The notes under the pieces were generated by a model. The model did no database searches. It worked only from the letters and a program-made list of their open reading frames with translations, and had not been told where the DNA came from. From positions 33,326 through 97,325 of the forward strand of contig CASTSB010000003.1 of NCBI GenBank assembly GCA_949451605.1: a stretch of 64,000 nucleotides of DNA, read 5' to 3'. Below, piece by piece: positions 1-64,000 of this stretch (its first letter is position 1; each line of letters opens with the position of its first letter). Source of the stretch: an uncultured Bacilli bacterium (GTDB lineage: Bacteria; Bacillota_I; Bacilli_A; RF39; UBA660). The position numbers and the translations under genes were made by a program.

Positions 1-474
1 ATTCAAAATAGAATGCTAAGTGATTATTTAAATTCTATTTTAGATAGCAATATTAATTTTAAAATAGCAGCAAATCTTTTACTAGGAGATATTTCAGCAT
101 ACTTAAATAAAGAAGAAACTGTTTTAAATAAGACTACTCTTACTACTGAAAGATTTATAGACCTTGTAAATTTAATGGATAATGAAACATTAACTAGTAA
201 GAATCTAAAAGATATATTAAATAAAGTTATGGAATCAAATGACAGTATAGAAAATATTATTAAAGAATCAGGAGTTCAAAACATAACTGATGATAGTGCT
301 ATTAAAGAAACAGTAAAGAAAATCATAAATGAAAATCCTAAATCTGTACAAGATTATAAAGAAGGGCATGATAGAGCAGTAAAATTTTTGATGGGACAAA
401 TAATGAAAGAAACTAAAGGTTCCGTAAATCCAAAAATGGCTATGGATATATTAATTCAAGAATTAAATATATAG
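1..474 (+). CDS. gatB: Asp/Glu-tRNA amidotransferase subunit B, C-terminal fragment (5' end outside window)
   Basis: Frame is open from nt 1. Tail ...DYKEGHDRAVKFLMGQIMKETKGSVNPKMAMDIL... matches the GatB/YqeY helical tail domain. Confidence 0.75.
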   Translation: MQNRMLSDYLNSILDSNINFKIAANLLLGDISAYLNKEETVLNKTTLTTERFIDLVNLMDNETLTSKNLKDILNKVMESNDSIENIIKESGVQNITDDSAIKETVKKIINENPKSVQDYKEGHDRAVKFLMGQIMKETKGSVNPKMAMDILIQELNI

Positions 475-535
475 AAGTTGAAAACATATAGTTAAATAGT
501 GTATAATTAATACTATATTAGGATGTGAAAATTAA

Positions 536-1009
536 ATGAAAAATGTAACCAAATTTATAAAAAATCATAAATTACTAATTTTACTAAGTATATTAGTAAT
601 ACTTTTTCTAATATTTTGTTTAAAACTAGTTTTAACTTTTACTCAAAGTGATGAAGTGGTATTTTATGGAAAAAGATTAGAAAATGCTCCTAAAGATGCT
701 AAAATAAATAAAGACGAAAAATCAAAGAAAGTATCTGAAAAACTTTCTGAAGATGCTAAAAATGCCACAGTAAGAGTACAAGGAAGAATCATTAATATTA
801 TTATAAATTTAAAAGATGATGCTTCTCGTGATAAAGGAAAAGAATGTGCTAAAAGATCATTAGAAGAATTTTCTGACAAAGAAAAAGAATATTACGATTT
901 TCAATTTTTTATAAATAGAACTAGTGAAAAAGAAGATTCAAATCAATTCCCATTTATAGGATACAAACATCATACAAAAGCTGAGATAAATTGGGCAAAA
1001 GATAGATAA
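536..1009 (+). CDS. hypothetical N-terminally membrane-anchored protein
   Basis: AGGATGTGA RBS-like purine tract upstream. One hydrophobic segment (LLILLSILVILFLIFCL) followed by a charged Lys/Glu-rich domain. No motif recognised. Confidence 0.5.
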   Translation: MKNVTKFIKNHKLLILLSILVILFLIFCLKLVLTFTQSDEVVFYGKRLENAPKDAKINKDEKSKKVSEKLSEDAKNATVRVQGRIINIIINLKDDASRDKGKECAKRSLEEFSDKEKEYYDFQFFINRTSEKEDSNQFPFIGYKHHTKAEINWAKDR

Positions 1010-1020
1010 GAGGAATAATT

Positions 1021-3060
1021 ATGAAAAAAAAATTAATAATTATAATTCCACTTTTAATAGCAGTAATAACATTTGTATTTGTTTATAGATATTATAATAA
1101 AGAAGATGCAACCACAACATTAACTGTTAAAGAAAAAAAGTGGGTAACTGAAAATAAAGATGAAAGATACGACTTTGAAATAATAAATGATTACCCATTA
1201 TATGGACATGACGGAACTGGCGTATTTTTCGATTTTATAGATGATTTCGAACAAAATGTCGGAGTTGAATTTAATAAAATTTCTTATTTAAAAAATTCTA
1301 CTCCAACAGAAAATAGCTTTAGAATCAGAATTTTAGATAATGAAGCTAAATTAAGTGATAAAGATTTACCTTTATTTATAGACAACTATATTGTTATAGG
1401 AAAAACTTATAAAAGAATAAATCATATAAAAGATTTTAAAAATGTAACTTTTGGTGTTTTTAATGAGGATTCTCAAGAAATAAGCTATTATTTAAAAAGT
1501 GGGTCTTCACTTTCATATAAAACATACGATACAATAGAAAACCTATACAGTGCTCTAGATAAAGGCGAAGTTGATATGATAGTAACACCAAGTATAATGT
1601 ATTTAGATTATATAATCAAAAACAATTCTTATTCTATAAATTATTATTTAGTTGAAATGAAAAAACAAATTGTTTTAACATTAAGTGATGATAATGAACA
1701 ATTAAATCAAATTGTAAAAAAATATTATAATAAATGGCGTCAAACTAAATATTTAAAAAAGTATAATGAAGAATATATAAATTATTATGCAGAAAAGAAT
1801 AATATTAGTGCTAAAGAAAAAGCAGCTTTAGTTTCTAAAAATTATGTATATGGATACATTGAAAATATTCCGTATGAAAAAACACAAAATGGAAAAATAG
1901 TAGGAATAGCTGGTGAATATTTAAATAGACTTACAAGACTTGCTGATATACATTTTGAGTTAAAAAAGTTTGATTCCAAAAAAGAGTTAAATGAGGCTGT
2001 TGAAAAAGGTGAAGTTGATGTATACTTTGACTACTATAACTTTGGTGGAGATCAATATTTAGAAACATTATCAACTTTTATTGAAGATTATGTAATTATA
2101 GGAAAACAAAAATTTAATCATATTGTAAATTCATTTGAAAGTTTAAAAGGAAAAGATTTAGTAATGTTAAAAGATAAATCTTTATACAGCTATTTTTCTA
2201 ATAATTCTAGAGCTAATATTAAAGGATATGAAAATTTAGATAAATTATTAGAAAATGCTAAAGACAAATTAATAGCTCTAGATTATGAATTATATTGTTA
2301 TTATCAAAATTCTAAGTTTAAAGATTATAACTTTTTATATCGAGATACAATGATGAATGATTATAAGTTTATGGTAAAAAAAGATAATGAAGCTTTTTAT
2401 AACTTATTTAATTATATAATTAATACTAACTCATACTACAATTATAGAAATAATGGATTACAAGCTTTAAATAGTTCAATATTAAAAGATTCTACTTTAG
2501 AACAAGCATATATGATTGTTTTAACTATAATTTTCTTGCCACTAGGAATAGTTGGTATATTCTATTTAATACTTAAAAAGAAAAAACAAGTTAAAAAAAT
2601 AAAGATTTCTGATCGACAAAAATATACAGATATGCTTACTTCATTAAAAAACAGAAATTATTTAAATGCAAAGATTCCTGAATGGGAAGACACTCAAGTA
2701 TTTCCACAATCAATTGTAGTTGTTGATTTAAATAGTGTAAAATATGTAAATGATAATTATGGCCATGAAGAAGGCGATCAATTAATCATTAAGGCTGCAG
2801 GAATCCTTGTAAATACTCAACTTGAAAATAGTGAGATAATAAGAACTGATGGAAATGAATTCTTAATTTATTTAGTTGGATATAGTGAAAGACAAATTAA
2901 TACATATACAAAAAAATTATCTAAAGAAATGAAAACACTTCCATATGAATTTGGAGCTGCAGTAGGCTATAGCATGATTAATGATGAAATTAAAACTATA
3001 GATGATGCAATTAATGAAGCAACTATCGAAATGATAGCAAATAAAGAAGAATATAAATAA
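1021..3060 (+). CDS. membrane sensor with two solute-binding-protein-like extracytoplasmic domains and a C-terminal degenerate GGDEF domain
   Basis: N-terminal TM, about 480 aa of extracytoplasmic region with SBP family-3-like stretches, then a second TM (IVLTIIFLPLGIVGIFYLIL). GGDEF-domain core DLNSVKYVNDNYGHEEGDQLI...RTDGNEFLIYL, where the GGDEF box reads DGNEF. Confidence 0.7.
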   Translation: MKKKLIIIIPLLIAVITFVFVYRYYNKEDATTTLTVKEKKWVTENKDERYDFEIINDYPLYGHDGTGVFFDFIDDFEQNVGVEFNKISYLKNSTPTENSFRIRILDNEAKLSDKDLPLFIDNYIVIGKTYKRINHIKDFKNVTFGVFNEDSQEISYYLKSGSSLSYKTYDTIENLYSALDKGEVDMIVTPSIMYLDYIIKNNSYSINYYLVEMKKQIVLTLSDDNEQLNQIVKKYYNKWRQTKYLKKYNEEYINYYAEKNNISAKEKAALVSKNYVYGYIENIPYEKTQNGKIVGIAGEYLNRLTRLADIHFELKKFDSKKELNEAVEKGEVDVYFDYYNFGGDQYLETLSTFIEDYVIIGKQKFNHIVNSFESLKGKDLVMLKDKSLYSYFSNNSRANIKGYENLDKLLENAKDKLIALDYELYCYYQNSKFKDYNFLYRDTMMNDYKFMVKKDNEAFYNLFNYIINTNSYYNYRNNGLQALNSSILKDSTLEQAYMIVLTIIFLPLGIVGIFYLILKKKKQVKKIKISDRQKYTDMLTSLKNRNYLNAKIPEWEDTQVFPQSIVVVDLNSVKYVNDNYGHEEGDQLIIKAAGILVNTQLENSEIIRTDGNEFLIYLVGYSERQINTYTKKLSKEMKTLPYEFGAAVGYSMINDEIKTIDDAINEATIEMIANKEEYK

Positions 3061-3071
3061 GGGTGAGAATA

Positions 3072-3887
3072 ATGGAAAGAGCAAGAGGTTTTTTAAAAAA
3101 AATAATAAAAATATTTAAAAAGCCAGAGATGAGGATACTTCCTGGTCAACTTGCTTTTTTTCTTGTTTTAACAATAATCCCATTAGCTGCACTACTTGGA
3201 GCGTTAGCATCAAGGCTTGCTATTCCCACAAAAGCATTAGAAGACATAGTATCTGGTGTTTTACCAGGTGGAGTAATAGATTTAATTCTAGAAGTTGTAA
3301 GCCCTAAAGCTGTAAATTTTAATATTGCCATATTTTTTATTTCAGCTTTTATCTTAGCTTCTAATGGTCCACATTCAATGATAATAACTTCAAATGAAAT
3401 CTATAAAATAGAATCTAAAAACATATTAAAAAGAAGAATGAAAGCTATTGCAATGACGCTTGTAATAGCAGGCTTAATGCTAGTACTATTTCTAATTCCT
3501 ATTTGTGGAGATTATATTTTTGAAATAATAAAGCATAATGTTTATAACCCTAAACTAATCGATTCTTTATATATAATGTATCAGTTAATTAAGTATCCAG
3601 TTTTAATAATAATTTTTTACTATAATATTAAACTTTTATATGTAATTGCTCCTGATGAACCAATAAATTCTAATACTACTACATCAGGAACCATATTCAC
3701 AACTATTGGATGGATAATTTCAACCGAGATATTTTCATTTTATATTGGAACTTTCACAAGTTATGACAAATTTTATGGTAGTATTTCTAATATAATTATA
3801 TTATTACTATGGATTTATATGTTATCTTATATTTTTGTATTTGGAATGATAATTAATGCAGGAAATGAACAGTTACAATCAAAGTAG
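3072..3887 (+). CDS. YihY/BrkB family membrane protein
   Basis: LPGQLAFFLVLTIIPL N-terminal signature and about six TM segments. ATG at 3072 sits 6 nt after GGGTGA; the track ORF begins at GTG 3063. Confidence 0.7.
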   Translation: MERARGFLKKIIKIFKKPEMRILPGQLAFFLVLTIIPLAALLGALASRLAIPTKALEDIVSGVLPGGVIDLILEVVSPKAVNFNIAIFFISAFILASNGPHSMIITSNEIYKIESKNILKRRMKAIAMTLVIAGLMLVLFLIPICGDYIFEIIKHNVYNPKLIDSLYIMYQLIKYPVLIIIFYYNIKLLYVIAPDEPINSNTTTSGTIFTTIGWIISTEIFSFYIGTFTSYDKFYGSISNIIILLLWIYMLSYIFVFGMIINAGNEQLQSK

Positions 3888-3909
3888 TCAAAAAGCTTGA
3901 CTACTTTTA
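3884..3909 (+). terminator. intrinsic terminator
   Basis: GTAGTCAA-AAAGC-TTGACTAC followed by TTTT. The stem includes the stop codon of the YihY-like gene. Confidence 0.55.
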
Positions 3910-3951
3910 CTTTGTATGATATTAGGTAATATTGAAATTGATTTTTAATAA

Positions 3952-3960
3952 TGATATAAT
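3952..3960 (+). promoter_or_regulatory. extended -10 element TGATATAAT
   Basis: 21 nt upstream of the LtaS-family gene start, just after the terminator at 3884. Confidence 0.45.
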
Positions 3961-3980
3961 AAAATAAGTGAGGTAGTGAA

Positions 3981-6044
3981 ATGAAAAAAGTTAAAATACT
4001 ATTTAATAGATTAATAGAAAAAACAAAAAAAAATATTAAAAGAGTTAAAACAGAACATCTAATAAAAAACTATTTTAAAGAAAATGTTTTATTTTTAGTT
4101 TTTGTTTTTACAGTAGTACTAAATTCTACAGTACTTAGATTCTTTTGTATGCCAACAGTAGAAAATTATTTATCATTTAAAGCTGTTTTTGCAGATTTAA
4201 CAATAGCTATTATTATAGGTTCATTTGGCTATTTATGTAAGCCTAAGAATAGATTTATTTATTTTTTAGTTTTTGATATTATTTTATCAGCAATTTGTAT
4301 GATTAATTCTGCTTATTATACATTCTATACATCATTTGCATCAGTATCAATGTTATCGCTTACTCAATATATTGGAGATGTTGGTGATGCAGTAGTAGAA
4401 AATGTAATTCAACTTAAAGATTTATTTTATGTAATAGGACCATTATTACTAATATTAACTCAATATAGATTAAAGAAGAAAAATTATTTAAAGAAAATAG
4501 AAGTTAAATCTGATAGAAAAAGAAAAATGACTTCAACTTTAGCAGTAGGCATTGTAATGGCTTTTTGTTATTTAATAACTCTATCTTCATTAGACGTCAC
4601 TAGACTAGTAAAACAATGGAATAAAGAGTATATAGTTATGAGATTTGGTATTTATATTTATCAAGCTAATGATTTAGTTACTTCAATACAACCTAAAATA
4701 AATTCAATGTTTGGTTATGATAAAGCAAAAAAAGAATTTGATGATTATTTTAAAGAAAAAAGTGATGTACCACAAACTAATCAATATACTAATATTTTTC
4801 AGGGAAAAAATGTTATAGTTATTCATGCAGAAAGTGTAATGAATAATGTATTAGGTTTAGAGTTTAATGGGCAAGAAGTAACTCCAACTCTTAATAAATT
4901 ATCAAAAGAAGGAATGTATTTTTCCAACTTTTATTCAGAAGTAAGTGTTGGAACAAGTAGTGATACAGAATTAACTTATAATACATCTCTAATGCCAACT
5001 AAGAGTGGCACAGCTTTTGTATCTTATTCTGATAGAACATATAATTCTACACCAAAGTATTTAGCTGATAAAGGTTATTACACATTTAGCGTTCATGCAA
5101 ATAATGCTGACTTTTGGAATAGAAGGGCAATGCATAATACTTTAGGATATAAAAAATTTATTAGTAAAAGTGACTTTGAAGTAACTCCAGAAACAACAAT
5201 TGGCTTAGGTCTTTCTGATAAAGAGTTTTTTAAGCAAGTTATACCAAAATTAGTTAAAATAAATAAAAAACATGAAAATTGGTATGGTACATTTATAACA
5301 CTTACTAATCACACTCCATTTTCAGATGTTGAAAAGTATGGTGAATTTGATGTTTCATTAAAAGAGACAGTTACTCATGAAGATGGAACTCAAGAAGAAG
5401 TAGTTCATCCCTATATGGAAGGAACTAAATTAGGTAATTATTTTAAATCAATTCATTATGCTGATGCTGCTTTAGGAGAATTCCTAGAAGCTTTAGAAAA
5501 AGAAGGATTACTAGATAATGCAATATTTGTTTTATATGGAGACCATGATGCAAGATTACCAAGAGCTGACTATAATAAATTATATAATTACAATAAGGAA
5601 ACACATGAGGCAATAGAAGAGGGAGATCCTAACTATATAGATTATGATTCTTATCAATATGAGTTAGGAAGAAAGGTACCGTTTATAATTTGGTCAAAAG
5701 ATATGGCAGGTACTAATCTAAACTTTGAAGTTACTGATGTAATGGGAATGATAGATGTTCAACCAACTCTTGGTAATATGCTAGGTTTTTATAACAGATA
5801 CCAATTAGGAAATGATATTTTCAACAATAGAGGTCAAAATGTAGTAGTATTCCCTAATGGAAATTGGGTAAGTGATAAAGTATATTATAATAGCCAAAAA
5901 GGAGAATACTTATCTCTAACAAATGAAGCTATAAGTGAAGAATATATAAAAGAAAAAAGTGAATATGCCACAAGCTTGTTAGATGTATCTAATAATATAA
6001 TTGTCTTCAACTTATTAAAAACTGATTCAATGGAAGAAGAATAA
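3981..6044 (+). CDS. LTA synthase (LtaS) family phosphoglycerol transferase / sulfatase-fold protein
   Basis: Five N-terminal TM segments followed by an extracellular sulfatase-like domain. Contains VIVIHAESV, SVGTSSDTEL (LtaS catalytic Thr box GxTSDxE), TLTNHTPF and YGDHD. Confidence 0.8.
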   Translation: MKKVKILFNRLIEKTKKNIKRVKTEHLIKNYFKENVLFLVFVFTVVLNSTVLRFFCMPTVENYLSFKAVFADLTIAIIIGSFGYLCKPKNRFIYFLVFDIILSAICMINSAYYTFYTSFASVSMLSLTQYIGDVGDAVVENVIQLKDLFYVIGPLLLILTQYRLKKKNYLKKIEVKSDRKRKMTSTLAVGIVMAFCYLITLSSLDVTRLVKQWNKEYIVMRFGIYIYQANDLVTSIQPKINSMFGYDKAKKEFDDYFKEKSDVPQTNQYTNIFQGKNVIVIHAESVMNNVLGLEFNGQEVTPTLNKLSKEGMYFSNFYSEVSVGTSSDTELTYNTSLMPTKSGTAFVSYSDRTYNSTPKYLADKGYYTFSVHANNADFWNRRAMHNTLGYKKFISKSDFEVTPETTIGLGLSDKEFFKQVIPKLVKINKKHENWYGTFITLTNHTPFSDVEKYGEFDVSLKETVTHEDGTQEEVVHPYMEGTKLGNYFKSIHYADAALGEFLEALEKEGLLDNAIFVLYGDHDARLPRADYNKLYNYNKETHEAIEEGDPNYIDYDSYQYELGRKVPFIIWSKDMAGTNLNFEVTDVMGMIDVQPTLGNMLGFYNRYQLGNDIFNNRGQNVVVFPNGNWVSDKVYYNSQKGEYLSLTNEAISEEYIKEKSEYATSLLDVSNNIIVFNLLKTDSMEEE

Positions 6045-6061
6045 AAGAAGGGAGACCTACA

Positions 6062-6688
6062 ATGAAATTAAAGAAAAAAGCAAAAGTTGCAATTGTAATT
6101 ATATTTATAATAATTTTATCAATATTTTCATTTGTAATATATAAGAAATATTTTTCAGTTCAAAAAGTTAAAGAAGCAAAAGTAATTAGTACCATAGAAG
6201 ATTATGGATATTCACTAAAAGATAATAAAAATGAAACATATAGAAAAATGTTTGACGAACTAAAGGAAATCTTACAAGAAAAAGAAGTTGATTATGAAAA
6301 ATATGCAAAAAAAATAAGTGAGATGTTCATCTATGATTTTTATTCATTAGAAGATAAGATTGCAAAAAATGATATTGGAGGTATTTCTTTTATACATAAA
6401 ACAGCACTACCAAACTTCTTAGAAAATGCTGAAAGTACATATTACAAATATGTAGAAAGTAATATTTATGGTAATAGAAAGCAATCACTTCCTATGGTTG
6501 ATAAAATAACTTTAGGAGAAATTGATAGAGTAGAATATGCCTATGGAGAAGATAAAACAGATGAAGAAGCATATGTTATTAAAGTAACATGGAACTATAC
6601 TAAAGATGAATTTTCAGATTATCAAAAAGAAGCTACTTTAACTTTAGTAAAAGAAGATAAAATACTATATATTGTTGAATTAAAGTAA
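6062..6688 (+). CDS. hypothetical N-terminally anchored protein
   Basis: GGGAGA RBS, a single TM (VAIVIIFIIILSIFSFVIY) and a soluble domain with no recognised motif. Probably co-transcribed with the LtaS-like gene. Confidence 0.5.
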   Translation: MKLKKKAKVAIVIIFIIILSIFSFVIYKKYFSVQKVKEAKVISTIEDYGYSLKDNKNETYRKMFDELKEILQEKEVDYEKYAKKISEMFIYDFYSLEDKIAKNDIGGISFIHKTALPNFLENAESTYYKYVESNIYGNRKQSLPMVDKITLGEIDRVEYAYGEDKTDEEAYVIKVTWNYTKDEFSDYQKEATLTLVKEDKILYIVELK

Positions 6689-6692
6689 AAAA

Positions 6693-6717
6693 AATATAGA
6701 GTTTAAACTCTATATTT
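6693..6717. terminator. bidirectional intrinsic terminator
   Basis: TATAGAGTT-TA-AACTCTATA palindrome flanked by an A-run and a T-run, between convergent genes (6688 + / 6720 -). Confidence 0.6.
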
Positions 6718-6719
6718 TT

Positions 6720-8729
6720 TTATTCATCAGGAGTTGTAACAGAATCTTTATCTTTCTCATCGGTATCAACATCTACAGAAGGTTTATCTTCAGATTCTTT
6801 ATCATCTTCTTTATCTGTTAGATCATTATCAGGTGTTGTAGAAGGTTTTTTATCTTTATCTGTTGTTGTTTTATCATTTGTTTGATTCTTATCTTTATCT
6901 TTACTATTTTGGGAAAGAGTTAAACTCAAACCTCCACTTATTTTATCAATTCTTTTACCAGCTGGAATACTTTGGTTTATTACATAACCACCAGTTCCAA
7001 CAAACGAACATCTAATACCAAGTCTCGTACAAGTTGCAGTTGCAGTAGCTTCAGAATCTCCTGTAAAATCAGGGAGTAGAGTATAACCATTACCACTCTT
7101 ATAAGGACCATATCCAATAACTTCTTTTTCATATACCTTATTAATTGAAAAACTAAATTCTTTGATAGGTTCAGTTTTAATTAACTCTAGATTTTGTTTC
7201 ATTGCTTGAATTATATCTTTACGACTATTTTGATTAGGAACATAATTATATAAAACTAATCTTGATCTTTCATCATAAATCATTTGACTACTTCCTTGAA
7301 GATATAGCCTTTCTATATTAACTAAGTTTGCTTCTTCAGTACTTAAGCTTTTTAAAATAATATCTTTAGCGACATTATAAAAAGATAATATTTGTTTTGT
7401 AGTAAAGTTAGTATCCATACTATTTGAAATTGTATTTAAAATTTCTAAAAATTTATTAACATCTTTAATTTCTTTTACTTTATTCATTAGTGCCATTACT
7501 AATATTTGTTGATGATAATTTCTACCAAAATCACCATTTGCAAGTTGCTTTCTATTTCTTGCATAAACTAGAGCTTGTTCACCATTTAAAACTTGTTTTC
7601 CTGGGTCGATACAAATTTCTTTCATTCTTCCAGAGTCATCAGTGCATAATCTCTTTTCTACATCAATTTCAACTCCACCAACAGCATCAACAAGTTTTAC
7701 AAGCCCCTTAAAATTGATTTTAGCATAGTAATCTATATTTACATCAAAATAGCTTTCTATAGTATTTATCATACAATCATTACCATAAGCTGCAGCATGA
7801 GTTATTTTGTTTTCTGCTTTATCTTTCCAACATGCAATAGGTACATAACTATCTCTTGGAATTGATAACATAGTAGCATTTAAAGTCTTAGGATTAAATG
7901 TAATAAGTATTAATGTATCTCCATTAGCAACAGCATTTTTAGCAAGTACCTCATCAGTCGAATCAATTCCCATTAAAAGGATAGTAAAAGGCTCTGTAAT
8001 ATTTTTTCCACTAGAAGCAAGTTCTGATTCAGATGAAGCTGACTTTTTCATCTTTTTACTCTTACTTATTATAACCTTTGTATCGGTTCCAATATGTTCA
8101 TATTCACTAATTGATGAAAATAAAGTTATATAATTCCCAGATACAAAACAAGCATCTACTTCACCTGCATATAAATCTACCACCATAGAAGTATAATCTG
8201 TATAATCAACAATTTCATTATCATCTTCTAAGTTATGTTCTTTAATAATTTCTTTAGGAATAATATTTCCCTCTACTGATTTTTCATCTTCTAGCATAGC
8301 TATTTTTAAATTTTTTACATCTTTTATATCCTTAACTTCAGAGCCAGCCGCAACAATTAAGTCAGAAGTGTAGGTAACAAATACTTTATTTAGGCTACTT
8401 ACTTCTCCATAAACATAATAAATTGCTCCACCTATAGCACTACAAACCAAAGAATATATAATCATAAATATTAAGATTCCAATATGCTTACTTTTCTTTT
8501 TAACTTTTCTTTTTTTATTACTTATAAGCTTCTTTATTTTTAAAATCATAAATAAATCTATAAAAATAAATAGAATAATAACAAAGTAACGAATACCATC
8601 TTCAATAGAACTAAGCAAAAATAATTCATATATAGAAAATGCACTAGTAACTAACGTAATAATCAAAAAAAATAAATAAATTGGCCAAAATTTAGGCCTT
8701 CCTTCTGTAATAATGTTTTTATCTGTCAT
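6720..8729 (-). CDS. LytR-CpsA-Psr (LCP) family cell-wall polymer ligase with C-terminal PASTA-like domain and charged low-complexity tail
   Basis: LCP core LLMGIDSTDE...DTLILITFNPKTLNATMLSIPRDSYVPI...GGVEIDV. N-terminal TMs. PASTA-like LLPDFTGDSEATATATCTRLGIRCSFVGTGGYVINQSIPAGKRI. ATG at 8729 lies 6 nt after AGGAGG; the track start at 8747 is inside or upstream of that RBS. Confidence 0.8.
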   Translation of the reverse strand: MTDKNIITEGRPKFWPIYLFFLIITLVTSAFSIYELFLLSSIEDGIRYFVIILFIFIDLFMILKIKKLISNKKRKVKKKSKHIGILIFMIIYSLVCSAIGGAIYYVYGEVSSLNKVFVTYTSDLIVAAGSEVKDIKDVKNLKIAMLEDEKSVEGNIIPKEIIKEHNLEDDNEIVDYTDYTSMVVDLYAGEVDACFVSGNYITLFSSISEYEHIGTDTKVIISKSKKMKKSASSESELASSGKNITEPFTILLMGIDSTDEVLAKNAVANGDTLILITFNPKTLNATMLSIPRDSYVPIACWKDKAENKITHAAAYGNDCMINTIESYFDVNIDYYAKINFKGLVKLVDAVGGVEIDVEKRLCTDDSGRMKEICIDPGKQVLNGEQALVYARNRKQLANGDFGRNYHQQILVMALMNKVKEIKDVNKFLEILNTISNSMDTNFTTKQILSFYNVAKDIILKSLSTEEANLVNIERLYLQGSSQMIYDERSRLVLYNYVPNQNSRKDIIQAMKQNLELIKTEPIKEFSFSINKVYEKEVIGYGPYKSGNGYTLLPDFTGDSEATATATCTRLGIRCSFVGTGGYVINQSIPAGKRIDKISGGLSLTLSQNSKDKDKNQTNDKTTTDKDKKPSTTPDNDLTDKEDDKESEDKPSVDVDTDEKDKDSVTTPDE

Positions 8730-8830
8730 AGAATGCCTCCTAAGCACAAAGTTCTATAATAAATTATAACGAATATAATAATAATTATCAACCACACCCA
8801 AAAGTATAAAAAAATGAATTTAAAATCTTT

Positions 8831-8850
8831 GTCAAATATTGTCAAATATT
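8831..8850 (+). promoter_or_regulatory. perfect tandem direct repeat GTCAAATATT x2 upstream of the glucosaminidase promoter
   Basis: TTGTCAAATATTGTCAAATATT lies about 45-65 nt upstream of the extended -10 at 8892-8900. This geometry is typical of response-regulator activator sites. Confidence 0.35.
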
Positions 8851-8891
8851 TAACTTAATTCAGAAAAGTAATTAAAAGCTCTTTCATAAAT

Positions 8892-8900
8892 TGCTATAAT
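8892..8900 (+). promoter_or_regulatory. extended -10 promoter element (TGCTATAAT) for the glucosaminidase gene
   Basis: TGnTATAAT, 37 nt upstream of the ATG at 8937. Confidence 0.45.
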
Positions 8901-8936
8901 ATAATAGAAATAATAACTATAAAAGATGGTGATTAA

Positions 8937-11900
8937 ATGAAAAGAAAATATTTAATTTGTTTTTTTATGATATTTGCTTTCTTTTTAATAAATATTAAAG
9001 AAGTAAAAGCTTTTGATAAATCTAATTATGAAAATAGAAATCTTTGTGGAAACTTTGAAGTAGCAGGCTTTCATTCAGATGGACAAATAGTTCCTGTAAG
9101 TTGTAACAACACATATGAGGAAGCCAAATCCTTCATGCAAAATAATGGGGCAGACGATCTAGCGATTATGACAAGAGTAAATGGTAAAGCTAAAATAATT
9201 GATGCCAATGTCGCTCTTGCTGATTTAAGTATTAATACAAATGTAAACTACATTACTTTTCATAATACTGTAAGTGCAGCTGAGTTTAAAACAAATGGTT
9301 ATACTTATATGAATACAACATCTACTTATGGTGGAGTTGATGCTGGATTTATTGGCTCTTCATATTATAATGAAAATGGAAGTATAGTATGGGTGGCTAA
9401 AGTGCGAATAGCTAATTATACAGGTTGGATACACCAAGATACTTATGAGTTAGTTCCAATTACTTGGATAAAATCAAAAAGTAGTTATACGGTATCTAAT
9501 GATTCAATAAGACATAATTATGTAAGTAAAATTCAAAATGATTATAGTGGAGGAAGCGGAAGAACAATTGGACCAAAACCAACTATGCTATCTCCTGGAA
9601 CATATTATAGTTATGATGGTCATTACTTTTATAATGATTTAACTAAACTAATAAAAGATTATAGAAATAATAGTTATTCTAATTCAGTAAATAAAGATAA
9701 CAAATATTATAATTATTATATGTATTTATCTAATCATTCAAAGACAACTTATTCAAGTATTAATTTAGATGAGTACATTAGAAATAATATGGGATATCGC
9801 TATGATGCATACGGAACTAAAGCAGAAGCAGGTGCATCAAAATTATATGGAAAGGGAACTTTCTTCTACCATGCACAAGAAAAATATGGAGCAAATGCAT
9901 TACTTTCCTTAAGTTTAAGTAGAAATGAAACAGGAAATGGAACAAGCTCTATAGTACTTTGGAAAAACAATGGATTTGGTCTAAATGCCTATGACCAAAA
10001 TCCAGGAATTTCTGCAGGGTGGTATGCATCATTTGAAACTAGTATACTATCTTATGCAGATAAATGGATTACAAATAAAGGATATGCTTATGCAGAGGAT
10101 GGTAGATATTTTGGCCCTCAATTTGGAGATAAGTTTATAGGAATGAATGTAAGATATGCCTCTGATCCTTATTGGAGTGAAAAAATGGCTTCTAATTATT
10201 ATGATTTTGATAGATCAAAAGGTTTGCAAGATTATAACTATTATCAATTAGGTGTTATTACAGAGTGGGCAACTCAAACTTATTCAAGTCCATCAACATC
10301 AGCTAAAAAAGTATATAAGTATCCTGAACCTGAGGATGCTGTTCTAATTGTTTCAGAAGTAACAGGTACAACAGTTAATGGAAATAATAAATGGTATGGA
10401 GTAATGCCAGATGTTAATTTAAATGATAATTATGACAAAAAAGATGGAGATTATAATTGGAATAAAATAGTATATGTACCTGCATGTTATGTAAGAAAGA
10501 TAAATCAAGGAAAAAATGGCTATATCTCTCCAAACTCAGTTACTGAATATAAAGATAGTAAATATAGCTATGACTTATTAGTAGGAAGAGATTCAAAAGA
10601 TAATGCTGAATTTCAACCTAAAGTTGGTATTTCTATAAAAAAGGCAGGATATCATTATGAACCAACTCTAGATAATTGGATTGGTTTATCATTAGAAGAA
10701 GATAGATATGTAATGATTTATAATATTGCATATGATGAAAATAAAAAGGTTAAATCTTATCAAGTTTCATCTGATCATATGAGAGGTCAAAAACACTGGG
10801 TAGATGCTAGTGCCATTCAAATAGTGAATAAGGCTTATGGAAGAAGTTACATCTCATTAAGCGGAAATCAATATACATGGGTAAACTCAAAACCAGAAGA
10901 TACAAAAGCAACGTTAATAAGTGGTTTCTACGATGATGTTTATTTTCCAGTACTTGAGGAATTAGTAGTAGATGGGAAAAAATGGTATAAAGTTCCAGTT
11001 GATCTTGCAAATACTAATGAAAGATATGGTTGGACTTTAGCCGAAGCTCCTAATGTTCAAATCAAAGTTACTGGTAGCATTAATCAAAATAATGCACCAA
11101 CTATAACTGCAAACAATAAATCAATAGTTCAAGGAACTAACATTAATCTTTTAGATGGTATAACTGCTCATGATGCAGAAGATGGAGATTTAACAAGTAA
11201 GATTAAAGTATCTGGTACAGTAAATAAAGATGTTGTTGGTGAGTACAAAATAACTTATTCAGTAACAGACTCTAGCAATTCTACTACAACAAAAGAAATA
11301 ACTATTAAAGTAACTAAAAATAATCTTCCAGTAATTGAGGCATCTGATTTAGAAGTAACTGTTAATCATGAATTAAAAGAAAATTATAAAGCTACGGACA
11401 TAGAAGATGGAGATATAACTAGTAAAGTTAAAAAAATAAAAAATAATGTAAATGTAAATGCAATTGGTGAATATGAAATAACTTATTCAGTAACAGATAG
11501 TTATAATCAAACTGTTGAAAAAACTATTAAAGTTAAAGTAGTAAAAGATGAAAATCCAGTTATAATAGCAAGCAATAAAACTATAGCAATAAACGAAAAG
11601 TTTAATGCTAAAGATGGAGTTACTGCAGAAGACAAAGAAGATGGTAATTTAACATCTAAAATTACAGTAATAAAAAATACTGTTGATACTTCTAAAAAAG
11701 GAACTTATGAAGTAACCTACCAAGTAAAAGATTCTGCAGATAATACAACTACATTAACAATAAAAGTTGAGGTTGTTGAAAAAGCATTAGATAAAAAAGA
11801 TGGATATTTCTTCATAAGACACCTAAATGTTTCAAATGGAAAAATTATTATTCAAGGTTATCAAACAATACTTGGAATTAATAATAATTTAGATACCAAT

Positions 11901-12728
11901 ATTGTCTATAAAGTAAATTTAGTTAATACTTCAACAAATGAAGAAAAAGAATTTCCAGCAACAAGAATTACAAATGAAAAAGACATTCCTACAAAAGTTT
12001 ATTCACCAGATGGAAAAGACTATACTTACTCATGGTTTAATTTTGAGTTAGATGTTGATAACTTATCTTTAGGTGATTATAAAATGTATATTTCTGCATC
12101 AACTAAAGATTATTATTCAGAATCGCTAATTGTAAATAAAACATACAGTCCACAAGCAACATATGTTAAATCAAAAAATCAAAATGCCATTATAAATAAT
12201 AATTATTCTACAAAAAATACATATATTGAATTGAAAGTAAGAGAAGAGGTACTAATTGAAAAAACAAGTTCATATACTTATAATCAATATGATCAATTTT
12301 ATACAATAGAATTTACAAATGATAATAAATTACATTTACGTGGAAATTCTTATTCTTATGGGATGGACTTAAATAAAAATGCAAAAATAGAAAGAAAGAT
12401 AATTTTTGAAGATTCTAAAACATTTAAAACATATCGAAAAGATTTAGGAAGTATTATAGATGGAAATTATCCAGTAAAACTTCCAGTAGATGATAAGCTA
12501 GATAAAACAAGAGCGTGGTATGATACAAATATTGATATATCAGATTTACCAGTTGGAAATTACATAATCTATATATCTACTAAGGCTAATATTAATGATG
12601 TTTATCAATTTACAGAAATGCTAGGAAGAAGCTTAGATAACGTAAAGAAAACTATAAATGGTAAAAATTACTCATTTAAATTAAACAAAGAAAAGGGAAG
12701 CAGAATAGAACTTAATATAACAAAATAG
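8937..12728 (+). CDS. large secreted cell-wall hydrolase: N-acetylglucosaminidase (LytD/GH73-like) domain plus three Ig-like (DUF5011-type) repeats
   Basis: Signal peptide MKRKYLICFFMIFAFFLINIKEVKA. Glucosaminidase-like block YGANALLSLSLSRNETGNGTSSIVLWKNNGFGLNAYD. Three repeats of about 77 aa with the pattern DGxTAxDxEDGDLTSKI...GEYxITYSVTDS. Confidence 0.65.
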   Translation: MKRKYLICFFMIFAFFLINIKEVKAFDKSNYENRNLCGNFEVAGFHSDGQIVPVSCNNTYEEAKSFMQNNGADDLAIMTRVNGKAKIIDANVALADLSINTNVNYITFHNTVSAAEFKTNGYTYMNTTSTYGGVDAGFIGSSYYNENGSIVWVAKVRIANYTGWIHQDTYELVPITWIKSKSSYTVSNDSIRHNYVSKIQNDYSGGSGRTIGPKPTMLSPGTYYSYDGHYFYNDLTKLIKDYRNNSYSNSVNKDNKYYNYYMYLSNHSKTTYSSINLDEYIRNNMGYRYDAYGTKAEAGASKLYGKGTFFYHAQEKYGANALLSLSLSRNETGNGTSSIVLWKNNGFGLNAYDQNPGISAGWYASFETSILSYADKWITNKGYAYAEDGRYFGPQFGDKFIGMNVRYASDPYWSEKMASNYYDFDRSKGLQDYNYYQLGVITEWATQTYSSPSTSAKKVYKYPEPEDAVLIVSEVTGTTVNGNNKWYGVMPDVNLNDNYDKKDGDYNWNKIVYVPACYVRKINQGKNGYISPNSVTEYKDSKYSYDLLVGRDSKDNAEFQPKVGISIKKAGYHYEPTLDNWIGLSLEEDRYVMIYNIAYDENKKVKSYQVSSDHMRGQKHWVDASAIQIVNKAYGRSYISLSGNQYTWVNSKPEDTKATLISGFYDDVYFPVLEELVVDGKKWYKVPVDLANTNERYGWTLAEAPNVQIKVTGSINQNNAPTITANNKSIVQGTNINLLDGITAHDAEDGDLTSKIKVSGTVNKDVVGEYKITYSVTDSSNSTTTKEITIKVTKNNLPVIEASDLEVTVNHELKENYKATDIEDGDITSKVKKIKNNVNVNAIGEYEITYSVTDSYNQTVEKTIKVKVVKDENPVIIASNKTIAINEKFNAKDGVTAEDKEDGNLTSKITVIKNTVDTSKKGTYEVTYQVKDSADNTTTLTIKVEVVEKALDKKDGYFFIRHLNVSNGKIIIQGYQTILGINNNLDTNIVYKVNLVNTSTNEEKEFPATRITNEKDIPTKVYSPDGKDYTYSWFNFELDVDNLSLGDYKMYISASTKDYYSESLIVNKTYSPQATYVKSKNQNAIINNNYSTKNTYIELKVREEVLIEKTSSYTYNQYDQFYTIEFTNDNKLHLRGNSYSYGMDLNKNAKIERKIIFEDSKTFKTYRKDLGSIIDGNYPVKLPVDDKLDKTRAWYDTNIDISDLPVGNYIIYISTKANINDVYQFTEMLGRSLDNVKKTINGKNYSFKLNKEKGSRIELNITK
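11091..11783 (+). repeat. three tandem ~231-nt coding repeats (Ig-like DUF5011-type domains)
   Basis: Repeat units start near 11091, 11322 and 11553. The peptides share xxDGDxTSK(I/V)...G(E/T)YE(I/V)TY(S/Q)V(T/K)DS. Confidence 0.75.
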
Positions 12729-12784
12729 AAAGGAAGCTTCCTTTTCCTTAATTATTTCACTTATATAATAAGGATGGTGAATCT

Positions 12785-14641
12785 ATGAAAAAACAAGAAC
12801 AAAAAATGGAAGAAAAATTAGACAAAAAAGATTTAAAAGTAAAAAATAAGAATAATCCGATAGTTGATGCTTTAACAATAATCACAATCATAGTAAGTCT
12901 TGCATATTTTCTTATTTTAATATTTAAAGGGGAAATAGAACTAAGATTAACTAATATGATAAGTGGTATTTTGTTAGTTTTATTTACTATTGTTTATGGT
13001 ACTACTCTTATAACTAATAAAAAGAATAATGCTAAATTGATAATTTGCAGCAATCTTTTACTAATTACATTTTTTACTTATGGAATAGTTAATACACTTA
13101 ATATAATTGATTTTGTTAATTCAAATACTGTAACAAATTTCTCTTCTAAAGATTTAACTTATGTAATGGAATGGGGAACAGATAATAAAATTGAAGTAGA
13201 ACAAATATATGAATATAGTGATATTGTTCCTGAATACCATGTAATAAGTCAAAATTATAAAGAAGGAACTGCTTTAGATAAAGTAAAAAAATTAATTGTT
13301 TCTATTAGTGAAGGACCTAATCCTTATAAAGAAATAATTATTCCTAGTATGGTAACATGGAATAGTGAAGATGTTCTTGATTATATAGAAGAAAATCACT
13401 TATCAAATGTTAAATTTGAATTTAAGACAGATTCAGCTCCTGAAAATACAGTGATTGAACAAAATATAAATGGAACAATAAAAAGAAATGATGAATTAAA
13501 ACTAACTTTTTCTCTAGGAGAAAAAAGGGATTATGAAGAAGTAAAATTAATTGATTTTACTAAAATGAGTAAATTAAGAGTTGAATTCTATTTAAAACGA
13601 CATGGCTTAAGATACGAATTTAGTGAAGACTTTCATGAAAGTATAAAAGCAAACTATGCTATCAGTCAAGAACAAAAACCTGGAACAGTAATTAAAGTCG
13701 ATGATGAGAAAGTTAAAGTTGTAATCAGTAAAGGACCTAAGGTAAAAGTTCCAGATCTTACAAAAATGTCTACTAAAGAAATAACAGATTGGATTATTAA
13801 AAATAAATTAAAATTGAAATTTAAAGATAGATATGATGATAATGTTAAAGAAAACAATATAATTGAAGCAAGTTTCAAAAAAGATGAAATAATTAAACAA
13901 GGAACTACTGTTGAAATCATTCTTTCAAAAGGTCAATTAAAGATGAAAAAATTTGATAAATTAAGTGACTTCCTAGAATGGGCTAGTAAATATAACATAA
14001 AATATGAAGAACAGCATGAATTTAGTGATACAGTTCCAATTGGAGAAATAATTTCTTATTCATATAAAAAAGGTGATGTCATTAAAAATAATGATACAAT
14101 AATAATTAAGATATCCGATGGAAAGAAAATTGAAGTTCCTAATTTAAAAGGATTAACTAAAAAAGAAATTTCATCTAAATTAGATAAATTAAATCTTAAC
14201 TATAATTTTGTATATAAATCAAGTAATGATGTACCTGAAGGAAAGGCAATTTCACAATCAATTAGTAGTGGATCAGAAGTATCAAGTAAAACTACTATTA
14301 CTATCACAATAAGTAGTGGAAAACCTAAAAACAAACCATCAGGTTCTAACAGTGGCTCTTCTGGAAATTCTAATAGTGGTAACAGTGGAGGAGGCAATCA
14401 ACCAGTAACTCCAAGTTGTGATAAATCAAAAGGAAGTAATTTAATTATTCAAGCAGGTCATTCAGGAGCAGAGACTATTACCATGATTAAATCATTAAAC
14501 CCAAATCATAAATTTAGTTTTAGCAAAGTTCATGCATGTTCTAATGGAGATACAGCTCCAGGAACAGTATGCAATGGAGCAGCACTATTTAATGCTTGGA
14601 AAAATTATTGTGATACTATAAGTATTCAAGTAGTAGAATAA
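12785..14641 (+). CDS. membrane protein with six tandem PASTA-like domains, Ser/Gly linker and Cys-rich C-terminal domain
   Basis: Three N-terminal TMs. Six units of about 65-70 aa end in ISEGPNP / FSLGEK / VISKGPK / ILSKGQ / KISDGKK / ITISSGKP with VPDL/VPNL starts. Then SGSNSGSSGNSNSGNSGGGN and an 80-aa tail with 5 Cys. No kinase or transpeptidase motif. Confidence 0.6.
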   Translation: MKKQEQKMEEKLDKKDLKVKNKNNPIVDALTIITIIVSLAYFLILIFKGEIELRLTNMISGILLVLFTIVYGTTLITNKKNNAKLIICSNLLLITFFTYGIVNTLNIIDFVNSNTVTNFSSKDLTYVMEWGTDNKIEVEQIYEYSDIVPEYHVISQNYKEGTALDKVKKLIVSISEGPNPYKEIIIPSMVTWNSEDVLDYIEENHLSNVKFEFKTDSAPENTVIEQNINGTIKRNDELKLTFSLGEKRDYEEVKLIDFTKMSKLRVEFYLKRHGLRYEFSEDFHESIKANYAISQEQKPGTVIKVDDEKVKVVISKGPKVKVPDLTKMSTKEITDWIIKNKLKLKFKDRYDDNVKENNIIEASFKKDEIIKQGTTVEIILSKGQLKMKKFDKLSDFLEWASKYNIKYEEQHEFSDTVPIGEIISYSYKKGDVIKNNDTIIIKISDGKKIEVPNLKGLTKKEISSKLDKLNLNYNFVYKSSNDVPEGKAISQSISSGSEVSSKTTITITISSGKPKNKPSGSNSGSSGNSNSGNSGGGNQPVTPSCDKSKGSNLIIQAGHSGAETITMIKSLNPNHKFSFSKVHACSNGDTAPGTVCNGAALFNAWKNYCDTISIQVVE

Positions 14642-14670
14642 GTAGTCATTTGACTACTTATTTATTTTTA
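14639..14670 (+). terminator. intrinsic terminator
   Basis: TAAGTAGTC-ATTT-GACTACTTA (9 bp) followed by a T-rich tract. Confidence 0.6.
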
Positions 14671-14674
14671 ATGA

Positions 14675-14683
14675 TGATATAAT
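14675..14683 (+). promoter_or_regulatory. extended -10 element TGATATAAT
   Basis: 17 nt upstream of ATG 14700, just after the terminator at 14639. Confidence 0.45.
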
Positions 14684-14699
14684 AAATATAGGTGATAAC

Positions 14700-15923
14700 A
14701 TGGAAAATAAAATAAAGAAGAATTTATCAAAGATAATTGAAGTATTTATATTAATGCAACCTTTTATAGATTTATTAACAGGAATACTTGTTCATAATAA
14801 TGTTAATTTAACACTAGGAATTATTATAAGGACAGTTTTCTTAGCTTTTGTAATGTTAATAACTGTATTTATATTTAAAAAGAAAAATGCTTTATTTGTT
14901 TATTTAGCTTTAGCATTATATTCAATATTTTATTTATTAGGAATTATAATTTATAAAGACGGAGTGGGCTTATTTTATGAAATACAGGGTTTATTTAAAA
15001 TAATATATTTTCCAATTTTGCTTTATTCATTATATTGTCTAAAAGATTATATAAACATAAATATTAATACATTATATAAAACACTAATTATTTATATATT
15101 AATGATTTTTATTCCTACATTTTTAGATGTAGGATATAAAACTTATGAAGTAACAAAAAAAGGTTCACTTGGATTTTTTAATTCTGCTAACGAAATTAGT
15201 GGAATAATATCATTATTAACGCCAATAATTTTTATAAAATTAAAAGAAAAAAAACATTTATTTCTACAAAGTTTATTTTTTATTATTTATTTAATAACTA
15301 TTTTAAATATGGGAACTAAGACACCTCTTCTTTCTTTAGGAATAACAATAGGGTTTATCTTTGGATTTATTATAATTAATGCTATAAAGAAAAAAAATTA
15401 TCGAATATTATCAGCTTTTATAATCACTTTTATAGTCATTTTTACAAGTATTTTATTATTACTTCCTAGAACTAATTTCTATAAAAATATCAAAACTCAT
15501 ATGGATTTTCTCGGTGTAGAAAGCATTAGTGAAGTGTTTACAGAATTTAATTTAGTAGATCATTTTATTTTTAGTCAGCGCCTAACTTTTCTAAGTGATG
15601 AAAATTATTTATTTAAGAACTCGAGTACTTATCAAAAAGTATTTGGAAGAGGTTATTTAAATCAAGGAGAAGAAACTAAATTAATCGAAATGGATTACTT
15701 TGATGTTTTCTATCATCATGGAATTATAGGATTTATCATTTTCTTTATAATATATGGAATAGTTGTTATTAAAACATTAAATAAAAAGAAAAAAACTGAT
15801 TTTAATCAAATAATGCTATATACATCATTTTTATTAATTTTAACACTATCGCTATTTAGTGGTCATATTATAATTGCTCCTTCTGTAAACATAATTGTTA
15901 TATCTTTAATTTTAAAACTATAA
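14700..15923 (+). CDS. O-antigen ligase/polymerase-like (Wzy_C-type) polytopic membrane protein
   Basis: About 10 TM segments. EMDYFDVFYHHGIIGFIIFF resembles the Wzy_C/O-antigen ligase loop-helix motif. Sits at the head of the polysaccharide locus. Confidence 0.45.
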   Translation: MENKIKKNLSKIIEVFILMQPFIDLLTGILVHNNVNLTLGIIIRTVFLAFVMLITVFIFKKKNALFVYLALALYSIFYLLGIIIYKDGVGLFYEIQGLFKIIYFPILLYSLYCLKDYINININTLYKTLIIYILMIFIPTFLDVGYKTYEVTKKGSLGFFNSANEISGIISLLTPIIFIKLKEKKHLFLQSLFFIIYLITILNMGTKTPLLSLGITIGFIFGFIIINAIKKKNYRILSAFIITFIVIFTSILLLLPRTNFYKNIKTHMDFLGVESISEVFTEFNLVDHFIFSQRLTFLSDENYLFKNSSTYQKVFGRGYLNQGEETKLIEMDYFDVFYHHGIIGFIIFFIIYGIVVIKTLNKKKKTDFNQIMLYTSFLLILTLSLFSGHIIIAPSVNIIVISLILKL

Positions 15924-15924
15924 A

Positions 15925-15951
15925 AGCTTCATTTAATTATGAAGTTTTTTC
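15925..15951 (+). terminator. intrinsic terminator (weak)
   Basis: CTTCAT-TTAATT-ATGAAG followed by TTTTTT. Confidence 0.4.
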
Positions 15952-16027
15952 TTTACATCTATTTTAGAGAAAGTTGTATAAATTTTTAAAGTGTTTTATA
16001 ATAATATTGATGAAAGCGAGGAAGAAG

Positions 16028-16882
16028 ATGCAAAAGAAAATAGGAATTGTTATAATAAATTATAATGATTATAAGACAACAAAAAGACTTTTAAATAACA
16101 TAAAAGATTATAAATGCTTAAAACATATAGTTGTAGTAGATAACAATTCTACTGACAATTCTTTTGATAAATTGAAAGAGTTTGAAAGTAACCGAATCAC
16201 TATAATTAAAAATAGTAGTAGACATTTCTCTTCAGGGTTAAATGTAGGTGCTAAATGCTTAATTAAAAAAGTAGGAAAATGTAATATAATTTTTTCCAAC
16301 TCAGATGTCATCATTAAAGGTGAGGAAGACTTAGAACAACTTTCATCAGATATTAAAGAAGATGTAGTGGTAGTAGGACCAACAATTAATGAACATGGTG
16401 TATTAAATAGAGGGTGGCGCCTCCCAAGCACTAATTTGGAAATACTATTCAATCTTCCACTTATCAGTAGATACTTTAAAAAGAAAAAACTTTTATATAA
16501 GGACGAACATTTTAATAGTGATTTATCAGAAGTTGATGTTGTTTCAGGTTGCTTCTTTATGGTTGAAAGTACTTTTTTAGAAAGTGTTGATTTCTTTGAT
16601 GAGACAACTTTCTTATATTACGAAGAACAAATATTCTCAAAAAAAGTTAAAAACAAAAATAAAAAAGAAGTAATTGATAATAACGTTCATATTATTCATG
16701 ATCATTCAGTGTCTATTGATAAAAGTATCAAAAAAATCGGAAAACATCGCATATTAAAAACTTCTCAAAGATATTATTGTAAAAAATATCTACATGCGAA
16801 CCCATTTCAAATGGCTCTACTTCATATTACAGACAAATTTTATGTATTAACATTGTATATAAGAGCCATCTTTGAAAGGTAA
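16028..16882 (+). CDS. glycosyltransferase family 2
   Basis: IGIVIINYNDYKTTKRLL...VVVDNNSTDNS (GT-A DxD-type N-terminus). ATG at 16028 is preceded by GAGGAAGAAG; the track start at 15974 is an upstream extension. Confidence 0.7.
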   Translation: MQKKIGIVIINYNDYKTTKRLLNNIKDYKCLKHIVVVDNNSTDNSFDKLKEFESNRITIIKNSSRHFSSGLNVGAKCLIKKVGKCNIIFSNSDVIIKGEEDLEQLSSDIKEDVVVVGPTINEHGVLNRGWRLPSTNLEILFNLPLISRYFKKKKLLYKDEHFNSDLSEVDVVSGCFFMVESTFLESVDFFDETTFLYYEEQIFSKKVKNKNKKEVIDNNVHIIHDHSVSIDKSIKKIGKHRILKTSQRYYCKKYLHANPFQMALLHITDKFYVLTLYIRAIFER

Positions 16883-16901
16883 TTACAATTAGGAGGTAAT
16901 T

Positions 16902-17780
16902 ATGAAAGGAATTATTTTAGCTGGAGGAAGTGGAACAAGACTTTATCCAATTACTGAAGGTATCAGTAAACAATTAATGCCAATTTATGATAAGCCAATG
17001 ATTTTTTATCCTCTTGCAACTTTAATGTTAGCAGGAATTAAAGATATTTTGGTTATCACAACCCCAGAAGATCAGGCGCAATTTAAAAAATTATTAAAAG
17101 ATGGAAGTGAGTTTGGAATAAACTTAACTTACAAAGAGCAACCATCACCAGATGGACTTGCCCAAGCATTTATTATCGGAGAGGAATTCATAGGCGATGA
17201 AGCTTGTGCAATGATTTTGGGAGATAATATTTTCTATGGAAATGGATTTAATAGTGTTTTGGAAAATGCAAAAGAAAATGCTATTAATGGAAAAGCAACT
17301 ATTTTTGGAAATCAAGTAAGAGACCCAGAACGTTTTGGTATTATGGAGTTAGATGAGAATAATAATGTACTGAGTGTAGAAGAAAAACCTGAAAATCCAA
17401 AATCTAATTATGCAATTACAGGCTTATACTTTTATCCAAAAGGTGTCTCAGAATTTGCAAAAACTATTAAGCCTTCACAAAGAGGAGAGTTAGAAATAAC
17501 TACATTAAATGATATATATAGAATGCAAGGAAATTTAAAGGCAGAAATATTAGAAGAAGGATTTACATGGTTTGATACTGGAACTTTTGATAGTGAATTA
17601 GATGCTGCAAATATGATTAGAACAATCGAAAACAATAAAGATAAAATCATTTGTTGTCCTGAACAAATTGCATATTATCGTGGATGGATTGATAAAGAAA
17701 AGTTACAAGAAAGAGCTACTTTATTAAGAAAAAACAATTATGGAAAATATTTACAAAAATTAATAGATGAAACAAAATAA
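16902..17780 (+). CDS. rfbA: glucose-1-phosphate thymidylyltransferase
   Basis: [35 protein letters not shown], full-length RmlA-type sequence with AGGAGG RBS. Confidence 0.95.
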
Positions 17781-17789
17781 GGAGTTTAA

Positions 17790-19229
17790 ATGAATAAAAT
17801 AGAAACAGAATTAAAAGATTGTTATATCCTTGAACCACAAAGATTTGGTGATGAAAGAGGATATTTTGAATCAGTTACTAAAGAAGATTTAGAAAGTTTA
17901 GGCTTTAAAGGAATATATCAAGTAAGCAATTCTAAAAGTGGAAAGGGCATTGTAAGAGGACTACATTTCCAAAAAAATCCTTATGCTCAAGCAAAAGTAG
18001 TAAGATGCCATAGAGGAGCAGTTTTGGATGTAGTAGTTGACATGAGAAAAGATTCAGAAAGCTATGGAAAATGGACAAGTGTCGAATTAACTCCAGAAAA
18101 TGGAAGAATGCTTTTTGTTCCACGTGGTTTTGCTCATGGCTTTGTTGCTCTAAAAGATGATACTTTATTTGAATATTATGTAGATAATAAATATATGCCA
18201 AGAATGGAGGGGGGAATTCTTTGGAATGATCCTGAACTTGGAATTAATTGGGATGAAATCTTTGCAAAGTACGATATTAAAGAACCAGTTTTATCTGCAA
18301 AAGATAAAGATAGAATTACATTAAAAGAATGTGATGTAGATTTTAGAAGAGAGCCTATTAGATATTTAGTAACAGGTTACAATGGACAATTAGGATATGA
18401 TATAGTTAAAGAACTAAATGAGCGAGGAGAAACTGAAGTACTTGCTCTAGATCGTACAGAGATGGATATAACTAACAAAGAACAAGTAGATAAAATTATA
18501 AAATCTTACAAACCAGATGTAATCTTCCATTGTGCAGCATGGACTGCAGTTGATAAAGCAGAAGACGAAATAGATGCATGTACAAAAGTTAATGTTGAAG
18601 GTACTAAAAATCTAACAGAAGCATCAATAGAAGTAGGTGCGAAAATAATTTATATTTCAACTGACTATGTATTCGATGGAACAAAAGAAGGATTATATAC
18701 TGAAAATGATTTACCAAATCCACAAAGTGTATATGGAAAGACAAAATACTTAGGCGAAGAGGAAGTTAAGAAAAATCCAAACCACTTTATTGCAAGAATT
18801 TCATGGGTATTTGGAATTAATGGAAATAACTTTATTAAAACCATGTTAAAACTATCGGAAAATCATGAAAGCCTAAATGTTGTAAATGACCAAATAGGAA
18901 GTCCAACTTACACAGTTGATTTATCAAAACTTTTAGTTGAAATGTCACAAACTAATAAGTATGGAACATATCATATAAACAATGATGGATATTGTTCTTG
19001 GGCTGATTTTGCTAAATACATTTTTGAAAGTAATAATAAAAAGACAACAGTTAATGGAGTCTCTACTGAAGAGTATTTAGAAATAACTAACACAAAACAA
19101 GCATATCGTCCTAGAAACTCAAAATTAGATAAGTCTAAGCTTATTGAAAATGGATTTGAAATGTTACCATCATGGCAAGATGCAACAGATAGATATTGTA
19201 AAGAATTAAAGAAAAATAAAAAATATTAG
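17790..19229 (+). CDS. rfbCD: fused dTDP-4-dehydrorhamnose 3,5-epimerase / dTDP-4-dehydrorhamnose reductase
   Basis: N-terminal ~185 aa are RmlC-like (FGDERGYFES...RGLHFQ...KVVRCHRGAVLDVVVD...FVPRGFAHGF). From about nt 18355 the sequence is RmlD-like (YLVTGYNGQLG...DVIFHCAAWTAVDKAE...YISTDYVFDG). One uninterrupted 479-codon ORF. Confidence 0.85.
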   Translation: MNKIETELKDCYILEPQRFGDERGYFESVTKEDLESLGFKGIYQVSNSKSGKGIVRGLHFQKNPYAQAKVVRCHRGAVLDVVVDMRKDSESYGKWTSVELTPENGRMLFVPRGFAHGFVALKDDTLFEYYVDNKYMPRMEGGILWNDPELGINWDEIFAKYDIKEPVLSAKDKDRITLKECDVDFRREPIRYLVTGYNGQLGYDIVKELNERGETEVLALDRTEMDITNKEQVDKIIKSYKPDVIFHCAAWTAVDKAEDEIDACTKVNVEGTKNLTEASIEVGAKIIYISTDYVFDGTKEGLYTENDLPNPQSVYGKTKYLGEEEVKKNPNHFIARISWVFGINGNNFIKTMLKLSENHESLNVVNDQIGSPTYTVDLSKLLVEMSQTNKYGTYHINNDGYCSWADFAKYIFESNNKKTTVNGVSTEEYLEITNTKQAYRPRNSKLDKSKLIENGFEMLPSWQDATDRYCKELKKNKKY

Positions 19230-19238
19230 GAGGTAAAT

Positions 19239-20243
19239 ATGAAATTTTTAGTAACTGGCGGAGCCGGTTTTATTGGTAGTAATTACTGCCATTATGTAGT
19301 AAATAAATATCCTGAAGATTATTTTGTATGTTTAGATGCATTAACTTATGCTGGAAATTACAATAATATAAAATCATTAGAATCAAAAGAAAATTTTAAG
19401 TTTGTTAAAGGTGATATCACAGATAGAGAATTTATTGATTCTTTATTTAAAAGTGAAAACTTTGATGTTGTTATTAACTTTGCCGCAGAGTCTCATGTTG
19501 ATAATTCAATAAAAAATCCAGGAATTTTCTTAACAACAAACATTATTGGAACTCAAGTGTTAATGGATGCATCATTAAAATACAATGTTAAAAGATACCA
19601 TCAAGTATCAACAGATGAAGTATATGGAGATCTACCACTAGATAGGCCTGATTTAAAATTTACAGAAAATACTCCAATTCATACATCTAGTCCATACTCA
19701 TCATCAAAGGCTGGTGCTGATTTATTAGTAGGAGCATATCATAGAACTTTTGGACTTCCAACAACAATTTCACGTTGTTCAAATAATTATGGTCCTTATC
19801 AATTTCCTGAAAAACTAATCCCTGTTATTATTTCTAAAGCATTAAGAAATGAAAATATACCAGTTTATGGAACAGGTGAAAATGTAAGAGATTGGATTCA
19901 TGTCTATGATCATAATGTAGGAGTAGATTTAATAGTTAGAAATGGAAAAGTAGGAGAAGTTTATAATTTAGGTGGACACTCTGAAAGAACCAATTTAACA
20001 GTTGTTAAAACAATTTTAAAACAACTAGGTAAAAGTGAAGATTTAATAACTTTTGTTGAAGATAGAAAAGGTCATGATTTAAGATATGCAATTGATTCTA
20101 CTAAATCAGAAAATGAACTAGGTTGGGATCGTACTTATAACTTTGAAGATGGAATCAAAGAAACAGTTGATTGGTATTTGAATAATACTGAATGGATTAA
20201 TAACATTTTATCTGGAGAATATAAAGAGGCATATAAAGATTAA
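19239..20243 (+). CDS. rfbB: dTDP-glucose 4,6-dehydratase
   Basis: MKFLVTGGAGFIGSNY...FAAESHVDNS...STDEVYG...YSSSKAGADLL, a classical RmlB. Confidence 0.95.
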   Translation: MKFLVTGGAGFIGSNYCHYVVNKYPEDYFVCLDALTYAGNYNNIKSLESKENFKFVKGDITDREFIDSLFKSENFDVVINFAAESHVDNSIKNPGIFLTTNIIGTQVLMDASLKYNVKRYHQVSTDEVYGDLPLDRPDLKFTENTPIHTSSPYSSSKAGADLLVGAYHRTFGLPTTISRCSNNYGPYQFPEKLIPVIISKALRNENIPVYGTGENVRDWIHVYDHNVGVDLIVRNGKVGEVYNLGGHSERTNLTVVKTILKQLGKSEDLITFVEDRKGHDLRYAIDSTKSENELGWDRTYNFEDGIKETVDWYLNNTEWINNILSGEYKEAYKD

Positions 20244-20268
20244 GGTTCTAAAAATAGAATCTTTTTCT
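20242..20268 (+). terminator. intrinsic terminator (weak, one G-U pair)
   Basis: AAGGTTCTA-AAAA-TAGAATCTT followed by TTT, after rfbB. Confidence 0.4.
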
Positions 20269-20279
20269 TATTTAAACTA

Positions 20280-20288
20280 TGATATAAT
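20280..20288 (+). promoter_or_regulatory. extended -10 element TGATATAAT
   Basis: 16 nt upstream of ATG 20304, after the hairpin at 20242. Confidence 0.4.
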
Positions 20289-20303
20289 TGATAAGGTGAT
20301 TAA

Positions 20304-20960
20304 ATGAAAGAAAGAATATTTAATTATTTTTTAATTATTTTGGTTATAATTTGCATTTTCATATCTTACAACATAACTTTAGTAACAAATAATCAAAATG
20401 AGAATAAGATTCCAGAAAATATATTATTTTTAGGAGATTCTATAACTGCCCAATATGAATTAGATAAATATTATAGTAATACAGTTTATATGGTGAATAG
20501 TGGATTTAGTGGGTATTCATCTGAACAATTAAGAAAAGAACTACAAGAAAAAGCATATCGTTATAATCCTTCTAAAGTATTCTTATTAATAGGTACTAAT
20601 GATATAGAATTAAAAAGAGATGAACAGGAAATAATGGGTTATATAAAAGATATTATTGAGGGATTTAAAAAATATAGAAAAGACTCTCAAATATTTATAG
20701 AGTCAATTTATCCCATTAACAATTCCAATAACGATAAAATAAAACATGAAGTAGTGGGAATAAGAACTAACGAAAAAATAAAAAAAGTAAATAATTTAAT
20801 AGAAAATTATTGTAAAGAGAACGATATATACTACATTAATATTTATGACAAACTTCTAGATGAAGAAGGAAATTTAAAAATAGATTATACTAAAGATGGC
20901 CTTCATTTATCAGAAAAAGGTTATAAAAAAATTACAAGAATATTAAAAAAATATATTTAA
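20304..20960 (+). CDS. membrane-anchored SGNH/GDSL hydrolase family protein (probable extracytoplasmic acetyl-esterase/transferase)
   Basis: N-terminal TM. SGNH block I LFLGDSITAQ, block III IGTNDI, block V DGLHLSEKGY. Confidence 0.7.
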   Translation: MKERIFNYFLIILVIICIFISYNITLVTNNQNENKIPENILFLGDSITAQYELDKYYSNTVYMVNSGFSGYSSEQLRKELQEKAYRYNPSKVFLLIGTNDIELKRDEQEIMGYIKDIIEGFKKYRKDSQIFIESIYPINNSNNDKIKHEVVGIRTNEKIKKVNNLIENYCKENDIYYINIYDKLLDEEGNLKIDYTKDGLHLSEKGYKKITRILKKYI

Positions 20961-21012
20961 TATTCTTTTTTTTTAACAACTATGTTATATATAATATAAG
21001 GGTGAGGTACAA

Positions 21013-22125
21013 ATGTTAGACAAAGTTAGGCAATCAAATTATGAGCTAATGAGAATTACATCAATGTTTTTTATTGTGTTATGGCATATATTGTTGCATA
21101 CTGAAATTTTAAATAATTCTACAGGCTTATTAAAACAAGGTTCATTAATTTTATATCTACTATTAATGGTCCATACTAATAGCTTTATGTTGCTAAGTGG
21201 TTATTTTCAGTATAATAAGAAAAATAAAGCTAAAAAAATATTTGGTTTAATAGGGCATACATGGTTCTATAATGTTATTTTTATGATTATAGGACTATCC
21301 ATATGGAATCATAGTTATGATAAACTTACCATTTTAAGAGTAACATCTGTTTTAAATATTGGAGGATATTGGTACATAACAGGTCATGTATTATTAATGA
21401 TTTGTAGCCAAATCATTAATAAATATATAAATAACTCTACTAAAGAAGAACATAAAAAAGTATTAATAATCTTCTTTATTATATTTTCTATTATTCCATA
21501 TATAACTAGAAATGGAGCTATAGCTAATGATGGAAGAAGCCTAATACAATTTATTTTTATGTATTTAATTGGTGCATATTTAGGTAAATATCCTATAGAG
21601 AAAAGTTATCATTTCAAAAATAATTCTATTAATAAAAATAGATTAATTTATGTAAGTTTATTTTTTAGCTTTATGATAATAAATTATTTAATATTACAAT
21701 TTGGATATTCTTTGAAAAACTATAATGGTGCTATTATCAATGATATATATCAAACTATTTCTTACAGTAGAGATAGTTTTGCAAATCCTTTCATTATTTT
21801 ATCGACTATTTGCTATTTTCTACTTTTTGGAACATTAAATTTTAAATCAAAAATTATAAATAGAATAAGTTCATTAACTTTAGGAATTTATTTGGTTCAC
21901 GAAAATCCTGTTGTTGTAAATTTTTTATACAAAACAATTATTCCCTCTGTTAATTATAATGACACTTTATTACTATTATTTAAATTTATTATTTATTCGA
22001 TCATATTATTTATAATTAGCGGTTTAATAGAATTTTTTAGACAAATCTTTACAAAGCTTATAAAAAAATTAAAAATTACGAAATTTGTTTTAAATAAAAC
22101 CGAACAATTTATAAAAAACTTTTAA
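21013..22125 (+). CDS. acyltransferase family 3 (AT3) membrane O-acyltransferase
   Basis: SNYELMRITSMFFIVLWH N-terminal AT3 signature and about 10 TMs. Paralogue of the CDS at 29585..30703. Confidence 0.7.
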   Translation: MLDKVRQSNYELMRITSMFFIVLWHILLHTEILNNSTGLLKQGSLILYLLLMVHTNSFMLLSGYFQYNKKNKAKKIFGLIGHTWFYNVIFMIIGLSIWNHSYDKLTILRVTSVLNIGGYWYITGHVLLMICSQIINKYINNSTKEEHKKVLIIFFIIFSIIPYITRNGAIANDGRSLIQFIFMYLIGAYLGKYPIEKSYHFKNNSINKNRLIYVSLFFSFMIINYLILQFGYSLKNYNGAIINDIYQTISYSRDSFANPFIILSTICYFLLFGTLNFKSKIINRISSLTLGIYLVHENPVVVNFLYKTIIPSVNYNDTLLLLFKFIIYSIILFIISGLIEFFRQIFTKLIKKLKITKFVLNKTEQFIKNF

Positions 22126-22168
22126 AAATAAAGGATTTAAGTTAAAATAGAAAAGAAAGGGTGATAAA

Positions 22169-23686
22169 ATGAAAAGATTTATCAATTATATTAAAAAACT
22201 TAGTATAAAAGAAAAACAATTTTACTTAATATATTTATGCTTATCAATTTTTAGCATAACTTATGTAGCTCAAAAAAGTGCCGCTCATGGTATTAAATTT
22301 CTAATTATACTAGCTTTTATAGTTATATTAACAGAGATAGGAATGTTCTTTTTACTTAAAAAATGTTTTAAAAACAATTTACCATTACATAAGATATATT
22401 TAATTTTTGCTATAATTCTTGGAGGATTTTATATATTAGGATTTCCACCATCTCAACTTCCAGATGATACACCAGATTACTTAAGAAGTTTAGAAGTTTC
22501 GCAGTTTCATATAACTTCTATTCAAAAAGGAAAATCTGTAGGGCGTGAAATGCCAACAAACATAAAAAAAGTATATAAGGCTAAAAAATATAATGATGTA
22601 ATAAAGAATAAAGATATAAAATTAAACAAAGAAAAAGATTTTTTAACTTTTGCAAACAAAGCTTTATATGCATTCGTATGCTATATTCCACAAGCAATAG
22701 GTGTTGGAATTGGAGCTTTATTAGGATTACCAATATTTCTCCAAATAACATTAGGAAAAATTTTAAATTATGCATTATTTGTACTACTTTTATATTTATC
22801 TATTAAATTTATTCCAAGTAAAAAAATGCTTTTATTCTTTATAGCACTTTTGCCAATAACAATGCAAGAAGCTGCCTCTCTTTCTCCAGATGCTCTAACA
22901 ATCTCATCGGCAATAGCCTTAGTGTCATTTATATTATGGACTAGAAAAGATGGAAAAGAAAAGCTAAATACTAAACACCTAATTGTTTTAGCAATTTTAA
23001 CTACTATATTATCTTTATGTAAAATTGTGTATTTACCTTTATGTTTTCTAATTTTCTTAATTCCAGATGAATGTTTTAGAAGTAAAAAAGAAAAATATAT
23101 TTATTGTTCATTACTTACTCTTTTTGTAGTCATCATAAATTTAATTTGGCTGAAAATTTCCTCAGAATATTTAATAGCATTCTCTGAAAGATCAAATTCG
23201 AAAGAGCAATTAAAATATATTTTAAGTAATCCAATAAGATATTTAATAATACTTACAACAACTCTAGATGCATACTTAATGCATTATTTAGAACAGATGG
23301 TAGGACACTCATTAGGAGCATTCGTAGTATCTACTTCATATGTTATAGTTGTATTATCTTTAGGAATTTTAGCTAGCTTAATAGGTAAAAAACTAAAAGA
23401 AAAAGATAGTAAGGATATTTTTAATATAATAGAAAAGTGCTTTACATTTATATTAATTTTAGGAACAATAGGATTAATGTTTACAAGTCTTTATATGCAA
23501 TGGACAAGCGTTGGAGCACAAGTTATTGATGGCATACAAGGAAGATATTTTATTCCATTGTTATTACCTATAGCATTACTTTTTACGAATAATGCTAAAG
23601 AAGATAATATTAATCATAATATTGTATCCTTTGCACTTATTGCAAACATAATGGCGCTAGTCGCTGTGTTTACGACTTTTATCTAA
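22169..23686 (+). CDS. polytopic membrane protein, DUF2142-like / GT-C-fold candidate
   Basis: About 12 TM segments. First external loop has acidic PSQLPDDTPDYLRS, as in GT-C/DUF2142 proteins. Located inside the polysaccharide locus. Confidence 0.4.
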   Translation: MKRFINYIKKLSIKEKQFYLIYLCLSIFSITYVAQKSAAHGIKFLIILAFIVILTEIGMFFLLKKCFKNNLPLHKIYLIFAIILGGFYILGFPPSQLPDDTPDYLRSLEVSQFHITSIQKGKSVGREMPTNIKKVYKAKKYNDVIKNKDIKLNKEKDFLTFANKALYAFVCYIPQAIGVGIGALLGLPIFLQITLGKILNYALFVLLLYLSIKFIPSKKMLLFFIALLPITMQEAASLSPDALTISSAIALVSFILWTRKDGKEKLNTKHLIVLAILTTILSLCKIVYLPLCFLIFLIPDECFRSKKEKYIYCSLLTLFVVIINLIWLKISSEYLIAFSERSNSKEQLKYILSNPIRYLIILTTTLDAYLMHYLEQMVGHSLGAFVVSTSYVIVVLSLGILASLIGKKLKEKDSKDIFNIIEKCFTFILILGTIGLMFTSLYMQWTSVGAQVIDGIQGRYFIPLLLPIALLFTNNAKEDNINHNIVSFALIANIMALVAVFTTFI

Positions 23687-23691
23687 TATTG

Positions 23692-23717
23692 AAACAGTAC
23701 TAACACTACTGTTTTTA
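23692..23717 (+). terminator. intrinsic terminator
   Basis: AAACAGTA-CTAACAC-TACTGTTT followed by TT. Confidence 0.55.
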
Positions 23718-23804
23718 TTGATTTAGAAACTTAATAATGCTATATTAAAATTATAAAGATAAATATTAATACTTATTTTTAATACTAATTTTAAGGAGTA
23801 GTTT

Positions 23805-24950
23805 ATGAAAAAATTATGTGTCTACACATGTATTACAGGTAGTTATGATAACATTCATGAAATTGAGAACAAGGAAAGTGGTGTAGACTATTATTTATTT
23901 ACCAATAACAAAGATTTAAAATCTAATACTTGGAACGTTATTTATATAGAGGATAATACTTTAGATAATCAACGACTTTCAAGAAAAATAAAAATGTTAG
24001 GGCATCCACTTATTAATGAAAATTATGAAATTTCTGTGTGGCAAGATGCATCTGTAATTTGGAAAAAAAGTATTAAGGAATTTGTAAATACTTATTTAAA
24101 AGAAAATAGTTTTGCAAGTTTTAAGCATTATTTAAGAAACTGCATTTATGATGAAGCAAATGAATGTATTAGAACAAGAAAAGACAAAAAAGATATAATT
24201 TTAAAACACGTAGAATTTCTTAAAAAGGAAAATTATCCTAAACAAAATGGGCTTTGTGAAATGACTGTATTTATAAAAAAACACAATGATAGAATTGTAA
24301 GAAAAACTATGCAAGATTGGTTTGAAATGGTATGTAATTATAGTAAAAGAGATCAACTTAGTTTTATGTATTGTGTTTGGAAAAATGATTTAAAAATTGA
24401 TTTTATTAATCTAAGTGTTTGGGATAATCAATGGTTTACAAATAAAAAACATAATTCTAAACAAAATATCACTCATGCAAGAATATATTATGGAAATGAT
24501 TTAGAATTTAATCCACTTTTTGATGATCAGCCTGAATATAGAATTAAGTCAAATAAATATTCTATTACTTCAAAGGTTTTAACTGATACAAATGTTATAG
24601 AAATTGAGATAACTGATGTACCTGTAGTTGAATATAAAAATTTAAAAATAGAAGGACTAGAAATAGAAAATATTACTTATTTTAACTCAATTGATTATAA
24701 AGAAAGAAAGATTTTTTATTCTAATTCAGGTATTATAAAATTAGATGGAAAATTTAAAAATAATCAAAAATTTAAATTAGAAGTAGAACTTTTTCCTTTG
24801 GACAATGTTGAAAAAAATGATCTAATAGAATATTTAAGTATCGAAAAAATTACTTTAACAAATGAGAAAAATAATCTTAATCAAGAATTAGAAAAAATAC
24901 TTAACAGTAAAAGCTGGAAAATAACTAAACCTTTAAGGAAGTTTAAGTAA
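23805..24950 (+). CDS. DUF616-like putative glycosyltransferase with C-terminal extension
   Basis: CVYTCITGSYDNIHE...VDYYLFTNN matches the DUF616 N-terminal pattern. The C-terminal SKSWKITKPLRKF motif is common in polysaccharide-locus enzymes. Confidence 0.45.
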   Translation: MKKLCVYTCITGSYDNIHEIENKESGVDYYLFTNNKDLKSNTWNVIYIEDNTLDNQRLSRKIKMLGHPLINENYEISVWQDASVIWKKSIKEFVNTYLKENSFASFKHYLRNCIYDEANECIRTRKDKKDIILKHVEFLKKENYPKQNGLCEMTVFIKKHNDRIVRKTMQDWFEMVCNYSKRDQLSFMYCVWKNDLKIDFINLSVWDNQWFTNKKHNSKQNITHARIYYGNDLEFNPLFDDQPEYRIKSNKYSITSKVLTDTNVIEIEITDVPVVEYKNLKIEGLEIENITYFNSIDYKERKIFYSNSGIIKLDGKFKNNQKFKLEVELFPLDNVEKNDLIEYLSIEKITLTNEKNNLNQELEKILNSKSWKITKPLRKFK

Positions 24951-24961
24951 TAATAAATATA

Positions 24962-24970
24962 TGATATAAT
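24962..24970 (+). promoter_or_regulatory. extended -10 element TGATATAAT
   Basis: 22 nt upstream of the ABC ATPase ATG at 24992. Confidence 0.4.
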
Positions 24971-24991
24971 ATTAACAGCTTAGGAGGAGTT

Positions 24992-25735
24992 ATGAAAAAA
25001 AATGAAAATGAATATTCAATAATAGTAAATGACGTTTATAAGCGTTTTAAGCTAGTATATGATAAACCATTTACTTTAAAAGAAAGACTAATATTTTGGA
25101 AAAATACTAAAGTAGGTTATCATGAAGTATTAAAAGGAATTGATTTAAAAATAAAACAAGGTGAAACAGTTGCTTTAATTGGGGTAAATGGTAGTGGTAA
25201 GTCAACACTTCTAAAATTAATGACAAAGATAATTTATCCAACTAAAGGAACTATAACAACTAATGGAAAATTAACATCACTTCTTGAATTAGGAGCAGGT
25301 TTCCATCAAGACTTTACTGGTAGAGAAAACATTTATTTTAATGCTTCAATTTTTGGCCTTACTGCGAAGGAAATAGATGCACGCGTTCAGGAAATAATAG
25401 ATTTTTCAGAACTTGGTGAATTTATAGAAGCGCCAGTAAGAACTTATTCTTCTGGAATGTATATGAGACTTGCTTTTTCAGTTGCTATAAATGTTGATGC
25501 TGATATTTTGTTAATTGATGAGATTTTAGCAGTAGGTGATCAACATTTTCAAGATAAATGCTATGCCAAACTAGAGGAATTAAAAAGAAGCGGAAAAACA
25601 ATAGTTATTGTTAGTCATAGTTTACCTTCAGTAAAAAAACTATGTGATAGAGCAGTATGGCTTTATAAAGGAGAAGTAAGAGAAGATGGAAATACTGCAG
25701 AAGTAATTGAAAAATACTTGGAGGTGTGCGGTTAA
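24992..25735 (+). CDS. polysaccharide/teichoic-acid export ABC transporter ATP-binding protein (TagH/Wzt/RgpD type, short form)
   Basis: Walker A GVNGSGKST, signature YSSGMYMRLAF, Walker B ILLIDEIL. At 247 aa it has no C-terminal carbohydrate-binding domain. Confidence 0.85.
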   Translation: MKKNENEYSIIVNDVYKRFKLVYDKPFTLKERLIFWKNTKVGYHEVLKGIDLKIKQGETVALIGVNGSGKSTLLKLMTKIIYPTKGTITTNGKLTSLLELGAGFHQDFTGRENIYFNASIFGLTAKEIDARVQEIIDFSELGEFIEAPVRTYSSGMYMRLAFSVAINVDADILLIDEILAVGDQHFQDKCYAKLEELKRSGKTIVIVSHSLPSVKKLCDRAVWLYKGEVREDGNTAEVIEKYLEVCG

Positions 25736-25736
25736 G

Positions 25737-26504
25737 ATGTTAAAAGAATTATATCAATATAGACAATTGCTAAAAAGTAATGTTAGAAAAGAAATAAGAG
25801 GTAAATATAAAGGCTCATTTTTAGGTGTCCTTTGGTCATTTGTAAACCCTTTGTTGATGACTTTAGTATATGCAATAGTATTTCCTTTTTTATTAAGAAG
25901 TAGTCAACCACACTATACAACATTTATAGTTATGGCAGTACTTCCTTGGACATGGTTTACCTCAAGTTTAGCACAAGGTACAAACTCAATCCTAGTAAAT
26001 GGTGGAATAATAAAAAAAGTCTATTTTCCTCGTTCTATTTTGCCAATTTCAATAGTAACAAGTGGGTTAGTAAACTTTTTAATTTCGTGTATAATTATAT
26101 TTATTTTCCTATTATTTAGTGGTATAGGATTTAGTATAAATATTATTTTCTTACCATTAATTATTTTAATTCAGTATTTTTTACAACTTGGAATTATATT
26201 AATCACGTCAAGTATTGATGTCTATGTAAGAGATGCAGAATACATAATTAATTTCTTTGTTTCACTTTTATTTTATGCAACCCCAGTTTTGTATTCTTTA
26301 GATATGTTTCCACAAAAATTGAGTATGATAATGCAACTTAATCCTTTAGCTACAATAATATCTAGCTATAGAAATATTTTCTATTATCAAACTCCTCCAG
26401 ACTTTTTAATGTTAGGTTATGTTGCAATACTTTCTTTATTAGTTTTATTTATAGGAATAAAAGTATTTAATAAATTGGAAAAAGGATTTGCGGAGGAACT
26501 ATAA
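25737..26504 (+). CDS. ABC-2 type polysaccharide export permease (TagG/Wzm/RgpC type)
   Basis: Six TMs. ABC-2 N-terminus LLKSNVRKEIRGKYKGSFLGVLWSFVNPLL. ATG at 25737 follows the ATPase stop by 1 nt; the track start at 25707 overlaps the upstream gene. Confidence 0.8.
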   Translation: MLKELYQYRQLLKSNVRKEIRGKYKGSFLGVLWSFVNPLLMTLVYAIVFPFLLRSSQPHYTTFIVMAVLPWTWFTSSLAQGTNSILVNGGIIKKVYFPRSILPISIVTSGLVNFLISCIIIFIFLLFSGIGFSINIIFLPLIILIQYFLQLGIILITSSIDVYVRDAEYIINFFVSLLFYATPVLYSLDMFPQKLSMIMQLNPLATIISSYRNIFYYQTPPDFLMLGYVAILSLLVLFIGIKVFNKLEKGFAEEL

Positions 26505-27346
26505 TGAAGTTAGCAGGAGCAGTAGTCTTATATGAACCAACAGATGAAGATTTAGAAAATATCCCTTCTTATATTGATGATTTAGATATTTTATATGTAA
26601 TGGATAATTCAAAAGAAAGAAATGATAAGAGACTTCCAAAAAACAAAAAAATTAAATACATTTTCAATAATGAAAATTTAGGTATTGCCGCACCATTAAA
26701 TAAAGCAGCTGAATTAGCCAGAAAAGAAAATATCGACTGGTTGCTAACAATGGATCAAGATACTCATTTTAGCGATGGTGTCTTAAAGAAGATGAAAGAA
26801 AAAATAGAAGAAACAGATTGCAAAAACATTGGAATAGTAACTCCTTGGCATAAAACAAGGCTAAAAATTGAAAAACCAAAAGAAGATATAGATTATCCAC
26901 TTGATGTTATGACATCTGGAAACTTAGTCAATTTAGTAATTCATAAAAAGCTAAAAGGTTTTAAAGAATGGATTTTTATAGATGGTGTTGATATAGAATA
27001 TTGTCTTAACTTAAAGAAAAATAATTATAAGATAATGAGACTAAATTATCTGGAAATAGATCACAATTTGGGAGATATATTTTATAAAAAGTTTCTATGG
27101 AAAGACTTATTAGTAACTAATCATAGTGCTATGAGAAGATACTACCAAGTAAGAAATTATTTATATATAAGAGATATGTACATTGATAGTAGTTCTAAGT
27201 TTTGTAAAATTTTAGTAAAATTTAAAACTATTATTCTTGCCGTAATTTTATATGAAAAGGATAAAATACCAAAGTTAAAAGCTTTCTATCAAGGTTATAA
27301 AGCATACAAAAGAAACAAGAGAGGAAGGTCTTATGGGAAAAATTAA
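26504..27346 (+). CDS. glycosyltransferase family 2 (rhamnosyltransferase-like)
   Basis: GAVVLYEPTDEDLENI...MDNS...NLGIAAPLNKA...LLTMDQDTHF. Start overlaps the permease stop (ATAATGA). Confidence 0.7.
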   Translation: MKLAGAVVLYEPTDEDLENIPSYIDDLDILYVMDNSKERNDKRLPKNKKIKYIFNNENLGIAAPLNKAAELARKENIDWLLTMDQDTHFSDGVLKKMKEKIEETDCKNIGIVTPWHKTRLKIEKPKEDIDYPLDVMTSGNLVNLVIHKKLKGFKEWIFIDGVDIEYCLNLKKNNYKIMRLNYLEIDHNLGDIFYKKFLWKDLLVTNHSAMRRYYQVRNYLYIRDMYIDSSSKFCKILVKFKTIILAVILYEKDKIPKLKAFYQGYKAYKRNKRGRSYGKN

Positions 27347-29495
27347 ACATTTAGCAGAAAGAACAATAGAAACTGTAAAAAACGAAGGAATGTCATCTTT
27401 TGGTAAAAAGACAGTTAATTATATAAAATTAAGAACAGTAGCACGAAGTAAATATCAATGTGCTTATGGGGATGTACTATTTATAAATGGTTGTACATTA
27501 CCTCATCCTTCAAGATACAGAGTAGATCATCAGATAGAACAATTAATGGCATCAGGAATGCATGCAGAAAAAGTTTTTTATGAAAACTTATCTTTAGATT
27601 TATTAAAATATTTTAGATGTTTTGTATTTTTTAGATGTCCAATTACTGATACAGTAAAAGATTTTATTAAATTGGCCAAAGAAAACAATAAGGTTGTGTT
27701 TTTTGATATAGATGATTTAGTAATAGATAAAAAATATACTGATACAATTAAATTTGTAAAAAATATGAATAAAGATGATAAAAAGCTTTATGATGATGGT
27801 GTATTAAGAATGCAGGAAACATTAAAAATGTGTGACTATGCAATAACTACTACAGAAAGATTACAAAAAGAATTGCAAAATTATATTAAAGAAGTTTATA
27901 TAAATAGAAATGTAGCTAGTGAAAGAATGGCAGAACTTTCTATAAAGGCATATAAACAAAGAGAAAAGCATGATGATATAATAATTGGATATCTTTCAGG
28001 AAGTATTACGCATAATCCAGATATGGAACTTATTAAACCAACTATTATAAAATTAATGAAAAAATATAATAATGTAAAATTAAAATTAGTTGGAGAAATT
28101 GATATCCCTGAAGAATTTAAAGAATTTCAAGATAGAATTATTTTTGCTCCATTCATGGATTGGGAACATTTGCCAAAAGTGATTGCTTCTCTAGATATTA
28201 ATTTAGCTCCTCTTGAAGAGTCAATATTTAATGAAGCTAAAAGCGAGAATAAGTGGGTAGAAGCAGCTTTATGTCATGTCGTTACAGTTGCAAGTGACGT
28301 TGGAGCATTTAATAAAATGATCAAAAATAATGAAGATGGATTTTTATGCAAAAATGCAAAAGATTGGGAAGAAGTTCTTACAAAATTAATTGAAAATAAA
28401 TCTTTAAGGGAAGAAGTAGCAGAAAATGCTTATAATAGAGTAATCTCTAATAATATTACTACTTATTCAGGTCATGGTTTAGCTAAATTTATTAAATCTA
28501 AACTAGCAAGAAATATTGCTTTTGTACTTCCAACTACAAATATAAGTGGTGGTGTAAATGTAGTTATTCGTCATATTGCAATGCTAAAGAAAAAAGGTAA
28601 TGACGTTTTTGTAATTAATATGGATAATAATAGTAATGATATAGATAGCAAATGGGGAAAAGTATATGTAATAAAAAAACATAAAACAAAGATTGCTGGA
28701 CACATTGATACTGCAGTGGCTTCTCTTTGGGCAACCTTAGATTTTGTTAAAAAATTATCAAATATTAAAAATAAAATGTATTTAGTCCAAAACTATGAAA
28801 CAGAATTCGCCCAATTCGGAAAATACATGAGAATAGAAGCAAATGCAACTTATGAAGATGAAACAGGAGTAAAATATCTTACAATTTCTAAATGGTGTAA
28901 AGATTGGCTAGAAGATAGGTTTGAAAAGGAAGTTGCTTTTGCACCTAATGGTATAGACCTAAATCAATTTCAATTTAAGAAAAGAGATTTCAAAGGTAAG
29001 ATAAAAATTCTTATTGAAGGAAATAGTGATGATTACTATAAAAATGTCGATGAAAGTTTTAAAATTGTAGAAAAACTTGATAAAGAAAAATTTGAAATAC
29101 ATTTCTTATCTTATCAAGGAGAACCAAAATCATGGTATTATGTAGATAAATTTATGCATAAAGTTCCTTATGCTGAAGTAGGTCGAGTTTACCAAGATGC
29201 AGATATTTTAATAAAAACGAGTTTAGTTGAAAGTTTTTCTTATCCACCACTTGAGATGATGGCAACTGGTGGATTAGTCTTAGTAGTCCCTAATAATGGA
29301 AACATTGAATATATAAAAGATGAAGAAAATTGCCTTTTTTATACACCTGGTAATATAGATGAAGCAATAGAAAAAATTAATCGTCTATCAACTGATGAAA
29401 AATTAAGAGAAAAATTAATAAAAAATGGTTTAGAGACAGCAAAGAAAAGAGAATGGTCAACCATAGAAAATGATATTGTAAATTTATATAAATAG
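27333..29495 (+). CDS. two-module GT-B (GT4/GT1-like) glycosyltransferase
   Basis: Two GT-B C-terminal motif regions: NEAKSENKWVEAALCHVVTVASDVGAF and VESFSYPPLEMMATGGLVLVVPNNGNIEYI. Overlaps the upstream gene by 14 nt and has a GAGAGGAAGG RBS. Confidence 0.6.
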   Translation: MGKIKHLAERTIETVKNEGMSSFGKKTVNYIKLRTVARSKYQCAYGDVLFINGCTLPHPSRYRVDHQIEQLMASGMHAEKVFYENLSLDLLKYFRCFVFFRCPITDTVKDFIKLAKENNKVVFFDIDDLVIDKKYTDTIKFVKNMNKDDKKLYDDGVLRMQETLKMCDYAITTTERLQKELQNYIKEVYINRNVASERMAELSIKAYKQREKHDDIIIGYLSGSITHNPDMELIKPTIIKLMKKYNNVKLKLVGEIDIPEEFKEFQDRIIFAPFMDWEHLPKVIASLDINLAPLEESIFNEAKSENKWVEAALCHVVTVASDVGAFNKMIKNNEDGFLCKNAKDWEEVLTKLIENKSLREEVAENAYNRVISNNITTYSGHGLAKFIKSKLARNIAFVLPTTNISGGVNVVIRHIAMLKKKGNDVFVINMDNNSNDIDSKWGKVYVIKKHKTKIAGHIDTAVASLWATLDFVKKLSNIKNKMYLVQNYETEFAQFGKYMRIEANATYEDETGVKYLTISKWCKDWLEDRFEKEVAFAPNGIDLNQFQFKKRDFKGKIKILIEGNSDDYYKNVDESFKIVEKLDKEKFEIHFLSYQGEPKSWYYVDKFMHKVPYAEVGRVYQDADILIKTSLVESFSYPPLEMMATGGLVLVVPNNGNIEYIKDEENCLFYTPGNIDEAIEKINRLSTDEKLREKLIKNGLETAKKREWSTIENDIVNLYK

Positions 29496-29522
29496 AGAAA
29501 TTATTAAAATTTCTCTTTTATT
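29494..29522 (+). terminator. intrinsic terminator
   Basis: AGAGAAATT-ATTAA-AATTTCTCT followed by TTTATTTT. Confidence 0.6.
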
Positions 29523-29584
29523 TTGTTATTTATTTTTACATAAAATAAAAAATATGTTATAAAGATAATATGGGGGAGTTAATT

Positions 29585-30703
29585 ATGAAGGAAAGAAAGT
29601 CAAACTTTGAGCTTATGAGAATTATCTCTATGTTTCTTATTGTTTTATGGCATGTTATTGTACATAGTGGAATTTTATCATGCTGCTCTGGAAATAAAAG
29701 ATTAATTATAGATTTTATATCATCTATATGCTTAGTCCATGTAAATTCATTAATTTTATTATCGGGATATTTTCAATACTCAAAAGAAAAAATTAATTTA
29801 AGTAAAATTACAAAATTAATTGGGCAAACTTGGTTTTATAAAGTTTTATTTTTGATAATAGCTATTCTAATTGGATTAACAGTTACTCAAGTAGATATTT
29901 TTGAAGAGCTTCTTCCAATAGATCTTAATAATTATTGGTTTATAAATGTTTATATATTACTATACATATTAAGTCCCTATCTGAATAGATTAATTAAAAA
30001 CATCAATTATAATGAATTTAAAAGATTACTTTTTATATTATTTATCCTTTTATCAATAATTCCTGCAGTAACGAGTCAGAAGGCTCTATTTAATGATGGA
30101 TTTTCTATTATAAATTTCATATTTTTATATTTAATCGGAGCGTTTTTAAAAAAATATCCACTTAAAGAAGGATATCATTTTAAAAATCTTACTAATAATA
30201 AATATAAGTTTTTATTAATACTTTCATTTATAGTATTAATAATTTTAAACTTAATAATTTTCTATTTTGGAAAAACATTAAATCAATATGATAGTGAAAT
30301 TTTAAAATATTTTGGAAATATTATAGAAGGAAACTATTTAAAATATTCTTCTCCTTTTGCTATTCTAATAACTATTATATATTTCTTAGTATTTGAAAGT
30401 TTAAATATAAAAAATAGAATAATAAATAAAATTTCATTAAATATGTTTGGAGTTTATTTAGTCCATGATAATCATTTTATAAGATCATTTATATATAAGG
30501 AATTAAAAATTGCTGATAAGTTTACATCATTTTCAGGTATTAAAAGTTTTGTGTATTTATTTATAATAGCACTAACCATTTTTATAATATCGCTATTAAT
30601 AGAGTATATAAGAAAAATTATAAAATATTTAATTATGAAAATTAAATTAATAAGAAATATATTTAAAAGAATAGATAATAATCTTTTAAAAATAGAAATT
30701 TAA
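29585..30703 (+). CDS. acyltransferase family 3 (AT3) membrane O-acyltransferase, paralogue 2
   Basis: SNFELMRIISMFLIVLWH and colinear similarity to 21013..22125 (LLSGYFQY, GxTWFY, LIGAxLxKYP, GxYLVH). ATG at 29585 follows GGGGGAG. Confidence 0.7.
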   Translation: MKERKSNFELMRIISMFLIVLWHVIVHSGILSCCSGNKRLIIDFISSICLVHVNSLILLSGYFQYSKEKINLSKITKLIGQTWFYKVLFLIIAILIGLTVTQVDIFEELLPIDLNNYWFINVYILLYILSPYLNRLIKNINYNEFKRLLFILFILLSIIPAVTSQKALFNDGFSIINFIFLYLIGAFLKKYPLKEGYHFKNLTNNKYKFLLILSFIVLIILNLIIFYFGKTLNQYDSEILKYFGNIIEGNYLKYSSPFAILITIIYFLVFESLNIKNRIINKISLNMFGVYLVHDNHFIRSFIYKELKIADKFTSFSGIKSFVYLFIIALTIFIISLLIEYIRKIIKYLIMKIKLIRNIFKRIDNNLLKIEI

Positions 30704-30757
30704 AAACTTTAAGTTTATATTTATACATGATATACTATTAAATAGGAGCTGTTGTAC

Positions 30758-32404
30758 ATGAAAAAAAATAAAAAAGATGAACTTAATAAAGAAAAGAAAA
30801 ATAAATTTCTTGTCATACTTTTCTTTATTGCTTTATTTATTATAGGTTTTATTGAATTGAAAAATGTTGGATTCTATAATGATGAATTAACAGAGCAAGA
30901 CATTCTTAGAATGAATATTAGAGAATATGCAGAACTTATTAGTAATGATAACGATTTAGTTAATTATTATAATAATAGAGGAATAATATCTATCTCTGAC
31001 AGTGTAGAAAAAGATCATGGTATTGCTGCTTATTTACCATTTTCTGTAGTTTTACCCATTGGAAGATTTTCAGATCAAATCTTAAGCTTTTTATGGCATC
31101 TTTACACTTATACAATATTTTTTGTTGGATGTATAATGTTTTATCTAATTATCAATCACTTATTTAAAAATAGAAAACTTTCTTTAATATCTGTTCTTAT
31201 ATATTTATTTTCACCTAGAATTTTTGCAGATGGATTATATAATAATAAAGATATAGTCTTATTATCTTTAGTTTTAGCACTAATATATTTTGGTATATTA
31301 TTTATTGAAAAGAAACAATATAAAAATGCAATCATCCTAGGATTAATAGCAGCCTTTGCATCAAATGTAAAAATAATAGGCATATTTGTTTTTGGGATTA
31401 TTGGCTTATTCTATTTAAAAGACTATATTATAAAATGCATAAAAGAAAAAAAATTAGATGTCCACGATCTTCTAGTTGGATTACTGGCTATCTTAGTAAT
31501 GATTATAACTTTTATTGCAATAACTCCTGCTATATGGGGAACTGGTAAAATAAAACTTATTGATTATTTTAATTGGGCATTAACTAACAGTACAAAATTT
31601 TCAAGATGGAACGGAACAGTACTTTTTGAAGGAATAAAATATAATTATGCTGCAGGACAAACTTTACCTATTTATTATTTACCTAAAATGATATTAATAA
31701 CAATTCCAATTTATATAAGTTTATTATTCTTTATAGGAATTTATTCTCTTATAAAAGATTTAATAAGAAAAGAGAATAGCTTAATAACTAATCACTATTT
31801 AATGATTGCTTTATGTTTAATAATACCTATTGTAATAGCTTTAATAACGCATACAAAATTATATAATGGCTGGAGACACTTTTATTTTATATATGGCTTA
31901 TTAACACTTATTTCAATAAAAGGACTAGTAACTTTACTAGATGTCGTAAAAAATAAAAAAATTGTCTATATTTTTATTACTGTAGTTTTAATATATAATA
32001 TATCTGGAACAATAATATATGGTATTAATAGTACAGGATATTATAATTTGTTAGTTAATACTAAAAGCTTGGAAGACAAATATGAATTAGATTATTATGG
32101 AGTAACTGGAAAAGGAGTATTAAGACAAGCTTTAGATAATAGTAAAAATAAAAAAATATATATTTATTCAGAAGGTTATGGATTCTCAGTTCTTGAAAAT
32201 AATTATTATCACTTATCAAAAATAGGTCAAAGTAGAATAGAACTAGTAAGAGATAAAAAAGAATTAAATAAATATAAAAAAGAAGGCAAAGAAACTTATC
32301 TTTACTATAATAATACTTATACTGGCAAGAAAATGATTAAAGGATATAAAAGAATATATACTGAAAAAGCATGGGGAAATACTATGTCAGCATTATATTC
32401 TTAG
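30758..32404 (+). CDS. GT-C fold glycosyltransferase (GT39/ArnT/PMT_2-like)
   Basis: About 11 TM segments. Acidic first loop YNDELTEQD and a soluble C-terminal domain of about 120 aa. ATG at 30758 lies 9 nt after AGGAG. Confidence 0.5.
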   Translation: MKKNKKDELNKEKKNKFLVILFFIALFIIGFIELKNVGFYNDELTEQDILRMNIREYAELISNDNDLVNYYNNRGIISISDSVEKDHGIAAYLPFSVVLPIGRFSDQILSFLWHLYTYTIFFVGCIMFYLIINHLFKNRKLSLISVLIYLFSPRIFADGLYNNKDIVLLSLVLALIYFGILFIEKKQYKNAIILGLIAAFASNVKIIGIFVFGIIGLFYLKDYIIKCIKEKKLDVHDLLVGLLAILVMIITFIAITPAIWGTGKIKLIDYFNWALTNSTKFSRWNGTVLFEGIKYNYAAGQTLPIYYLPKMILITIPIYISLLFFIGIYSLIKDLIRKENSLITNHYLMIALCLIIPIVIALITHTKLYNGWRHFYFIYGLLTLISIKGLVTLLDVVKNKKIVYIFITVVLIYNISGTIIYGINSTGYYNLLVNTKSLEDKYELDYYGVTGKGVLRQALDNSKNKKIYIYSEGYGFSVLENNYYHLSKIGQSRIELVRDKKELNKYKKEGKETYLYYNNTYTGKKMIKGYKRIYTEKAWGNTMSALYS

Positions 32405-32418
32405 GAGGTAGTAGGTAA

Positions 32419-33387
32419 ATGAAAAAAGAAGTTACATTATATATTGTTATTCCATGTTACAATGAAGAAGAAGTTCTAAATGAAACAACAAGGCAATTAA
32501 AAGAAAAAATAGAAAAACTAATTAAAAATAAAGATATTTCAGATAAAAGTCGTGTAATGTATGTAAATGATGGAAGTAAAGATAGAACTTGGGAAATAAT
32601 TGAAAAAATTAATCAAAAGGAAAAATATTTTACAGGCATTTCCCTTTCAAGAAATAGAGGACATCAAAATGCTTTACTAGCTGGCTTAATGACTGCAAAA
32701 AATTATGCTGATATAGTTATTAGTATGGACGCTGATTTACAAGATGATATTAATGCCATAGATGAAATGATAAAAAAATATAAAGAAGGTAATGAAATTG
32801 TATATGGAGTTAGAAGCTCTAGAACAAAAGATACTTTTTTTAAAAGAACCACAGCTGAAGGATTTTATAAATTTATGAAGTTGATGGGTGTAGAAATAGT
32901 TTTTAATCATGCTGATTATAGATTAACAAGCAAACTAGTTTTAGATCATTTAGAAGAATATGGAGAAGTCAATTTATTTCTAAGAGGAATGTTTCCACTA
33001 ATTGGTTATAAATCGGATAAAGTATTATATGAAAGAAAAGAAAGATTTGCTGGGGAAAGTAAATATCCACTAAAGAAGATGCTTAGCTTTGCATGGGATG
33101 GAATAACATCTTTTTCTATCAAACCTATAACTTTTGTATTCAATTTAGGTATAGCAATATTTATAATAAGTGCTTTAATGCTTTTATATTCATTAATTGT
33201 CAAATTATTAGGAAACACAGTTGAAGGTTGGACATTTATTGTTTGCTCTATATGGCTAGTAGCTGGAATAGAAATGTTCTCATTAGGAATTATTGGAGAA
33301 TATATAGGAAAAATTTATAATGAAACAAAAGCTAGGCCTAGATATATCATTTCTAGAAATTTAAATGAAGAAAAAAGTAAGAATTAG
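32419..33387 (+). CDS. polyprenyl-phosphate glycosyltransferase (GtrB/CsbB/ArnC-like GT2)
   Basis: YIVIPCYNEEEVL...VNDGSKDRTWEII...MDADLQDD, plus two C-terminal TM helices. Confidence 0.8.
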   Translation: MKKEVTLYIVIPCYNEEEVLNETTRQLKEKIEKLIKNKDISDKSRVMYVNDGSKDRTWEIIEKINQKEKYFTGISLSRNRGHQNALLAGLMTAKNYADIVISMDADLQDDINAIDEMIKKYKEGNEIVYGVRSSRTKDTFFKRTTAEGFYKFMKLMGVEIVFNHADYRLTSKLVLDHLEEYGEVNLFLRGMFPLIGYKSDKVLYERKERFAGESKYPLKKMLSFAWDGITSFSIKPITFVFNLGIAIFIISALMLLYSLIVKLLGNTVEGWTFIVCSIWLVAGIEMFSLGIIGEYIGKIYNETKARPRYIISRNLNEEKSKN

Positions 33388-33411
33388 AGTTTATTAAGTA
33401 GAGGTGTAAAT

Positions 33412-34344
33412 ATGAATAAGAAAAAAATAGCAGTTTTAATACCTTGCTATAACGAATCAAAAACTATAGAAAAAGTTATTAAGGATTATAAGTCTGTTTT
33501 ACCAGATGCAGATATTTATGTTTATGATAATAATTCAAGCGATGGAACAGATGAAATTTCAAGAAAAGCTGGTGCTATAGTTAAATATGAATATAAACAA
33601 GGTAAGGGTAATGTAATAAGGAGTATGTTCAAAGATATTGAAGCTGATTGTTACTTAATGATTGATGGTGATGATACCTATCCTAAAGAAAATGCAAAAG
33701 AAATGTGTGACCTTATATTAGAAGGAAAAGCAGATATGGTTATAGGTGATAGATTATCATCAACTTATTTTGAAGAAAATAAAAGACCATTTCATAACTT
33801 TGGAAACGTATTAGTTAGAGGATTAATTAATACATTATTTAAATCTAATGTGAGAGATATAATGACAGGATATAGAGCATTCAGTTATGAATTTGTAAAA
33901 ACATTCCCAGTATTATCAAAAGGTTTTGAAATAGAAACTGAAATGACAATTCATGCATTAGATAAAAATTTCTTATTAAAAGAAATTCCAGTAGGTTATC
34001 GCGATAGACCAGAAGGAAGCGTTTCAAAATTAAATACAGTATCAGATGGCATTAAAGTTTTAAGTACAATTGCCAGACTTTTTAAAGAATACAAACCAAC
34101 TATTTTCTTTGGCTTAATAAGTTTTGTATTTATGTTAATCTCCTTTATATTTGGAGTTCCAGTATTTGTTGAATATTTTAAGACTGGTCTAGTGCCAAGA
34201 TATCCTACACTTATATTCTCTGGATTTATGTTAATGATTTCAATTCTAATGTTTATCTGTGGAATAATATTAGAAGTTGTAGTAAAAAAACATAGACAAC
34301 TATTTGAGCTTATGCTTATAAGGACGAAAAAAAATGATAGATAA
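33412..34344 (+). CDS. second polyprenyl-phosphate glycosyltransferase-like GT2 (GtrB/DPM-synthase-like)
   Basis: AVLIPCYNESKTIEKVI...YDNNSSDGTDEI...MIDGDDTYP, plus two C-terminal TM helices. Confidence 0.7.
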   Translation: MNKKKIAVLIPCYNESKTIEKVIKDYKSVLPDADIYVYDNNSSDGTDEISRKAGAIVKYEYKQGKGNVIRSMFKDIEADCYLMIDGDDTYPKENAKEMCDLILEGKADMVIGDRLSSTYFEENKRPFHNFGNVLVRGLINTLFKSNVRDIMTGYRAFSYEFVKTFPVLSKGFEIETEMTIHALDKNFLLKEIPVGYRDRPEGSVSKLNTVSDGIKVLSTIARLFKEYKPTIFFGLISFVFMLISFIFGVPVFVEYFKTGLVPRYPTLIFSGFMLMISILMFICGIILEVVVKKHRQLFELMLIRTKKNDR

Positions 34345-34732
34345 GATATTTAAAAACAAATTATTAGCACAAATATTTAGATTTGGCATAGTAGGTGGAT
34401 TAGCTTTTGTAGTAGACTTTGCTGTATTAACATTCTGTGTAGAAGTACTTAATTTATCAGAAGCAATCGGTACAGCTTTAGGCTTTACTATTTCAGTAAT
34501 ATTTAATTATATTTTAAGCATATTCTGGGTATTTGATGTTAATAAAGAAAAATCACAGAAAAAGAATTTTGCTATATTTATAATTCTTAGTATAATAGGA
34601 TTACTTCTTACTGAACTAATAATGTGGCTAGGATCTAAAGTCATGGGAATTGATTATAGAATAGTAAAAATAATTGCCACTGCCATTGTAATGGTATTTA
34701 ACTTTATAACAAGAAAAATTTTCTTAGAATAA
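34334..34732 (+). CDS. GtrA family membrane protein (putative lipid-linked sugar flippase)
   Basis: 132 aa with four TMs. FRFGIVGGLAFVVDFAVL GtrA signature. Overlaps the upstream GT2 by 11 nt. Confidence 0.8.
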   Translation: MIDKIFKNKLLAQIFRFGIVGGLAFVVDFAVLTFCVEVLNLSEAIGTALGFTISVIFNYILSIFWVFDVNKEKSQKKNFAIFIILSIIGLLLTELIMWLGSKVMGIDYRIVKIIATAIVMVFNFITRKIFLE

Positions 34733-34747
34733 TATAGATAGTCAACA

Positions 34748-34777
34748 AAAAGTGTTGACTATTTTTAGTTGTCTTTA
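34748..34777 (+). terminator. intrinsic terminator closing the polysaccharide locus
   Basis: ATAGTCAACA-AAAAG-TGTTGACTAT (10 bp) followed by TTTT. Confidence 0.7.
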
Positions 34778-34831
34778 TATATCTGAAAATACTTGCAAAT
34801 ATATATAATAAGAATAATAGAGGTGTTACAA

Positions 34832-35503
34832 ATGAATAATAAAAAACTATTGATAATCATTTTATGTGTGAGTATATTCATACTTTCAATAGGACTTGCT
34901 ACTTTTTCATCTCATTTAAGTATAAAGTCAAGCACAACAGTATCACCAAATCCAGATAACTTTAAAGTAATAGCATCAGCATCAGAAACAGATACTAATG
35001 AAAATATATTGATTCCAAATATTGCAAGATATTCTAGCGCTCCTTCTGATACTCCACTTACTCAAACTGGAACTAATGCAATTATTAAAAATGGACAAAA
35101 TGAAATTAATATTGAAAATTTGTCTATATCATTTGATACCCCTGGTCAAATCGTTAATTATACATTTTATATACATAACATAGGAAGATATAGAACTTAT
35201 CTAAAGTTACATCAAGAGAGTACTAACCCAAAATGTACTGCCTTAGAAGGTACTAATCCAGAAATTATTAAAAAAATATGTCTAGAAGAAATGATTACAA
35301 GTATTTTTTACCGTAATAATGAAACTAAAAGCTGGCTTTGGCTTAATCATAGTGTTAAAAATGTATTTATAGAGCCAGGAGAAGTTATGAAGCTTATGAT
35401 ATCATTTACTTATAAATCAGAAAAAAATTTAAGAGCAGATGGACCATTTAATATTGATTATGGCAATATTGGAATAAATTTTTCTACTGCTATGTTTGAA
35501 TAA
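34832..35503 (+). CDS. small secreted protein with SipW-class-like N-terminus (TasA/camelysin-like candidate)
   Basis: ATG at 34832 follows AGAGGTG. MNNKKLLIIILCVSIFILSIGLATFSSHLSIKS, then a beta-rich domain of about 190 aa. Flanked by terminators on both sides. Confidence 0.45.
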   Translation: MNNKKLLIIILCVSIFILSIGLATFSSHLSIKSSTTVSPNPDNFKVIASASETDTNENILIPNIARYSSAPSDTPLTQTGTNAIIKNGQNEINIENLSISFDTPGQIVNYTFYIHNIGRYRTYLKLHQESTNPKCTALEGTNPEIIKKICLEEMITSIFYRNNETKSWLWLNHSVKNVFIEPGEVMKLMISFTYKSEKNLRADGPFNIDYGNIGINFSTAMFE

Positions 35504-35509
35504 AATTTA

Positions 35510-35537
35510 AAACTACTTATTAAGTAAGTAGTTTTTA
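35510..35537 (+). terminator. intrinsic terminator
   Basis: AAACTACTTA-TTAAG-TAAGTAGTTT (10 bp) followed by TT. Confidence 0.65.
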
Positions 35538-35568
35538 TATAGTTAAATTTGAAAAAAATTACAAAATA

Positions 35569-35577
35569 TGATATAAT
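35569..35577 (+). promoter_or_regulatory. extended -10 element TGATATAAT
   Basis: 26 nt upstream of the L,D-transpeptidase ATG at 35603. Confidence 0.45.
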
Positions 35578-35602
35578 AAGGCAACTATTAGGGGGATAAT
35601 AT

Positions 35603-36700
35603 ATGAAATTAAAAATAACTAAAAATCTAGTTCCTGTTTTATTAGTAGGAGGAATACTAGTATACGGAGCATCAAAGACTCTTAAGCCAAACAATAAAGA
35701 AAATAATAATATTGTTAATCAAATAGTTGAAGAAGAGATAACAAATGAAGAGAAAACAATTGAAAACATTGTTAATCAAGTAATAGAAGAATCTATAAAA
35801 GAAGAAAAACCAAAACAAGAATCAATTGTAGAAAAACCAATTAAAGAAGAAGCTAAAATAGAAGCAATAAATGGATTAGAAATAGAAACTAAGAAAGTAG
35901 TAACTGCAACAACTACTGTTAATATAAGAGAAGCTGCAACAACTGATAGTAAGAAACTTTCAACACTAGGTAGTGGAAATTCGCTAGATTTAATTTATGA
36001 AGCAAATGATGAATGGTATAAAGTAAAATATAATGAAGGTGAAGCTTATATCTCTAAAGCTTATTCCAAAGTAGAAGAGAAAAAAGAAATTCTTAATCCA
36101 TTAGAAAAAATAGTTTACTTTACAAAGGATTCAAACTTATTTGATAATTCTTCTAAAGAAGTAATCCAAAATATTCCAAAATTAGAAGCAGCAAAAGTAT
36201 ATAAAGATTTAGAAGATTATTATATAGCAGAGGTAAATGGCAACATTGGATTAATAAGTAAAAATGATACTGAAGATTTAAAAGATACATTTGTTATTGT
36301 GGATATTTCAGATCAAATGGCTTATCTTTATGAAAATAACGAATTATTAGTAGAAACAAAAGTAGTAACAGGTAAACCTTCAACTCCAACAACAAAAGGT
36401 TTACATGAAGTTTGGGATATCTCTGCAAATAGATATTTAAGAGGTGCAGACTACAAGGTGTATGTTGATGTAATGATGGCTTTCCATAATGGAGAAGGAT
36501 TACATGATGCAGAATATCATACTCATTATAATCAAGATGGAACTAAAGCATTTAGTCATGGTTGGAGAGGAAGTAATTCCTTTGGTGGAGACTTATATAA
36601 AACAGGTGGTTCCCACGGATGTGTAAATATGCCACATGATGCTGCTATGACAATGTATAATAAAATAAAACTTAAAGATAAAGTTTTAGTAAAAGAATAA
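35603..36700 (+). CDS. L,D-transpeptidase (YkuD family) with SH3b-like domain
   Basis: N-terminal TM, Glu/Lys-rich spacer, SH3b-like VNIREAATTDSKKLSTLGSGNSLDLIYEANDEWYKVKY, and YkuD catalytic box GGSHGCVNMP. Confidence 0.8.
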   Translation: MKLKITKNLVPVLLVGGILVYGASKTLKPNNKENNNIVNQIVEEEITNEEKTIENIVNQVIEESIKEEKPKQESIVEKPIKEEAKIEAINGLEIETKKVVTATTTVNIREAATTDSKKLSTLGSGNSLDLIYEANDEWYKVKYNEGEAYISKAYSKVEEKKEILNPLEKIVYFTKDSNLFDNSSKEVIQNIPKLEAAKVYKDLEDYYIAEVNGNIGLISKNDTEDLKDTFVIVDISDQMAYLYENNELLVETKVVTGKPSTPTTKGLHEVWDISANRYLRGADYKVYVDVMMAFHNGEGLHDAEYHTHYNQDGTKAFSHGWRGSNSFGGDLYKTGGSHGCVNMPHDAAMTMYNKIKLKDKVLVKE

Positions 36701-36706
36701 TAATAG

Positions 36707-36760
36707 AAATAAGCACTTGTGAACTATTTTGATTCACTTAAATGTTGCTTATTTTTTTAT
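36707..36760 (+). terminator. compound hairpin terminator
   Basis: Outer arms AAATAAGCA / TGCTTATTT enclose an inner GTGAA...TTCAC hairpin, followed by TTTTTT. Confidence 0.5.
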
Positions 36761-36778
36761 TTATTATTTTGTATTAAA

Positions 36779-36787
36779 TGATATAAT
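36779..36787 (+). promoter_or_regulatory. extended -10 element TGATATAAT
   Basis: 27 nt upstream of the lipid kinase ATG at 36814. Confidence 0.45.
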
Positions 36788-36813
36788 AAAGGCATAAAGG
36801 GAGATAGATTTAT

Positions 36814-37740
36814 ATGAAAAAGTGCATAATTATCATGAATCCTGCTAGTGGTAAAGGAAAAAATCAAGATAAAATCAAAAATATCTATGATATTTTAAGA
36901 AAATATGATTATAATGCGGAAATAAAATACACTAATAAAAAGCATCATGCTATAGAAATTGTTGAAAACTTAGATGATGATATAGATTTAGTTATTAGCG
37001 CAGGTGGAGACGGTACACTAAATGAAGTAGTAACTGGAAATTTAAAGAGAAAAACACCACTTACTCTTGCTAATCTCCCACTAGGAACTACAAATGATGT
37101 TGGTAATATGTATGGATTAAGAGGAAATATTTTAAATAACTTAGAAGAAATATTAAAAGGCAAAAAAAAGCAAATTGATGTTATAAAAATAAATAAAGTA
37201 CCATTTGTATATATTGCATGTCTTGGGGATTATATAGATATGGCTTATAATACGCCTAGAGATCTAAAAAAGAAATATGGAAAAATTGCTTATATTCTTT
37301 ATGGCTTAAAACAACTAAGAAATAAGATCCATAAATATGACATAAAATATAAAATAGATGGAAAAGAATATACAGGAAATTATTCTTTTATATTTATAAC
37401 TAATTCTTCAAGAGTAGCAGGAGTAGATGATATTTATTATGATGTAAAACTAAATGATAATAAATTTGAAGTAGCACTAGCAAATGTTAAAGATAAAAAA
37501 GACATGTTAAAAATGCTAGTTTTAATAAATACTAAGGATTTAAAAGATATTCCTGGAATTACATATTATCAAACTGATAACTTAGAAATAGAATTTCTTG
37601 ACTCTCCAAAAACTTCTTGGTGTATTGATGGAGAAGAATTAAAATCAAGTAAAATGAAATTTAAATTTGAAATTGATAAAAGAACAACGATGTTAATGCC
37701 AAGAGAAAATATAAAAAAATTATTTGAAAATGAAAAGTAA
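36814..37740 (+). CDS. diacylglycerol kinase family lipid kinase (DagK/YegS-like)
   Basis: IIMNPASGKGK...ISAGGDGTLNEVVTG (DAGK catalytic domain). Confidence 0.8.
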   Translation: MKKCIIIMNPASGKGKNQDKIKNIYDILRKYDYNAEIKYTNKKHHAIEIVENLDDDIDLVISAGGDGTLNEVVTGNLKRKTPLTLANLPLGTTNDVGNMYGLRGNILNNLEEILKGKKKQIDVIKINKVPFVYIACLGDYIDMAYNTPRDLKKKYGKIAYILYGLKQLRNKIHKYDIKYKIDGKEYTGNYSFIFITNSSRVAGVDDIYYDVKLNDNKFEVALANVKDKKDMLKMLVLINTKDLKDIPGITYYQTDNLEIEFLDSPKTSWCIDGEELKSSKMKFKFEIDKRTTMLMPRENIKKLFENEK

Positions 37741-37748
37741 GTGATAAA

Positions 37749-38549
37749 ATGAAAAAAAATAATAATAGAAAAATAAAAAAACAAGGAAAAATTACTATAA
37801 ATATTGTAGTTTTCTTGATATTAAGATTTTTAGTAATCTTATGTATGGTTGCACAAGGTCTTCATGGAAACTGGAATAATGTATTTTTATGTATATTAAC
37901 TCTTATTTTATTTACATTGCCACAAGTAATAAGTAATAGATTAAATGTGGATTTACCAAAAACTTTAGAAATAATTATCTATTTATTTATATATGGTAGT
38001 GAAATATTAGGCGAAATTCAAAACTTTTATGGAGTATTTACTCATTGGGATACAATTCTTCATACTTTAAATGGTTTCCTATGTGCAGCAGTTGGTTTTT
38101 CTTTAGTAGACATCTTAAATAGAGAAGAACATAAATATATTAGTATGACTCCAGGGTTTGTAGCACTAGTATCATTTTGTTTTTCCATGACTATAGGAAT
38201 ACTTTGGGAATTCTTCGAGTTTGGTGCGGATTATTACCTAAAAACAGACATGCAAAAAGATAGATTTATTACAGAAATAAACTCAAAAGAGATAGGAAAT
38301 AAAGAAGGAAATGAAAAAATAAAAATAGATAATATTAATAAAACAGTTATCTATTATGATAATGATAAAATATTTACAATTGAAAATGCTTATTTAGATA
38401 TAGGAATAATTGATACTATGAAAGACTTATTTGTAAATTTTTTAGGAGCAGTCATATTTTCTATATTAGGTTATCTTTATATAAAAGATCGAGATGAATA
38501 TAAATTTATTGAAAGGTTTATTCCAATAACCAAGAAATTACAAGAATAA
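37749..38549 (+). CDS. hypothetical polytopic membrane protein
   Basis: About six TMs. HWDTILHTLNGF motif faintly reminiscent of DUF2238/YjdF-type proteins. Not confidently assigned. Confidence 0.45.
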   Translation: MKKNNNRKIKKQGKITINIVVFLILRFLVILCMVAQGLHGNWNNVFLCILTLILFTLPQVISNRLNVDLPKTLEIIIYLFIYGSEILGEIQNFYGVFTHWDTILHTLNGFLCAAVGFSLVDILNREEHKYISMTPGFVALVSFCFSMTIGILWEFFEFGADYYLKTDMQKDRFITEINSKEIGNKEGNEKIKIDNINKTVIYYDNDKIFTIENAYLDIGIIDTMKDLFVNFLGAVIFSILGYLYIKDRDEYKFIERFIPITKKLQE

Positions 38550-38566
38550 GTAATTTCTTTTTTTTA
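38532..38566 (+). terminator. intrinsic terminator
   Basis: AAGAAATTA-(10 nt)-TAATTTCTT followed by a T7 run. The stop codon lies in the loop. Confidence 0.55.
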
Positions 38567-38610
38567 TATTTTTATGTTATTATATAAGAAAGAGAATAGA
38601 AGGTATTTTT

Positions 38611-39327
38611 ATGAGAAAGAGAAAGAAAAAAATAAATACTAAGCGCCTTACAATAAAGTTTTTATTATGCATTGTCTACTTAATAATTATAACTCTACTT
38701 ACTGTGTGCTCATATCGTCTATTTGAACAGAAAAAAGAGATAACTCCATGGGATGAAGTCGCAACTATAGATGAATATACATTTATAGAAATATCTAAAA
38801 TGTCAGAAAAATTTGCTTATTATGAAAATGAAAATATAGGTCTTCACTTTGTAATTGAAGAAAAAGAAACAGGTGAATGGTTCACATACGTTATCGCTAT
38901 AAATGAAGATAATTACAAATATTATAAAGACATAATCGATTATTCTTATGAAAGAACTACAAAAGAACCTGATAAAATAAAAGTATATGGTTATCCTAGT
39001 ATAATGAATGACGAATTAAAAGAAATGATAGTAAAAAACATAAAAAAATTTCTTCCTTCTAATAATGAAGTAACTATTACAAAAGAAAATTTAGAAGAGT
39101 ATTTAACTAATTCTTTTCTAGATTCTACAATTAAAAGAAAAGATAATTTTAATGGCATTCTATTTATAAGTCTTTTATTATTATTTGTAATGATTATATT
39201 ATTAATATTTACTATTTTTGATAAGGATAAGATTGTAGATAATATAGAAAGCAAAGTGGAAGACGTTGAATATAAAACTAAGAAAGTTTTAAAATTAAAA
39301 ATATTTAAAGGTAAAAAAAATAAATAG
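38611..39327 (+). CDS. hypothetical protein with N- and C-terminal TM segments
   Basis: ORF with RBS-like AGAAGG. TM at residues ~15-35 and ~185-205. No motif recognised. Confidence 0.45.
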   Translation: MRKRKKKINTKRLTIKFLLCIVYLIIITLLTVCSYRLFEQKKEITPWDEVATIDEYTFIEISKMSEKFAYYENENIGLHFVIEEKETGEWFTYVIAINEDNYKYYKDIIDYSYERTTKEPDKIKVYGYPSIMNDELKEMIVKNIKKFLPSNNEVTITKENLEEYLTNSFLDSTIKRKDNFNGILFISLLLLFVMIILLIFTIFDKDKIVDNIESKVEDVEYKTKKVLKLKIFKGKKNK

Positions 39328-39334
39328 AGGTGAA

Positions 39335-40570
39335 ATGATGAACTTTGTAAATATTACAGAAGAAGAATATGAAAAATTTTGGGAAAGTCACCCATGTAAA
39401 ACTTTTCTATCTAGTCCTAAAATTAGTAATCTACGAGAAAAGTCAAATTGGAAAACATATTTTGTCGGTGTAAAAGAAAGTGAAAAATTAATTGCCGCAA
39501 GTATGTTATTTTCTCACAAAAGACACTTTGGAGTAAATGAGTTCTATTCACCAAGAGGTCTTTTATTAGATTATAATAATGAGAAATTATTAAATTATTT
39601 TGTAAAAGAATTAAAGAAATTTGTAAAAGATAAAAAAGGCTATGTTTTAAGAATAGATCCATATGTTATCTATAAAGAAAGAGATATAGACGGAAACATA
39701 GTTGAAGGTGGTATTAATAACACTAAAGTTATTGATAATTTGAAAAAGTTAGGATTTAAGAAAGTTAGAAAAGAAGAAAAAGAACAAGTTGGATGGATGT
39801 TTTCTTTGAATTTGGAAGGAAAAACAGAGGAAGATATTTTAAAAGAGATGAAACCTAACACAAGAAATACGATTAGAAAAGCAGAAAAGATAGGTATTGA
39901 TGTTAAAGAAATATCCTATGAAGAACTGGATGAATTTCAAAAGATAATGATAGAAACAGGAGAAAGAAAAGGTTTCCACGTTAGAGATTTATCATATTTT
40001 CAAGAAATGTACAAACTTTTTTCCGATACAAATGAAGTTAAATATTATATTACTTCTCTTGATTTGGAGAATTATTCAAATTCTTTAGAAAATGAAAAAA
40101 AGGAAAAAGAAGAGAAAATTAGTTTATTAAGTGACGCTAAATATAATGAAGGACAAAAGAAAAATCTAAATAATGAAATTTTATCATTAGAGAAAAGAAT
40201 TGAAGAAGCTAAAGAAATAATGAAAAATACAGGCAAGAAAGTTATTAATTTATCAGGATCAATGTTTATGTTAATAAAACCTGAAGTTATATACTTGTCT
40301 AGTGGAAACTATGAAGAGTATATGAAATTTAATTCACAATACTTAATACAATGGGAACTTATAAAATATGGAATAAAAAATGGTTTCAAAAAGCACAATT
40401 TTTATGGAATTCCAGAGGATATTAATACTCATCCAAAAGATTATGGAATTTACGAATTTAAAAGAGGCTTTAATGGATATGTAGAAGAATTGATTGGGGA
40501 ATATGAATTACCAATAACTTTTCATTACAAAATATTTAAACTAATACACAAAATAAAAGGAGTAAAGTAG
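39335..40570 (+). CDS. FemAB family peptidoglycan interpeptide-bridge aminoacyltransferase
   Basis: N-terminus FVNITEEEYEKFWESHPCKTFLSSPKISNL, central coiled-coil insert, and C-terminal YGIYEFKRGFNG, typical of FemX/FemA/MurM proteins. The alternative ATG at 39338 is equally possible. Confidence 0.8.
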   Translation: MMNFVNITEEEYEKFWESHPCKTFLSSPKISNLREKSNWKTYFVGVKESEKLIAASMLFSHKRHFGVNEFYSPRGLLLDYNNEKLLNYFVKELKKFVKDKKGYVLRIDPYVIYKERDIDGNIVEGGINNTKVIDNLKKLGFKKVRKEEKEQVGWMFSLNLEGKTEEDILKEMKPNTRNTIRKAEKIGIDVKEISYEELDEFQKIMIETGERKGFHVRDLSYFQEMYKLFSDTNEVKYYITSLDLENYSNSLENEKKEKEEKISLLSDAKYNEGQKKNLNNEILSLEKRIEEAKEIMKNTGKKVINLSGSMFMLIKPEVIYLSSGNYEEYMKFNSQYLIQWELIKYGIKNGFKKHNFYGIPEDINTHPKDYGIYEFKRGFNGYVEELIGEYELPITFHYKIFKLIHKIKGVK

Positions 40571-40571
40571 T

Positions 40572-40820
40572 ATGCATAAAACTTATATCCCACAAGGAGT
40601 TTGTTCAAAGCAAATAGATTTCGATATTGAGGAAGGAAAAATTCATAATTTATCATTTATAGGTGGCTGCAATGGTAATTTAAAAGGAATAGCCGCTTTA
40701 GTAGAAAATCAAGATATTAACACTGTAAAAGAAAAATTAAAAGATATTAAATGTGGCTTTAAGAATACATCATGTCCAGCACAACTTGCTGCCGCTTTAG
40801 AAGAACTTAAAAATGATTAA
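40572..40820 (+). CDS. TSCPD domain protein (TIGR03905-like)
   Basis: GVCSKQIDFDIEEGKIHNLSFIGGCNGNLKGIAALV...CGFKNTSCPAQLA. Confidence 0.7.
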   Translation: MHKTYIPQGVCSKQIDFDIEEGKIHNLSFIGGCNGNLKGIAALVENQDINTVKEKLKDIKCGFKNTSCPAQLAAALEELKND

Positions 40821-40828
40821 AAAATAGT

Positions 40829-40857
40829 TGCAAAATACTTAAATTTGTATTATTCTC
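40829..40857 (+). promoter_or_regulatory. candidate sigma-A promoter for the uracil permease/upp unit
   Basis: TTGCAA, 17-nt spacer, TATTCT, upstream of the leader ORF. Confidence 0.35.
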
Positions 40858-40876
40858 ATATAGAGGGTGTGAAAAT

Positions 40877-40978
40877 ATGTCTAAGAAAGTAGTACCATTA
40901 TCATTAATTAAAAAAAGTAATGTTCTTACTTATTCTTTCTTATTCGTATTTTCTATTTTATCTTTATTTATTATTTAA
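40877..40978 (+). CDS. 33-codon leader-type small ORF (MSKKVVPLSLIKKSNVLTYSFLFVFSILSLFII)
   Basis: GAGGGTG lies 7-8 nt upstream of the ATG. The stop codon abuts the 5' arm of the terminator hairpin at 40979. Could be a leader peptide or a small membrane protein. Confidence 0.3.
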   Translation: MSKKVVPLSLIKKSNVLTYSFLFVFSILSLFII

Positions 40979-41010
40979 GAAGGTTATCGTTATCGATACC
41001 TTCTTTTATT
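40979..41010 (+). terminator. intrinsic terminator/attenuator in the uracil permease leader
   Basis: GAAGGT(T)ATCG-TTAT-CGATACCTTC: 10-bp stem with one bulge, followed by TTTTATT. Lies 36 nt upstream of the permease ATG. Confidence 0.55.
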
Positions 41011-41045
41011 ATGTAAAGAACCCTAAAGAAGAGAGGAGTAAAATT

Positions 41046-42470
41046 ATGAAAAGTAAGAGAATGACTTACGACGTCAATGAGCAACCACCAATTGGAAAGT
41101 GGATTGTTCTAGCAATACAACATGTATTCGCAATGTTTGGAGCTACAATATTAGTTCCTATCTTAGTAAATAGTGCAGCAGGTGAGGCTGTACTAACAAT
41201 TCCAGTAGCTTTAGTAGCATCAGGAATTGGTACATTAATCTACATTTTATGTACTAAAGGAAAATCACCAGTATATTTAGGAAGCTCATTTGCATTTATT
41301 GCACCACTTGCAGCAGCCTATCTAAAAGGTGGCATTTCAGGAGCCATGACAGGAGTAATGGCAGTAGGTCTAGTTTATGTTTTAGTAGCTATAATAATAA
41401 AATTTATAGGAAAAACATGGCTAGAAAAACTATTACCACCAGTAGTAATAGGACCAATGATTATGGTAATAGGTTTAGGACTTGCACCAAGTGCAATATC
41501 TCAAATGGGTCTTGCAAGTGGATCAGTACTAGAATGGAAAGTATTAGTAGTTGCACTAATTTCATTCTTAGTAACAGCATTTGTAATGACAAGAGCAAAA
41601 GGATTTTTAAAAATAATACCTTTCTTAATTGGAATTATTTCTGGTTACATAGCAGCAGTAGTTCTAGGAATGGTAGATTTCAAAACAGTATCAGAAGCAA
41701 GCTTTATAAGCATGCCAGAATTTGTATTCCCATTTATAAACTACAAACTTAATTTTGTAGCACTAATTACTATAGTTCCTATAGTATTTGTTACGCTTTG
41801 TGAACATATAGGAGATCATACTTCTTTAAGCAATATAATTGGAAAAGATCTACTTAAAGATCCAGGACTTGACAGAACATTACTAGGTGATGGTCTAGCA
41901 ACATTTGTAGCAGGTATGATTGGAGCACCAGCTAACACAACATATGGAGAAAACACATCAGTTGTAGGAATGACAAAAGTTGCATCTGTAAAAGTAATTG
42001 GTCTTGCTGCATTATTTGCTATAATAATTGGATTTTTAGGAAAATTTACAGCATTAGTTTCAACAATTCCTAATGCAGTATTAGGAGGAGTATCACTTCT
42101 ACTATATGGATTTATAGCAGTTAATGGTTTAAAAGTATTAATTAAAAATCAAGTAAATTTTGAAAATTCTAAAAATGTTGTAGTAGCATCTTCAATGTTA
42201 GTATTAGGATTAGGTGGAGCAGCAATATCAATAGTAAGTGGTGACCTTTCAGTTACAATATCTGGAATGAGTTTAGCTTCAATTGTTGGAATTCTTCTAA
42301 ATTTAATTTTAAAAGATGATCCAGAAGCTTTAGAACTTGATATAGTTGATCCTGATTATACTAGTGATGAAACAGTAGAAGAAGAAAAAAAAGAAGAAAA
42401 ACCAAAAAAGAAAACTCAAACAAAAAAGCAAGCTACTACAAAAAAGAAAAAAACTACAAAGAAAAAATAA
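41046..42470 (+). CDS. pyrP: uracil permease (NCS2/uracil-xanthine permease family) with Lys-rich C-terminal tail
   Basis: QHVFAMFGATILVPIL and GENTSVVGMTKVASV signatures. ATG at 41046 follows AGAGAGGAG. The track ORF start (40920) runs through the terminator and is rejected. Confidence 0.85.
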   Translation: MKSKRMTYDVNEQPPIGKWIVLAIQHVFAMFGATILVPILVNSAAGEAVLTIPVALVASGIGTLIYILCTKGKSPVYLGSSFAFIAPLAAAYLKGGISGAMTGVMAVGLVYVLVAIIIKFIGKTWLEKLLPPVVIGPMIMVIGLGLAPSAISQMGLASGSVLEWKVLVVALISFLVTAFVMTRAKGFLKIIPFLIGIISGYIAAVVLGMVDFKTVSEASFISMPEFVFPFINYKLNFVALITIVPIVFVTLCEHIGDHTSLSNIIGKDLLKDPGLDRTLLGDGLATFVAGMIGAPANTTYGENTSVVGMTKVASVKVIGLAALFAIIIGFLGKFTALVSTIPNAVLGGVSLLLYGFIAVNGLKVLIKNQVNFENSKNVVVASSMLVLGLGGAAISIVSGDLSVTISGMSLASIVGILLNLILKDDPEALELDIVDPDYTSDETVEEEKKEEKPKKKTQTKKQATTKKKKTTKKK

Positions 42471-42481
42471 GGAGGTAATAA

Positions 42482-43108
42482 ATGAAAGCAATTGAACTTA
42501 AACATCCTCTTATTGAACATAAATTAGCAATCTTAAGAGATGAAAAAACAGGAACAAAAGAGTTCAGAGAATTAATAAAAGAAATAGCAATGTTTTTATG
42601 CTATGAAGCAATGAAAAATGTTTCTTTAGAAAAAGTAACAATTAAAACTCCAATAAAAGAAATGAAAACAGCAAAATTAAATGAAGACAAATACGCATTT
42701 GTACCTATTTTAAGGGCTGGACTTGGAATGCTAGATGGAGTAATTACTGTAGTTCCAAATGCAAAAATAGGACATATTGGGATGTATAGAGATGAAGAAA
42801 CATTTAAACCTGTTAACTATTTTTATAAAGTTCCTAAAGGAATAGAAAAAAGAGAAGTATTTTTACTAGATCCTATGCTTGCAACAGGAGGAAGTGCAAT
42901 AGACGCTATAGATCTTTTAAAAGAAAATGGCGTTAAGAAGATAAACTTTTTATGTATTATTGCAGCTCCTGAAGGAATAAAAGTAGTAGAAGAAAAACAT
43001 CCAGATGTACAAATCTATTGTGCACATATTGATGAGAAATTAAATGAAAACAAATATATTGTCCCAGGATTAGGTGATGCTGGAGATAGAATATTTGGAA
43101 CAAAATAA
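42482..43108 (+). CDS. upp: uracil phosphoribosyltransferase
   Basis: VPILRAGLGMLDG...LLDPMLATGGSA...YIVPGLGDAGDRIFGTK. Confidence 0.95.
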   Translation: MKAIELKHPLIEHKLAILRDEKTGTKEFRELIKEIAMFLCYEAMKNVSLEKVTIKTPIKEMKTAKLNEDKYAFVPILRAGLGMLDGVITVVPNAKIGHIGMYRDEETFKPVNYFYKVPKGIEKREVFLLDPMLATGGSAIDAIDLLKENGVKKINFLCIIAAPEGIKVVEEKHPDVQIYCAHIDEKLNENKYIVPGLGDAGDRIFGTK

Positions 43109-43164
43109 AAAACGAATAAATTGACAAATCACTAGATTTAAGTAAAATTAAAGATGGTGATAAG

Positions 43165-43671
43165 ATGAAAGACATAGAAGATTTTTATAATAAAATAAAA
43201 AATATTAAATATGGATGGCTAGATAAAGAAAATAATATTCATGAAAATCTTAAAGAATATAAAGAAAAATTTATTATGCAAGATATTGATAACATAGAAA
43301 AGACTAATCATGCTGTTTGTTGGGAAATGTGTGAATTACAAAGAAGATTTTTTAATCAAAAAAATATTAATAATAAAACAATATTTGCTTACTTGAAAAA
43401 TAGTAGAAATAATGCTTGTCATACTTTCTCAATATTTGAACTTAATAATAAATGGTATTGGTTTGAAGCTTCTTGGCAAAATAAAAAGGGCATCCATGAA
43501 TTTAATAGTATTGAAGAAATTTTAGAATACTATAAAGATAATTTTATAGACTTTGCAAGAGAAGAGTATAATCGAGAAGACATGGAATTCTATGATTATA
43601 GCAAAGTAAATTCAGGAATTAATTGTACAGAATTTTATACCCATTGTCTATCAAGCTCAAAAATAAAATAA
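43165..43671 (+). CDS. hypothetical cytosolic protein, possible transglutaminase-like Cys-His-acid fold
   Basis: AVCWEMCELQRRFF ... ACHTFSIFELNNKWYWFEASW gives Cys, then His about 33 aa later, then Glu about 15 aa later, the spacing of transglutaminase-core proteins. Motif-level only. Confidence 0.35.
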   Translation: MKDIEDFYNKIKNIKYGWLDKENNIHENLKEYKEKFIMQDIDNIEKTNHAVCWEMCELQRRFFNQKNINNKTIFAYLKNSRNNACHTFSIFELNNKWYWFEASWQNKKGIHEFNSIEEILEYYKDNFIDFAREEYNREDMEFYDYSKVNSGINCTEFYTHCLSSSKIK

Positions 43672-43702
43672 CTAAGTATATAAACTACTTAGTTATTTTT
43701 TT
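43670..43702. terminator. bidirectional intrinsic terminator
   Basis: 10-bp stem TAACTAAGTA / TACTTAGTTA with a 7-nt loop. T-run downstream and A-run upstream, between convergent genes. Confidence 0.65.
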
Positions 43703-44190
43703 ATTAGAGATTTATTTTTATCATTATTTTTGTCATATCTATTAATAATTCTATTCATAATGCAACTTATATCATGTTCTGAAATAAAAGCACTTTTAGA
43801 ATTCAAATCTTTTAATTCATCAATCTTAATACCATAAAATCCAGTATTATAGTTTTCCTCATTAATAGTATTATTTGCTCGTTTTATCAATAATTCATCA
43901 TCTTTTAATTCAAAAGTAATTAATTCTTGTTCTTTATATTTTGTTTCATTATATATTACTTTATCTCCTAAGTATAGAGCTTTACCATATTTATAAATAT
44001 AGTCAACCCATTTTGCTCCACCAAGAATTAATTCTTCATCAGACAGTAAATCACCTTCACGTATATATCCATATATTTTTTTTGAATCAAAATAATCTAA
44101 ATCTAGTGTTTGTTTCTTCAAAGAATATGTCTTCTCCACTAATTTAATTGCATTATCAGTAAAAATAACTTTTTCTTTTAAAATTTCCAT
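43693..44190 (-). CDS. hypothetical protein
   Basis: ATG at 44190 lies 7 nt after GAGGGGTG on the minus strand (MEILKEKVIF...); the track start at 44205 overlaps that RBS. No motif recognised. Confidence 0.45.
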   Translation of the reverse strand: MEILKEKVIFTDNAIKLVEKTYSLKKQTLDLDYFDSKKIYGYIREGDLLSDEELILGGAKWVDYIYKYGKALYLGDKVIYNETKYKEQELITFELKDDELLIKRANNTINEENYNTGFYGIKIDELKDLNSKSAFISEHDISCIMNRIINRYDKNNDKNKSLIKK

Positions 44191-44432
44191 ATATTCACCC
44201 CTCATGATTGGATATTATATCATATTTTTATTATTTTTTCAATTTCTATTCGAGTACCGCAAAATATATTATGTATTTTAGAAAAAGAACTTTTATTTTT
44301 AATTTAACAAAAAATAATTAAAACATATTTAAAAAAAAACTTTGATGTGATAAAATTATCTTATAATAGCGATAAGAATAATCGGGGAAGGAATGTATGC
44401 TAGTTTTTTAACAGCAGACAAGTATTTTAATT

Positions 44433-45599
44433 ATGTCAAAAAGAAAGTACAATAATATATTAATCTTAGCATTATTTGCATTTTATATAATTTATTATAA
44501 AATTTTTATTTCTGCAAGTAAATTAGAGTATAGTGAGTTTATTAATGTAGCAGTTATTGCGATCATATCTTTTATTGCAGTATTATTGCTTGGATATCGA
44601 AAAGATAGAATAAATGATACAAAAAAATCAATTTTAAAAACTGTTTTAACAGACATTGTTATATTTTTAATAGTATCTTATGCTTTAGGAACAGTAACTG
44701 GTTTTACTACTAATGAAAATAATTATGAATTATCAATGATTATTAAAAATATATTTGCTCCTATTTGCTATATTGGAGTAATAGAACTATTTAGATATGT
44801 AACTGTTAATGCAAATTCTGATAAAAAAATTACAGTTTATTTAATAACAGCAGTTATTATTCTACTAGAGCTTGCAATGAATTTAAATGGTGTACTAATG
44901 TACAATTTTGAAACTACATTTAGAGCTATTTCTATGATTGTATTACCAATCATTATCAAAAATGCAACTTTAAGTTATTTAGCAATATATGGAGGTTTAA
45001 AATCTACTATATTGTACAGACTAATACTAGATCTATATGCATATATTTTACCAGCTATACCAAATTTAGGAGATTACATAACTTCTGTTATTGGTGTTCT
45101 TTTACCTACAATGGTTTATATTCATTCATCAAGAATTGTAGATAACGCAAATAGTATCGAGATTCTTGATGCAGAAGATGACAAAAAATCAAAGAAAAAA
45201 ATAAATATTAGTGATATTATTGTAACAATAATAATTATTCTTTTAGTAGGTTTAATTTCAGGCTACTTTAAATTTGCCATCATTGGAGTAGGATCTGGAT
45301 CAATGTCACCAGAAATAGAAAAAGGTGATGCAGTAGTTTATAAAAAAATTAAAAATAAAGAAGAATTAAAAGTAAACGATATATTAGTTTTCCAAAGTGG
45401 TAATAAAATAGTAATCCACAGATTAGTTGAAATTAAAAATAGTGGTGGAAAAACTTATTATATTACTAAAGGTGATGCTAATAATGGAAGAGATGGATTA
45501 AATCTAACTTTAGAAAATATCAAAGGAAAGGTAATGTTTAAGATAAAATATTTAGCTTATCCAAACTTATTCTTAAAAGATTTAGTAGATAAGGAGTAA
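44433..45599 (+). CDS. SipW-type (S26B, ER/archaeal-type) signal peptidase I fused to a ~260-aa polytopic N-terminal domain
   Basis: C-terminal boxes GSGSMSPEIEKGDAVV (Ser), IVIHRLVEI (His) and ITKGDANNGRDG (Asp), preceded by at least six hydrophobic segments. Confidence 0.7.
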   Translation: MSKRKYNNILILALFAFYIIYYKIFISASKLEYSEFINVAVIAIISFIAVLLLGYRKDRINDTKKSILKTVLTDIVIFLIVSYALGTVTGFTTNENNYELSMIIKNIFAPICYIGVIELFRYVTVNANSDKKITVYLITAVIILLELAMNLNGVLMYNFETTFRAISMIVLPIIIKNATLSYLAIYGGLKSTILYRLILDLYAYILPAIPNLGDYITSVIGVLLPTMVYIHSSRIVDNANSIEILDAEDDKKSKKKINISDIIVTIIIILLVGLISGYFKFAIIGVGSGSMSPEIEKGDAVVYKKIKNKEELKVNDILVFQSGNKIVIHRLVEIKNSGGKTYYITKGDANNGRDGLNLTLENIKGKVMFKIKYLAYPNLFLKDLVDKE

Positions 45600-45603
45600 A
45601 AAA

Positions 45604-46512
45604 ATGAAAAGGGAATTAAAAATAGGGGCATTGTCTTTACTTTTAATAGCACTTATTGGAATATCTATTTATTTATATTCCATAGGCTACTTAAATTTTG
45701 TAATTATAACAGCAACTTTTTCTGTAATTAACTTAATAATTTTAATTAATGTTATTATATCTACTAGATCAGAAGAAAGTCTTTATAATAGTAAAGTTAA
45801 ACAAATATTAAGAACATATGATGCTATTTTAGTAAAGAGTAATAATCATCCAAAGATTGATGAAAAAAATATAATTATAGTTGAGACATTTGAAGACTTA
45901 GTTGATGCACAAATGGAATTAAGGAAACCTATATATTATCAACAACAAACTGAATCATGTTCATTTGTTCTTTTAGATAATACTGAAGCCTGTGTATTTA
46001 TATTAAAGAAAAACCCATCTGTTGTCTGTCCTTTAGAAATAACTTTAAATGAAATAGAAATAAGGAATAATAGTGAATCAAAAAAAGAAGATTTACCAGA
46101 TGAGCTATTACAAAATATAGAGAAAACTACTATTGTTAGAGTAGGCAAAGGTCAATATTTAAAAGTTTCTCCTTTAAGAAAAAAGAAAGAGAAAAAAGAA
46201 GATTTATCTAATGAAACAATGGACTCAACTATTAAAAGAGAAGAAGAGATTCAACAACCAGCCATGAAAGAGGAAAATACTTCTCCAACAATTCCGACTG
46301 TACAAGAAAATATAGAAATTAAAAATCAACAACCAATAGTAGAAGTACCAGTAGAAAAAACAAATGACATACCAGTCGTACATGAAGAAGAGGTAACTGA
46401 TAATACATTATATAATGCAGAGCCACAAATAATTAAGAGTATGCCAACTGATATGCATTTAAATGAGCAAAAACAAGAATCAATAAAAGAAATTGAAGTC
46501 CTTGATTTATAA
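45604..46512 (+). CDS. hypothetical 2-TM membrane protein with Glu/Gln/Pro-rich tail, co-transcribed with the SipW-like gene
   Basis: AAGGAG RBS. Start is 4 nt after the upstream stop. Two N-terminal TMs, a globular region of about 130 aa, then a low-complexity acidic tail. Confidence 0.5.
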   Translation: MKRELKIGALSLLLIALIGISIYLYSIGYLNFVIITATFSVINLIILINVIISTRSEESLYNSKVKQILRTYDAILVKSNNHPKIDEKNIIIVETFEDLVDAQMELRKPIYYQQQTESCSFVLLDNTEACVFILKKNPSVVCPLEITLNEIEIRNNSESKKEDLPDELLQNIEKTTIVRVGKGQYLKVSPLRKKKEKKEDLSNETMDSTIKREEEIQQPAMKEENTSPTIPTVQENIEIKNQQPIVEVPVEKTNDIPVVHEEEVTDNTLYNAEPQIIKSMPTDMHLNEQKQESIKEIEVLDL

Positions 46513-46515
46513 CAA

Positions 46516-46538
46516 AAATAGTCTTATGACTATTTTTT
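46516..46538 (+). terminator. intrinsic terminator after the sipW-like operon
   Basis: AAATAGTC-TTAT-GACTATTT followed by TTT. Confidence 0.55.
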
Positions 46539-46618
46539 ATTTTTCTAAATATTGATAGAAACTATATAATTTGTTATACTAAATTAATAGAGTAAAGATG
46601 AATGAAAGGGATTTAATT

Positions 46619-49135
46619 ATGGATAAAAGTACACTAGATAAGCTAATTACAAATAAAAATTTATCTATCTTAATAGTGATTTTTGTTATGGCAATAAGCT
46701 TTGGTTATGCTGCTTTTAATTCTGTATTAAATATAACAGGAACGTATGCAGATGTGCGTATAAAACAAGATATTAGAATAACTGGCATTAGAACTAATAG
46801 TGCAACAAGCAGTGGTTCATCAACTTATGAAGATTATAATAAAAGTAGTATTAAAATAGGTACAATTCTACCAAATAGTAATTCCACTATAACTTATGAA
46901 GTTGATATTACCAATCTTGGAAATACCGAAATGGGAATATATCAAATAAATAATCTTCCATCTAATTTAGAATATTCGCTTTCTGATTATGAAGAAGGTA
47001 CAAAGCTTTGTGTAGATACAAAATGCTCTTTAGGAGTAACAAAAACTATAAAAATAACAATTAAATACAAAAATAATGGATTTAATTCTACTACAACAAC
47101 GTATAATTTAAAATTAGATTTTGATTTTCAAAGATTTTATAATGTTACCTATAATACAAAAACTGGTGCAAATAAATCAGATAGTGCAATAGGAAAAGGC
47201 ACATATGTTTTAGATTTTTCAAAAGAAGAAGCAAAGCCAAATAGTGTATCATCTATAAAAATGGCAGGTTCAAATATTTCGAATTATTCTTATAATTCTA
47301 GTACAGGAATTTTATCTATCCCTAATGTTACAGGAGATATTCAAATAACTGCTAGTTATAAAGTTGACTGTTTAAAAGCTTCTCCTCGAGGTTCTGGAGA
47401 TTATTATAGCAATTCATATCTAGATTTACCAATAAAAAGAAAAGAAATTGAAGCTGTAACTTTTAATAATACCAAATTAGTACCTGAAGGATTATCTAGC
47501 TACGATGTTTCAGAGGATGGAAATGGAAGTATACTTGCATATTATCTTGATGAAGACAACAATGGTCTATATGAATTATACATAGGACAAGATGGTGGAG
47601 TAAAAGCTAATAAAAACTCTGAATGGCTATTTGCATATTTTAAGAATCTTAAAAATATTAACTTAAAATATTTAGATACAAGCGAAGTTACTAATATGTA
47701 TTATCTTTTTCTCCAATGTGAAAGTCTAACAACTTTAGATGTAAGTACATTAATTACTGATAATGTCACTAATATGGTAGGGATGTTTTCTACTTGTAAA
47801 AACTTAACTTCATTAGATTTAAGTAATTTTAATACTATTAATGTAAATAATATGAGCGAAATGTTTTATCAAGATTATAAATTATCTAATCTTAATGTTT
47901 CTTATTTTAATACAGAAAAGGTAACTCAAATAAGATTAATGTTTTCATATTGTTCAAGTTTAACATCTCTAGATATAACAAATTTTATTACAAAAAAAGT
48001 TAATAATATGGATTCAACATTTAAAAATTGTAGTAGCCTAGAATCTTTAGATTTAAGCAATTTTACAACTGAGAAAGTTTCATTTTTAGGAAATTTATTT
48101 TCATATTGTGAAAAGCTGAATAATTTGAATATAAGAAATGATTTTGTAAAATCCAATATAACAAATATTAAAGCAATGTTTAATAGCTGTAAAAGTTTAA
48201 CTACTCTTGATCTATCTCAATGGGATACAAGTAATGTAACAGATATGAGTAATTTATTTAATCATTGTGATAAACTTACCTCATTAAACTTTTATAATAT
48301 TAATACAAATAAAGTAACAAATATGAGTTCCTTTTTTAGTTATTGCAGTGCTTTACCAGAAAGTAATTTAGTTGGAATAGTAAGTAAATTTAATACAATT
48401 AATGTTACTGATATGTCTTATATGTTTCATTGGTGTACTCAATTAAACAATCTAGATTTATCACATTTCAATACTGAAAAGGTAACAACTATGTCTTATA
48501 TGTTTTTTGTCTGTTCTAACTTATCCACTTTAAATATTAGTAGTTTTAACACAAGTAATGTTACAAGTATGGCAGGAATGTTTTATAATTTTAGAAAAAT
48601 GGACACAATTAATCTTTCCCACTTTGATACATCTAAAGTAACATCGATGTATGATATGTTTGCCAATTCTAGTTACAAATCTTTAGATATTAGTAACTTT
48701 GATTTAAGTAGTTTAAAAAGTATGGGAGAAATGTTTGCTTACAATCGTTTATTAACTAGTATAAATATTAATGGAATAGATACTTCAAATGTTACAAATA
48801 TGAAAAGATTATTTCGAGAGTGCGAAAGTTTAGAAAATATAAACATAAGACATTTTAAAACTGCAAACGTTACAGATATGAGTGAAATGTTTTATAAATG
48901 TACTAATTTAAAAACCATCAATATTGCAAGTACAACTTTTGAATTTAAAAAAGAGTATGATGAAGCAACACAAACTACTAATTTTTTAGTAACTGTTACT
49001 AATATGTTTGCAGAGTGTCCAAATCTTCAAAAGTTATATATTTATGATATATTACAAATGGCTATTTTAAATCAAATATATCCAGGATTTACAAGTTTAC
49101 CTTTTGAACCTATCCAAGATGGAGAACCAAGTTAA
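46619..49135 (+). CDS. secreted BspA/DUF285-type leucine-rich-repeat protein with TasA-like SipW-class N-terminus
   Basis: N-terminus ...ILIVIFVMAISFGYAAFNSVLNITG. About 16-17 repeats of 25 aa (LDxSxFNTxxVTxMxxMFxxCxxL). An alternative ATG at 46598 is in frame. Confidence 0.7.
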   Translation: MDKSTLDKLITNKNLSILIVIFVMAISFGYAAFNSVLNITGTYADVRIKQDIRITGIRTNSATSSGSSTYEDYNKSSIKIGTILPNSNSTITYEVDITNLGNTEMGIYQINNLPSNLEYSLSDYEEGTKLCVDTKCSLGVTKTIKITIKYKNNGFNSTTTTYNLKLDFDFQRFYNVTYNTKTGANKSDSAIGKGTYVLDFSKEEAKPNSVSSIKMAGSNISNYSYNSSTGILSIPNVTGDIQITASYKVDCLKASPRGSGDYYSNSYLDLPIKRKEIEAVTFNNTKLVPEGLSSYDVSEDGNGSILAYYLDEDNNGLYELYIGQDGGVKANKNSEWLFAYFKNLKNINLKYLDTSEVTNMYYLFLQCESLTTLDVSTLITDNVTNMVGMFSTCKNLTSLDLSNFNTINVNNMSEMFYQDYKLSNLNVSYFNTEKVTQIRLMFSYCSSLTSLDITNFITKKVNNMDSTFKNCSSLESLDLSNFTTEKVSFLGNLFSYCEKLNNLNIRNDFVKSNITNIKAMFNSCKSLTTLDLSQWDTSNVTDMSNLFNHCDKLTSLNFYNINTNKVTNMSSFFSYCSALPESNLVGIVSKFNTINVTDMSYMFHWCTQLNNLDLSHFNTEKVTTMSYMFFVCSNLSTLNISSFNTSNVTSMAGMFYNFRKMDTINLSHFDTSKVTSMYDMFANSSYKSLDISNFDLSSLKSMGEMFAYNRLLTSININGIDTSNVTNMKRLFRECESLENINIRHFKTANVTDMSEMFYKCTNLKTINIASTTFEFKKEYDEATQTTNFLVTVTNMFAECPNLQKLYIYDILQMAILNQIYPGFTSLPFEPIQDGEPS
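47645..49040 (+). repeat. ~75-nt periodic coding repeat array (DUF285/BspA-type LRR)
   Basis: Recurring ...(T/N)NM(S/x)xMF..C..L..L(D/N)(L/I)S.F(N/D)T..V... units, counted as 16-17 by eye. Confidence 0.7.
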
Positions 49136-49158
49136 GAGCTTAGTGGCTCTTTTTTTTG
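49134..49158 (+). terminator. intrinsic terminator
   Basis: AAGAGC-TTAGTG-GCTCTT followed by a T7 run. Confidence 0.55.
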
Positions 49159-49167
49159 TTTTTCATA

Positions 49168-49196
49168 TTGACAAAAGAATTATCATAGATTAATAT
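49168..49196 (+). promoter_or_regulatory. sigma-A promoter of the arsR-family/P-type ATPase operon
   Basis: TTGACA (49168-49173), 17-nt spacer, TAATAT (49191-49196). Confidence 0.6.
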
Positions 49197-49219
49197 GAAC
49201 ATATGAGCAATCATTCATA
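49194..49219 (+). promoter_or_regulatory. candidate ArsR/SmtB operator (imperfect inverted repeat)
   Basis: TATGAA-N14-TTCATA overlaps the -10 box and the transcription start region. Confidence 0.4.
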
Positions 49220-49233
49220 TAAGGAGGACAAAT

Positions 49234-49530
49234 ATGAAACAACACAGTAAAGAATTATTATATGGGCTAAGTGAGTTTTATAAAATATTTGGAGATCCAA
49301 CAAGATTAAGAATTCTAGATTTACTTTTAAATAAGCCATTATGCGTAAATGAGATAAGTGAAATATTAGATGTATCTCAATCTGCTATTTCTCATCAATT
49401 AAAATACCTTAGATCTTCTAATCTTGTTAAAGCAGAGAAGACTGGAAAAAATGTTTATTATTCTATAAGTGATGAGCATATTAAAATAATATTAAAATAT
49501 GGAATTGAACATATTAAGGAGGTTATGTAA
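49234..49530 (+). CDS. ArsR/SmtB family metalloregulator (alpha5-site type)
   Basis: FKIFGDPTRLRILDLL...CVNEISEILDVSQSAISHQLKYLR (wHTH). C-terminal DEH-x10-H-x2-E aligns with the CzrA/SmtB alpha5 ligands. Confidence 0.85.
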   Translation: MKQHSKELLYGLSEFYKIFGDPTRLRILDLLLNKPLCVNEISEILDVSQSAISHQLKYLRSSNLVKAEKTGKNVYYSISDEHIKIILKYGIEHIKEVM

Positions 49531-51348
49531 ATGAATAAATTACTTAATCTTACTTTATTAAGAATTATTATCAGTTTAATTTTATTTATAGTATCTCTAT
49601 TTACTACATCATCAATTGAATTTGTTCTAATACTTATAAGTTATATTATTATAAGCTATGAAGTTTTTAAAGAAGCAATCGAAGAAATATCAGAACTTAA
49701 CTTTTTTAATGAATGTTTCTTAATGGTAATCGCAACTCTAGGAGCATTTTATACTGGAAGTTATGAGGAAGCAGTTATGGTTATGCTTTTATTTGAATTT
49801 GGAGAATATTTATCAGATTTAGCAGTTAACAAAAGTAAAAAATCAATTACTCAACTTATGGATTTAAAAGCAGAAAAAACAAATCTGCTTAAAAATAATA
49901 AAATAGTAGAAGTTGAAACAAAAGATGTAAAAATAGATGATATCTTTATAGTAAAGCCAGGAGAAAAAATTCCAGTAGATGGTGTTGTTATAGATGGTGA
50001 ATCATTTATTGATACTTCTGCAATAACTGGAGAATTAACACCAAGAAGAGTAAAAGCAAAAGACAAGATTTTAAGCGGATTTATTAATAATGATAGTGTA
50101 ATAAAAGTAAAAGCAACTTCAACAATAAATACTAGTACTACATCAAAAATACTATCTTTAATTGAAAATTCAAATGAGAAGAAAAGTAATACAGAAAAAT
50201 TTATAACAAGGTTTGCAAAAATTTATACTCCAATAATAATTATTAGTGCTGCTTTATTAGTTTTAATTCCTACATTATTAGGTCAAGATTTTAATAAATG
50301 GTTGTACAAAGCTTTAATATTTTTAGTAACTTCCTGTCCATGTGCCTTAGTTATATCGGTTCCACTAGGCTACTTCTGCGGAATAGGAGCTGCTTCTAAA
50401 AATGGAGCAATAATTAAAGGTAGTAGCGAACTTGAAAGTTTAAGTAATGTTGATTATTTATTATTAGATAAGACAGGTACAATTACTGAAGGAGTTTTTG
50501 AAGTAATTAAAATAAATTCAAAATATTTAAGCGATGAAGATTTTTTAAACATAATTGCTTCTGCAGAAGAAAATTCTCTTCATCCTATCGCTATGGCAAT
50601 CAAAGAGAAAAGCAAGTCTTCATTAAAAAAGTCTACTAAATTTAAAGAAATTGCTGGAAAAGGAATAATGTGTTTAATTAATGATAAAGAAGTTTTAGTA
50701 GGAAATAAAAAATTATTAGAAGAAAATAATATAAGTGTTGATAATAATAATGATACAGGTACAATTGTTTATTTAGCTATCGACAAAAAATATCAAGGTT
50801 ATTTAGTAATCGCTGATAAAATTAAAGAATCTAGTATGCAACTAAAAAATATAGAAAAATTAATCAATAGAGATATAGTTATTTTATCTGGAGATAATAA
50901 TGAGTATGTAAAGAATGTAGCTGAAACTCTAAAAATAGATAATTATTTTAGTAATCTTCTTCCACAAGAAAAAGTAGAAAAAATGTCTATATATTTATCA
51001 AAAGGAAAAACAATGTTTGTTGGTGATGGAATAAATGATGCACCAGTAATAAAAAAAGCTGACATTGGTGTTTCTATGGGTACTATTGGTAGTGATGCTG
51101 CAATTGAAGCAAGTGATATTGTTATTATGAATGATAATATTGAAACTTTGGAAAAGATAATTAAAATCGGAATTAATACTAAAAAGAAAGTAATTCAAAG
51201 TATAATTTTTGCATTAGTTATTAAATTTATTATATTATTACTTGGAGTAATTGGAATAAGTTCAATTTGGATGGCCGTATTTGCAGATGTGGGAGTAACT
51301 TTATTATCGATTTTAAATGTTGTTTCTATATTTTTGAAAAAGTATTAA
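49531..51348 (+). CDS. heavy-metal translocating P1B-type ATPase lacking an N-terminal metal-binding domain
   Basis: TSCPCALVISVP (CPC), LLDKTGTITEG (DKTGT), GDGINDAP. The protein starts directly with TM helices and has no N-terminal CxxC/HMA domain. Start abuts the regulator stop. Confidence 0.9.
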   Translation: MNKLLNLTLLRIIISLILFIVSLFTTSSIEFVLILISYIIISYEVFKEAIEEISELNFFNECFLMVIATLGAFYTGSYEEAVMVMLLFEFGEYLSDLAVNKSKKSITQLMDLKAEKTNLLKNNKIVEVETKDVKIDDIFIVKPGEKIPVDGVVIDGESFIDTSAITGELTPRRVKAKDKILSGFINNDSVIKVKATSTINTSTTSKILSLIENSNEKKSNTEKFITRFAKIYTPIIIISAALLVLIPTLLGQDFNKWLYKALIFLVTSCPCALVISVPLGYFCGIGAASKNGAIIKGSSELESLSNVDYLLLDKTGTITEGVFEVIKINSKYLSDEDFLNIIASAEENSLHPIAMAIKEKSKSSLKKSTKFKEIAGKGIMCLINDKEVLVGNKKLLEENNISVDNNNDTGTIVYLAIDKKYQGYLVIADKIKESSMQLKNIEKLINRDIVILSGDNNEYVKNVAETLKIDNYFSNLLPQEKVEKMSIYLSKGKTMFVGDGINDAPVIKKADIGVSMGTIGSDAAIEASDIVIMNDNIETLEKIIKIGINTKKKVIQSIIFALVIKFIILLLGVIGISSIWMAVFADVGVTLLSILNVVSIFLKKY

Positions 51349-51402
51349 TTAAATGCTATACTGTTTAAAAAAGTAAGAAAAGTACTTTCTTAAGGAGACT
51401 TT

Positions 51403-52611
51403 ATGGATAAAAAGAAATTAATGACAATTGGCTTAATCACATTATTTTGCTTTATAATTTTAATACCAAGTATTTATTATCTTTATAATTATTTCAGAAT
51501 TAAAAATGCCAAAATATTTGTTGAATTAGTAGATAATAGAGAAGTTGAAGTATTTGAAAAGAAATACATTTCAGATTTTATAAAGAGCATTAATGGTAAG
51601 TTAGAGAAAGATAATCTTATTTCTACTAATAAATTAGGTGAAAAAGAAATAACTTTTTCCTATGTAAATGTTGATAAAATAAAAGTTAATTATAGCTTTA
51701 AAATCAAAGTTGTTGATAAAACAAAGCCATTAATAGTAGTTCCTTCTACTTATGCTGTAACGGAAGGATACAATAAAGATTTATCAAAGGAATTTTTCTG
51801 TGGAGATAATTATGATGATGAACCAATTTGTAAAATTGAAGGAGAGTATAATACTGATAAAATAGGAACTTATAACTTAAAGTATATTGCTCAAGATAAA
51901 AGTAAAAACATATCTACTCAAGAATTTATTTTAAAGGTAAAGAAAAAAGAGAAAAATAAACCCTCAAAGCAAGAAACAAAATACATCGATTTTAATGATA
52001 TAGTAAAAGAACATAAAAAAAATAATACAAAAATCGGTATAGATGTTTCACATTGGCAAGGAAATATTGATTTTAAAAAAGTAAAAAATGCAGGTGTTGA
52101 ATTCGCATTTATTAGAGTAGGAACAGAAAATAGTGAAGGAGAACTTTACCTAGATAAAAAATTCGAAAATAATATAAAAGGATTTAATAAGGAAAAAATA
52201 CCAGTAGGAATATATTATTACTCATATGCTGATAGCGTTGAAAAAGCAAAAAAAGAAGCAAAATGGGTATTAAAACAAATAAAAAAATATAAAATAGATT
52301 TGCCAGTAGTTTTTGATTGGGAAAATTGGTCCAATTATCGAGAATTTAATTTAAGTTTTTATTCTTTGACTAAAGTAGCTAATACTTTCTTAAAAGAAGT
52401 TGAAAAAGCAGGTTACGAAGGTATGTTATATAGTAGTAAATATTATTTAGAAAATATTTGGCATAAAACTAAGTATAAAACTTGGTTAGCTCATTACACT
52501 GCAAAGACCAATTACGAAGGAGATTACTACATATGGCAATTATGTAGTAATGGAAAAGTGGAAGGAATACCAGATAATACAGTAGACTTAAATATTATGT
52601 ATAAAAAGTAA
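51403..52611 (+). CDS. membrane-anchored GH25 muramidase (lysozyme) with Ig-like (DUF5011-type) domain
   Basis: N-terminal TM. Ig-like ...CGDNYDDEPICKIEGEYNTDKIGTYNLKYIAQDKS. GH25 core IGIDVSHWQGNIDFKKVKNAGVEFAFIRVG...GIYYYSYA. Confidence 0.8.
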   Translation: MDKKKLMTIGLITLFCFIILIPSIYYLYNYFRIKNAKIFVELVDNREVEVFEKKYISDFIKSINGKLEKDNLISTNKLGEKEITFSYVNVDKIKVNYSFKIKVVDKTKPLIVVPSTYAVTEGYNKDLSKEFFCGDNYDDEPICKIEGEYNTDKIGTYNLKYIAQDKSKNISTQEFILKVKKKEKNKPSKQETKYIDFNDIVKEHKKNNTKIGIDVSHWQGNIDFKKVKNAGVEFAFIRVGTENSEGELYLDKKFENNIKGFNKEKIPVGIYYYSYADSVEKAKKEAKWVLKQIKKYKIDLPVVFDWENWSNYREFNLSFYSLTKVANTFLKEVEKAGYEGMLYSSKYYLENIWHKTKYKTWLAHYTAKTNYEGDYYIWQLCSNGKVEGIPDNTVDLNIMYKK

Positions 52612-52613
52612 GA

Positions 52614-52638
52614 AAATGCAAGAAATTGCATTTTTTTG
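52614..52638 (+). terminator. intrinsic terminator
   Basis: AAATGCAA-GAAA-TTGCATTT followed by TTTT. Confidence 0.6.
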
Positions 52639-52711
52639 TTTTATTATTACGATTTTCCCAATTATTATCGAATCTTTATTATGAGGAGGAATTTTATGAA
52701 TAGAAATATAA

Positions 52712-52948
52712 GTTAACTCCAATTTTTTATATATGCTTGTTAAAGATCACCCGTTTGTTGACAGAAATAAAAGAATAGCCGCAGCTTTATTTATCTACTT
52801 TCTAAATTTCTATAACATATTATATAAAAAAGATAAGAAGACAATAGATAATAATTCTCTTGCATCTATGACTTTACTAATTGCAGAATCGAATCCAAAA
52901 GAAAAGGAAATTATAATTGACTTAATAATGAATTTCTTAAATAACTAA
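52712..52948 (+). pseudogene. Fic/DOC family remnant (C-terminal part only, degenerate Fic motif)
   Basis: Open frame after the TAA at 52709. ...FLYMLVKDHPFVDRNKRIAAALFIYFL, against the Fic consensus HPFxxGNGR. The N-terminal ~150 aa of a normal Fic protein are missing. A strong GAGGAGG RBS at ~52683 leads only to a 6-codon ORF. Confidence 0.5.
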
Positions 52949-52956
52949 AAAAGCAT

Positions 52957-53637
52957 TTATAAGTATTTATAAACGCTCACAATAAAGTTACCACTTTTAG
53001 TATTTTTAATAATTCCCATGTATTTAAATTTTCCAACTTTTCTAATACTAAAGGTATCATTAATCTTTAAATTCATAGATAACTTTTTTAAGAAATCATG
53101 ATTATACATGATATCTTTATTTCTAAATAGTTCTTCAATATTACTACGAGATGTATTCATAATTCTAGAAATAATACTATCTATTCTCTCACTAGATACA
53201 ATTAACTCTAACTTTTCATATTTTCTTTTAAAATTAGAAAGCAAATCTAAGTCTAATTCTTGAAGTTCAATACTACTATTTCTAACAGAAGTAAAATTGG
53301 CTTCAAAATAATTTTGAAATAATTTTAATATATAAATATAATAATGACCATTATCAATAATAATATCTCCAAACATTTCGCTATTTATTTGAAGAGAATA
53401 CATCGTTCCTAATATATCCTGGTGTCGAATTTCTTTACTACTTTTAATTTCATATAAAATGACTTCGGGTATATTATTTTTATAAAAAATAACTTTTTCA
53501 CTATCTTCGTATGGTTTATATATTTTATACTCATCACGTCTTAATTTACCTTTAAGTAAAGCTTGTTCTTTTGGATCTAAAAAATAAGTAGATTGATTCT
53601 TTCGCAGCTTATTTAAATTCTTTTCAATATTATACAT
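52957..53637 (-). CDS. YlmH-like S4-domain RNA-binding protein
   Basis: N-terminal ...TYFLDPKEQALL... and C-terminal S4-like RIDSIISRIMNTSRSNIEELFRNKDIMYNHDFLKKLSMNLKINDTFSIRKVGKF. AGGAG RBS. Confidence 0.5.
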   Translation of the reverse strand: MYNIEKNLNKLRKNQSTYFLDPKEQALLKGKLRRDEYKIYKPYEDSEKVIFYKNNIPEVILYEIKSSKEIRHQDILGTMYSLQINSEMFGDIIIDNGHYYIYILKLFQNYFEANFTSVRNSSIELQELDLDLLSNFKRKYEKLELIVSSERIDSIISRIMNTSRSNIEELFRNKDIMYNHDFLKKLSMNLKINDTFSIRKVGKFKYMGIIKNTKSGNFIVSVYKYL

Positions 53638-53715
53638 ATTAATCTCCTAAATCATTCATATTATAGCATTTAAGATAAAAAACAACTATAATAAATATAA
53701 ATAAAAGGTGATATT

Positions 53716-54117
53716 ATGAAAACATTAACTATAAAACAACCATTTGCCTCTCTTATTATTGAAGGACAAAAAAAATATGAATTTAGAACTTGGAAAACAA
53801 ATTATCGAGGCGAAATATTAATACATGCAGGAAAAAGTACAGATAAAAAAGAACTAGAAAGATTAAAGTCTTTAAATTTAAATACTGAAAATGGGGCCAT
53901 TATTGGAAAAGTAACAATAACTGATTGTATCTTAGTAGATAAAGATTTCCAAAAGAAATTAAAAAAAGAAAATGAATTAGTTTATGAAAAAATGATAAAT
54001 AAGGATTTAACAGAAGAAAAAATCTATGCATTTAAATTAGAAAATGTCAAAAAAATTGTTCCTATTAAAGTTAATGGAAAGCTATCATTTTGGGAGTATG
54101 ACTTTAAAGATAAATAA
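53716..54117 (+). CDS. ASCH domain protein
   Basis: MKTLTIKQPFASLIIEGQKKYEFRTWKTNYRGEILIHAG, an ASCH/PUA-like N-terminal pattern. Confidence 0.6.
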   Translation: MKTLTIKQPFASLIIEGQKKYEFRTWKTNYRGEILIHAGKSTDKKELERLKSLNLNTENGAIIGKVTITDCILVDKDFQKKLKKENELVYEKMINKDLTEEKIYAFKLENVKKIVPIKVNGKLSFWEYDFKDK

Positions 54118-54165
54118 CAATTTTAATTTAAGTTTTAAAATGTTATACTAATAGTAAGAGTAGGA

Positions 54166-54543
54166 GTGATTCAATTGGTACAATTTTTATATTTTATTTC
54201 TCTGTTTATAGGAACTATTCTTTTACTTTTAGGCATTTCTAATAAAAATAAAAAAGCAAATAGTAATGAAAAAACTACAACAGGTACAGTAACAGAGTTT
54301 GGTCTATTATATAAAGAAAAAGGTTATCCTACTAAATATAGAGCAAAAATTAAGTCGGGTAATAAAACATACATCATAGAACAGTATAGTATGCCATGGC
54401 TTAAAGCAGGTGAGAAAGTAAAACTCCAGATTACAGGTAAACAAAAGATATTAGGCAATGACAGACTAAATAATAAATCACTTATACAATTAATGTTTGG
54501 AATATTATTTTTAGTAATTCCATTTATAATTATTTATATTTAA
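54166..54543 (+). CDS. small 2-TM membrane protein (DUF3592-like topology)
   Basis: TM, then a beta-rich domain of about 70 aa, then a TM. The likely true start is TTG at 54175, 8 nt after AGGAG. Confidence 0.4.
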   Translation: MIQLVQFLYFISLFIGTILLLLGISNKNKKANSNEKTTTGTVTEFGLLYKEKGYPTKYRAKIKSGNKTYIIEQYSMPWLKAGEKVKLQITGKQKILGNDRLNNKSLIQLMFGILFLVIPFIIIYI

Positions 54544-54550
54544 AAAGAAA

Positions 54551-54578
54551 AAGATTCATTTATTTGAATCTTTTTTAT
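54551..54578. terminator. bidirectional intrinsic terminator
   Basis: AAGATTCA-TTTATT-TGAATCTT, flanked by an A-run and a T-run, between convergent genes. Confidence 0.65.
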
Positions 54579-55009
54579 AGATATTTCTTTAACTTCTCAA
54601 CATATTTTTCTTGCATATCAATATAATCTTCAACTAATTTTTTAACTTTTTTATCAAGATTTTCTTGCTTTAATAATTTAATACCATCAATAATACCCAT
54701 ATTTAATCCTTGCATAGTCATTTCTGTTAATTTTGAATCACTACTATCTGTTATTGTTCTTATCTGTATACCATACCAAGTCATAACTTTTGACATTGTA
54801 GAATTTTCATCAATTTTTTCAGTACTATTTTTATCATGAAGCTCTTCTATTTTATTAGAGAGTTCATTATATTTTTTGTGAAGTTCAAAGATATTTTCTT
54901 TTAATTCTTTTCCTTGAACTTTTTCTAAAATACATCCTAGAGCTTCCATCCCCATTCCGCATCCTTTATTAAGTTCGTCTAATATAACTAAGCTATTATT
55001 ATTTATCAT
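54575..55009 (-). CDS. hypothetical helical-bundle protein
   Basis: GGAGGG RBS. 144 aa, predicted all-helical with heptad-like Lys/Glu pattern. No motif confidently recognised. Confidence 0.45.
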   Translation of the reverse strand: MINNNSLVILDELNKGCGMGMEALGCILEKVQGKELKENIFELHKKYNELSNKIEELHDKNSTEKIDENSTMSKVMTWYGIQIRTITDSSDSKLTEMTMQGLNMGIIDGIKLLKQENLDKKVKKLVEDYIDMQEKYVEKLKKYL

Positions 55010-55102
55010 TATATCCCTCCAATAATATTATGAAGAAAAAATAAAATAATATACAAAATAAAGTTATTTTGAGTTATAATTATAAATATAATAGGTGATA
55101 AT

Positions 55103-57949
55103 ATGAAGAGAAAAAGTAAATTGAAATATTTTAGTTTATTATTAGTAGTAATATTTATAGGTATTGGTTATGCATTTTTATCTACTAACTTAGAAATAAA
55201 TGGTATTTCTATTATGAAGAGAAGTGTTTGGGACTTACACTTTGAAAATATAGTGGATGATTATGAAAAAGCAGTTATTGATATTCCAGCTTCTATTAGT
55301 AGGGACAGGTTATCAGTAAATTTTGAAGTAACACTAAATAACCCAGGAGATGAATACTACTTTTATGTTGATGTAGTAAATGATGGAACAATCGATGTAA
55401 TGTTAAATAACTACTTGTTCTCGGGACTATCTACAGAACAAGAAAAACTAATTAGTACAACTCTAACTTATAATGATGGAGTAGCGGTTAATAAATATGA
55501 TTTACTAAAAGAGAATTCTTTTGACACTTTAAAGGTAAGTGTTAAGTTTAGAGAAGATATAGAAGTAAGTGATCTACCAACTACTAAGAGTGACTTTAAT
55601 TTATCACTTGAAGTAAACTTTGATCAAGCAGATTCAAATGCTAAAGAAAGAGAACATATAGCGGATGTCACACCTCCTAGAATTAAGTTTATTAAAGTAA
55701 ATGACAATTCAGGAAATGATGAGTGGAGTAAAGATATAAGGCTTCTAGTAAAGATCGTAGATGAATCAAAAATAAAAGAAGCCAAATATTGTATCACAAC
55801 ACCAGATAATGAGTGCGAACCAACAGAAGTCCCAGAAGAGTTACAAAACACATCATTTTACTTTACATTTCCAGAATCAGATACAGAACAAAGACTATGT
55901 GTAAAGGCAACAGATACAAACGATAACTCAAAAACAACCTGTACAACAGAAAGTTATCTAGTAGATGGAGAAGATCCAGTAATAAAAAATGTTAATCTAA
56001 CAAAAGAAAACAATTCAATTACAGTAGAAGTAGATGCAGAAGATAAACAATCAGGAATCTATATGTATTATTATTCAAAGGATTCAGGAGAAACATATAT
56101 ACCAAGCATCTATCCAAACTATACCTTTACTGGATTAGATAATGATGACTATTTAATAACAATGTATACAGAAGATGTAGCTGGAAACAAGTCTGCAGTA
56201 ACTGCCAAAAACTCAACAGTAAGAAGTGGTAATTTCTGTAAAAGTAATGGTCTAACTAATCTAAGTGACTGTCTATTAGCTCAAGAGACAAGAGATGCCA
56301 ATATTGTTTCTGCAAAATCAAAAATAGAGGCAAAAGAAACTCCTAACTTTAATGATGTTAGTCCTAAAATAACATATGGCGAAAAAGAAATGCCAAAAGT
56401 AAGCGTTTATAAAGCTTCTACATCCCAATCATTTTATTTAAGTGATGGCTCTAGCTATTCTTATAATTATTATTATGTAGGTACAGATTATCAACTTAAT
56501 ACCTCAACTGGACAATTTACTTTAAAAAATACAAAGCAAATTAAAGATTTTGGTGACTTAGACAATCAAAATAATACTTACTATATGTGCGGATCACAAT
56601 ATAGTAGTTCTTGTAGCACAATGTTTAAAATAATATCAATAGACTTTTTAGAAGAAACTAATACTGATTATAGTTTTTATACTACCAAAGTTTTAAAGTT
56701 TAATATTACAAAATATGATATAACATATAAAGAATTAAAATATGATTCAAAAGAGACTGGAATGTATTCAATAGAAGATGATTTAGGAACAAGCTATTAT
56801 TACCGTGGAGCAGTGGAAGGAAACATCGTTAAATTTGGTGACTTCTACTGGAAAATAACACGAATAAATGGTGATGGAACAATAAGAATGATATTCTATG
56901 GAACATCTCCAACTACAGATAGTCAAGTAAGTGTGCAATATTATACTCCTAATAATAGTTTTTATAGATATGATCCAACCTATATGGGAATTATGTTTAA
57001 TAACGAAGATTTTGGTGAAGAGTTAAAACCTACTGTATCAACATATACAGGGTTTGAAGACAAATCTACTACATCCTATGTATATTCTAAATCTTATACA
57101 TATAATAGGGAAAATTCAACATTTAGCTTAGACTTAACAGAGGGAAATTATATTAAAGGTATATGGAAAGATACTTACGAAGAAATACTTAATAATGGAT
57201 ATATCTACACATGTGCTACTACTTCAACAACAGCTTCTGCAAATACTTGTCGAAAAATAAAAAAAGTCACTAGATATGAATATAATGAAAAACAAAAGCA
57301 ACATAGAATGTATTATACAGATTATCTTACTTCATCAACATCTTACGAGAATGCTGTAAAAAATGTTAAAAAGTCACAGTTATTAATAAAACTAGATGAA
57401 TGGTTTGAAACAAACATAAAAACTAAAACCGATTCAAATTCTAATAGTTTGCTAGAATATTTATCTGATGGAATTTTCTGTAATGATAGAAGTTTTTATT
57501 CAGGAAATGGATATTATAGCTATGGTTCAATGATTTATTATAACGGTTATGGAAGGCTTAAAAATAATATGCCAAGTCTACTTTGTGTAAATCAAAATGA
57601 TAGATTTACCGAGTCTGATACAACTAATGGAAATGGTGCTTTAGAAAATAGAGTTGGTCTAATAACAGCTGATGAAGTAGAATTATCTGGAGTAAACAAC
57701 AATACTTCTTATAAAAACAATCATTATTTCTTAAAATGGGGAAGTAGATCATTTTGGACAATTACTCCATACTATGATAATGGCGACAATGAATATGTAT
57801 ATAAAGCATATTCTTCTGGAGGTATTTCCAGTGAGCATATAGGAAATAGCGGTCATATTCGCCCAGTAATAAACTTAAAAGCAAATACAAAGATTGTAAG
57901 TGGAGAAGGAACAACAGATTCACCATTTGAAATAACCTTAGGAAATTAG
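55103..57949 (+). CDS. large secreted protein: SipW-class N-terminus + conserved N-domain + Ig-like modules + shared C-terminal module
   Basis: ...LLLVVIFIGIGYAFLSTNLEING. N-domain VWDLHFENI / PGDEYYFYVDVVNDGTIDVML. C-module YYYRGAVEGNIVKFGDFYWKITRINGDGTIRMIFYG ... IRPVINLK ... SGEGTTDSPFEI. Confidence 0.6.
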   Translation: MKRKSKLKYFSLLLVVIFIGIGYAFLSTNLEINGISIMKRSVWDLHFENIVDDYEKAVIDIPASISRDRLSVNFEVTLNNPGDEYYFYVDVVNDGTIDVMLNNYLFSGLSTEQEKLISTTLTYNDGVAVNKYDLLKENSFDTLKVSVKFREDIEVSDLPTTKSDFNLSLEVNFDQADSNAKEREHIADVTPPRIKFIKVNDNSGNDEWSKDIRLLVKIVDESKIKEAKYCITTPDNECEPTEVPEELQNTSFYFTFPESDTEQRLCVKATDTNDNSKTTCTTESYLVDGEDPVIKNVNLTKENNSITVEVDAEDKQSGIYMYYYSKDSGETYIPSIYPNYTFTGLDNDDYLITMYTEDVAGNKSAVTAKNSTVRSGNFCKSNGLTNLSDCLLAQETRDANIVSAKSKIEAKETPNFNDVSPKITYGEKEMPKVSVYKASTSQSFYLSDGSSYSYNYYYVGTDYQLNTSTGQFTLKNTKQIKDFGDLDNQNNTYYMCGSQYSSSCSTMFKIISIDFLEETNTDYSFYTTKVLKFNITKYDITYKELKYDSKETGMYSIEDDLGTSYYYRGAVEGNIVKFGDFYWKITRINGDGTIRMIFYGTSPTTDSQVSVQYYTPNNSFYRYDPTYMGIMFNNEDFGEELKPTVSTYTGFEDKSTTSYVYSKSYTYNRENSTFSLDLTEGNYIKGIWKDTYEEILNNGYIYTCATTSTTASANTCRKIKKVTRYEYNEKQKQHRMYYTDYLTSSTSYENAVKNVKKSQLLIKLDEWFETNIKTKTDSNSNSLLEYLSDGIFCNDRSFYSGNGYYSYGSMIYYNGYGRLKNNMPSLLCVNQNDRFTESDTTNGNGALENRVGLITADEVELSGVNNNTSYKNNHYFLKWGSRSFWTITPYYDNGDNEYVYKAYSSGGISSEHIGNSGHIRPVINLKANTKIVSGEGTTDSPFEITLGN

Positions 57950-57970
57950 AAGAGCAATCTTCTTTTTCTT
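57948..57970 (+). terminator. intrinsic terminator (short stem)
   Basis: AGAAGA-GCAA-TCTTCT followed by TTTT. Confidence 0.4.
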
Positions 57971-58025
57971 TTATTTACGAAATATAATAAAAGTGGTAAA
58001 ATAACTACTCAATGAGGCGGTAGTT

Positions 58026-59039
58026 ATGAAAGAAAATCCTACAATAAAAGAAATAATAGATAGAGTTGAAATAAGTGCAACGGATTTTGAAAGAAATAAT
58101 TCAGAATTAAAAAGAAAATATTTAATATGGAATATAGAATCATTTAATATTTTAGCATCTAAAGTAAGTAGTTTTGTAGGTACTTTCGGAACAGGATATC
58201 CGTTTTATGCCTTAGATGAAAATTTAGAAGGTAAATTACCAGTAATAGTAGAGCAAATAAGATACAATAGGCAGCTTATAAAAGATGGAGAGCCTTATCA
58301 AAAGTCTATTTGGTTATGTAAATCATGTTTAAGAGAAAATTCATCAACCATGCCAGATTTAAAACAAGTTTGCAAGCCTTGTCCAAATATCCCATCAACT
58401 TTAAAGCCTAGAAAAATAATTAATAGATTACCAGATATAGATATGTGGTTAGTATGTAAAGATGGAGAAATAAATCAAGCTGCTGAACAATTAAGATATT
58501 TTTTACAAAGATATGGAATGCAAACATCAGATGTTGATCCAGCATCATCTATTGATCAAGTCTATGAAATTACCAAAATGCTAAAAAATGGTATTTTACC
58601 AGAGATATTTTTACCAATAGATGCTCATATTGTAGAGCAAAGTGAGCTTGATAATTTAATAAAAAGAGTTCCAGGTGCATTAATAACTGCTAGTAGTTAT
58701 GGAATAAAACCATATATACCTATTAATCCATTATCTTATCGAAAAACATGGCAACATGATGATGAAGCATATAATTTTGTTTGTGACTTTCTATCTACAT
58801 TTAAATCATTTAATTTTCCTAGTGAATTAGAGTCAGTACTACAAGAAAGTAGAAGTCAAATTGCTAGTCTTTATTCTCCAGAGGAATTATTCCAAATCTT
58901 TTTAAATGCTACCACAGAATCTAACTTTCGAAGACATCAATCTATAGAATTAGAAGAATTATTCTTAAAAAGAATGAGAAGTTGGCAGCCAAAAGAAAAA
59001 TCTAAAGTTAAAACAAAAAACTTTGAAATAGATAGGTAA
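58026..59039 (+). CDS. hypothetical cytosolic protein with CxxC-x18-CxxC zinc-ribbon and nucleotidyltransferase-like acidic motifs
   Basis: CKSCLRENSSTMPDLKQVCKPCPN, then RLPDIDMWLV (hDhDh) and LPIDAHIV (third acid). No TM or signal peptide. The ORF itself is solid; the function is speculative. Confidence 0.5.
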   Translation: MKENPTIKEIIDRVEISATDFERNNSELKRKYLIWNIESFNILASKVSSFVGTFGTGYPFYALDENLEGKLPVIVEQIRYNRQLIKDGEPYQKSIWLCKSCLRENSSTMPDLKQVCKPCPNIPSTLKPRKIINRLPDIDMWLVCKDGEINQAAEQLRYFLQRYGMQTSDVDPASSIDQVYEITKMLKNGILPEIFLPIDAHIVEQSELDNLIKRVPGALITASSYGIKPYIPINPLSYRKTWQHDDEAYNFVCDFLSTFKSFNFPSELESVLQESRSQIASLYSPEELFQIFLNATTESNFRRHQSIELEELFLKRMRSWQPKEKSKVKTKNFEIDR

Positions 59040-59068
59040 ATAATAAATTAAATAAGAAAGGAAAAATT

Positions 59069-59965
59069 ATGGCAAAAATAGACTTACATATTCATACTAC
59101 TATGTCGGATGGTAGTTTAACTCCTAAAGAAGTAATAGATGAGGCTTATAGAAATAAGGTAAATACAATTTCAATTGCAGATCATGATACAATCTCAGCT
59201 TATTATACAGAAGAATTATTTAATTATGCAAAACTTAAAGATATTAATTTAATTCCAGGTGTAGAGATTTCTACTAAATTAGATAAAATAGGTATTCATG
59301 TTTTAGGCTATAATTTTGATATACAAAATCAAAATTTAATTAAAAAATTAGAAAAACTTAGAAATGCTCGTCATGATTATCTATATAATGTTTCTGATAA
59401 ATTAAATAATCTTGGTTATAAAATTGATATAGATGAATTAGATAAAATAGAAGCCGTCACTAAGGCTCATATTGCTATTAATGTTATAAATAATAAAGAA
59501 AATGAGCGAACATTAATTAAAGAGTTTGGCCATATTCCAAACAAAGGCGAATTTATAGAAACTATTATGAATGAAAATTGCAAAGCTTATGTAAAAAAAG
59601 AAACAATAACGCCTAAAGAAGCAAGTGACCTTATTAAGCAAGCTGGTGGAATAGTTGTGTTGGCCCATCCAGTTGCTTATAAATATGAAGATAATTTGAA
59701 TGAAGATAAAATAATAAATATCATAAAAGATATGGAAATTAGTGGAATAGAATCAGATTATATTTATGTTGATAGAAATAACAATATTATTAATGAGATT
59801 TCTAAATGGAGAGAATTAGCAAAAAATAATGATTTATTTACAACAATAGGTTCAGATTTTCATAATAAAGATTGTATAAGGCCAGAAATTGGATTTAAAA
59901 ATTATGAATTAGAAATAGAAGAAAAAAGGGAAAAAGAAATTATCAAAAAAATAACTAAAATATAA
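59069..59965 (+). CDS. PHP domain phosphoesterase (TrpH/YciV-like)
   Basis: IDLHIHTTMSDGSLTPKEVIDEA...ISIADHDT...GIHVLGY...VLAHP...GSDFH. Confidence 0.8.
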   Translation: MAKIDLHIHTTMSDGSLTPKEVIDEAYRNKVNTISIADHDTISAYYTEELFNYAKLKDINLIPGVEISTKLDKIGIHVLGYNFDIQNQNLIKKLEKLRNARHDYLYNVSDKLNNLGYKIDIDELDKIEAVTKAHIAINVINNKENERTLIKEFGHIPNKGEFIETIMNENCKAYVKKETITPKEASDLIKQAGGIVVLAHPVAYKYEDNLNEDKIINIIKDMEISGIESDYIYVDRNNNIINEISKWRELAKNNDLFTTIGSDFHNKDCIRPEIGFKNYELEIEEKREKEIIKKITKI

Positions 59966-59992
59966 AATTTACAGCTTTTAAATGTAAAATAC

Positions 59993-60022
59993 AGAAGAAA
60001 AGAATACCTTTCTTCTTTTTTA
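59993..60022 (+). terminator. intrinsic terminator after the PHP gene
   Basis: AGAAGAAA-(8 nt)-TTTCTTCT followed by TTTTT. Confidence 0.55.
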
Positions 60023-60046
60023 TTTATAAAAACCTCAATCTCAATG

Positions 60047-60076
60047 TTGACTATTAGGTAAAAAAAGAAGTATAAT
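60047..60076 (+). promoter_or_regulatory. sigma-A promoter upstream of the 60138 paralogue cluster
   Basis: TTGACT (60047-60052), 18-nt spacer, TATAAT (60071-60076). Confidence 0.5.
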
Positions 60077-60137
60077 TTAAAGTAGGATAGAAGTGTATAA
60101 GATGGGATTACTGTCTAAAGATATATAGGAGAGTGCT

Positions 60138-61598
60138 ATGTTAAGATCTGAAAGAAAAGTAAAAAATATTATATTAGTAACGCTATTTTCGTTCTTCTTT
60201 ATAGGTGTAGGCTATGCATTAATTTCATCTAACCTAAGTATTAGAGGTACACTTGAAGTTAATAAGGCTACATGGGATATTCATCTTGCTAATGTTGTAA
60301 TGAATGAGAACAATACTGTAAGTGCAACACCTACTTTAGTGAATAATGATACAGGAATAAATTATTCTCTAAAATTAGCTGCTCCTGGAGATTTCTATTC
60401 ATTTACCGTAGACGTTGTAAATAGTGGAACTTTAAATGCTATGTTGACAGATATAAATGCTGCAGGATTAACTGCAGATCAAGCTAATGTTATTAATTAC
60501 ACAGTTACATATGAAAATGGAATTTTACCACAAGAAAAAGATTCACTTCAAAAAGATTCTTCAAAAACTTTAGTAGTGACAGTAAGTTATAAAGAGGATA
60601 TCACCGCTGATCAATTATTAGATGCAGATATTCCACTAAACTTAAGATTAGAGATATCATATGCCCAAGATGATGGGACAAGTAAAAAAGTACCAGAGAC
60701 TTTAAACGATGTTATGGCAAGAAATGCAGTTTTAGATGATCAAGCAAGTGAATTTGTTACTGCCCAGACAGGAATCGACTTTAGTGCTCATTATTCAGAA
60801 ACAAATGGAAATGGTATATATGAATATTCCAATAGTAAAAATCAAGAATATCCAATTTATTATTACAGAGGAAATATTCAAAATAATAATGTTATCTTTA
60901 ATAATTTCTGTTGGAAAATAGTAAGAACAACAGATACTGGAGGAGTAAAGTTATTATACAATGGTCTTTTATCTTCTGATAATAAATGTGACAATACAGG
61001 AAATGCAACAAATTTAAGCTCTTATTCCCAATTTATGCCAAACAATGAATTAAGGTACATAGGATATACTTATGAAGTTGATGGTGTTGAGAAAGATTCT
61101 TTAGTCAAAAATCTGATTGAAACATGGTATGAAAATAATATGAGTACTGTATCAGATAAATTAGAAGATACTATTTACTGTAATAGTCCAACAGGTGGAA
61201 ATAAAAATATTGCTAATAAAGATACTTTATTTACATGTAATAACAAAAATGAAAGTTATACAGTAAGTAATAATTTGGGTAATCAGAAATTAAAATATAA
61301 AATTGGATTATTAACAGTAAAAGAAAGTGTTGCAGCAGGTGGAAGATATATGCCGGGAACACCACAACCTGAAACTTATTTATCTAATGCAACGGCATAT
61401 TGGACTATGTCTCCTCGTGATAATGAACCAGCTACAGAAGGAAATATGTCAACAATACATTATATAGAAGCAAATGGTTCTGGTGGGGCAGGATCTAGTA
61501 ATAATAGTCATAAGCTTAGACCAGTAATCTCACTTAAAAATGGCCTTAAATTTACAAAAGGTACAGGAGAAATAAATAATCCATATTTTATTGGATAA
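60138..61598 (+). CDS. secreted protein: SipW-class N-terminus + conserved N-domain + shared C-terminal module
   Basis: ...LFSFFFIGVGYALISSNLSIRG. TWDIHLANV / PGDFYSFTVDVVNSGTLNAML. YYYRGNIQNNNVIFNNFCWKIVRTTDTGGVKLLYNG ... LRPVISLK ... KGTGEINNPYFIG. Confidence 0.6.
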   Translation: MLRSERKVKNIILVTLFSFFFIGVGYALISSNLSIRGTLEVNKATWDIHLANVVMNENNTVSATPTLVNNDTGINYSLKLAAPGDFYSFTVDVVNSGTLNAMLTDINAAGLTADQANVINYTVTYENGILPQEKDSLQKDSSKTLVVTVSYKEDITADQLLDADIPLNLRLEISYAQDDGTSKKVPETLNDVMARNAVLDDQASEFVTAQTGIDFSAHYSETNGNGIYEYSNSKNQEYPIYYYRGNIQNNNVIFNNFCWKIVRTTDTGGVKLLYNGLLSSDNKCDNTGNATNLSSYSQFMPNNELRYIGYTYEVDGVEKDSLVKNLIETWYENNMSTVSDKLEDTIYCNSPTGGNKNIANKDTLFTCNNKNESYTVSNNLGNQKLKYKIGLLTVKESVAAGGRYMPGTPQPETYLSNATAYWTMSPRDNEPATEGNMSTIHYIEANGSGGAGSSNNSHKLRPVISLKNGLKFTKGTGEINNPYFIG

Positions 61599-61622
61599 TA
61601 TAATAATGAAAGGAACAGTAAC

Positions 61623-62927
61623 ATGAAAATAGGTAATGTAGAAATAAAGAAAAATTATATTATAGTCTTGAGCGTAATTATACTAGTAGTTTCACTAGCG
61701 TTAGGTTATAGCCTTTTATATAGTGATCTAAACTATCAAGCAAATGTTACTGTTAAAAACTATAAATGTAATCAGGAAAATCTTTATGAAAGATTAACTT
61801 GTTTATCAACTTATGATAATACTCCAAGTAAAAATGTTAAAAGTTATTCTGGAATAGATTATAATGATATATCATCAGATACTAATGGCAAAGGATTATA
61901 TACTCTATCAGAAACTTTGGATACAGCAAATCCAATTCGTTATTTTAGAGGAAACGTAAAAAATAATAATCTCAAATTCGCATCTAGTTGTTGGAAAATA
62001 ATTAGAACTACTTCAACAGGTGGGATTAAATTAATATATAATGGAAAGCCAAATGATAAAGGAATTTGCGAAGAAAATGGAGTAAGTATTGGAAGCTACG
62101 CTTTTAATGATGAAAATCTATCAGTTTCAGATACTTCTTATATGTATGGAAAAACATATGAAATAAAAGAAAAAATTATGGAAAATACTGAAATTGTTTA
62201 TGGTAATACTGTAAATTGGAATAATGAGACAAACACTTATACAATTTCTGATGAAGTAATTAGTTCATCTTGGTCAAATGATCATAATAATTTAAAGAAT
62301 AAGTATACATGCTTTAATAATGAAACGACTTGTGAAAAAGTAAATTATATTTCTGAATCTAATGATCCTGCTAAAGCTATTTATATTGAATTAGCATTAG
62401 GAGAAACAAAAGAAAATATTTATGAAAATATTTCAACAAATGAAAATTCATCATCTATCAAAACTATACTTGATAAATGGTATGAAGATAATATAAAGGC
62501 ATTTGAAAATAATTTAGAAGATACCTTATATTGTAATGATAGAACATCGCTTAATGGAAATGCAAAAAAAGAAATGATATTTGCTTGTCCAAATAAAGCA
62601 GATTCTTTCAGTACAAAAGAAGAAAATGGAAATGCAAAATTAACTTATCCAATTGCTTTATTAACTAAAGAAGAAATTATATTATCAGGCTTAAATACAG
62701 AAAAGGAAAATACTAATTATCTTACAACTAATTCAAACATTTTAACTATGACACCAGCAAAGATAAATATAAATGAATCAAAAATGGTTATTATATCAAG
62801 TATGAATAAAATTGATTCATTAAAATCTACTGAAAAAGCTGAAATAAAACCTGTTATATCATTAAAAAAAGATACTTTAATAGTAAGTGGTACAGGAACA
62901 TTAGATGATCCTTATATAATTGGATAG
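61623..62927 (+). CDS. secreted protein: SipW-class N-terminus directly joined to the shared C-terminal module
   Basis: ...LVVSLALGYSLLYSDLNYQ. RYFRGNVKNNNLKFASSCWKIIRTTSTGGIKLIYNG ... IKPVISLK ... SGTGTLDDPYIIG. Lacks the ~150-aa N-domain. Confidence 0.6.
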   Translation: MKIGNVEIKKNYIIVLSVIILVVSLALGYSLLYSDLNYQANVTVKNYKCNQENLYERLTCLSTYDNTPSKNVKSYSGIDYNDISSDTNGKGLYTLSETLDTANPIRYFRGNVKNNNLKFASSCWKIIRTTSTGGIKLIYNGKPNDKGICEENGVSIGSYAFNDENLSVSDTSYMYGKTYEIKEKIMENTEIVYGNTVNWNNETNTYTISDEVISSSWSNDHNNLKNKYTCFNNETTCEKVNYISESNDPAKAIYIELALGETKENIYENISTNENSSSIKTILDKWYEDNIKAFENNLEDTLYCNDRTSLNGNAKKEMIFACPNKADSFSTKEENGNAKLTYPIALLTKEEIILSGLNTEKENTNYLTTNSNILTMTPAKININESKMVIISSMNKIDSLKSTEKAEIKPVISLKKDTLIVSGTGTLDDPYIIG

Positions 62928-62948
62928 TGAAGGGAAGAGTGAAATTAT

Positions 62949-64000
62949 ATGATTCATAGAAAAAGAAATAGAAAAATAAAAGTTCCAAAATATCTTTATA
63001 TAGTTTCGCTTGGTCTTTTATTATTCTTAAGTGTTGGATATTCCATGATTAATTCAACTTTAGGTATTGAAGGAAATGTAGTAGCATCAAAAAATAATTG
63101 GGATATTCATTTTGATAATATTACTTATGCAGATGATAGTATAAAACCAGAAGTCTCTCCATCAATAGTAAATGAAACTGAATTAAATTATAATGTTAGT
63201 TTAGAAAGACCTGGTGATAAACTTTTATTTACATTTGATATTGTAAATAATGGTAGTCTAGATGGAATTATAGATAAAATAGATTTTACGTCATTAACTG
63301 ATGATCAAAAGAAATATATTAATTATGAAATAACTTATGAAAATGGTAAACAAATCCAATTAAAAGATATTTTAAGAAAAGAAGAAATAAAAAAAGTTAA
63401 AGTTTTACTAGAATATAAGGATAAGCGTTCTAATGATGAATATCCTGAAGAAAATATCGAATTACCTTTAAAGATATTTATAAATTATATTCAAGCTAAA
63501 GAAGAAGTTTATAAATTAGATATTAATCACAACAATATAGTAAATTCTTATTCTGTTATTAATACAAAAGAAGCATTAAAAATACCTGATGAAATAGCAG
63601 AATCTGATAATGCTATTATATGCAATAATAACTCAATACCAACCATTAGTGATACTAATGAATTAATTATTACTAATATAAAACAAAATACTTCTTGTAG
63701 TATTGTAAAAACACTAAAAGATGCCATAGATCTTATAGAAAATGAAAATAATTATATTACTCTTATAAAAAGTCAAACAATTAATGAAGCTATTACAATT
63801 CCAAAAGATAAAAGTGTGATAATTAATCTTTCTAATAAAGAAATAAACTTTAATGGCAATGAAACTTTAATAACAAATGAAGGAAATCTAATAATAAATG
63901 CTTCATCATCTTCTATTGTTAATACAAGTGCTGCTTTTATAAATAATAAAGAAGAAGCTAAACTTACTATTAATAATGGTATTTATAATAAGTTAAATAG
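62949..64000 (+). CDS. secreted protein (3' end outside window): SipW-class N-terminus + conserved N-domain + beta-helix-like region
   Basis: Not in the supplied ORF track because it has no stop within the window. Read by hand from ATG 62949: MIHRKRNRKIKVPKYLYIVSLGLLLFLSVGYSMINSTLGIEG...NWDIHFDNI...PGDKLLFTFDIVNNGSLDGII...YEITYENG..., then Asn/Ile/Thr-rich short repeats (VIINLSNKEINFNGNETLITNEGNLIINASSSSIVN). No stop through nt 63998. Confidence 0.6.
   Translation, partial: MIHRKRNRKIKVPKYLYIVSLGLLLFLSVGYSMINSTLGIEGNVVASKNNWDIHFDNITYADDSIKPEVSPSIVNETELNYNVSLERPGDKLLFTFDIVNNGSLDGIIDKIDFTSLTDDQKKYINYEITYENGKQIQLKDILRKEEIKKVKVLLEYKDKRSNDEYPEENIELPLKIFINYIQAKEEVYKLDINHNNIVNSYSVINTKEALKIPDEIAESDNAIICNNNSIPTISDTNELIITNIKQNTSCSIVKTLKDAIDLIENENNYITLIKSQTINEAITIPKDKSVIINLSNKEINFNGNETLITNEGNLIINASSSSIVNTSAAFINNKEEAKLTINNGIYNKLN

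Follow-up and report, generated by a model that had tools for sequence, protein, structure and literature searches.

We found that six secreted proteins encoded in the window (the whole stretch of 64,000 nucleotides analysed here, from a gut-type Bacilli genome) belong to a very large protein family that is homologous to the donor-strand polymer AbpX, carries a conserved motif at the end of its signal peptide and is genetically linked to a multi-pass signal peptidase and a DUF5305 protein. By analogy with AbpX and TasA, the six proteins are probably substrates of the signal peptidase encoded at 44433, which the DUF5305 protein would assist, and their new N-terminal strands would insert into the cores of neighbouring subunits. 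Since the six are homologous to AbpX and their relatives adjoin a dedicated multi-pass peptidase, they are probably subunits of surface fibres, or attach to such fibres, with varied adhesin-like heads on display.

Six proteins with a common N-terminal region

The genes concerned are the following (a slash marks the predicted cut, which is based on sequence and analogy; the number is the last residue of the signal):

34832..35503, + strand: p34832, 223 aa, a divergent AbpX-like subunit encoded on its own; signal peptide and donor-strand-like segment precede an insertion of about 50 aa and the beta-sandwich core; predicted cleavage SIGLA(23)/TFSSHLSIKS
44433..45599, + strand: signal peptidase I, 388 aa; multi-pass N-region of about 260 aa, then archaeal/ER-type catalytic domain
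45604..46512, + strand: putative accessory protein of the peptidase, DUF5305 family, 302 aa
46598..49135, + strand: p46598, 845 aa, third in the peptidase operon; signal and strand lead into an AbpX-like N-domain (about nt 46652-47131), which is followed by a PARCEL/DUF285 leucine-rich-repeat head; predicted cleavage SFGYA(38)/AFNSVLNITG
49134..49161, + strand: terminator-like hairpin and T-run (consensus match), closing the peptidase/DUF5305/p46598 operon
55103..57949, + strand: p55103, 948 aa; signal and strand with the N-domain (nt 55103-55672), followed by an Ig-like middle and a C-terminal RPVINLK module; predicted cleavage GIGYA(24)/FLSTNLEING
60138..61598, + strand: p60138, 486 aa; after the signal (aa 1-27) come a donor-strand-like segment (aa 28-41), a beta-sandwich core reaching aa ~185 and a C-terminal RPVISLK module; predicted cleavage GVGYA(27)/LISSNLSIRG
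61623..62927, + strand: p61623, 434 aa; an RPVISLK-type head directly behind signal and donor-strand-like segment; predicted cleavage ALGYS(30)/LLYSDLNYQA
62949..64000, + strand: p62949, truncated by the end of the window; behind signal, strand and N-domain (nt 62949-63518) a repetitive head begins; predicted cleavage SVGYS(32)/MINSTLGIEG

The window sequence has a GC content of only about 25%.

The initial annotation had grouped these six proteins by a common N-terminal region, each at the place where we find it, and this grouping stands. An HMM of the region, run with --max against all stop-to-stop ORFs of the window down to 50 aa in length, picks exactly these six, and the next best ORF has an E-value of 0.15. 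E-values were 2.5e-79 for p62949, 8.8e-79 for p60138, 1.7e-73 for p55103 and 8.2e-12 for p46598 (profile positions 11-180); the matches of p34832 (4.2e-5) and p61623 (4.2e-4) are limited to positions 8-47, that is signal and motif, and 5-47, respectively. A domain of about 180 aa is common to p55103, p60138 and p62949 (BLASTP E 1e-21 to 4e-32; p60138 against p55103 2.5e-32, against p62949 3.7e-32), and the blocks WDIHF.N, PGD...F..DVVN.GT and TY.NG that had been described for it are visible in its alignment. The count of three proteins with this domain rises to five, with p46598 added by the HMM and p34832 by profile-profile comparison, which detected its beta-sandwich domain (hhalign 98%, E 1.8e-13). 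The profile of p34832 homologues (A8) and a profile of small subunits from related loci (A3) align over 144 columns, including the core motif PGQ..Y.FY.HN.G. Only p61623 has no beta-sandwich N-domain, a donor-only architecture; its likeness to p60138 (E 5e-23) and p55103 (2e-29) lies in the C-terminal module.

The head of p46598 matches DUF285 (E 6.5e-77) and the PARCEL repeat TIGR02167 (E 2e-109), and p55103 has a weak OmpL47-type/Cadherin-like match. Each protein has the N-terminal hydrophobic segment as its only one, p62949 being readable only to the window end, and therefore no C-terminal anchor as far as the proteins lie within the window. This agrees with the earlier reading: neither LPXTG nor a C-terminal transmembrane (TM) anchor is present in the six (p62949 up to the window end), no cell anchor was found for them, and the window shows no anchor partner with SLH or LPXTG.

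A large family with a conserved motif

The family comprises 6,580 representative proteins (50% identity representatives) at E<=1e-3 and 1,671 at E<=1e-30, and no Pfam or NCBIfam model matched it in these searches. In the best 150 of the 6,580 matches the domain is N-terminal and the proteins are 185 to 1,553 aa long. The hosts are uncultured gut Bacilli and Saccharibacteria, with many paralogues per genome dispersed amid housekeeping genes, and the variability of the C-terminal heads, already suspected from the window, is borne out across the family.

A logo built from 329 of 385 non-redundant members, in which the median predicted cut position is 29, shows G (72%), A (15%) or V (9%) at -3, Y (90%) at -2 and A (85%) or S (14%) at -1, followed by L (82%) or I (12%) at +2, T, A or S at +4, L (89%) at +6, I (89%) at +8 and G (96%) at +10. 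The small residues at -3 and -1 are consistent with the rule for signal peptidase I, and the hydrophobic residues that alternate behind the predicted cut would suit a beta-strand.

If this site were not used, the six proteins could be uncleaved signal anchors, whose helix stays in the membrane and whose N-domain serves as a membrane-proximal stalk, while the peptidase processes only small single-domain subunits or other proteins. An AF2 model with the signal included has one continuous helix (3-29) through G-Y-A-L-I-S, any other anchor (LPXTG, C-terminal TM) is missing, and at least four of the six family genes lie outside the peptidase operon. We nevertheless consider such anchoring unlikely. 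More than 95% of members have small residues at -3 and -1, no part of the family is conserved as strongly as the 14 residues after the site, whose periodicity is strand-like, not helix-like, the motif aligns with the predicted cleavage site and donor strand of AbpX, and head-bearing members stand immediately 3' of peptidase and DUF5305 in many loci.

Homology to AbpX and predicted structure

The reference for AbpX is the protein of Pyrodictium abyssi (PDB 9rhp, 9sj2), which forms a clade of the TasA superfamily with the AbpX-like proteins and polymerises via N-terminal donor-strand complementation (bioRxiv 10.64898/2026.01.04.697558). Its profile (A4) aligned with the small-subunit profile at hhalign 96.8% and E 2.7e-10, the 159 columns beginning at the cleavage site and reaching the C-terminus, and with the window-centred profile (A1) at 78% and E 1.8e-5 over 160 columns in the same register (Y-A on Y-A). 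In both, the signal ends in x-Y-A and an amphipathic N-terminal strand comes next, and the family's Y-A/x-L-S-x-x-L-x-I-x-G falls without gaps on Y-A/Q-W-S-E-T-L-S-L-S-A of AbpX. The G-Y-A site is thus placed on the predicted AbpX cleavage site T-Y-A/QWSETLSLSATI, and the AbpX segment behind it is the donor strand according to cryo-EM of recombinant mature AbpX (bioRxiv 10.64898/2026.01.04.697558). The two also share a beta-sandwich core with PG....F....N.GT and a C-terminal ..Q motif, and an acidic mature domain (the pI of three window N-domains is 4.2-4.7). A PDB profile match to AbpX had an E-value of 0.006 with 8 sequences and was lost with deeper alignments, and BLAST-level similarity is absent. 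Judged by these profile alignments, AbpX is the closest characterised relative of the family, and through this clear profile-profile homology the N-domain can be counted in the TasA superfamily, broadly taken.

The TasA/camelysin-like reading of the initial annotation thus holds at the superfamily level, via AbpX, but not for the models that it had proposed. TIGR04088 matched neither the full proteins (E<=0.1) nor N-terminal fragments of 46-59 aa (E<=10), and none of the six matched Peptidase_M73 (PF12389) at E<=0.1. The TasA profile aligned at a probability of 6.7% over 25 columns, which cover the PGD motif alone. Among the relatives, 3 of 32 small subunits match Peptidase_M73, all sub-threshold (best E 0.0026; relative P0006 reaches 20.2 bits against a cutoff of 22.5). 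By the Peptidase_M73 gathering score the family is not assigned to TasA/camelysin proper.

The AF2 monomer of p60138 (aa 28-190) is a confident beta-sandwich of nine strands (pLDDT 88.8, pTM 0.82), in which the first 10 residues fall below pLDDT 50 and the N-terminal strand is disordered (pLDDT 40). In AF3 models of the AbpX monomer the N-terminal strand is likewise disordered (bioRxiv 10.64898/2026.01.04.697558). In a Foldseek search against the PDB, the TasA fibre 8AUR was the top but weak match (E 0.013, TM 0.36, rmsd 10); nothing matched at E<=1e-3, and generic Ig-like sandwiches scored near 8AUR. The AbpX entries 9rhp and 9sj2 are absent among the 50 matches listed, from a library that may not include them.

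These generic, low-scoring matches, together with weak DUF11, CARDB and HYDIN-like Ig matches in domain searches, would also suit proteins that are cleaved and do not polymerise, with the N-domain as a generic Ig-/CARDB-like module for wall or glycan binding or spacing and the N-terminal segment folded back in cis. The TasA fibre arises by N-terminal donor-strand exchange, and the TasA monomer self-complements, which would be a precedent for such folding. We give this reading little credence, however, as the whole domain is homologous to a polymer, AbpX, and the N-terminal strand is unfolded in the monomer model. Polymerisation is also favoured by the gene content of related loci, where subunits of about 180 aa that consist of signal, strand and core only stand in 1-5 tandem copies by the peptidase, and where donor-only and acceptor-only architectures occur.

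A dedicated signal peptidase and its putative DUF5305 partner

The peptidase, DUF5305 and p46598 genes (44433-45599, 45604-46512 and 46598-49135) are contiguous, with p46598 starting 85 bp after the DUF5305 gene, and the hairpin behind p46598 is the sole terminator-like site within 43600-49400. The peptidase scores 94.1 bits with TIGR02228 (cutoff 51.85) and 66.3 bits with the SipW model NF046067 (cutoff 190), besides a Peptidase_S26 match (E 6.6e-6). It is therefore SipW-type but not SipW, and the SipW equivalog was ruled out as its identity. Its catalytic domain (aa ~261-382, GSGSMSP...HR...KGDANN) follows the long N-region. The protein has 7 hydrophobic segments at the KD>=1.6 threshold and others that are weaker, and full-length homologues were found in 60 other genomes. 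It matches the abpX-adjacent TIGR02228 peptidase of P. abyssi (380 aa) in size and architecture, with a long N-region before the catalytic domain, and there is 29% identity between the two catalytic domains (E 8e-15, hhalign 99.2%). The long N-region is multi-pass by hydropathy here, and AbpX-associated peptidases are ten-TM proteins (bioRxiv 10.64898/2026.01.04.697558).

The neighbouring protein matches Pfam DUF5305 (PF17231) with an E-value of 7.2e-12 and 45.6 bits (cutoff 29) over profile positions 120-212 of 217, so that the extracellular part of the family is missing; two predicted N-terminal TM helices are followed by a cytoplasmic domain. A DUF5305 gene is a further feature in common with AbpX loci, which also encode several minor subunits and larger tip proteins (bioRxiv 10.64898/2026.01.04.697558), and DUF5305 is a described accessory of the peptidases in AbpX and Tafi loci (bioRxiv 10.64898/2026.01.04.697558; PMC11821415, PMC12337348).

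Gene linkage in related loci

Of the 60 related peptidase loci, 58 contain a family member, in most cases at a distance below 200 bp, and in 58 a DUF5305 homologue comes after the peptidase. With family loci as the start, 15 of 71 carry the peptidase within 10 kb, 14 of these with DUF5305. The proposal that the six proteins are a substrate family of the SipW-like peptidase at 44433 gains from this coupling, while its SipW part needs correction as described above. The canonical operon consists of 1-5 small subunits (~180 aa), then peptidase, DUF5305 and head-bearing members, which in many loci lie directly downstream. A small subunit gene beside the peptidase is absent in the window and in its closest relative (L072), and the major fibre subunit of this genome was consequently not found. 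A homologue of p34832 is located amid housekeeping genes, outside any peptidase operon.

Three architectures were found in the related loci: 223 ORFs have strand plus core, 9 have a strand and a head but no core, as in p61623, and a core alone follows an ordinary signal peptide in 21 ORFs, which removal of duplicates, fragments and linker-type proteins reduces to about 8 distinct ones. These architectures fit the logic of a donor-strand polymer.

In an AT-rich genome signal peptides might also resemble each other by chance or composition, as about 25% GC enriches I, L, N, K and S. The specificity of the HMM for six ORFs, with the next best at E 0.15, the conserved motif in 6,580 representatives and the reciprocal synteny with the peptidase effectively refute this explanation, which we regard as extremely improbable.

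Proposed mechanism and significance

The family itself, its AbpX homology, the conserved motif and the linkage to peptidase and DUF5305 genes are demonstrated here, and we infer cleavage at the conserved site, polymerisation and head display. The precursors would be exported through Sec and cut after the conserved (G/A/V)-(Y/F)-(A/S) site, at about residue 23-38, which would expose an amphipathic N-terminal strand, x-L-(S/T)-x-x-L-x-I-x-G. This strand could then insert into the open groove of a neighbour's beta-sandwich core by donor-strand complementation, as in AbpX and TasA. The subunits with strand and core (p34832, p46598, p55103, p60138 and p62949) could be built into or onto non-covalent fibres with their heads outward. 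With a strand and no core, p61623 could only plug a free groove, as a cap.

A broader and more tentative idea, which we put forward as a possibility rather than an expectation, is that a single universal donor strand serves genome-reduced gut Bacilli, and also Saccharibacteria, as a plug that needs no covalent bond. In each genome, dozens of paralogous heads, adhesin- or enzyme-like, might be attached by it to AbpX-like fibres or to one another once a single multi-pass peptidase has processed them. This would amount to a sortase-independent, modular surface display, in which donor-only heads and acceptor-only small subunits represent two kinds of end cap.

If the mechanism is correct, a very large family without a Pfam or NCBIfam model here would gain a mechanistic assignment, as fibre subunits of the TasA superfamily and their cargo. 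Chaperone-free donor-strand fibres would extend from the biofilm matrix to the general display of adhesin-like heads, and the multi-pass peptidase with its DUF5305 partner would be the single processing step on which all members depend. Although the organisms are uncultured, the hypothesis is testable in heterologous hosts.

Comparison with other donor-strand systems

The AbpX clade has a signature of an aromatic residue at +2 and an acidic one at +4, which belongs to a Ca2+-dependent interface, whereas the family mostly has Leu and Thr/Ala/Ser at these positions. In the window, an aromatic +2 (F) occurs in p34832 and p46598 only and an acidic +4 in none, and a calcium dependence is therefore doubtful. 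The family further differs from AbpX in the large, diverse C-terminal heads of most members, in its many paralogues per genome, which are spread amid housekeeping genes, and in its hosts.

The TasA/camelysin (CalY) and SipW system resembles the one described here in the ER/archaeal-type signal peptidase gene beside its substrates, the cleavage context G-x-aromatic-A and the motif PGD....F.F.N.G(S/T). SipW, however, has a short N-terminal anchor instead of the multi-pass domain of about 260 aa, a TapA homologue is missing here, and TasA has no head domains. Haloarchaeal Tat-fimbriae (TafA/TafE) likewise combine a dedicated peptidase (TafD), experimentally required for TafA processing, and a DUF5305 protein (TafG) with donor-strand filament subunits, but their subunits are exported via Tat, and TafD, with four TM helices, carries an additional C-terminal domain (PMC11821415, PMC12337348). 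Gram-negative chaperone-usher pili offer a mechanistic analogy only: their body subunits have strand and groove and their terminal subunits miss one of the two, while chaperone, usher and outer membrane are all missing here. The pilin domains of PapK, PapA and PapG are among the weak Foldseek matches.

The six proteins and their N-terminal domain

The six secreted proteins described in the initial annotation, named here by start coordinate (p34832, p46598, p55103, p60138, p61623 and p62949), were all borne out as ORFs at their positions. A profile HMM of the N-terminal ~190 residues (A1, which combines the three clear copies of the window with five relatives from databases), run unfiltered against every window ORF (stop to stop, 50 aa or longer), matched exactly these six, the next ORF scoring E 0.15. 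The whole profile was matched by p62949, p60138 and p55103 (E 1e-73 to 1e-79) and positions 11-180 by p46598 (E 8e-12); p34832 (E 4e-5) and p61623 (E 4e-4) matched its signal-plus-motif part only, and BLASTP was consistent with this result. A profile of p34832 homologues (A8) aligned with the small subunits of the family through the core motif (98% probability, E 1.8e-13). The N-domain, a beta-sandwich core behind the signal and a donor-strand-like segment, was thus confirmed for p55103, p60138 and p62949, but its reported count of three was too low: judged by these alignments, five of the six proteins carry it, p46598 by HMM and p34832 by profile-profile match. p61623 combines signal and strand only, and BLASTP shows that its remaining ~380 residues recur in p60138 and p55103 as their C-terminal modules. 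On reading, the six N-termini contain neither the lipobox Cys of lipoproteins nor the G↓F...E site of type IV prepilins (↓, cleavage site), and both readings were rejected.

Relation to AbpX and the putative cleavage motif

The family is homologous to AbpX, the donor-strand-complemented fibre protein of Pyrodictium abyssi. When compared by hhalign with full-length AbpX and three orthologues (A4), an alignment of small subunits from related loci (A3) reached 96.8% probability (E 2.7e-10, 159 columns) and the window-centred alignment A1 78% (E 1.8e-5, 160 columns), where the register is consistent and Y-A falls on Y-A. The alignment begins at the predicted cleavage site and places the family motif I-G-Y-A↓x-L-S-x-x-L-x-I-x-G on L-T-Y-A↓Q-W-S-E-T-L-S-L-S-A of AbpX without a gap. 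AbpX was also the best match in a PDB profile search with the eight-sequence A1 (E 0.006); this match did not recur when the deeper alignments A2 and A3 were used and is unreliable as sole proof, so that the link rests on the hhalign comparison. TasA aligned with the family only at the PGD motif (6.7% probability by hhalign). The models by which the initial annotation proposed to recognise the family did not do so: TIGR04088 had no match in the six full proteins, nor in their N-terminal fragments at E<=10, and Peptidase_M73 had none in the six proteins and only sub-threshold matches in relatives. Of the Pfam families, Peptidase_M73 nevertheless had the largest number of small-subunit matches (3 of 32, all sub-threshold, the best with E 0.0026), and its strongest score was 20.2 bits (cutoff 22.5), for the metagenomic family protein P0006.

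In the 329 of 385 non-redundant members from which the motif was counted, residue -3 is G (72%), A (15%) or V (9%), residue -2 Y (90%) or F (9%) and residue -1 A (85%) or S (14%), with a median predicted cut position of 29; the mature proteins are predicted to start at L28 in p60138 and at A39 in p46598. Signal peptidase I requires small residues at -3 and -1, a rule that the family motif fits. The segment behind the site is the best-conserved stretch of the family (+2 L 82%, +6 L 89%, +8 I 89%, +10 G 96%, +14 I or V 89%), and its alternating hydrophobic residues follow an amphipathic beta-strand pattern. Retention of the signal as an uncleaved membrane anchor would fit both the unbroken helix of the full-length model and the absence of another anchor, a hydropathy scan having found no second hydrophobic segment in the five complete proteins. 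We nevertheless consider this unlikely, as an anchor of this kind leaves unexplained why the conservation is strand-like, why residues -3 and -1 are small and why the register is that of AbpX. In AbpX itself, the signal peptide is predicted to span residues 1-54; recombinant mature protein that starts at Q55 forms fibrils, in which cryo-EM places the donor strand at W2-I12 (bioRxiv 10.64898/2026.01.04.697558). The calcium-dependent interface of AbpX is formed by an aromatic residue at +2 and an acidic residue at +4, whereas the family has Leu at +2 and Thr, Ala or Ser at +4, so that there is no ground to assume that it depends on calcium. Members from Candidatus Saccharibacteria / Nanosyncoccaceae have the strand motif G-F-A↓A-Y-(A/S)-(Q/E)-T-L-x-I-x-G, which keeps the aromatic +2 of AbpX.

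The peptidase, its DUF5305 partner and their linkage to the family

Genes of the peptidase cluster in the window
44433-45599: SipW-like signal peptidase
45604-46512: DUF5305 protein (45.6 bits, cutoff 29), starting 4 bp past the end of the peptidase gene
46598: start of p46598, 85 bp beyond the DUF5305 gene

The peptidase, initially annotated as SipW-like, passes TIGR02228 (94 bits, cutoff 51.85) but stays below the cutoff of the SipW equivalog model (66 vs 190 bits). Its catalytic domain comprises only the last ~125 residues, and the first ~260 (window 44433-45210) contain at least seven hydrophobic segments. This multi-TM region (aa 1-260) matched no Pfam family, and the polar or structural residues Y83, G86, G90, N106, E118, R121, K132, P172, Y195 and P210 are invariant in it among 16 aligned homologues; it may serve to dock substrates or as a platform for assembly. 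A peptidase of equal size and layout neighbours abpX in P. abyssi; only the catalytic domains of the two align, with 29% identity (E 8e-15; 99.2% by hhalign), hhalign detecting no homology between the N-terminal multi-TM regions. The peptidases associated with AbpX, in bacteria as in archaea, are described as having ten TM helices and often occur together with a DUF5305 protein, with minor subunits and with tip proteins (bioRxiv 10.64898/2026.01.04.697558). In haloarchaeal Tat-fimbriae, the equivalent peptidase TafD was needed experimentally for subunit processing, and the cluster includes the DUF5305 protein TafG (PMC11821415, PMC12337348). The region has a single terminator-like site, at the end of p46598; a promoter scan was uninformative (51 sites, 50.5 expected).

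The match of the 45604-46512 protein covers only positions 120-212 of the 217 in the DUF5305 profile, and two TM helices make up the protein together with a cytoplasmic domain and an acidic tail of low complexity; the extracellular beta-sandwich described for the DUF5305 family seems to be missing. Second peptidase paralogues in two related loci (L027:11296-12462 and L062:8352-9497) keep the multi-TM region and, in the alignment, have GVENSTIS and GVEKSTIS in place of the catalytic GS.SM.P serine box and IIATV and VIEKI in place of the VHR histidine. These paralogues, which may be inactive, scaffold-like peptidase homologues, adjoin 226-aa family members with a long Pro/Asp/Lys-rich linker between strand region and core.

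Searched exhaustively with HMMER, 1.84 billion representative proteins yielded 6,580 family proteins at E<=1e-3 and 1,671 at E<=1e-30; word-indexed homologue searches are insensitive for this family (5, 4 and 6 matches). The domain is N-terminal in the best 150 of the 6,580 matches, in proteins of 185 to 1,553 aa. P0006 (480 aa) matched with three N-domain stretches in tandem. A scan of one genome per species gave 71 family loci, many of them from single MAGs (JAFRAK01 >20, JAZRPV01 >10); 15 have a full-length peptidase homologue within 10 kb, and 14 of these 15 also DUF5305. The reverse search, with an 11-sequence subset of the 16-sequence peptidase alignment, gave 60 peptidase loci, 58 with at least one family member, mostly within 200 bp of the gene for the peptidase, and likewise 58 with DUF5305. 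The proposed tie between the family and SipW-like genes thus held across genomes. That the family is a compositional artefact has next to no probability in view of its size, this linkage and the restriction of window matches to six ORFs.

Usually, one to five small subunits of ~180 aa, which have no more than signal, strand and core, are encoded in tandem ahead of the peptidase, and DUF5305 and then larger head-bearing members come after it; in Clostridium sp. CAG:417 (locus L073), five small subunits lie upstream and five family members downstream. No small subunits lie beside the peptidase in the window or in its nearest relative (L072, peptidase 58% identical), and the main fibre subunit, if there is one, would be encoded elsewhere in the genome or be p34832. 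Full-length multi-TM peptidase homologues with 30-34% identity also occur in Candidatus Saccharibacteria / Nanosyncoccaceae (L106, L112, L115, L116, L117 and L118), where they adjoin family members; one of these homologues is on a 735-kb contig.

Architectures and the proposed assembly

Among the related loci, 223 ORFs combine strand and core, nine have the strand without the core and then a head, as in p61623, and 21 are core-only, of which about eight are distinct after removal of overlapping-locus duplicates, fragments and linker-type proteins. The distinct ones are small proteins, 148-187 aa long (as called), with the core behind a seemingly ordinary signal peptide and no strand motif.

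Small core-only proteins (148-167 aa as called)
L015:4838-5332
L024:6579-7025
L025:4002-4466
L032:4861-5364
L064:5685-6143
L079:6371-6835
L100:11982-12437

The listed proteins lack the G-Y-A/strand motif, lie a few kb from a peptidase and are, by sequence, candidate acceptor-only end subunits. We infer that the three architectures are those expected of a donor-strand polymer, namely body subunits plus end pieces of two kinds.

For mature p60138 (aa 28-190, 38-sequence alignment), the AF2 model is confident (pLDDT 88.8, pTM 0.82) and has nine strands and ten disordered residues at its start (pLDDT about 40), a disordered N-terminal strand being likewise found in AF3 monomer models of AbpX (bioRxiv 10.64898/2026.01.04.697558). 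In Foldseek searches of the PDB, the mature domain matched the TasA fibre 8AUR best, weakly (E 0.013, TM 0.36), closely followed by adaptin ears, chaperone-usher pilins and WSSV envelope proteins, and models with and without the signal helix alike gave weak generic beta-sandwich matches only. This result would suit a cleaved module that is secreted as a monomer; we regard such a module as improbable, since it accounts neither for tandem single-domain subunits nor for the donor-only and acceptor-only forms. In the donor-strand assembly that we favour, the precursors would be exported via Sec and cut after G-Y-A by the dedicated peptidase, with DUF5305; the new N-terminal strand would then enter the groove of another subunit's core, and the resulting non-covalent fibres or chains could bear PARCEL-LRR, DUF6273-like and other heads.

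Heads and novelty of the clade

Recognisable C-terminal domains among 100 longer members are diverse and include DUF6273, DUF285/PARCEL, BspA-type LRR, ALK/LTK glycine-rich, ricin lectin and Chlamydia PMP repeats, among others; most of the 100 lacked any Pfam match.

Modules of the type RPVI(S/N)LK ... G(T/E)G ... PY.I. in the window
60700-61598: in p60138
61750-62927: in p61623
56700-57949: in p55103

The three modules had no Pfam match at E<=0.1. DUF6273, which was matched by 7 of the 100 members, has a consensus ending in YW....G.RP.I, and the modules of the window are probably divergent heads of the DUF6273 type.

Fibres of the TasA superfamily with a dedicated signal peptidase are a known kind of system, the AbpX clade only recently so, and no description of the present clade was found in the literature searched. 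The clade is set apart by a sequence that is too divergent to be matched by the searched models of Pfam and NCBIfam, a changed donor strand, a heavy per-genome expansion of paralogues, the fusion to many different heads and its hosts, uncultured gut Bacilli and Saccharibacteria.

Genomic setting

The window has a GC content of ~25% and, read from its translations, the gene content of a walled low-GC Bacillota chromosome, with genes for rhamnose synthesis, glycosyltransferases, an LCP protein, a PASTA-domain protein and an L,D-transpeptidase. The nearest public relatives of its genes are MAGs labelled Bacilli, Erysipelotrichaceae, Tenericutes or Firmicutes, many of them from ruminant gut samples, and also include Clostridium sp. 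CAG:417. At 8937-12728, a 1,263-aa secreted protein with an apparently ordinary signal peptide (by reading) carries three tandem ~90-aa repeats with D.EDGDLTSK; it stands outside the family, with no match to the N-terminal HMM in the search of window ORFs. From its translation, a 479-aa ORF at 17790-19229, located between rmlA-like and rmlB-like genes, resembles a fusion of dTDP-4-dehydrorhamnose 3,5-epimerase (RmlC) and reductase (RmlD).

Follow-up and report, generated by a model that had tools for sequence, protein, structure and literature searches.

In the present study, two adjacent genes in a 64,000-nucleotide stretch of DNA from an uncultured Bacilli bacterium (the whole stretch analysed, hereafter the window) were found to encode a polytopic signal peptidase I and a DUF5305-family accessory protein (Table 1). 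It is probable that the two genes constitute a unit dedicated to processing the signal peptides of a set of surface proteins from the TasA/AbpX superfamily, and what the pair trims would most likely be the TasA/AbpX-like surface-fibre and adhesin proteins.

Table 1. Features of the peptidase/DUF5305 locus and of the candidate substrate genes in the window (nucleotide positions counted from the first letter of the window).
Feature	Position	Strand	Basis
Polytopic signal peptidase I gene, 388 aa (8-TM N-domain, TM anchor, ER/archaeal-type catalytic domain)	44433..45599	+	ORF, TIGR02228, AF2, homologues
8-helix membrane domain, residues 1-250	44433..45182	+	AF2 helices, conservation, Foldseek
N-domain Glu118 (invariant) and Arg121 (near-invariant), both in helix 4	44784-44786; 44793-44795	+	
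TM anchor (residues 259-276) and catalytic domain	45198..45599	+	Invariant columns, SEC11A/C alignment, Foldseek
Catalytic-domain Ser290; His329; Asp348; Asp354	45300-45302; 45417-45419; 45474-45476; 45492-45494	+	Alignment columns
Shine-Dalgarno AAGGAG of the DUF5305 gene, within the 3' end of the peptidase ORF	45591..45596	+	Read directly
DUF5305-family accessory protein gene, 302 aa	45604..46512	+	PF17231, alignment with full-size homologues
AT-rich hairpin AAAAATAGTC-TTAT-GACTATTTTT with a T-run after it, resembling a terminator at the end of the two-gene operon	46514..46545	+	Read directly
Promoter-like TTGATA-17-TATACT with extended -10 TG, 5' of the adhesin gene	46552..46580	+	Consensus match only
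Small AbpX-like subunit, 236 aa, likely start 34832, signal ...SIGLA/TFSSHLSIKSS	34793..35503	+	Profiles, AbpX 9sj2/9rhp matches
Candidate substrate, 845 aa, likely ATG 46619, signal ...ISFGYA/AFNSVLNITG; AbpX-like N-domain at residues ~20-201; PARCEL/DUF285 repeats	46598..49135	+	
Candidate substrate, 948 aa, signal ...GIGYA/FLSTNLEING; AbpX-like N-domain at residues 10-179	55103..57949	+	Profile 6.2e-29
Candidate substrate, 486 aa, signal ...GVGYA/LISSNLSIRG; AbpX-like N-domain at residues 11-186	60138..61598	+	Profile 7.8e-35
Possible substrate, 434 aa, same signal type, ...LALGYS/LLYSDLNYQ	61623..62927	+	Signal type

The catalytic domain (residues 256-388) is, as classified by HMM, an ER/archaeal-type signal peptidase I (TIGR02228; MEROPS S26B-like), and cleavage activity is predicted for it. 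TIGR02228 (sigpep_I_arch) scored 94.1 bits over residues 261-382 (cutoff 51.85) and Pfam S26 scored 26.6 bits (cutoff 22.9), in agreement with the S26B-like assignment made in an earlier, sequence-only reading of this DNA, and the three boxes on which that reading was based, GSGSMSPEIEKGD, IVIHRLVEI and ITKGDANNGRDG, were found in this order within the last ~125 residues of the 388-aa ORF. The nearest solved relatives are human SEC11A and SEC11C (E 8e-6), with which the Ser, His and Asp boxes line up: the SGSM, HR and GDxNxxD motifs of SEC11A were aligned with Ser290, His329, Asp348 and Asp354, four residues that are invariant among 85 homologues and that provide a Ser-His rather than a Ser-Lys pair. 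The enzyme is not an orthologue of SipW, as the SipW equivalog NF046067 reached only 66.3 bits against a cutoff of 190. The C-terminus is a short amphipathic helix without a C-terminal TM helix, which is seen only in some archaeal family members. The anchor helix is preceded by a Lys-rich loop, and the positive-inside pattern across all nine helices would, by topology rules, place the catalytic domain outside the membrane.

The AF2 model of the full-length protein (pLDDT 87, pTM 0.82) shows eight helices within residues 2-245 (2-29, 34-53, 62-89, 100-127, 132-150, 159-186, 189-205 and 213-245), followed by the anchor helix and the beta-rich peptidase domain. Thus, the earlier description of at least six hydrophobic segments ahead of the peptidase captured the polytopic character but was an undercount. 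In the model, the external loops of the N-domain are very short, and the conserved polar residues (Glu118 and Arg121, and in the close family also Lys176, Asn177 and the Tyr195-Arg196 pair of helix 7) lie in the membrane half that faces the cytoplasm. No motif had been named in this domain, and no known family emerged herein: Pfam and NCBIfam searches of the full protein and of 54 isolated N-domains at E<=10 gave scattered single matches and no recurrent family, and the N-domain profile against all PDB sequences returned noise only (E>1). In a Foldseek search, the full-length model was dominated by the peptidase domain, with SipA and SpsB among the matches and Rce1 and APH-1 at ranks 30-33; therefore, the N-domain was modelled alone. 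The only matches with a TM score above 0.5 were then the MmRce1 chains (4cad; TM 0.53-0.55, probability 0.60-0.97), at non-significant E-values of 0.34-2.6 and an RMSD of 6-7 Å, with APH-1B next in the ranking. The N-domain and Rce1 appear to be eight-helix bundles of similar overall topology, with a Glu (and Arg) conserved on helix 4 of the N-domain, where the CPBP catalytic Glu lies on TM4 within a Glu-Glu-x-x-x-Arg motif. However, the N-domain has a single Glu in an E118-x-x-R121 motif of other spacing, is fused to a serine peptidase, and shows no HMM-level similarity, as PF02517 (CPBP) matched none of the 54 N-domains at E<=10. CPBP motif 2 (F-x-x-x-H) and motif 3 (H-x-x-x-N/D, on TM7) are absent, and no member has a conserved His in this domain. 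These modelling results suggest that the N-domain resembles the Rce1/CPBP fold, a likeness that is new here, though with E-values that are not significant. Regex hunts for CPBP proteins in 80 loci found none. An exosortase/archaeosortase identity was ruled out, as the N-domain has no conserved Cys or His.

The second ORF, which had been described as an unknown protein, is a member of the DUF5305 family (PF17231, 45.6 bits; gathering cutoff 29), with a match restricted to profile positions 120-212 of 217. The usual architecture of this family is TM1, an extracellular beta-sandwich, TM2 and a cytoplasmic alpha/beta domain (bioRxiv 10.64898/2026.01.04.697558), whereas alignment with full-size homologues showed that the ectodomain of ~200 aa is absent from the window protein and from its counterparts in two related loci (L002 and L003). 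What is left is a TM hairpin of two adjacent helices (residues ~7-27 and 30-53), a conserved cytoplasmic domain, a clade-specific C-terminal segment and a tail of 107 residues in which Glu is the commonest (20/107), consistent with the earlier description of a two-TM protein with a Glu-rich tail. The start codon lies 4 nt past the peptidase TAA and, as already noted from the sequence, is served by its own AAGGAG. The two genes form a real, operon-like pair, and this pairing is kept in 46 of the 54 related loci. The terminator-like hairpin behind the pair was missed by the terminator scan because its stem has too few G-C pairs. The promoter scan of the region was uninformative, with 53 sites against 50 expected from shuffled sequence.

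Several candidate substrates are encoded in the same window. An AbpX-like N-terminal domain was found in four proteins (34793, 46598, 55103 and 60138), and a fifth (61623) has the signal and donor strand only; the small-subunit profile detected no AbpX-like domain in the latter, and in its L002 counterpart only the signal/donor-strand part of the profile matched. The protein at 34793 is a homologue of the small gene that normally lies directly upstream of the peptidase. The family profile of this small subunit, including the window sequences, matched AbpX 9sj2 in the PDB at E 1e-14 with all members and at 4.2e-5 with bacterial members only, and it also matched TasA (5of1/8aur) at E ~3e-3 when archaeal members were included. 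The first ~200 residues of the 46598 protein, which also carries TIGR02167 (356 bits) and DUF285 (255 bits) matches, hit the small-subunit profile at 8.2e-21, and this result supports the earlier suggestion that the ORF following the pair has a TasA-superfamily N-terminus. In the mature domain, the four proteins with this N-terminal domain are thus homologous to solved members of the AbpX/TasA superfamily. The strand after the predicted cleavage site can be aligned with WSETLSLSAT, the donor strand of AbpX; its position 2 (P2') is occupied by Phe in 34793 and 46619 and by Leu/Ile in the other candidates. Position 4 is Ser, Thr or Asn in the window candidates; an acidic residue at this position has been tied to Ca2+-dependent assembly of AbpX (bioRxiv 10.64898/2026.01.04.697558), and therefore assembly may differ here or not occur. 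TIGR04088 (SipW-cognate signal) gave no match in the five substrate N-terminal segments at E<=10, and neither an LPXTG cell-wall anchor nor a sortase signal was found in the window. Type IV-pilin-like (class III) signals were ruled out, as the conserved motif stands after the hydrophobic stretch and not before it.

The fusion itself and its gene neighbourhood are conserved far beyond the window. The query is covered over 99-100% of its length by more than 110 full-length homologues (370-391 aa), which align colinearly through the junction, and the N-domain profile, searched against 1.84 billion representatives, retrieved 1,338 cluster representatives (50% identity clusters). Among the best 150 of these 1,338 matches, nearly all are 365-395 aa and essentially all are fusions, with shorter entries that look like fragments, and in 80 loci the N-domain was found only alongside a peptidase domain. 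One 812-aa entry (P0252) joining the N-domain to a partial S26 and a phosphoesterase/5'-nucleotidase is probably a chimera of gene call or assembly. Fusion members were found in gut Bacilli, Clostridia, Chloroflexota and Archaea; four archaeal and three Chloroflexota loci matched the N-domain HMM at 1e-8 to 1e-17, and the genes adjoining these peptidases are AbpX-like (AAW[ST]E...). The sequence-only reading had raised the prospect that the two parts might prove to be separate genes, but a 99%-identical protein, encoded as a single ORF in the same gene order, was obtained from two independent samples. An artefact in which two genes were joined by frameshift or misassembly has thus a practically negligible probability and is already refuted, as hundreds of homologues share the same length and the colinear junction, and AF2 gave a whole-chain pTM of 0.82. 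In the related loci, a small AbpX-like subunit gene lies directly upstream of the fusion in 43 of 51 cases and DUF5305 follows directly downstream in the proportion given above, whereas ordinary short SipW-like peptidases have neither neighbour (0/36 for each). In the window, the order is peptidase, DUF5305 and then a gene with an AbpX-like N-domain, and the small-subunit gene is not adjacent but 9.6 kb upstream of the peptidase. It might still be argued that the peptidase is the general signal peptidase of the organism with a lineage-specific elaborate anchor, and that the secreted neighbours are ordinary substrates among many. The window contains no second signal peptidase gene besides 44433-45599, and the housekeeping signal peptidases of Archaea are of the ER type. 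However, this explanation is very improbable in view of the strict synteny, the additional peptidases in related genomes (a P-type enzyme encoded in one locus, L004, and a separate short SipW/TasA-like cluster in another, L032) and two loci (L010 and L014) in which the whole cassette occurs twice in tandem.

Herein, we propose a working model for the dedicated processing unit. The substrates would enter the membrane via Sec, with an N-terminal signal ending in a small-x-small site, [LIV]-G-[FY]-[AS], and the amphipathic beta-strand A-F-S/N-x-x-L-x-I-x-G right after this site would serve as the donor strand for polymerisation, as in AbpX and TasA. The extracytoplasmic Ser290/His329 domain would cut at the signal site and free the donor strand, the 236-aa subunit (34793) might then polymerise by donor-strand complementation, and the 845-, 948- and 486-aa proteins, because they combine the same N-terminal domain with adhesin-like modules, could be incorporated as tip or accessory subunits. 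The N-domain is most likely a non-catalytic docking module that binds the signal helix or the basic n-region of the substrate for presentation to the peptidase, by analogy with APH-1 in gamma-secretase. DUF5305 would be the partner of the N-domain at the membrane or on its cytoplasmic face. The protein of this lineage has kept its TM hairpin and cytoplasmic domain, and the natural loss of the ectodomain points to a role on the membrane or cytoplasmic side.

Two other roles for the N-domain have to be weighed against docking. On one account, it descends from Rce1/CPBP and is itself active as an intramembrane protease of the glutamate type, making the protein bifunctional, i.e. a signal peptidase carrying its own signal-peptide peptidase, in which the outer Ser/His site frees the donor strand and Glu118 clears the leftover signal peptide or cuts the long basic n-region again. 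Rce1 is the sole fold match with a TM score above 0.5, the invariant Glu118 and near-invariant Arg121 occupy the helix in which the CPBP catalytic motif sits, the conserved polar residues lie within the membrane's cytoplasmic half, the basic n-regions of some substrates are very long, and a role in protein sorting is known for one CPBP enzyme, myxosortase. Despite these points, we regard such a second activity as unlikely, since the motif 2/3 His and Asn are absent in every member, the spacing is E-x-x-R rather than E-E-x-x-x-R, PF02517 was undetected at E<=10, and the Foldseek E-values are non-significant. The fuller version, a machine with two active sites in which the N-domain is a working histidine-less Rce1/CPBP descendant and DUF5305 a cytoplasmic regulator, is a little harder still to credit; if it were true, an intramembrane protease family would gain a new catalytic variant, and a signal peptidase and a signal-peptide peptidase would be joined in one prokaryotic protein. 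The other account removes the N-domain and DUF5305 from cleavage altogether and makes them an assembly or anchoring platform that holds the fibre base or the first subunit, as proposed elsewhere for TapA or AbpB, or that gates polymerisation. With no wall anchor or sortase signal in the window, something must retain the fibres, the anchor of the AbpX fibril was left open in the preprint (bioRxiv 10.64898/2026.01.04.697558), and the gene trio is tightly conserved. However, DUF5305 without its ectodomain and an N-domain with very short external loops leave little outside the membrane to grip a fibre, and the conserved residues are on the cytoplasmic side; such a platform is accordingly improbable. 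The docking reading thus remains the one we favour for the N-domain.

The arrangement had been thought to echo tapA-sipW-tasA with different components. It is not without precedent: a ten-TM signal peptidase I with DUF5305 as a proposed accessory subunit has been described at AbpX loci, in a January 2026 preprint covering AbpX of P. abyssi and homologous loci in Thermoproteota, Bacillota and Chloroflexota (bioRxiv 10.64898/2026.01.04.697558), and the present locus is therefore not of a new kind. The peptidases belong to the same protein family by the N-domain HMM, with a TIGR02228-type catalytic domain and a DUF5305 neighbour, and the AbpX-like subunits here also have a donor strand directly past the cleavage site. 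The window differs in that its peptidase has nine TM helices rather than ten, lacking the C-terminal one, its DUF5305 has no extracellular beta-sandwich, its donor strands have no acidic position 4, its small-subunit gene lies apart from the operon, most of its candidates are large multidomain proteins (one with PARCEL repeats), and its host belongs to a low-GC (25%) uncultured gut-type Bacilli lineage. The tapA-sipW-tasA system of B. subtilis likewise encodes a dedicated ER-type Ser/His peptidase with TasA-superfamily substrates; the donor strand is exposed by cleavage, and an aromatic residue occupies P2'. An aromatic P2' makes for poor cleavage by LepB, and TasA therefore needs SipW (PMC10269814). 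SipW, however, is simply anchored and lacks an 8-TM domain, and the accessory protein is TapA instead of DUF5305. In haloarchaeal Tafi, a signal peptidase (TafD) is paired with DUF5305 (TafG) beside donor-strand subunits, and genetics has demonstrated processing of the major subunit, as deletion of tafD blocks TafA processing (PMC11821415); TafD, in contrast, spans the membrane with four helices and carries an additional outside domain at its C-terminus, with no N-terminal 8-TM module, and Tafi substrates use the Tat pathway. Finally, the catalytic domain is nearest to SEC11A/C of the eukaryotic signal peptidase complex (SEC11 with SPC12/22/25), where extra membrane parts also accompany the catalytic subunit, and the preprint likens DUF5305 to the accessory subunits of this complex (bioRxiv 10.64898/2026.01.04.697558). 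However, no homology of the N-domain or DUF5305 to SPC12/22/25 was detected, and the extra membrane part is fused here and a separate subunit there.

Donor-strand fibres of the TasA superfamily (TasA, AbpA, AbpX, Tafi, cannulae and threads) are emerging as a biofilm and adhesion scaffold shared by Bacteria and Archaea. The family to which the present peptidase belongs is large, with no fewer than 1,338 clusters (50% identity) spread from Archaea to Firmicutes, and its N-domain is without a Pfam model; the Rce1-like fold with a single invariant Glu-x-x-Arg and the natural loss of the DUF5305 ectodomain provide leads to function. Uncultured gut-type Bacilli of low GC content carry the polytopic signal peptidase I/DUF5305 module in abundance, and there it is tied to large adhesin-like proteins, one of them with PARCEL repeats. 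If the module controls adhesin display in gut commensals, it would offer a specific handle on their colonisation.

The system in the window has a precedent: a cassette combining a polytopic signal peptidase I, a DUF5305 protein and AbpX was noticed recently, and the window carries a divergent bacterial form of it. A preprint of January 2026 described ten TM helices in the AbpX-associated signal peptidase I, proposed DUF5305 as its accessory subunit, and reported AbpX homologues in Bacillota and Chloroflexota and DUF5305 domains at times fused to signal peptidase I; it says nothing on how the extra helices fold or what they do, and mentions neither Rce1 nor CPBP (bioRxiv 10.64898/2026.01.04.697558). 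In haloarchaeal Tafi, the signal peptidase TafD, which is needed for processing of the major Tafi subunit, has the DUF5305 protein TafG as its partner (PMC11821415). A signal peptidase and a DUF5305 protein are likewise paired in the window; TafD is a different signal peptidase, with four transmembrane (TM) helices.

The sequence-only reading was essentially correct in what it observed at the peptidase locus and in how it interpreted it. In this strongly AT-rich window (approximately 25% G+C), the three peptidase boxes were all found in one ORF, in the order given, and the HMM search confirmed an S26B-type signal peptidase in the C-terminal part, with residues 261-382 reaching 94.1 bits against the 51.85-bit cutoff of TIGR02228, the model for archaeal/ER-type signal peptidase I. 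The protein remained below the cutoff of the SipW equivalog NF046067 (66 against 190 bits), and its Pfam S26 score barely exceeded the threshold. The closest solved sequences were human SEC11A/SEC11C (E 8e-6), with SGSMxP, HR and GDxNxxD aligned, and S290, M291, G298, D299, H329, R330, G347, D348, N350 and D354 were invariant across 85 aligned homologues. No Shine-Dalgarno lies immediately 5' of the peptidase ATG; a strong GGGGAAGGAA is located 40 nt 5' of it, followed by a 4-codon in-frame mini-ORF (ATG CTA GTT TTT TAA, 44397-44411; region 44384-44435), and these could form a leader or coupling element or be fortuitous.

The partner gene begins where it had been placed, with its own AAGGAG, and this spacing, the downstream hairpin with T-run and the promoter-like site before the next gene make the two genes look like a bicistronic unit. 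The description of a 2-TM protein probably co-transcribed with the peptidase is supported, but the protein is not an unknown one, as Pfam DUF5305 was matched at 45.6 bits (cutoff 29), albeit over profile positions 120-212 of 217 only. In an iterated local search, 46 of the 54 loci with enough sequence had a DUF5305 homologue as the gene directly following the polytopic peptidase and three more had one elsewhere in the locus, whereas none was detected beside 36 short SipW-like peptidases. In the alignment, the usual DUF5305 protein (340-410 aa) comprises TM1, an outside domain of approximately 200 aa, TM2 and a cytoplasmic domain; in the window protein and its closest relatives (loci L002 and L003), TM1 and TM2 are adjacent, the cytoplasmic domain is kept and a clade-specific C-terminal segment is added, and the window protein additionally ends in a 107-residue Glu-rich tail. 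This natural loss of the ectodomain argues that the conserved function of DUF5305 is not extracellular.

Features of the peptidase operon and associated genes in the window
Feature	Position	Strand	Remarks
Small-subunit homologue	34793-35503		clear
L,D-transpeptidase	35603-36700		Pfam YkuD
FemAB-like gene, putative	39335-40570		N-terminal sequence
Polytopic peptidase	44433-45599	+	388-aa ORF
Eight N-domain helices	residues 2-29, 34-53, 62-89, 100-127, 132-150, 159-186, 189-205, 213-245		AlphaFold2
AAGGAG of DUF5305-family gene	45591-45596
DUF5305-family gene	45604-46512	+	302-aa ORF, start 4 nt past peptidase stop
AT-rich hairpin and T-run	46514-46545		3' of DUF5305-gene stop
Promoter-like site	46552-46580		ahead of next gene
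PARCEL-repeat protein			845 aa, adjoins operon; small-subunit domain, 8e-21
Large protein	55103		948 aa; small-subunit domain, 6e-29
Large protein	60138		486 aa; small-subunit domain, 8e-35

Directly upstream of the polytopic peptidase, 43 of 51 loci encode a 160-240-aa protein whose signal ends in ...[LV]G[FY]A, followed by A-F-S-x-x-L-x-I-x-S/G, and a large protein with this type of N-terminus often follows DUF5305, completing a conserved three- or four-gene cassette. In the window, this upstream slot holds an unrelated minus-strand ORF, and the small-subunit homologue lies at 34793-35503; three large proteins begin with the small-subunit domain of approximately 180 residues, and a fifth protein (61623) has only the signal and strand in common with the small subunits. 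The candidate substrates are homologous to AbpX: the small-subunit profile matched solved AbpX (9sj2, E 1e-14; 9rhp, 1.6e-10) and TasA (5of1/8aur, E ~3e-3), a profile from bacterial sequences alone, window domains included, matched AbpX at 4.2e-5, and the AbpX donor strand WSETLSLSAT aligns with the strand following the predicted cleavage site. The predicted sites of the five window proteins all carry Gly at -3, together with either Ala or Ser at -1, and two of the five carry Phe at P2'; it is an aromatic P2' that makes LepB process TasA poorly and leaves TasA to SipW (PMC10269814). At donor-strand position 4, the window proteins have Ser, Thr or Asn, in contrast to the acidic residue tied to Ca2+-dependent AbpX assembly (bioRxiv 10.64898/2026.01.04.697558). 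The C-termini of 55103-57949, 60138-61598 and 61623-62927 have in common ...[RK]PVI[SN]LK(8-12 aa)G-x-GT-x-x-x-P[FY]-x-I-(x)-G, a motif that suggests a common C-terminal domain, possibly for attachment. Very basic N-terminal extensions of 35-45 residues precede the hydrophobic signal core in small subunits from MAGs labelled Saccharibacteria (L008:9177-9869, L017:9174-9878, L031:4699-5409), and P. abyssi AbpX has a 54-residue signal (bioRxiv 10.64898/2026.01.04.697558); such extensions may be what cytoplasm-facing parts of the machinery handle.

Several observations concern the surrounding genes. Two full cassette copies lie near each other on one contig in L010:9350-19928 and in L014:2298-13694, with the large protein present or absent, which suggests duplication with separate substrate sets. 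In L032, one contig carries both a polytopic cassette and, approximately 8 kb from it, a short SipW-like peptidase of the classical kind (173 aa), whose neighbours on either side have TasA/camelysin-like signals (...GTTFAYFTS...; L032:6172-9285, L032:13135-17590), so two separate dedicated peptidase systems co-exist in one genome. Type IV pilin-like genes (...KGFTLVELLVV...; L009:5455-6443) lie approximately 3 kb upstream of another cassette. In the window, a long same-strand gene run upstream of the small subunit (~15974-34732), named from N-terminal sequences, resembles a gene cluster for cell-wall polysaccharide, with RmlA-like and GtrA-like proteins, glycosyltransferases and an ABC exporter pair.

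The fusion of the peptidase to a large membrane domain held up, and an artefact is hardly conceivable: among 5.8 billion proteins searched there were 383 relatives, and the best ~118 of these are 370-391 aa long, with 34-59% identity and 99-100% query coverage; moreover, two independent sequencing runs contain a 99%-identical copy in the same gene neighbourhood. Scanning one genome per species revealed full-length fusions in gut MAGs labelled Firmicutes, Mollicutes, Tenericutes or Bacilli, in Clostridia, Desulfovirgula and Chloroflexota, and in the archaeal Bathyarchaeia, Desulfurococcales, Thermoproteota, Methanosuratincola and Methanobacteriota. Several loci with near-identical layouts (L008, L010, L014, L017, L031, L057 and others) come from MAGs labelled Saccharibacteria or Muribaculaceae; these labels fit poorly with a gene content of the low-GC Bacilli type and may stem from errors in binning or labelling. 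An N-domain-only profile matched 1,338 of 1.84 billion cluster representatives at E<=1e-3 (829 at E<=1e-10), and nearly all of the best 150 are 365-395 aa long. A local HMM of the N-domain matched only ORFs also bearing the peptidase domain (archaeal ones at 1e-8 to 1e-17). One protein, P0252 (812 aa), joins the N-domain and a partial S26 match to calcineurin-like phosphoesterase and 5'-nucleotidase C-terminal domains, and is either an odd fusion or a gene-call/assembly chimera. AlphaFold2 with 85 sequences (pLDDT 87, pTM 0.82) placed after the eight N-domain helices a Lys-rich linker of low confidence, then the anchor helix at residues 259-276, the catalytic domain, which is rich in beta structure, and a short amphipathic C-terminal helix; bacterial fusions, the window one included, end after the peptidase domain (nine helices), and some archaeal ones have an additional C-terminal TM (ten). 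Lys/Arg clusters at the N-terminus and in loops 54-61, 128-132, 187-188 and 246-258 point, by the positive-inside rule, to an N-in protein with the catalytic domain outside, which would place E118/R121 (helix 4), K176/N177 (helix 6) and Y195/R196 (helix 7) in the cytoplasmic half of the bilayer.

The N-domain had no match in Pfam or NCBIfam and none among PDB sequences, whether 54 diverse N-domains were scanned one by one at E<=10 or a profile was used. Modelled by itself (pLDDT 86, pTM 0.84), it exceeded a TM-score of 0.5 only with three chains of Methanococcus maripaludis Rce1 (4cad; TM 0.53-0.55, ~260 aligned columns, probability 0.60-0.97, E 0.34-2.6, RMSD 6.3-7.1 A), followed by APH-1B (0.33-0.36), all others being below 0.3. 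APH-1 was reportedly proposed by Pei et al. in 2011 to derive from type II CAAX (Rce1-like) proteases. In the membrane domain, G86, E118, R121, P172, Y195, R196 and P210 were invariant across the 85 homologues; in the whole family including Archaea, E118 is the sole invariant polar residue and R121 is near-invariant, defining an E-x-x-R motif on helix 4, and a conserved histidine occurs at no N-domain position. In CPBP enzymes, TM4 carries the catalytic Glu-Glu and TM7 His...Asn (PMC11980579). The model is thus suggestive of an Rce1-like topology retaining the helix-4 Glu/Arg with the remaining catalytic set lost, and CPBP membership is not established. The invariant Glu leaves an active Glu-type intramembrane protease conceivable but, with no conserved His, unlikely. 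An assembly or anchoring platform formed with DUF5305 is somewhat less probable still. A housekeeping signal peptidase is very improbable, and a P-type enzyme (SGPSMxxT motif, 185 aa; L004:5782-6339) 3.5 kb upstream of one polytopic peptidase is consistent with a non-housekeeping role.

Herein, we propose that a dedicated signal peptidase would free the donor strand in AbpX-like subunits and in adhesin fusions, that the N-domain would resemble APH-1 and serve, probably without catalysis of its own, to dock the signal helix or n-region, and that DUF5305 would act together with the N-domain at the membrane or on its cytoplasmic face. The value of these findings lies in a large family whose N-domain is without a Pfam model or experimental study, in an Rce1-like lead that offers a single invariant Glu for mutation, and in a peptidase module linked with large adhesin-type proteins in uncultured gut Bacilli.

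What the first reader, a model, noticed from the sequence alone, without database searches (positions are those of the whole stretch)
55103..62927. Three paralogues share a conserved Cys/Trp-containing C-terminal module ending in RPVIxLK...G(T/E)GT..PY/F
Seen: colinear blocks occur in 55103, 60138 and 61623. (1) YYYRGAVEGNIVKFGDFYWKITRINGDGTIRMIFYG / YYYRGNIQNNNVIFNNFCWKIVRTTDTGGVKLLYNG / RYFRGNVKNNNLKFASSCWKIIRTTSTGGIKLIYNG. (2) LDEWFETN / IETWYENN / LDKWYEDN. (3) IFCNDRS / IYCNSPT / LYCNDRT. (4) VGLITADEVELSG / IGLLTVKESVAAGG / IALLTKEEIILSG. (5) FWTITP / YWTMSP / ILTMTP. (6) IRPVINLK..SGEGTTDSPFEI / LRPVISLK..KGTGEINNPYFI / IKPVISLK..SGTGTLDDPYII. The regions between blocks vary greatly in length, with large insertions in 55103. 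Genes 60138, 61623 and 62949 are separated by only about 20 nt and look like one operon. Inference: this is a diversifying, tandemly duplicated surface or adhesin-like module. Blocks 4-6 resemble what I recall of the DUF6273-type surface-protein domain (xWLRSP...RPAxxL), but I cannot confirm that from memory.
Basis: partly seen in the sequence, partly recalled or inferred. Interest (0 to 1): 0.65.

Follow-up and report, generated by a model that had tools for sequence, protein, structure and literature searches.

The report
Divergent lectin-like module on secreted fibre proteins
Three neighbouring genes of an uncultured mouse-gut bacterium end in the same disulfide-braced, probably ligand-binding domain, a far-diverged and enlarged relative of the uncharacterised DUF6273 (C-type-lectin-like) domain, and they sit in a gene cluster with a dedicated SipW-type signal peptidase, which suggests display on TasA-like surface fibres.

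Summary
ORFs A (55103-57949), B (60138-61598) and C (61623-62927) share a colinear C-terminal module (BLASTP E 7e-24 to 3e-30, 28-36% identity).

The module belongs to a very large family that Pfam barely covers: 11,734 clusters at 50% identity in a library-wide HMM search, mostly from uncultured gut Bacilli. It is a remote, enlarged relative of DUF6273. The window proteins score below Pfam's cut-off (18.1 and 15.3 bits against 23.5; C has no hit), exactly over blocks 4-6. Eight of 56 relatives hit at E<=0.01, and at least two reach the cut-off. The confident AlphaFold model (pLDDT 91.9) finds no solved structure but preferentially finds phage DUF6273 models.

- A, B, C, D and ORF 46598 all carry a 'G-Y-A/S' signal-peptide end.
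- A, B and D share a second, N-terminal beta-sandwich module.
- Two multi-TM SipW/archaeal-type signal peptidases flank them, one beside a DUF5305 gene.

That gene set matches TasA/Bsa/Taf donor-strand fibre loci. My reading is a modular surface-fibre or adhesin system in which this module is the binding payload. Fibre assembly and the ligand are inferred, not shown. I found no sign of ongoing hypervariation or of a diversity-generating retroelement.

The parts
55103..57949 (+). Gene A (948 aa). Signal sequence ending G22-Y23-A24; N-terminal beta-sandwich carrier module (aa ~25-185); Ig-like and unknown middle region (aa 186-531); C-terminal module.
56696..57934 (+). Module copy in A: coreN aa 532-635, diverged 117-aa insert, coreC aa 753-944. 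It lacks the first Cys pair.
   Evidence: HMM mapping. Sub-threshold DUF6273 hit of 18.1 bits over blocks 4-6. Cys co-loss.
60047..60076 (+). Best sigma-70-like promoter match in the region (TTGACT-18-TATAAT, 11 of 12), 62 nt upstream of B.
   Evidence: This is a consensus match only; the number of such sites in the region is not above chance.
60138..61598 (+). Gene B (486 aa). Signal sequence ending G25-Y26-A27; N-terminal beta-sandwich carrier module; C-terminal module without the insert.
   Evidence: AlphaFold model with pLDDT 84.1.
60723..61592 (+). Module copy in B: coreN aa 196-313, coreC aa 318-485.
   Evidence: Sub-threshold DUF6273 hit of 15.3 bits.
61623..62927 (+). Gene C (434 aa). 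Signal sequence ending G28-Y29-S30; only the first ~20 mature residues of the carrier module (a putative donor strand); then the module.
   Evidence: AlphaFold model with pLDDT 91.9.
61806..62921 (+). Module copy in C: coreN aa 62-180, beta-rich insert 188-262, coreC 271-433.
62949..64000 (+). Gene D (490 aa in full; it runs off the window). Same signal sequence (G30-Y31-S32) and carrier module, but a different payload that looks like a repetitive beta-helix. A terminator-like hairpin follows 7 nt after its stop, and 45 nt further on comes a 388-aa multi-TM SipW-type peptidase, E (L001:12869-14035, outside the window).
44433..45599 (+). In-window paralogue (E2) of the multi-TM, archaeal/SipW-type signal peptidase I. 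It keeps the SGSMSP, HR and GDANN motifs.
   Evidence: phmmer against E: 3e-42 for the TM part and 7e-37 for the peptidase part. Pfam Peptidase_S26 26.6 bits, above the 22.9 cut-off.
45604..46512 (+). DUF5305 membrane protein. It corresponds to TafG, the proposed helper of the dedicated signal peptidase in archaeal Taf fimbria loci.
   Evidence: Pfam DUF5305 45.6 bits, above the 29 cut-off. Literature.
46598..49135 (+). Fifth protein in the window with a G-Y-A leader (845 aa). It has a diverged carrier-like N-terminus (21% identical to B's when aligned) and a DUF285 leucine-rich-repeat payload.
   Evidence: (DUF285 255 bits)

Best explanation
A, B and C are secreted surface proteins of an uncultured, low-GC (about 25%) mouse-gut Bacilli bacterium. 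Each ends in one copy of a 290-410-aa extracellular module. The module is a far-diverged, enlarged relative of the DUF6273 domain. DUF6273 is reported as C-type-lectin-like and is known from phage receptor-binding proteins.

The module has three parts:
- a strongly conserved N-terminal half (blocks 1-3), which the Pfam DUF6273 model did not match in any protein scanned here;
- an optional beta-rich insert;
- a DUF6273-like C-terminal half (blocks 4-6).
It has three conserved Cys pairs, and its most variable stretch lies between blocks 5 and 6.

Proposed mechanism:
1. The precursors are exported by Sec.
2. Their unusual signal peptides, ending in G-Y-A/S, are cut by dedicated multi-TM SipW/archaeal-type signal peptidases. 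These are E2 (44433-45599, beside a DUF5305 gene) and E (just downstream of D).
3. The N-terminal beta-sandwich of A, B and D acts as a TasA/BsaA/Taf-like carrier, which may polymerise by donor-strand exchange.
4. C keeps only the leader and the first strand. It could therefore cap or nucleate such a fibre, as TapA does for TasA.
5. The C-terminal module is the ligand-binding payload. Other payloads (the beta-helix-like region of D, the DUF285 repeats of ORF 46598) use the same carrier.

Shown: paralogy, family membership, remote DUF6273 relationship, fold confidence, peptidase identity and conserved gene neighbourhood.
Inferred: cleavage site, fibre assembly, capping role of C, adhesin function and ligand.
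For: - Paralogy.
- Family size: 519 close homologues and 11,734 clusters at 50% identity at E<=1e-3, of which 4,505 at E<=1e-30. They come almost entirely from uncultured gut Bacilli/Mollicutes-labelled genomes, with 3-7 loci per genome among the 80 loci kept.
- DUF6273 link: sub-threshold hits in A and B over blocks 4-6. Relatives P0082 and P0109 pass the cut-off (28.9 and 27.4 bits). Eight of 56 family members hit at E<=0.01, best 7.6e-10. Seven of the top 19 Foldseek matches in the viral library are DUF6273 proteins, with probability up to 1.00. DUF6273 is described as C-type-lectin-like in PMC10743442.
- Extracellular, folded unit: AlphaFold pLDDT 91.9. Cys pairs 123/149, 230/237 and 304/322 are each either both present or both absent, except one sequence at 304/322. 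The module sits at the extreme C-terminus, with a median tail of 2 aa. It occurs as whole-module tandem arrays, for example P0158 with a vWA-type motif and 5 modules.
- Portable payload: relatives carry it behind classic SipW-type leaders with Peptidase_M73, behind type IV prepilin leaders (N_methyl), or behind Sec signals with Ig-like tails.
- Peptidase: E matches TIGR02228 at 85 bits, above the 51.85 cut-off. E2 is in the window.
- Conserved neighbourhood: related genomes have a standalone ~180-aa carrier protein, the TM-fused peptidase, a DUF5305 protein and module-bearing proteins side by side.
- Same gene set in characterised donor-strand fibre loci: TasA (PMC9674648), TapA (PMC10151520), the bsa operon (PMC11580942), Taf fimbriae (PMC11821415, PMC12337348).
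- Donor strand: the putative strand (B aa 32-42) is the only long low-confidence stretch of the B model, as expected if it is unpaired in the monomer. Leader-plus-strand regions of C-type relatives are recognisably similar to the carrier N-terminus (E about 1e-5).
Against: - The window proteins fail Pfam's DUF6273 threshold, and C gives no hit at all.
- No Foldseek match reaches E<=1e-3 in either library. Matches to solved C-type-lectin-like folds are weak (8q4e probability 0.15; 6xfq 0.21).
- Homology of the carrier module to TasA/camelysin is not established. There is no Pfam hit in the window proteins. The standalone relative scores 19.1 bits, below the 22.5 cut-off. hhalign gives 5-82% probability with an unconvincing alignment. 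The TasA fibre 8aur scores only E 0.086.
- The NCBIfam scans run on A-D returned no TIGR04088 SipW-cognate signal hit.
- No standalone major-subunit gene lies in this window.
- A terminator-like hairpin separates D from E.
- Fibre assembly, cleavage and binding are untested. Transcription evidence is only low-depth contigs from metatranscriptome-labelled runs.
Confidence: 0.6

Rival explanations
1. The proteins are monomeric surface or secreted proteins. The N-terminal hydrophobic segment is an ordinary cleaved signal peptide or an uncleaved membrane anchor, and the beta-sandwich is only a stalk. No fibre forms. The module still binds a ligand.
For: Homology of the carrier to TasA is unproven. 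There is no standalone subunit gene in the window. Foldseek finds only generic Ig-like sandwiches. AlphaFold draws the leader as one long helix.
Against: Dedicated multi-TM SipW-type peptidases and a DUF5305 gene are conserved next to these genes in several genomes. Standalone ~180-aa carrier proteins are common in relatives. G and Y of the leader end are invariant, and L33 and G37 of the following strand are nearly invariant or invariant. C-type proteins keep that strand without the sandwich.
Confidence: 0.27
2. The module is an enzyme, for example a glycan- or protein-modifying domain built on a formylglycine-generating-enzyme/C-type-lectin-like scaffold, rather than a binding domain.
For: Block 1 and several polar residues are extremely conserved: R109, N115, D300 and N337 are invariant, and E299 and R307 nearly so. 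That degree of conservation is unusual for a pure adhesin. There is no solved homologue.
Against: No match to any enzyme family in Pfam, NCBIfam or the PDB. The nearest relatives are phage receptor-binding-type DUF6273 domains. Tandem arrays of up to about 11 modules, and fusion to pilins, are typical of binding modules.
Confidence: 0.06
3. The genes are prophage-derived receptor-binding proteins, or targets of a diversity-generating retroelement, as many DUF6273 proteins are.
For: DUF6273 is best known from phage receptor-binding proteins and retroelement targets. The closest structural matches are phage proteins.
Against: No phage genes flank the cluster. Neighbours include GH25, YlmH, ASCH, UDG, LytB and NrdD genes, and this order is shared with related genomes. 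The proteins have Sec-type leaders. There is no template/variable repeat pair anywhere in the 64 kb, and I did not look for a reverse-transcriptase gene. The locus is >=99.6% identical across independent samples.
Confidence: 0.03

Closest known systems
Pfam DUF6273 (PF19789), a C-type-lectin-like domain of phage receptor-binding proteins ('tentaclins', targets of diversity-generating retroelements) and the N-terminal domain of the Thomasclavelia ramosa IgA protease ThomasA
   Same: Blocks 4-6 align to profile positions about 66-171 of 172 (hydrophobic strand + acidic helix, 'W(T/L).SP', 'RP.I.L'). Relatives of the window proteins pass the Pfam threshold. The predicted fold preferentially matches DUF6273 models. 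Both are extracellular and occur in gut Firmicutes and their phages.
   Different: The window proteins score below threshold. The module is about twice as long. It has a highly conserved N-terminal half (YYYRG..NNN..F..FCWKI.RTT.TGG.KL.YNG) that the Pfam model did not match in any protein scanned here, an optional 75-aa beta-rich insert, and three Cys pairs. It is chromosomal, not retroelement-linked, and attached to SipW-type or pilin leaders rather than to phage tail proteins.
SipW-dependent TasA/BsaA fibre operons (B. subtilis tapA-sipW-tasA; C. perfringens sipW-bsaA-bsaB-bsaC)
   Same: There is a dedicated archaeal/ER-type signal peptidase I next to several secreted beta-sandwich proteins. 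One partner carries a binding domain (BsaC has a vWA domain). An N-terminal strand that is disordered in the monomer is the donor in TasA and BsaA. TapA supplies a strand without being a fibre subunit, which is what I propose for C.
   Different: The carrier module gives no significant TasA/Peptidase_M73 match. The leader ends in G-Y-A/S rather than the (G)GT(F/W)A-(Y/A)F motif. The peptidase is fused to a polytopic membrane domain of about 255 aa. Most subunits here carry large payloads. Assembly has not been shown.
Archaeal Tat-fimbriae/bundling pili loci (TafA/E pilins, TafD signal peptidase, TafG DUF5305)
   Same: The gene set is the same: a multi-TM dedicated signal peptidase, a DUF5305 membrane protein, 150-200-aa pilins, and larger variable subunits.
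   Different: This is a bacterial, Sec-type (no twin-arginine motif) system. There is no detectable sequence similarity between the pilins. In E the peptidase domain is C-terminal to the TM block, whereas in TafD it is N-terminal.
DUF1566 / Legionella Lcl C-terminal domain and other bacterial C-type-lectin-like adhesin domains
   Same: There is a weak local structural match (8q4e) and a similar motif logic: a hydrophobic strand followed by an acidic helix, an aromatic-x-S(T/P) strand, and a terminal R-x-(V/I) strand.
   Different: Foldseek probability is only 0.15 over 90 columns. There is no sequence match.

Membership tests
Pfam DUF6273 (PF19789) | Match to the Pfam HMM at or above the gathering score (23.5 bits) | tested here: not met
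   Full-length A, B and C give no hit at E<=1 to 5. Isolated C-terminal halves: A 18.1 bits (E 2.6e-3, profile 80-171); B 15.3 bits (E 0.019, profile 66-171); C none. The family consensus scores 19.2 bits.
Pfam DUF6273 (PF19789) | Homology by transitivity: clear homologues of the window proteins pass the threshold over the same blocks | tested here: met
   P0082 scores 28.9 bits and P0109 27.4 bits, over residues that correspond to blocks 5-6. Eight of 56 aligned family members hit at E<=0.01, best 7.6e-10. These proteins match C at E about 1e-51 to 1e-53.
Pfam DUF6273 (PF19789) | Same fold as DUF6273 proteins | tested here: inconclusive
   Foldseek against BFVD: 7 of the top 19 matches are annotated as DUF6273 (probabilities 1.00, 0.94 and 0.91). 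But the best E is 1.6e-3 to 5e-3, and TM-scores are 0.19-0.30 normalised to the query and up to 0.48 normalised to the target. No solved DUF6273 structure was found.
C-type-lectin-like fold | Significant structural match to a solved C-type-lectin-like domain | tested here: inconclusive
   PDB Foldseek gives no match at E<=1e-3. There are only local hits to Lcl-CTD 8q4e (probability 0.15) and snaclec 6xfq (0.21). The fold assignment for DUF6273 comes from PMC10743442.
SipW-dependent secretion/fibre system (TasA, Bsa, Taf class) | A dedicated archaeal/ER-type signal peptidase I encoded beside the substrates | tested here: met
   E (L001:12869-14035, 69 nt after D): TIGR02228 85 bits, above the 51.85 cut-off; the SipW model gives 70 bits. 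E2 in the window at 44433-45599: Peptidase_S26 26.6 bits, above 22.9. The arrangement is conserved in L005, L006, L007, L010, L066 and L070.
SipW-dependent secretion/fibre system (TasA, Bsa, Taf class) | Accessory DUF5305 protein and small (150-200 aa) pilin-like subunits in the locus | tested here: met
   DUF5305: window 45604-46512 at 45.6 bits, above the 29 cut-off, and L010:3437-4048 at 38 bits. Standalone 178-226-aa carrier proteins lie next to the peptidase in L010, L066 and L070, and many ~180-aa homologues exist. None is in this window.
SipW-dependent secretion/fibre system (TasA, Bsa, Taf class) | SipW-cognate signal peptide (NCBIfam TIGR04088) | tested here: not met
   The NCBIfam scans run on A, B, C and D gave no TIGR04088 hit. 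The relative P0026, which carries the same module, scores 22.4 bits, above the 19 cut-off. The window leaders end in an invariant G-Y followed by A or S. This fits the -3/-1 rule, but it is a different motif.
SipW-dependent secretion/fibre system (TasA, Bsa, Taf class) | Polymerisation by donor-strand exchange | not testable with these tools
   Only indirect evidence. The N-terminal strand is low-confidence in the monomer model. The strand is conserved in C-type proteins that lack the sandwich. No multimer prediction was available.
TasA/camelysin (Pfam Peptidase_M73, PF12389) | HMM or structural match of the N-terminal carrier module | tested here: not met
   There is no hit in A, B or D. The standalone relative L010:1638-2174 scores 19.1 bits, below the 22.5 cut-off. 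hhalign against the M73-type domains of relatives gives 5% and 82% probability. The PDB profile search finds nothing. The TasA fibre 8aur scores E 0.086.
Target of a diversity-generating retroelement | A template repeat near-identical to a variable region, plus a reverse transcriptase | tested here: not met
   There are no long near-identical repeats in the window. The only repeats between paralogues are 63-78% identical and lie in the conserved blocks. There is no population hypervariation. I did not look for a reverse-transcriptase gene, and the rest of the genome was not examined.
Type IV pilin | Prepilin N-terminal methylation motif (G-F-T-L-x-E) | tested here: not met
   The motif is absent from A-D. 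It is present in relatives that carry the same module: P0043 N_methyl 26.5 bits, above the 21.2 cut-off; also P0027, P0054 and P0089.

The most novel reading that the evidence does not exclude
Gut Bacilli possess a 'plug-in' adhesive fibre. A TasA/Taf-like donor-strand-exchange filament is processed by a polytopic SipW-type peptidase with a DUF5305 partner. Individual subunits carry interchangeable binding payloads: this DUF6273-like module, a beta-helix-like region, or DUF285 repeats. Strand-only proteins such as C act as tip or nucleator adhesins. The same payload module is shared with type IV pilins. It would then be a previously undescribed major adhesin domain family (more than 10,000 sequence clusters) of the mammalian gut microbiota.
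Probability: 0.3. Interest if true: 0.7.

Novelty: new variant of a known kind. Interest (0 to 1): 0.5.

Why it matters
The module defines a very large protein family (11,734 clusters at 50% identity) that current domain libraries mostly miss. It is concentrated in uncultured gut Bacilli, which carry many paralogues per genome.

If it is the binding payload of SipW-dependent fibres and of type IV pili, it would be a main determinant of how these poorly known commensals attach to mucus, host cells or other microbes. It would also extend the TasA/Bsa/Taf donor-strand filament class to payload-bearing subunits.

Practically, the three sub-HMMs and the G-Y-A/S leader motif give annotators a way to recognise these proteins. 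The high-confidence model with no solved homologue marks a worthwhile target for structure determination.

Tried and rejected
- Direct Pfam and NCBIfam scans of the full-length proteins found nothing useful.
- A PDB sequence search with C found nothing.
- PDB fold searches with both models gave no significant match. The top hits for C (avidins) have TM-scores of 0.06 and are noise.
- I tried to prove that the carrier module is a TasA/camelysin homologue, using a PDB profile search, hhalign against the M73-type domains of relatives and Pfam on a standalone relative. All results were sub-threshold, so I claim only analogy and a shared gene neighbourhood.
- My guess that A contains a second copy of the beta-rich insert upstream of block 1 was not supported. 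The insert HMM does not hit A at all.
- The retroelement reading is rejected: no template/variable repeats and no population hypervariation.
- The prophage reading is rejected on gene context.
- dN/dS between paralogues was not attempted. At 28-36% amino-acid identity, synonymous sites are saturated. Between strains there are only 0-6 substitutions per gene, which is too few.
- A PADLOC scan of the two genes between A and B (337-aa unknown protein, PHP-domain protein) gave nothing meaningful.
- The word-indexed protein search with the carrier module was insensitive, with 6 and 36 hits.
- The metatranscriptome-labelled runs gave only low-depth contigs, so expression is suggested but not shown.

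Full report
**1. The observation**

The window is AT-rich (GC about 25%).

Pairwise BLASTP shows a colinear C-terminal similarity far beyond chance:
- B vs C: 34% identity, E 7e-24 and 4e-23.
- A vs C: 28% over 415 columns, E 3e-30.
- A vs B: E 9e-12, plus block 1 at E 3e-07.

All six quoted blocks are present. B-C and C-D are separated by 24 and 21 nt, each with a Shine-Dalgarno-like run.

**2. Anatomy of the module**

An alignment of C with 55 relatives (A1) gives these invariant residues: Y93, Y107, R109, G110, N115, W124, G141, W286, D300, C304, N337, G423, G425 and P430 (C numbering).

Three Cys pairs behave as units:
- C123/C149 are both Cys in 55 of 56 sequences. The only exception is window protein A, which lost both.
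- C230/C237 are both present in 51 sequences and both absent in 5. The 5 lack the insert, as B does.
- C304/C322 are both Cys in 55 of 56.

Sub-HMMs divide the module into three parts:
- coreN (blocks 1 and 'GYMY');
- an optional beta-rich insert of about 75 aa;
- coreC (blocks 2-6).

| Protein | coreN | insert | coreC |
|---|---|---|---|
| B | 196-313 | none | 318-485 |
| C | 62-180 | 188-262 | 271-433 |
| A | 532-635 | 117 aa, not recognised by the insert HMM | 753-944 |

Among 120 close homologues, 81 are coreN-insert-coreC, 21 lack the insert, 7 have two inserts and 8 have two whole modules. The module is almost always at the extreme C-terminus, with a median tail of 2 aa.

The best-conserved stretch is block 1 (C aa 101-140). 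The most variable is the stretch between blocks 5 and 6 (C aa 381-410).

**3. What family it is**

Full-length A, B and C hit nothing relevant in Pfam or NCBIfam, and C hits nothing in PDB sequences.

A word-indexed search found 519 homologues of C. Some carry precomputed Pfam hits to DUF6273, Peptidase_M73, N_methyl or Flg_new_2.

Evidence on the DUF6273 link:
- Rescanning relatives showed that their DUF6273 hits cover only the last 55 residues or so, that is blocks 5-6 (P0082 28.9 bits, P0109 27.4 bits; cut-off 23.5).
- Eight of 56 aligned members hit DUF6273 at E<=0.01, best 7.6e-10.
- When the C-terminal halves of the window proteins are scanned alone, A gives 18.1 bits (profile 80-171) and B 15.3 bits (profile 66-171), exactly over blocks 4-6. 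C gives nothing. The family consensus gives 19.2 bits.

The module is a remote relative of DUF6273, but by Pfam's own criterion the window proteins are not members. No DUF6273 hit obtained here covered the conserved N-terminal half.

**4. Structure**

AlphaFold2 with alignment A1 gives a confident model of C (mean pLDDT 91.9, pTM 0.84). B is modelled at pLDDT 84.1.

Foldseek against the PDB gives no match at E<=1e-3. The top hits are noise (TM 0.06). There are only weak local matches to two C-type-lectin-like structures: Lcl C-terminal domain 8q4e (probability 0.15) and a snake C-type lectin, 6xfq (0.21).

Against predicted viral structures there is again nothing at E<=1e-3. However, 7 of the top 19 matches are annotated 'DUF6273 domain-containing protein' of gut phages, with probabilities up to 1.00 (A0A8S5PL26, 351 columns, query-normalised TM 0.30; A0A8S5SNB0, target-normalised TM 0.48).

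I conclude that the module has a DUF6273-type core that has been substantially enlarged. The evidence from fold comparison is suggestive but not decisive.

**5. Size and distribution of the family**

A library-wide HMM search with A1 finds 11,734 clusters at 50% identity at E<=1e-3, 7,497 at E<=1e-10 and 4,505 at E<=1e-30. The A1 profile also includes N-terminal leader-domain columns and some C-terminal tail columns, so part of the weakest class may not be module hits.

Some members are giant proteins with tandem whole modules. P0158 (2,129 aa) has a von Willebrand A-type motif (read by eye, not scanned) followed by five modules.

In species-representative genomes, at least 591 stretches matched. 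Nearly all are in uncultured 'Bacilli', 'Mollicutes', 'Tenericutes' or 'Erysipelotrichaceae' genomes from human, mouse, ruminant and other guts, with 3-7 loci per genome among the 80 loci kept. The best identity to C is only 38-39%, so the source species itself is not in that set.

The window's DNA is found in mouse gut metagenomes.

**6.

(a) A, B and D (62949 to beyond the window; 490 aa in full) share a second module. It covers the N-terminal 180 aa or so (A-B 36% identity, E 4e-33; B-D 37%, E 4e-33). In the model it is a nine-strand beta-sandwich.

(b) A, B, C, D and ORF 46598-49135 all begin with a basic stretch, then a hydrophobic stretch, and then an invariant G-Y followed by A or S. 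This fits the -3/-1 rule for type I signal peptidase cleavage.

(c) C and its orthologue-like relatives keep only this leader and the next 20 residues or so ('L.I.....V.V'), then go straight into the module.

(d) Extending the locus on public contigs that encode identical proteins shows D followed by a 388-aa protein, E. E has an N-terminal polytopic membrane block and a C-terminal archaeal/ER-type signal peptidase I domain (TIGR02228 85 bits, above the 51.85 cut-off; the SipW model gives 70 bits).

(e) A paralogue, E2, lies inside the window at 44433-45599 (phmmer 3e-42 and 7e-37 against the two parts of E; Pfam S26 26.6 bits). It is followed by a DUF5305 protein (45604-46512; 45.6 bits) and by ORF 46598, a G-Y-A-leader protein with DUF285 leucine-rich repeats (255 bits).

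(f) Related genomes conserve the set: a standalone 178-226-aa carrier protein, the TM-fused peptidase, a DUF5305 protein, a C-type protein, an A-type protein (912 aa) or a D-type protein. Two of them (L006, L007) share the downstream UDG and LytB genes with the window locus. Many ~180-aa standalone carrier homologues exist.

**7. Mechanism**

This gene set matches characterised donor-strand-exchange filament loci, which combine a dedicated SipW-type peptidase, a DUF5305 partner, small beta-sandwich subunits and larger variable subunits:
- B. subtilis TasA. Its N-terminal strand inserts into the next subunit (PMC9674648), and TapA supplies a complementing strand (PMC10151520).
- The C. perfringens sipW-bsaA-bsaB-bsaC operon. 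BsaA polymerises through an N-terminal loop that is disordered in the monomer, and BsaC carries a vWA domain (PMC11580942).
- Archaeal Taf fimbriae. These have a multi-TM signal peptidase TafD, the DUF5305 protein TafG, 150-200-aa pilins and variable minor subunits (PMC11821415, PMC12337348).

I therefore propose the following:
1. A-D are exported and cut after G-Y-A/S by E or E2.
2. The beta-sandwich is a fibre-forming or fibre-joining carrier.
3. The C-terminal module is a binding payload.
4. C has a strand but no sandwich, so it can only donate. It would cap or nucleate a fibre.

Two observations are consistent with this. The putative donor strand of B (aa 32-42) is the only long stretch with pLDDT below 50 in its model. 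And relatives attach the same module to classic SipW leaders with camelysin-like domains, or to type IV prepilin leaders, which means to other fibre-forming scaffolds.

These steps are inferences. The carrier's homology to TasA/camelysin could not be established. TIGR04088 does not recognise the window leaders. A terminator-like hairpin lies between D and E. This window holds no standalone major subunit.

**8. Is it 'diversifying'?**

The paralogues are old (28-36% identity).

At DNA level they match only in the conserved blocks, at 63-78% (families D3, D6 and D14). No near-identical repeat pair that could serve as the template and variable regions of a retroelement exists in the 64 kb.

Four independent metagenome contigs carry the locus at 99.6-100% identity, with 0-6 substitutions per gene, no more than in flanking housekeeping genes.

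The family is thus diversified by duplication, by loop divergence (between blocks 5 and 6) and by gain or loss of the insert. It is not visibly hypervariable now.

Contigs from metatranscriptome-labelled mouse-gut runs cover parts of A, B, C and D, and one spans the C-D junction (62768-62950). This suggests expression and co-transcription, but depth is low and DNA carry-over cannot be excluded.

**9. Verdict**

It is best filed as a new, enlarged variant of the DUF6273 (C-type-lectin-like) binding domain. It is used as a payload in a SipW/DUF5305-type secretion or fibre system of uncultured gut Bacilli.

Confidence is high for 'secreted, DUF6273-related, probably ligand-binding module'. It is moderate for 'displayed on donor-strand fibres', and low for any particular ligand.

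Interest is moderate. The parts are of known kinds, but the family is very large and mostly missed by Pfam, and the modular carrier-plus-payload arrangement, including strand-only proteins, did not turn up in the literature I searched.

Noticed in passing
window 44433-49135: A second SipW-type cluster lies in the same window. It has a multi-TM S26 peptidase (E2), a DUF5305 protein, and an 845-aa G-Y-A-leader protein with about nine 26-aa DUF285 leucine-rich repeats (78-nt DNA period, repeat families D1/D2).
   Followed up: partly
L001:12869-14035 (69 nt downstream of gene D, outside the window): The SipW-type peptidase domain is fused to an N-terminal polytopic membrane block of about 255 aa that has no Pfam match. 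The same fusion (about 380 aa) is conserved in six related genomes. One related locus (L067) instead has a short, 170-aa SipW.
   Followed up: partly
window 58026-59965: A 337-aa protein with no family match and a CxxC...CxxC motif, and a PHP-domain protein, sit between A and B. They are absent from the equivalent clusters of related genomes. In one strain (L002) the gene call for the 337-aa gene is shortened to 273 aa.
   Followed up: partly
window 56846-56901 (A, block 1): A is the only one of 56 aligned family members that has lost both Cys of the first conserved pair (FYW instead of FCW, with the partner deleted). This co-loss supports the idea that the two residues form a disulfide.
   Followed up: yes
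window 52733-52948: A 71-aa ORF matches only the C-terminal 70 residues or so of PADLOC candidate defence proteins PDC-S23 and PDC-S05 (E 3e-28). It contains a Fic-like 'HPFVDRNKR' motif and is probably a gene remnant.
   Followed up: no
window 8937-12728: A 1,263-aa ORF has internal DNA repeats spaced about 230 nt apart (repeat families D4/D10 at 11220-11683). This suggests tandem Ig-like domains in another large surface protein.
   Followed up: no
P0158, P0159, P0160: Giant relatives (2,129-4,905 aa) carry 5 to about 11 whole modules in tandem. P0158 begins with a von Willebrand A-type motif (read by eye), reminiscent of BsaC in the C. perfringens bsa operon.
   Followed up: partly
L001:12806-12829: A terminator-like hairpin (8 pairs plus a T-run) lies directly after D and before the peptidase gene E. 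E may therefore be transcribed separately or by read-through.
   Followed up: no
window 55485-56212: One metatranscriptome-labelled run (X24) carries a strain variant with a dense cluster of substitutions in the middle, non-module region of A. The differences listed over the modules of A were fewer; the table was truncated.
   Followed up: no
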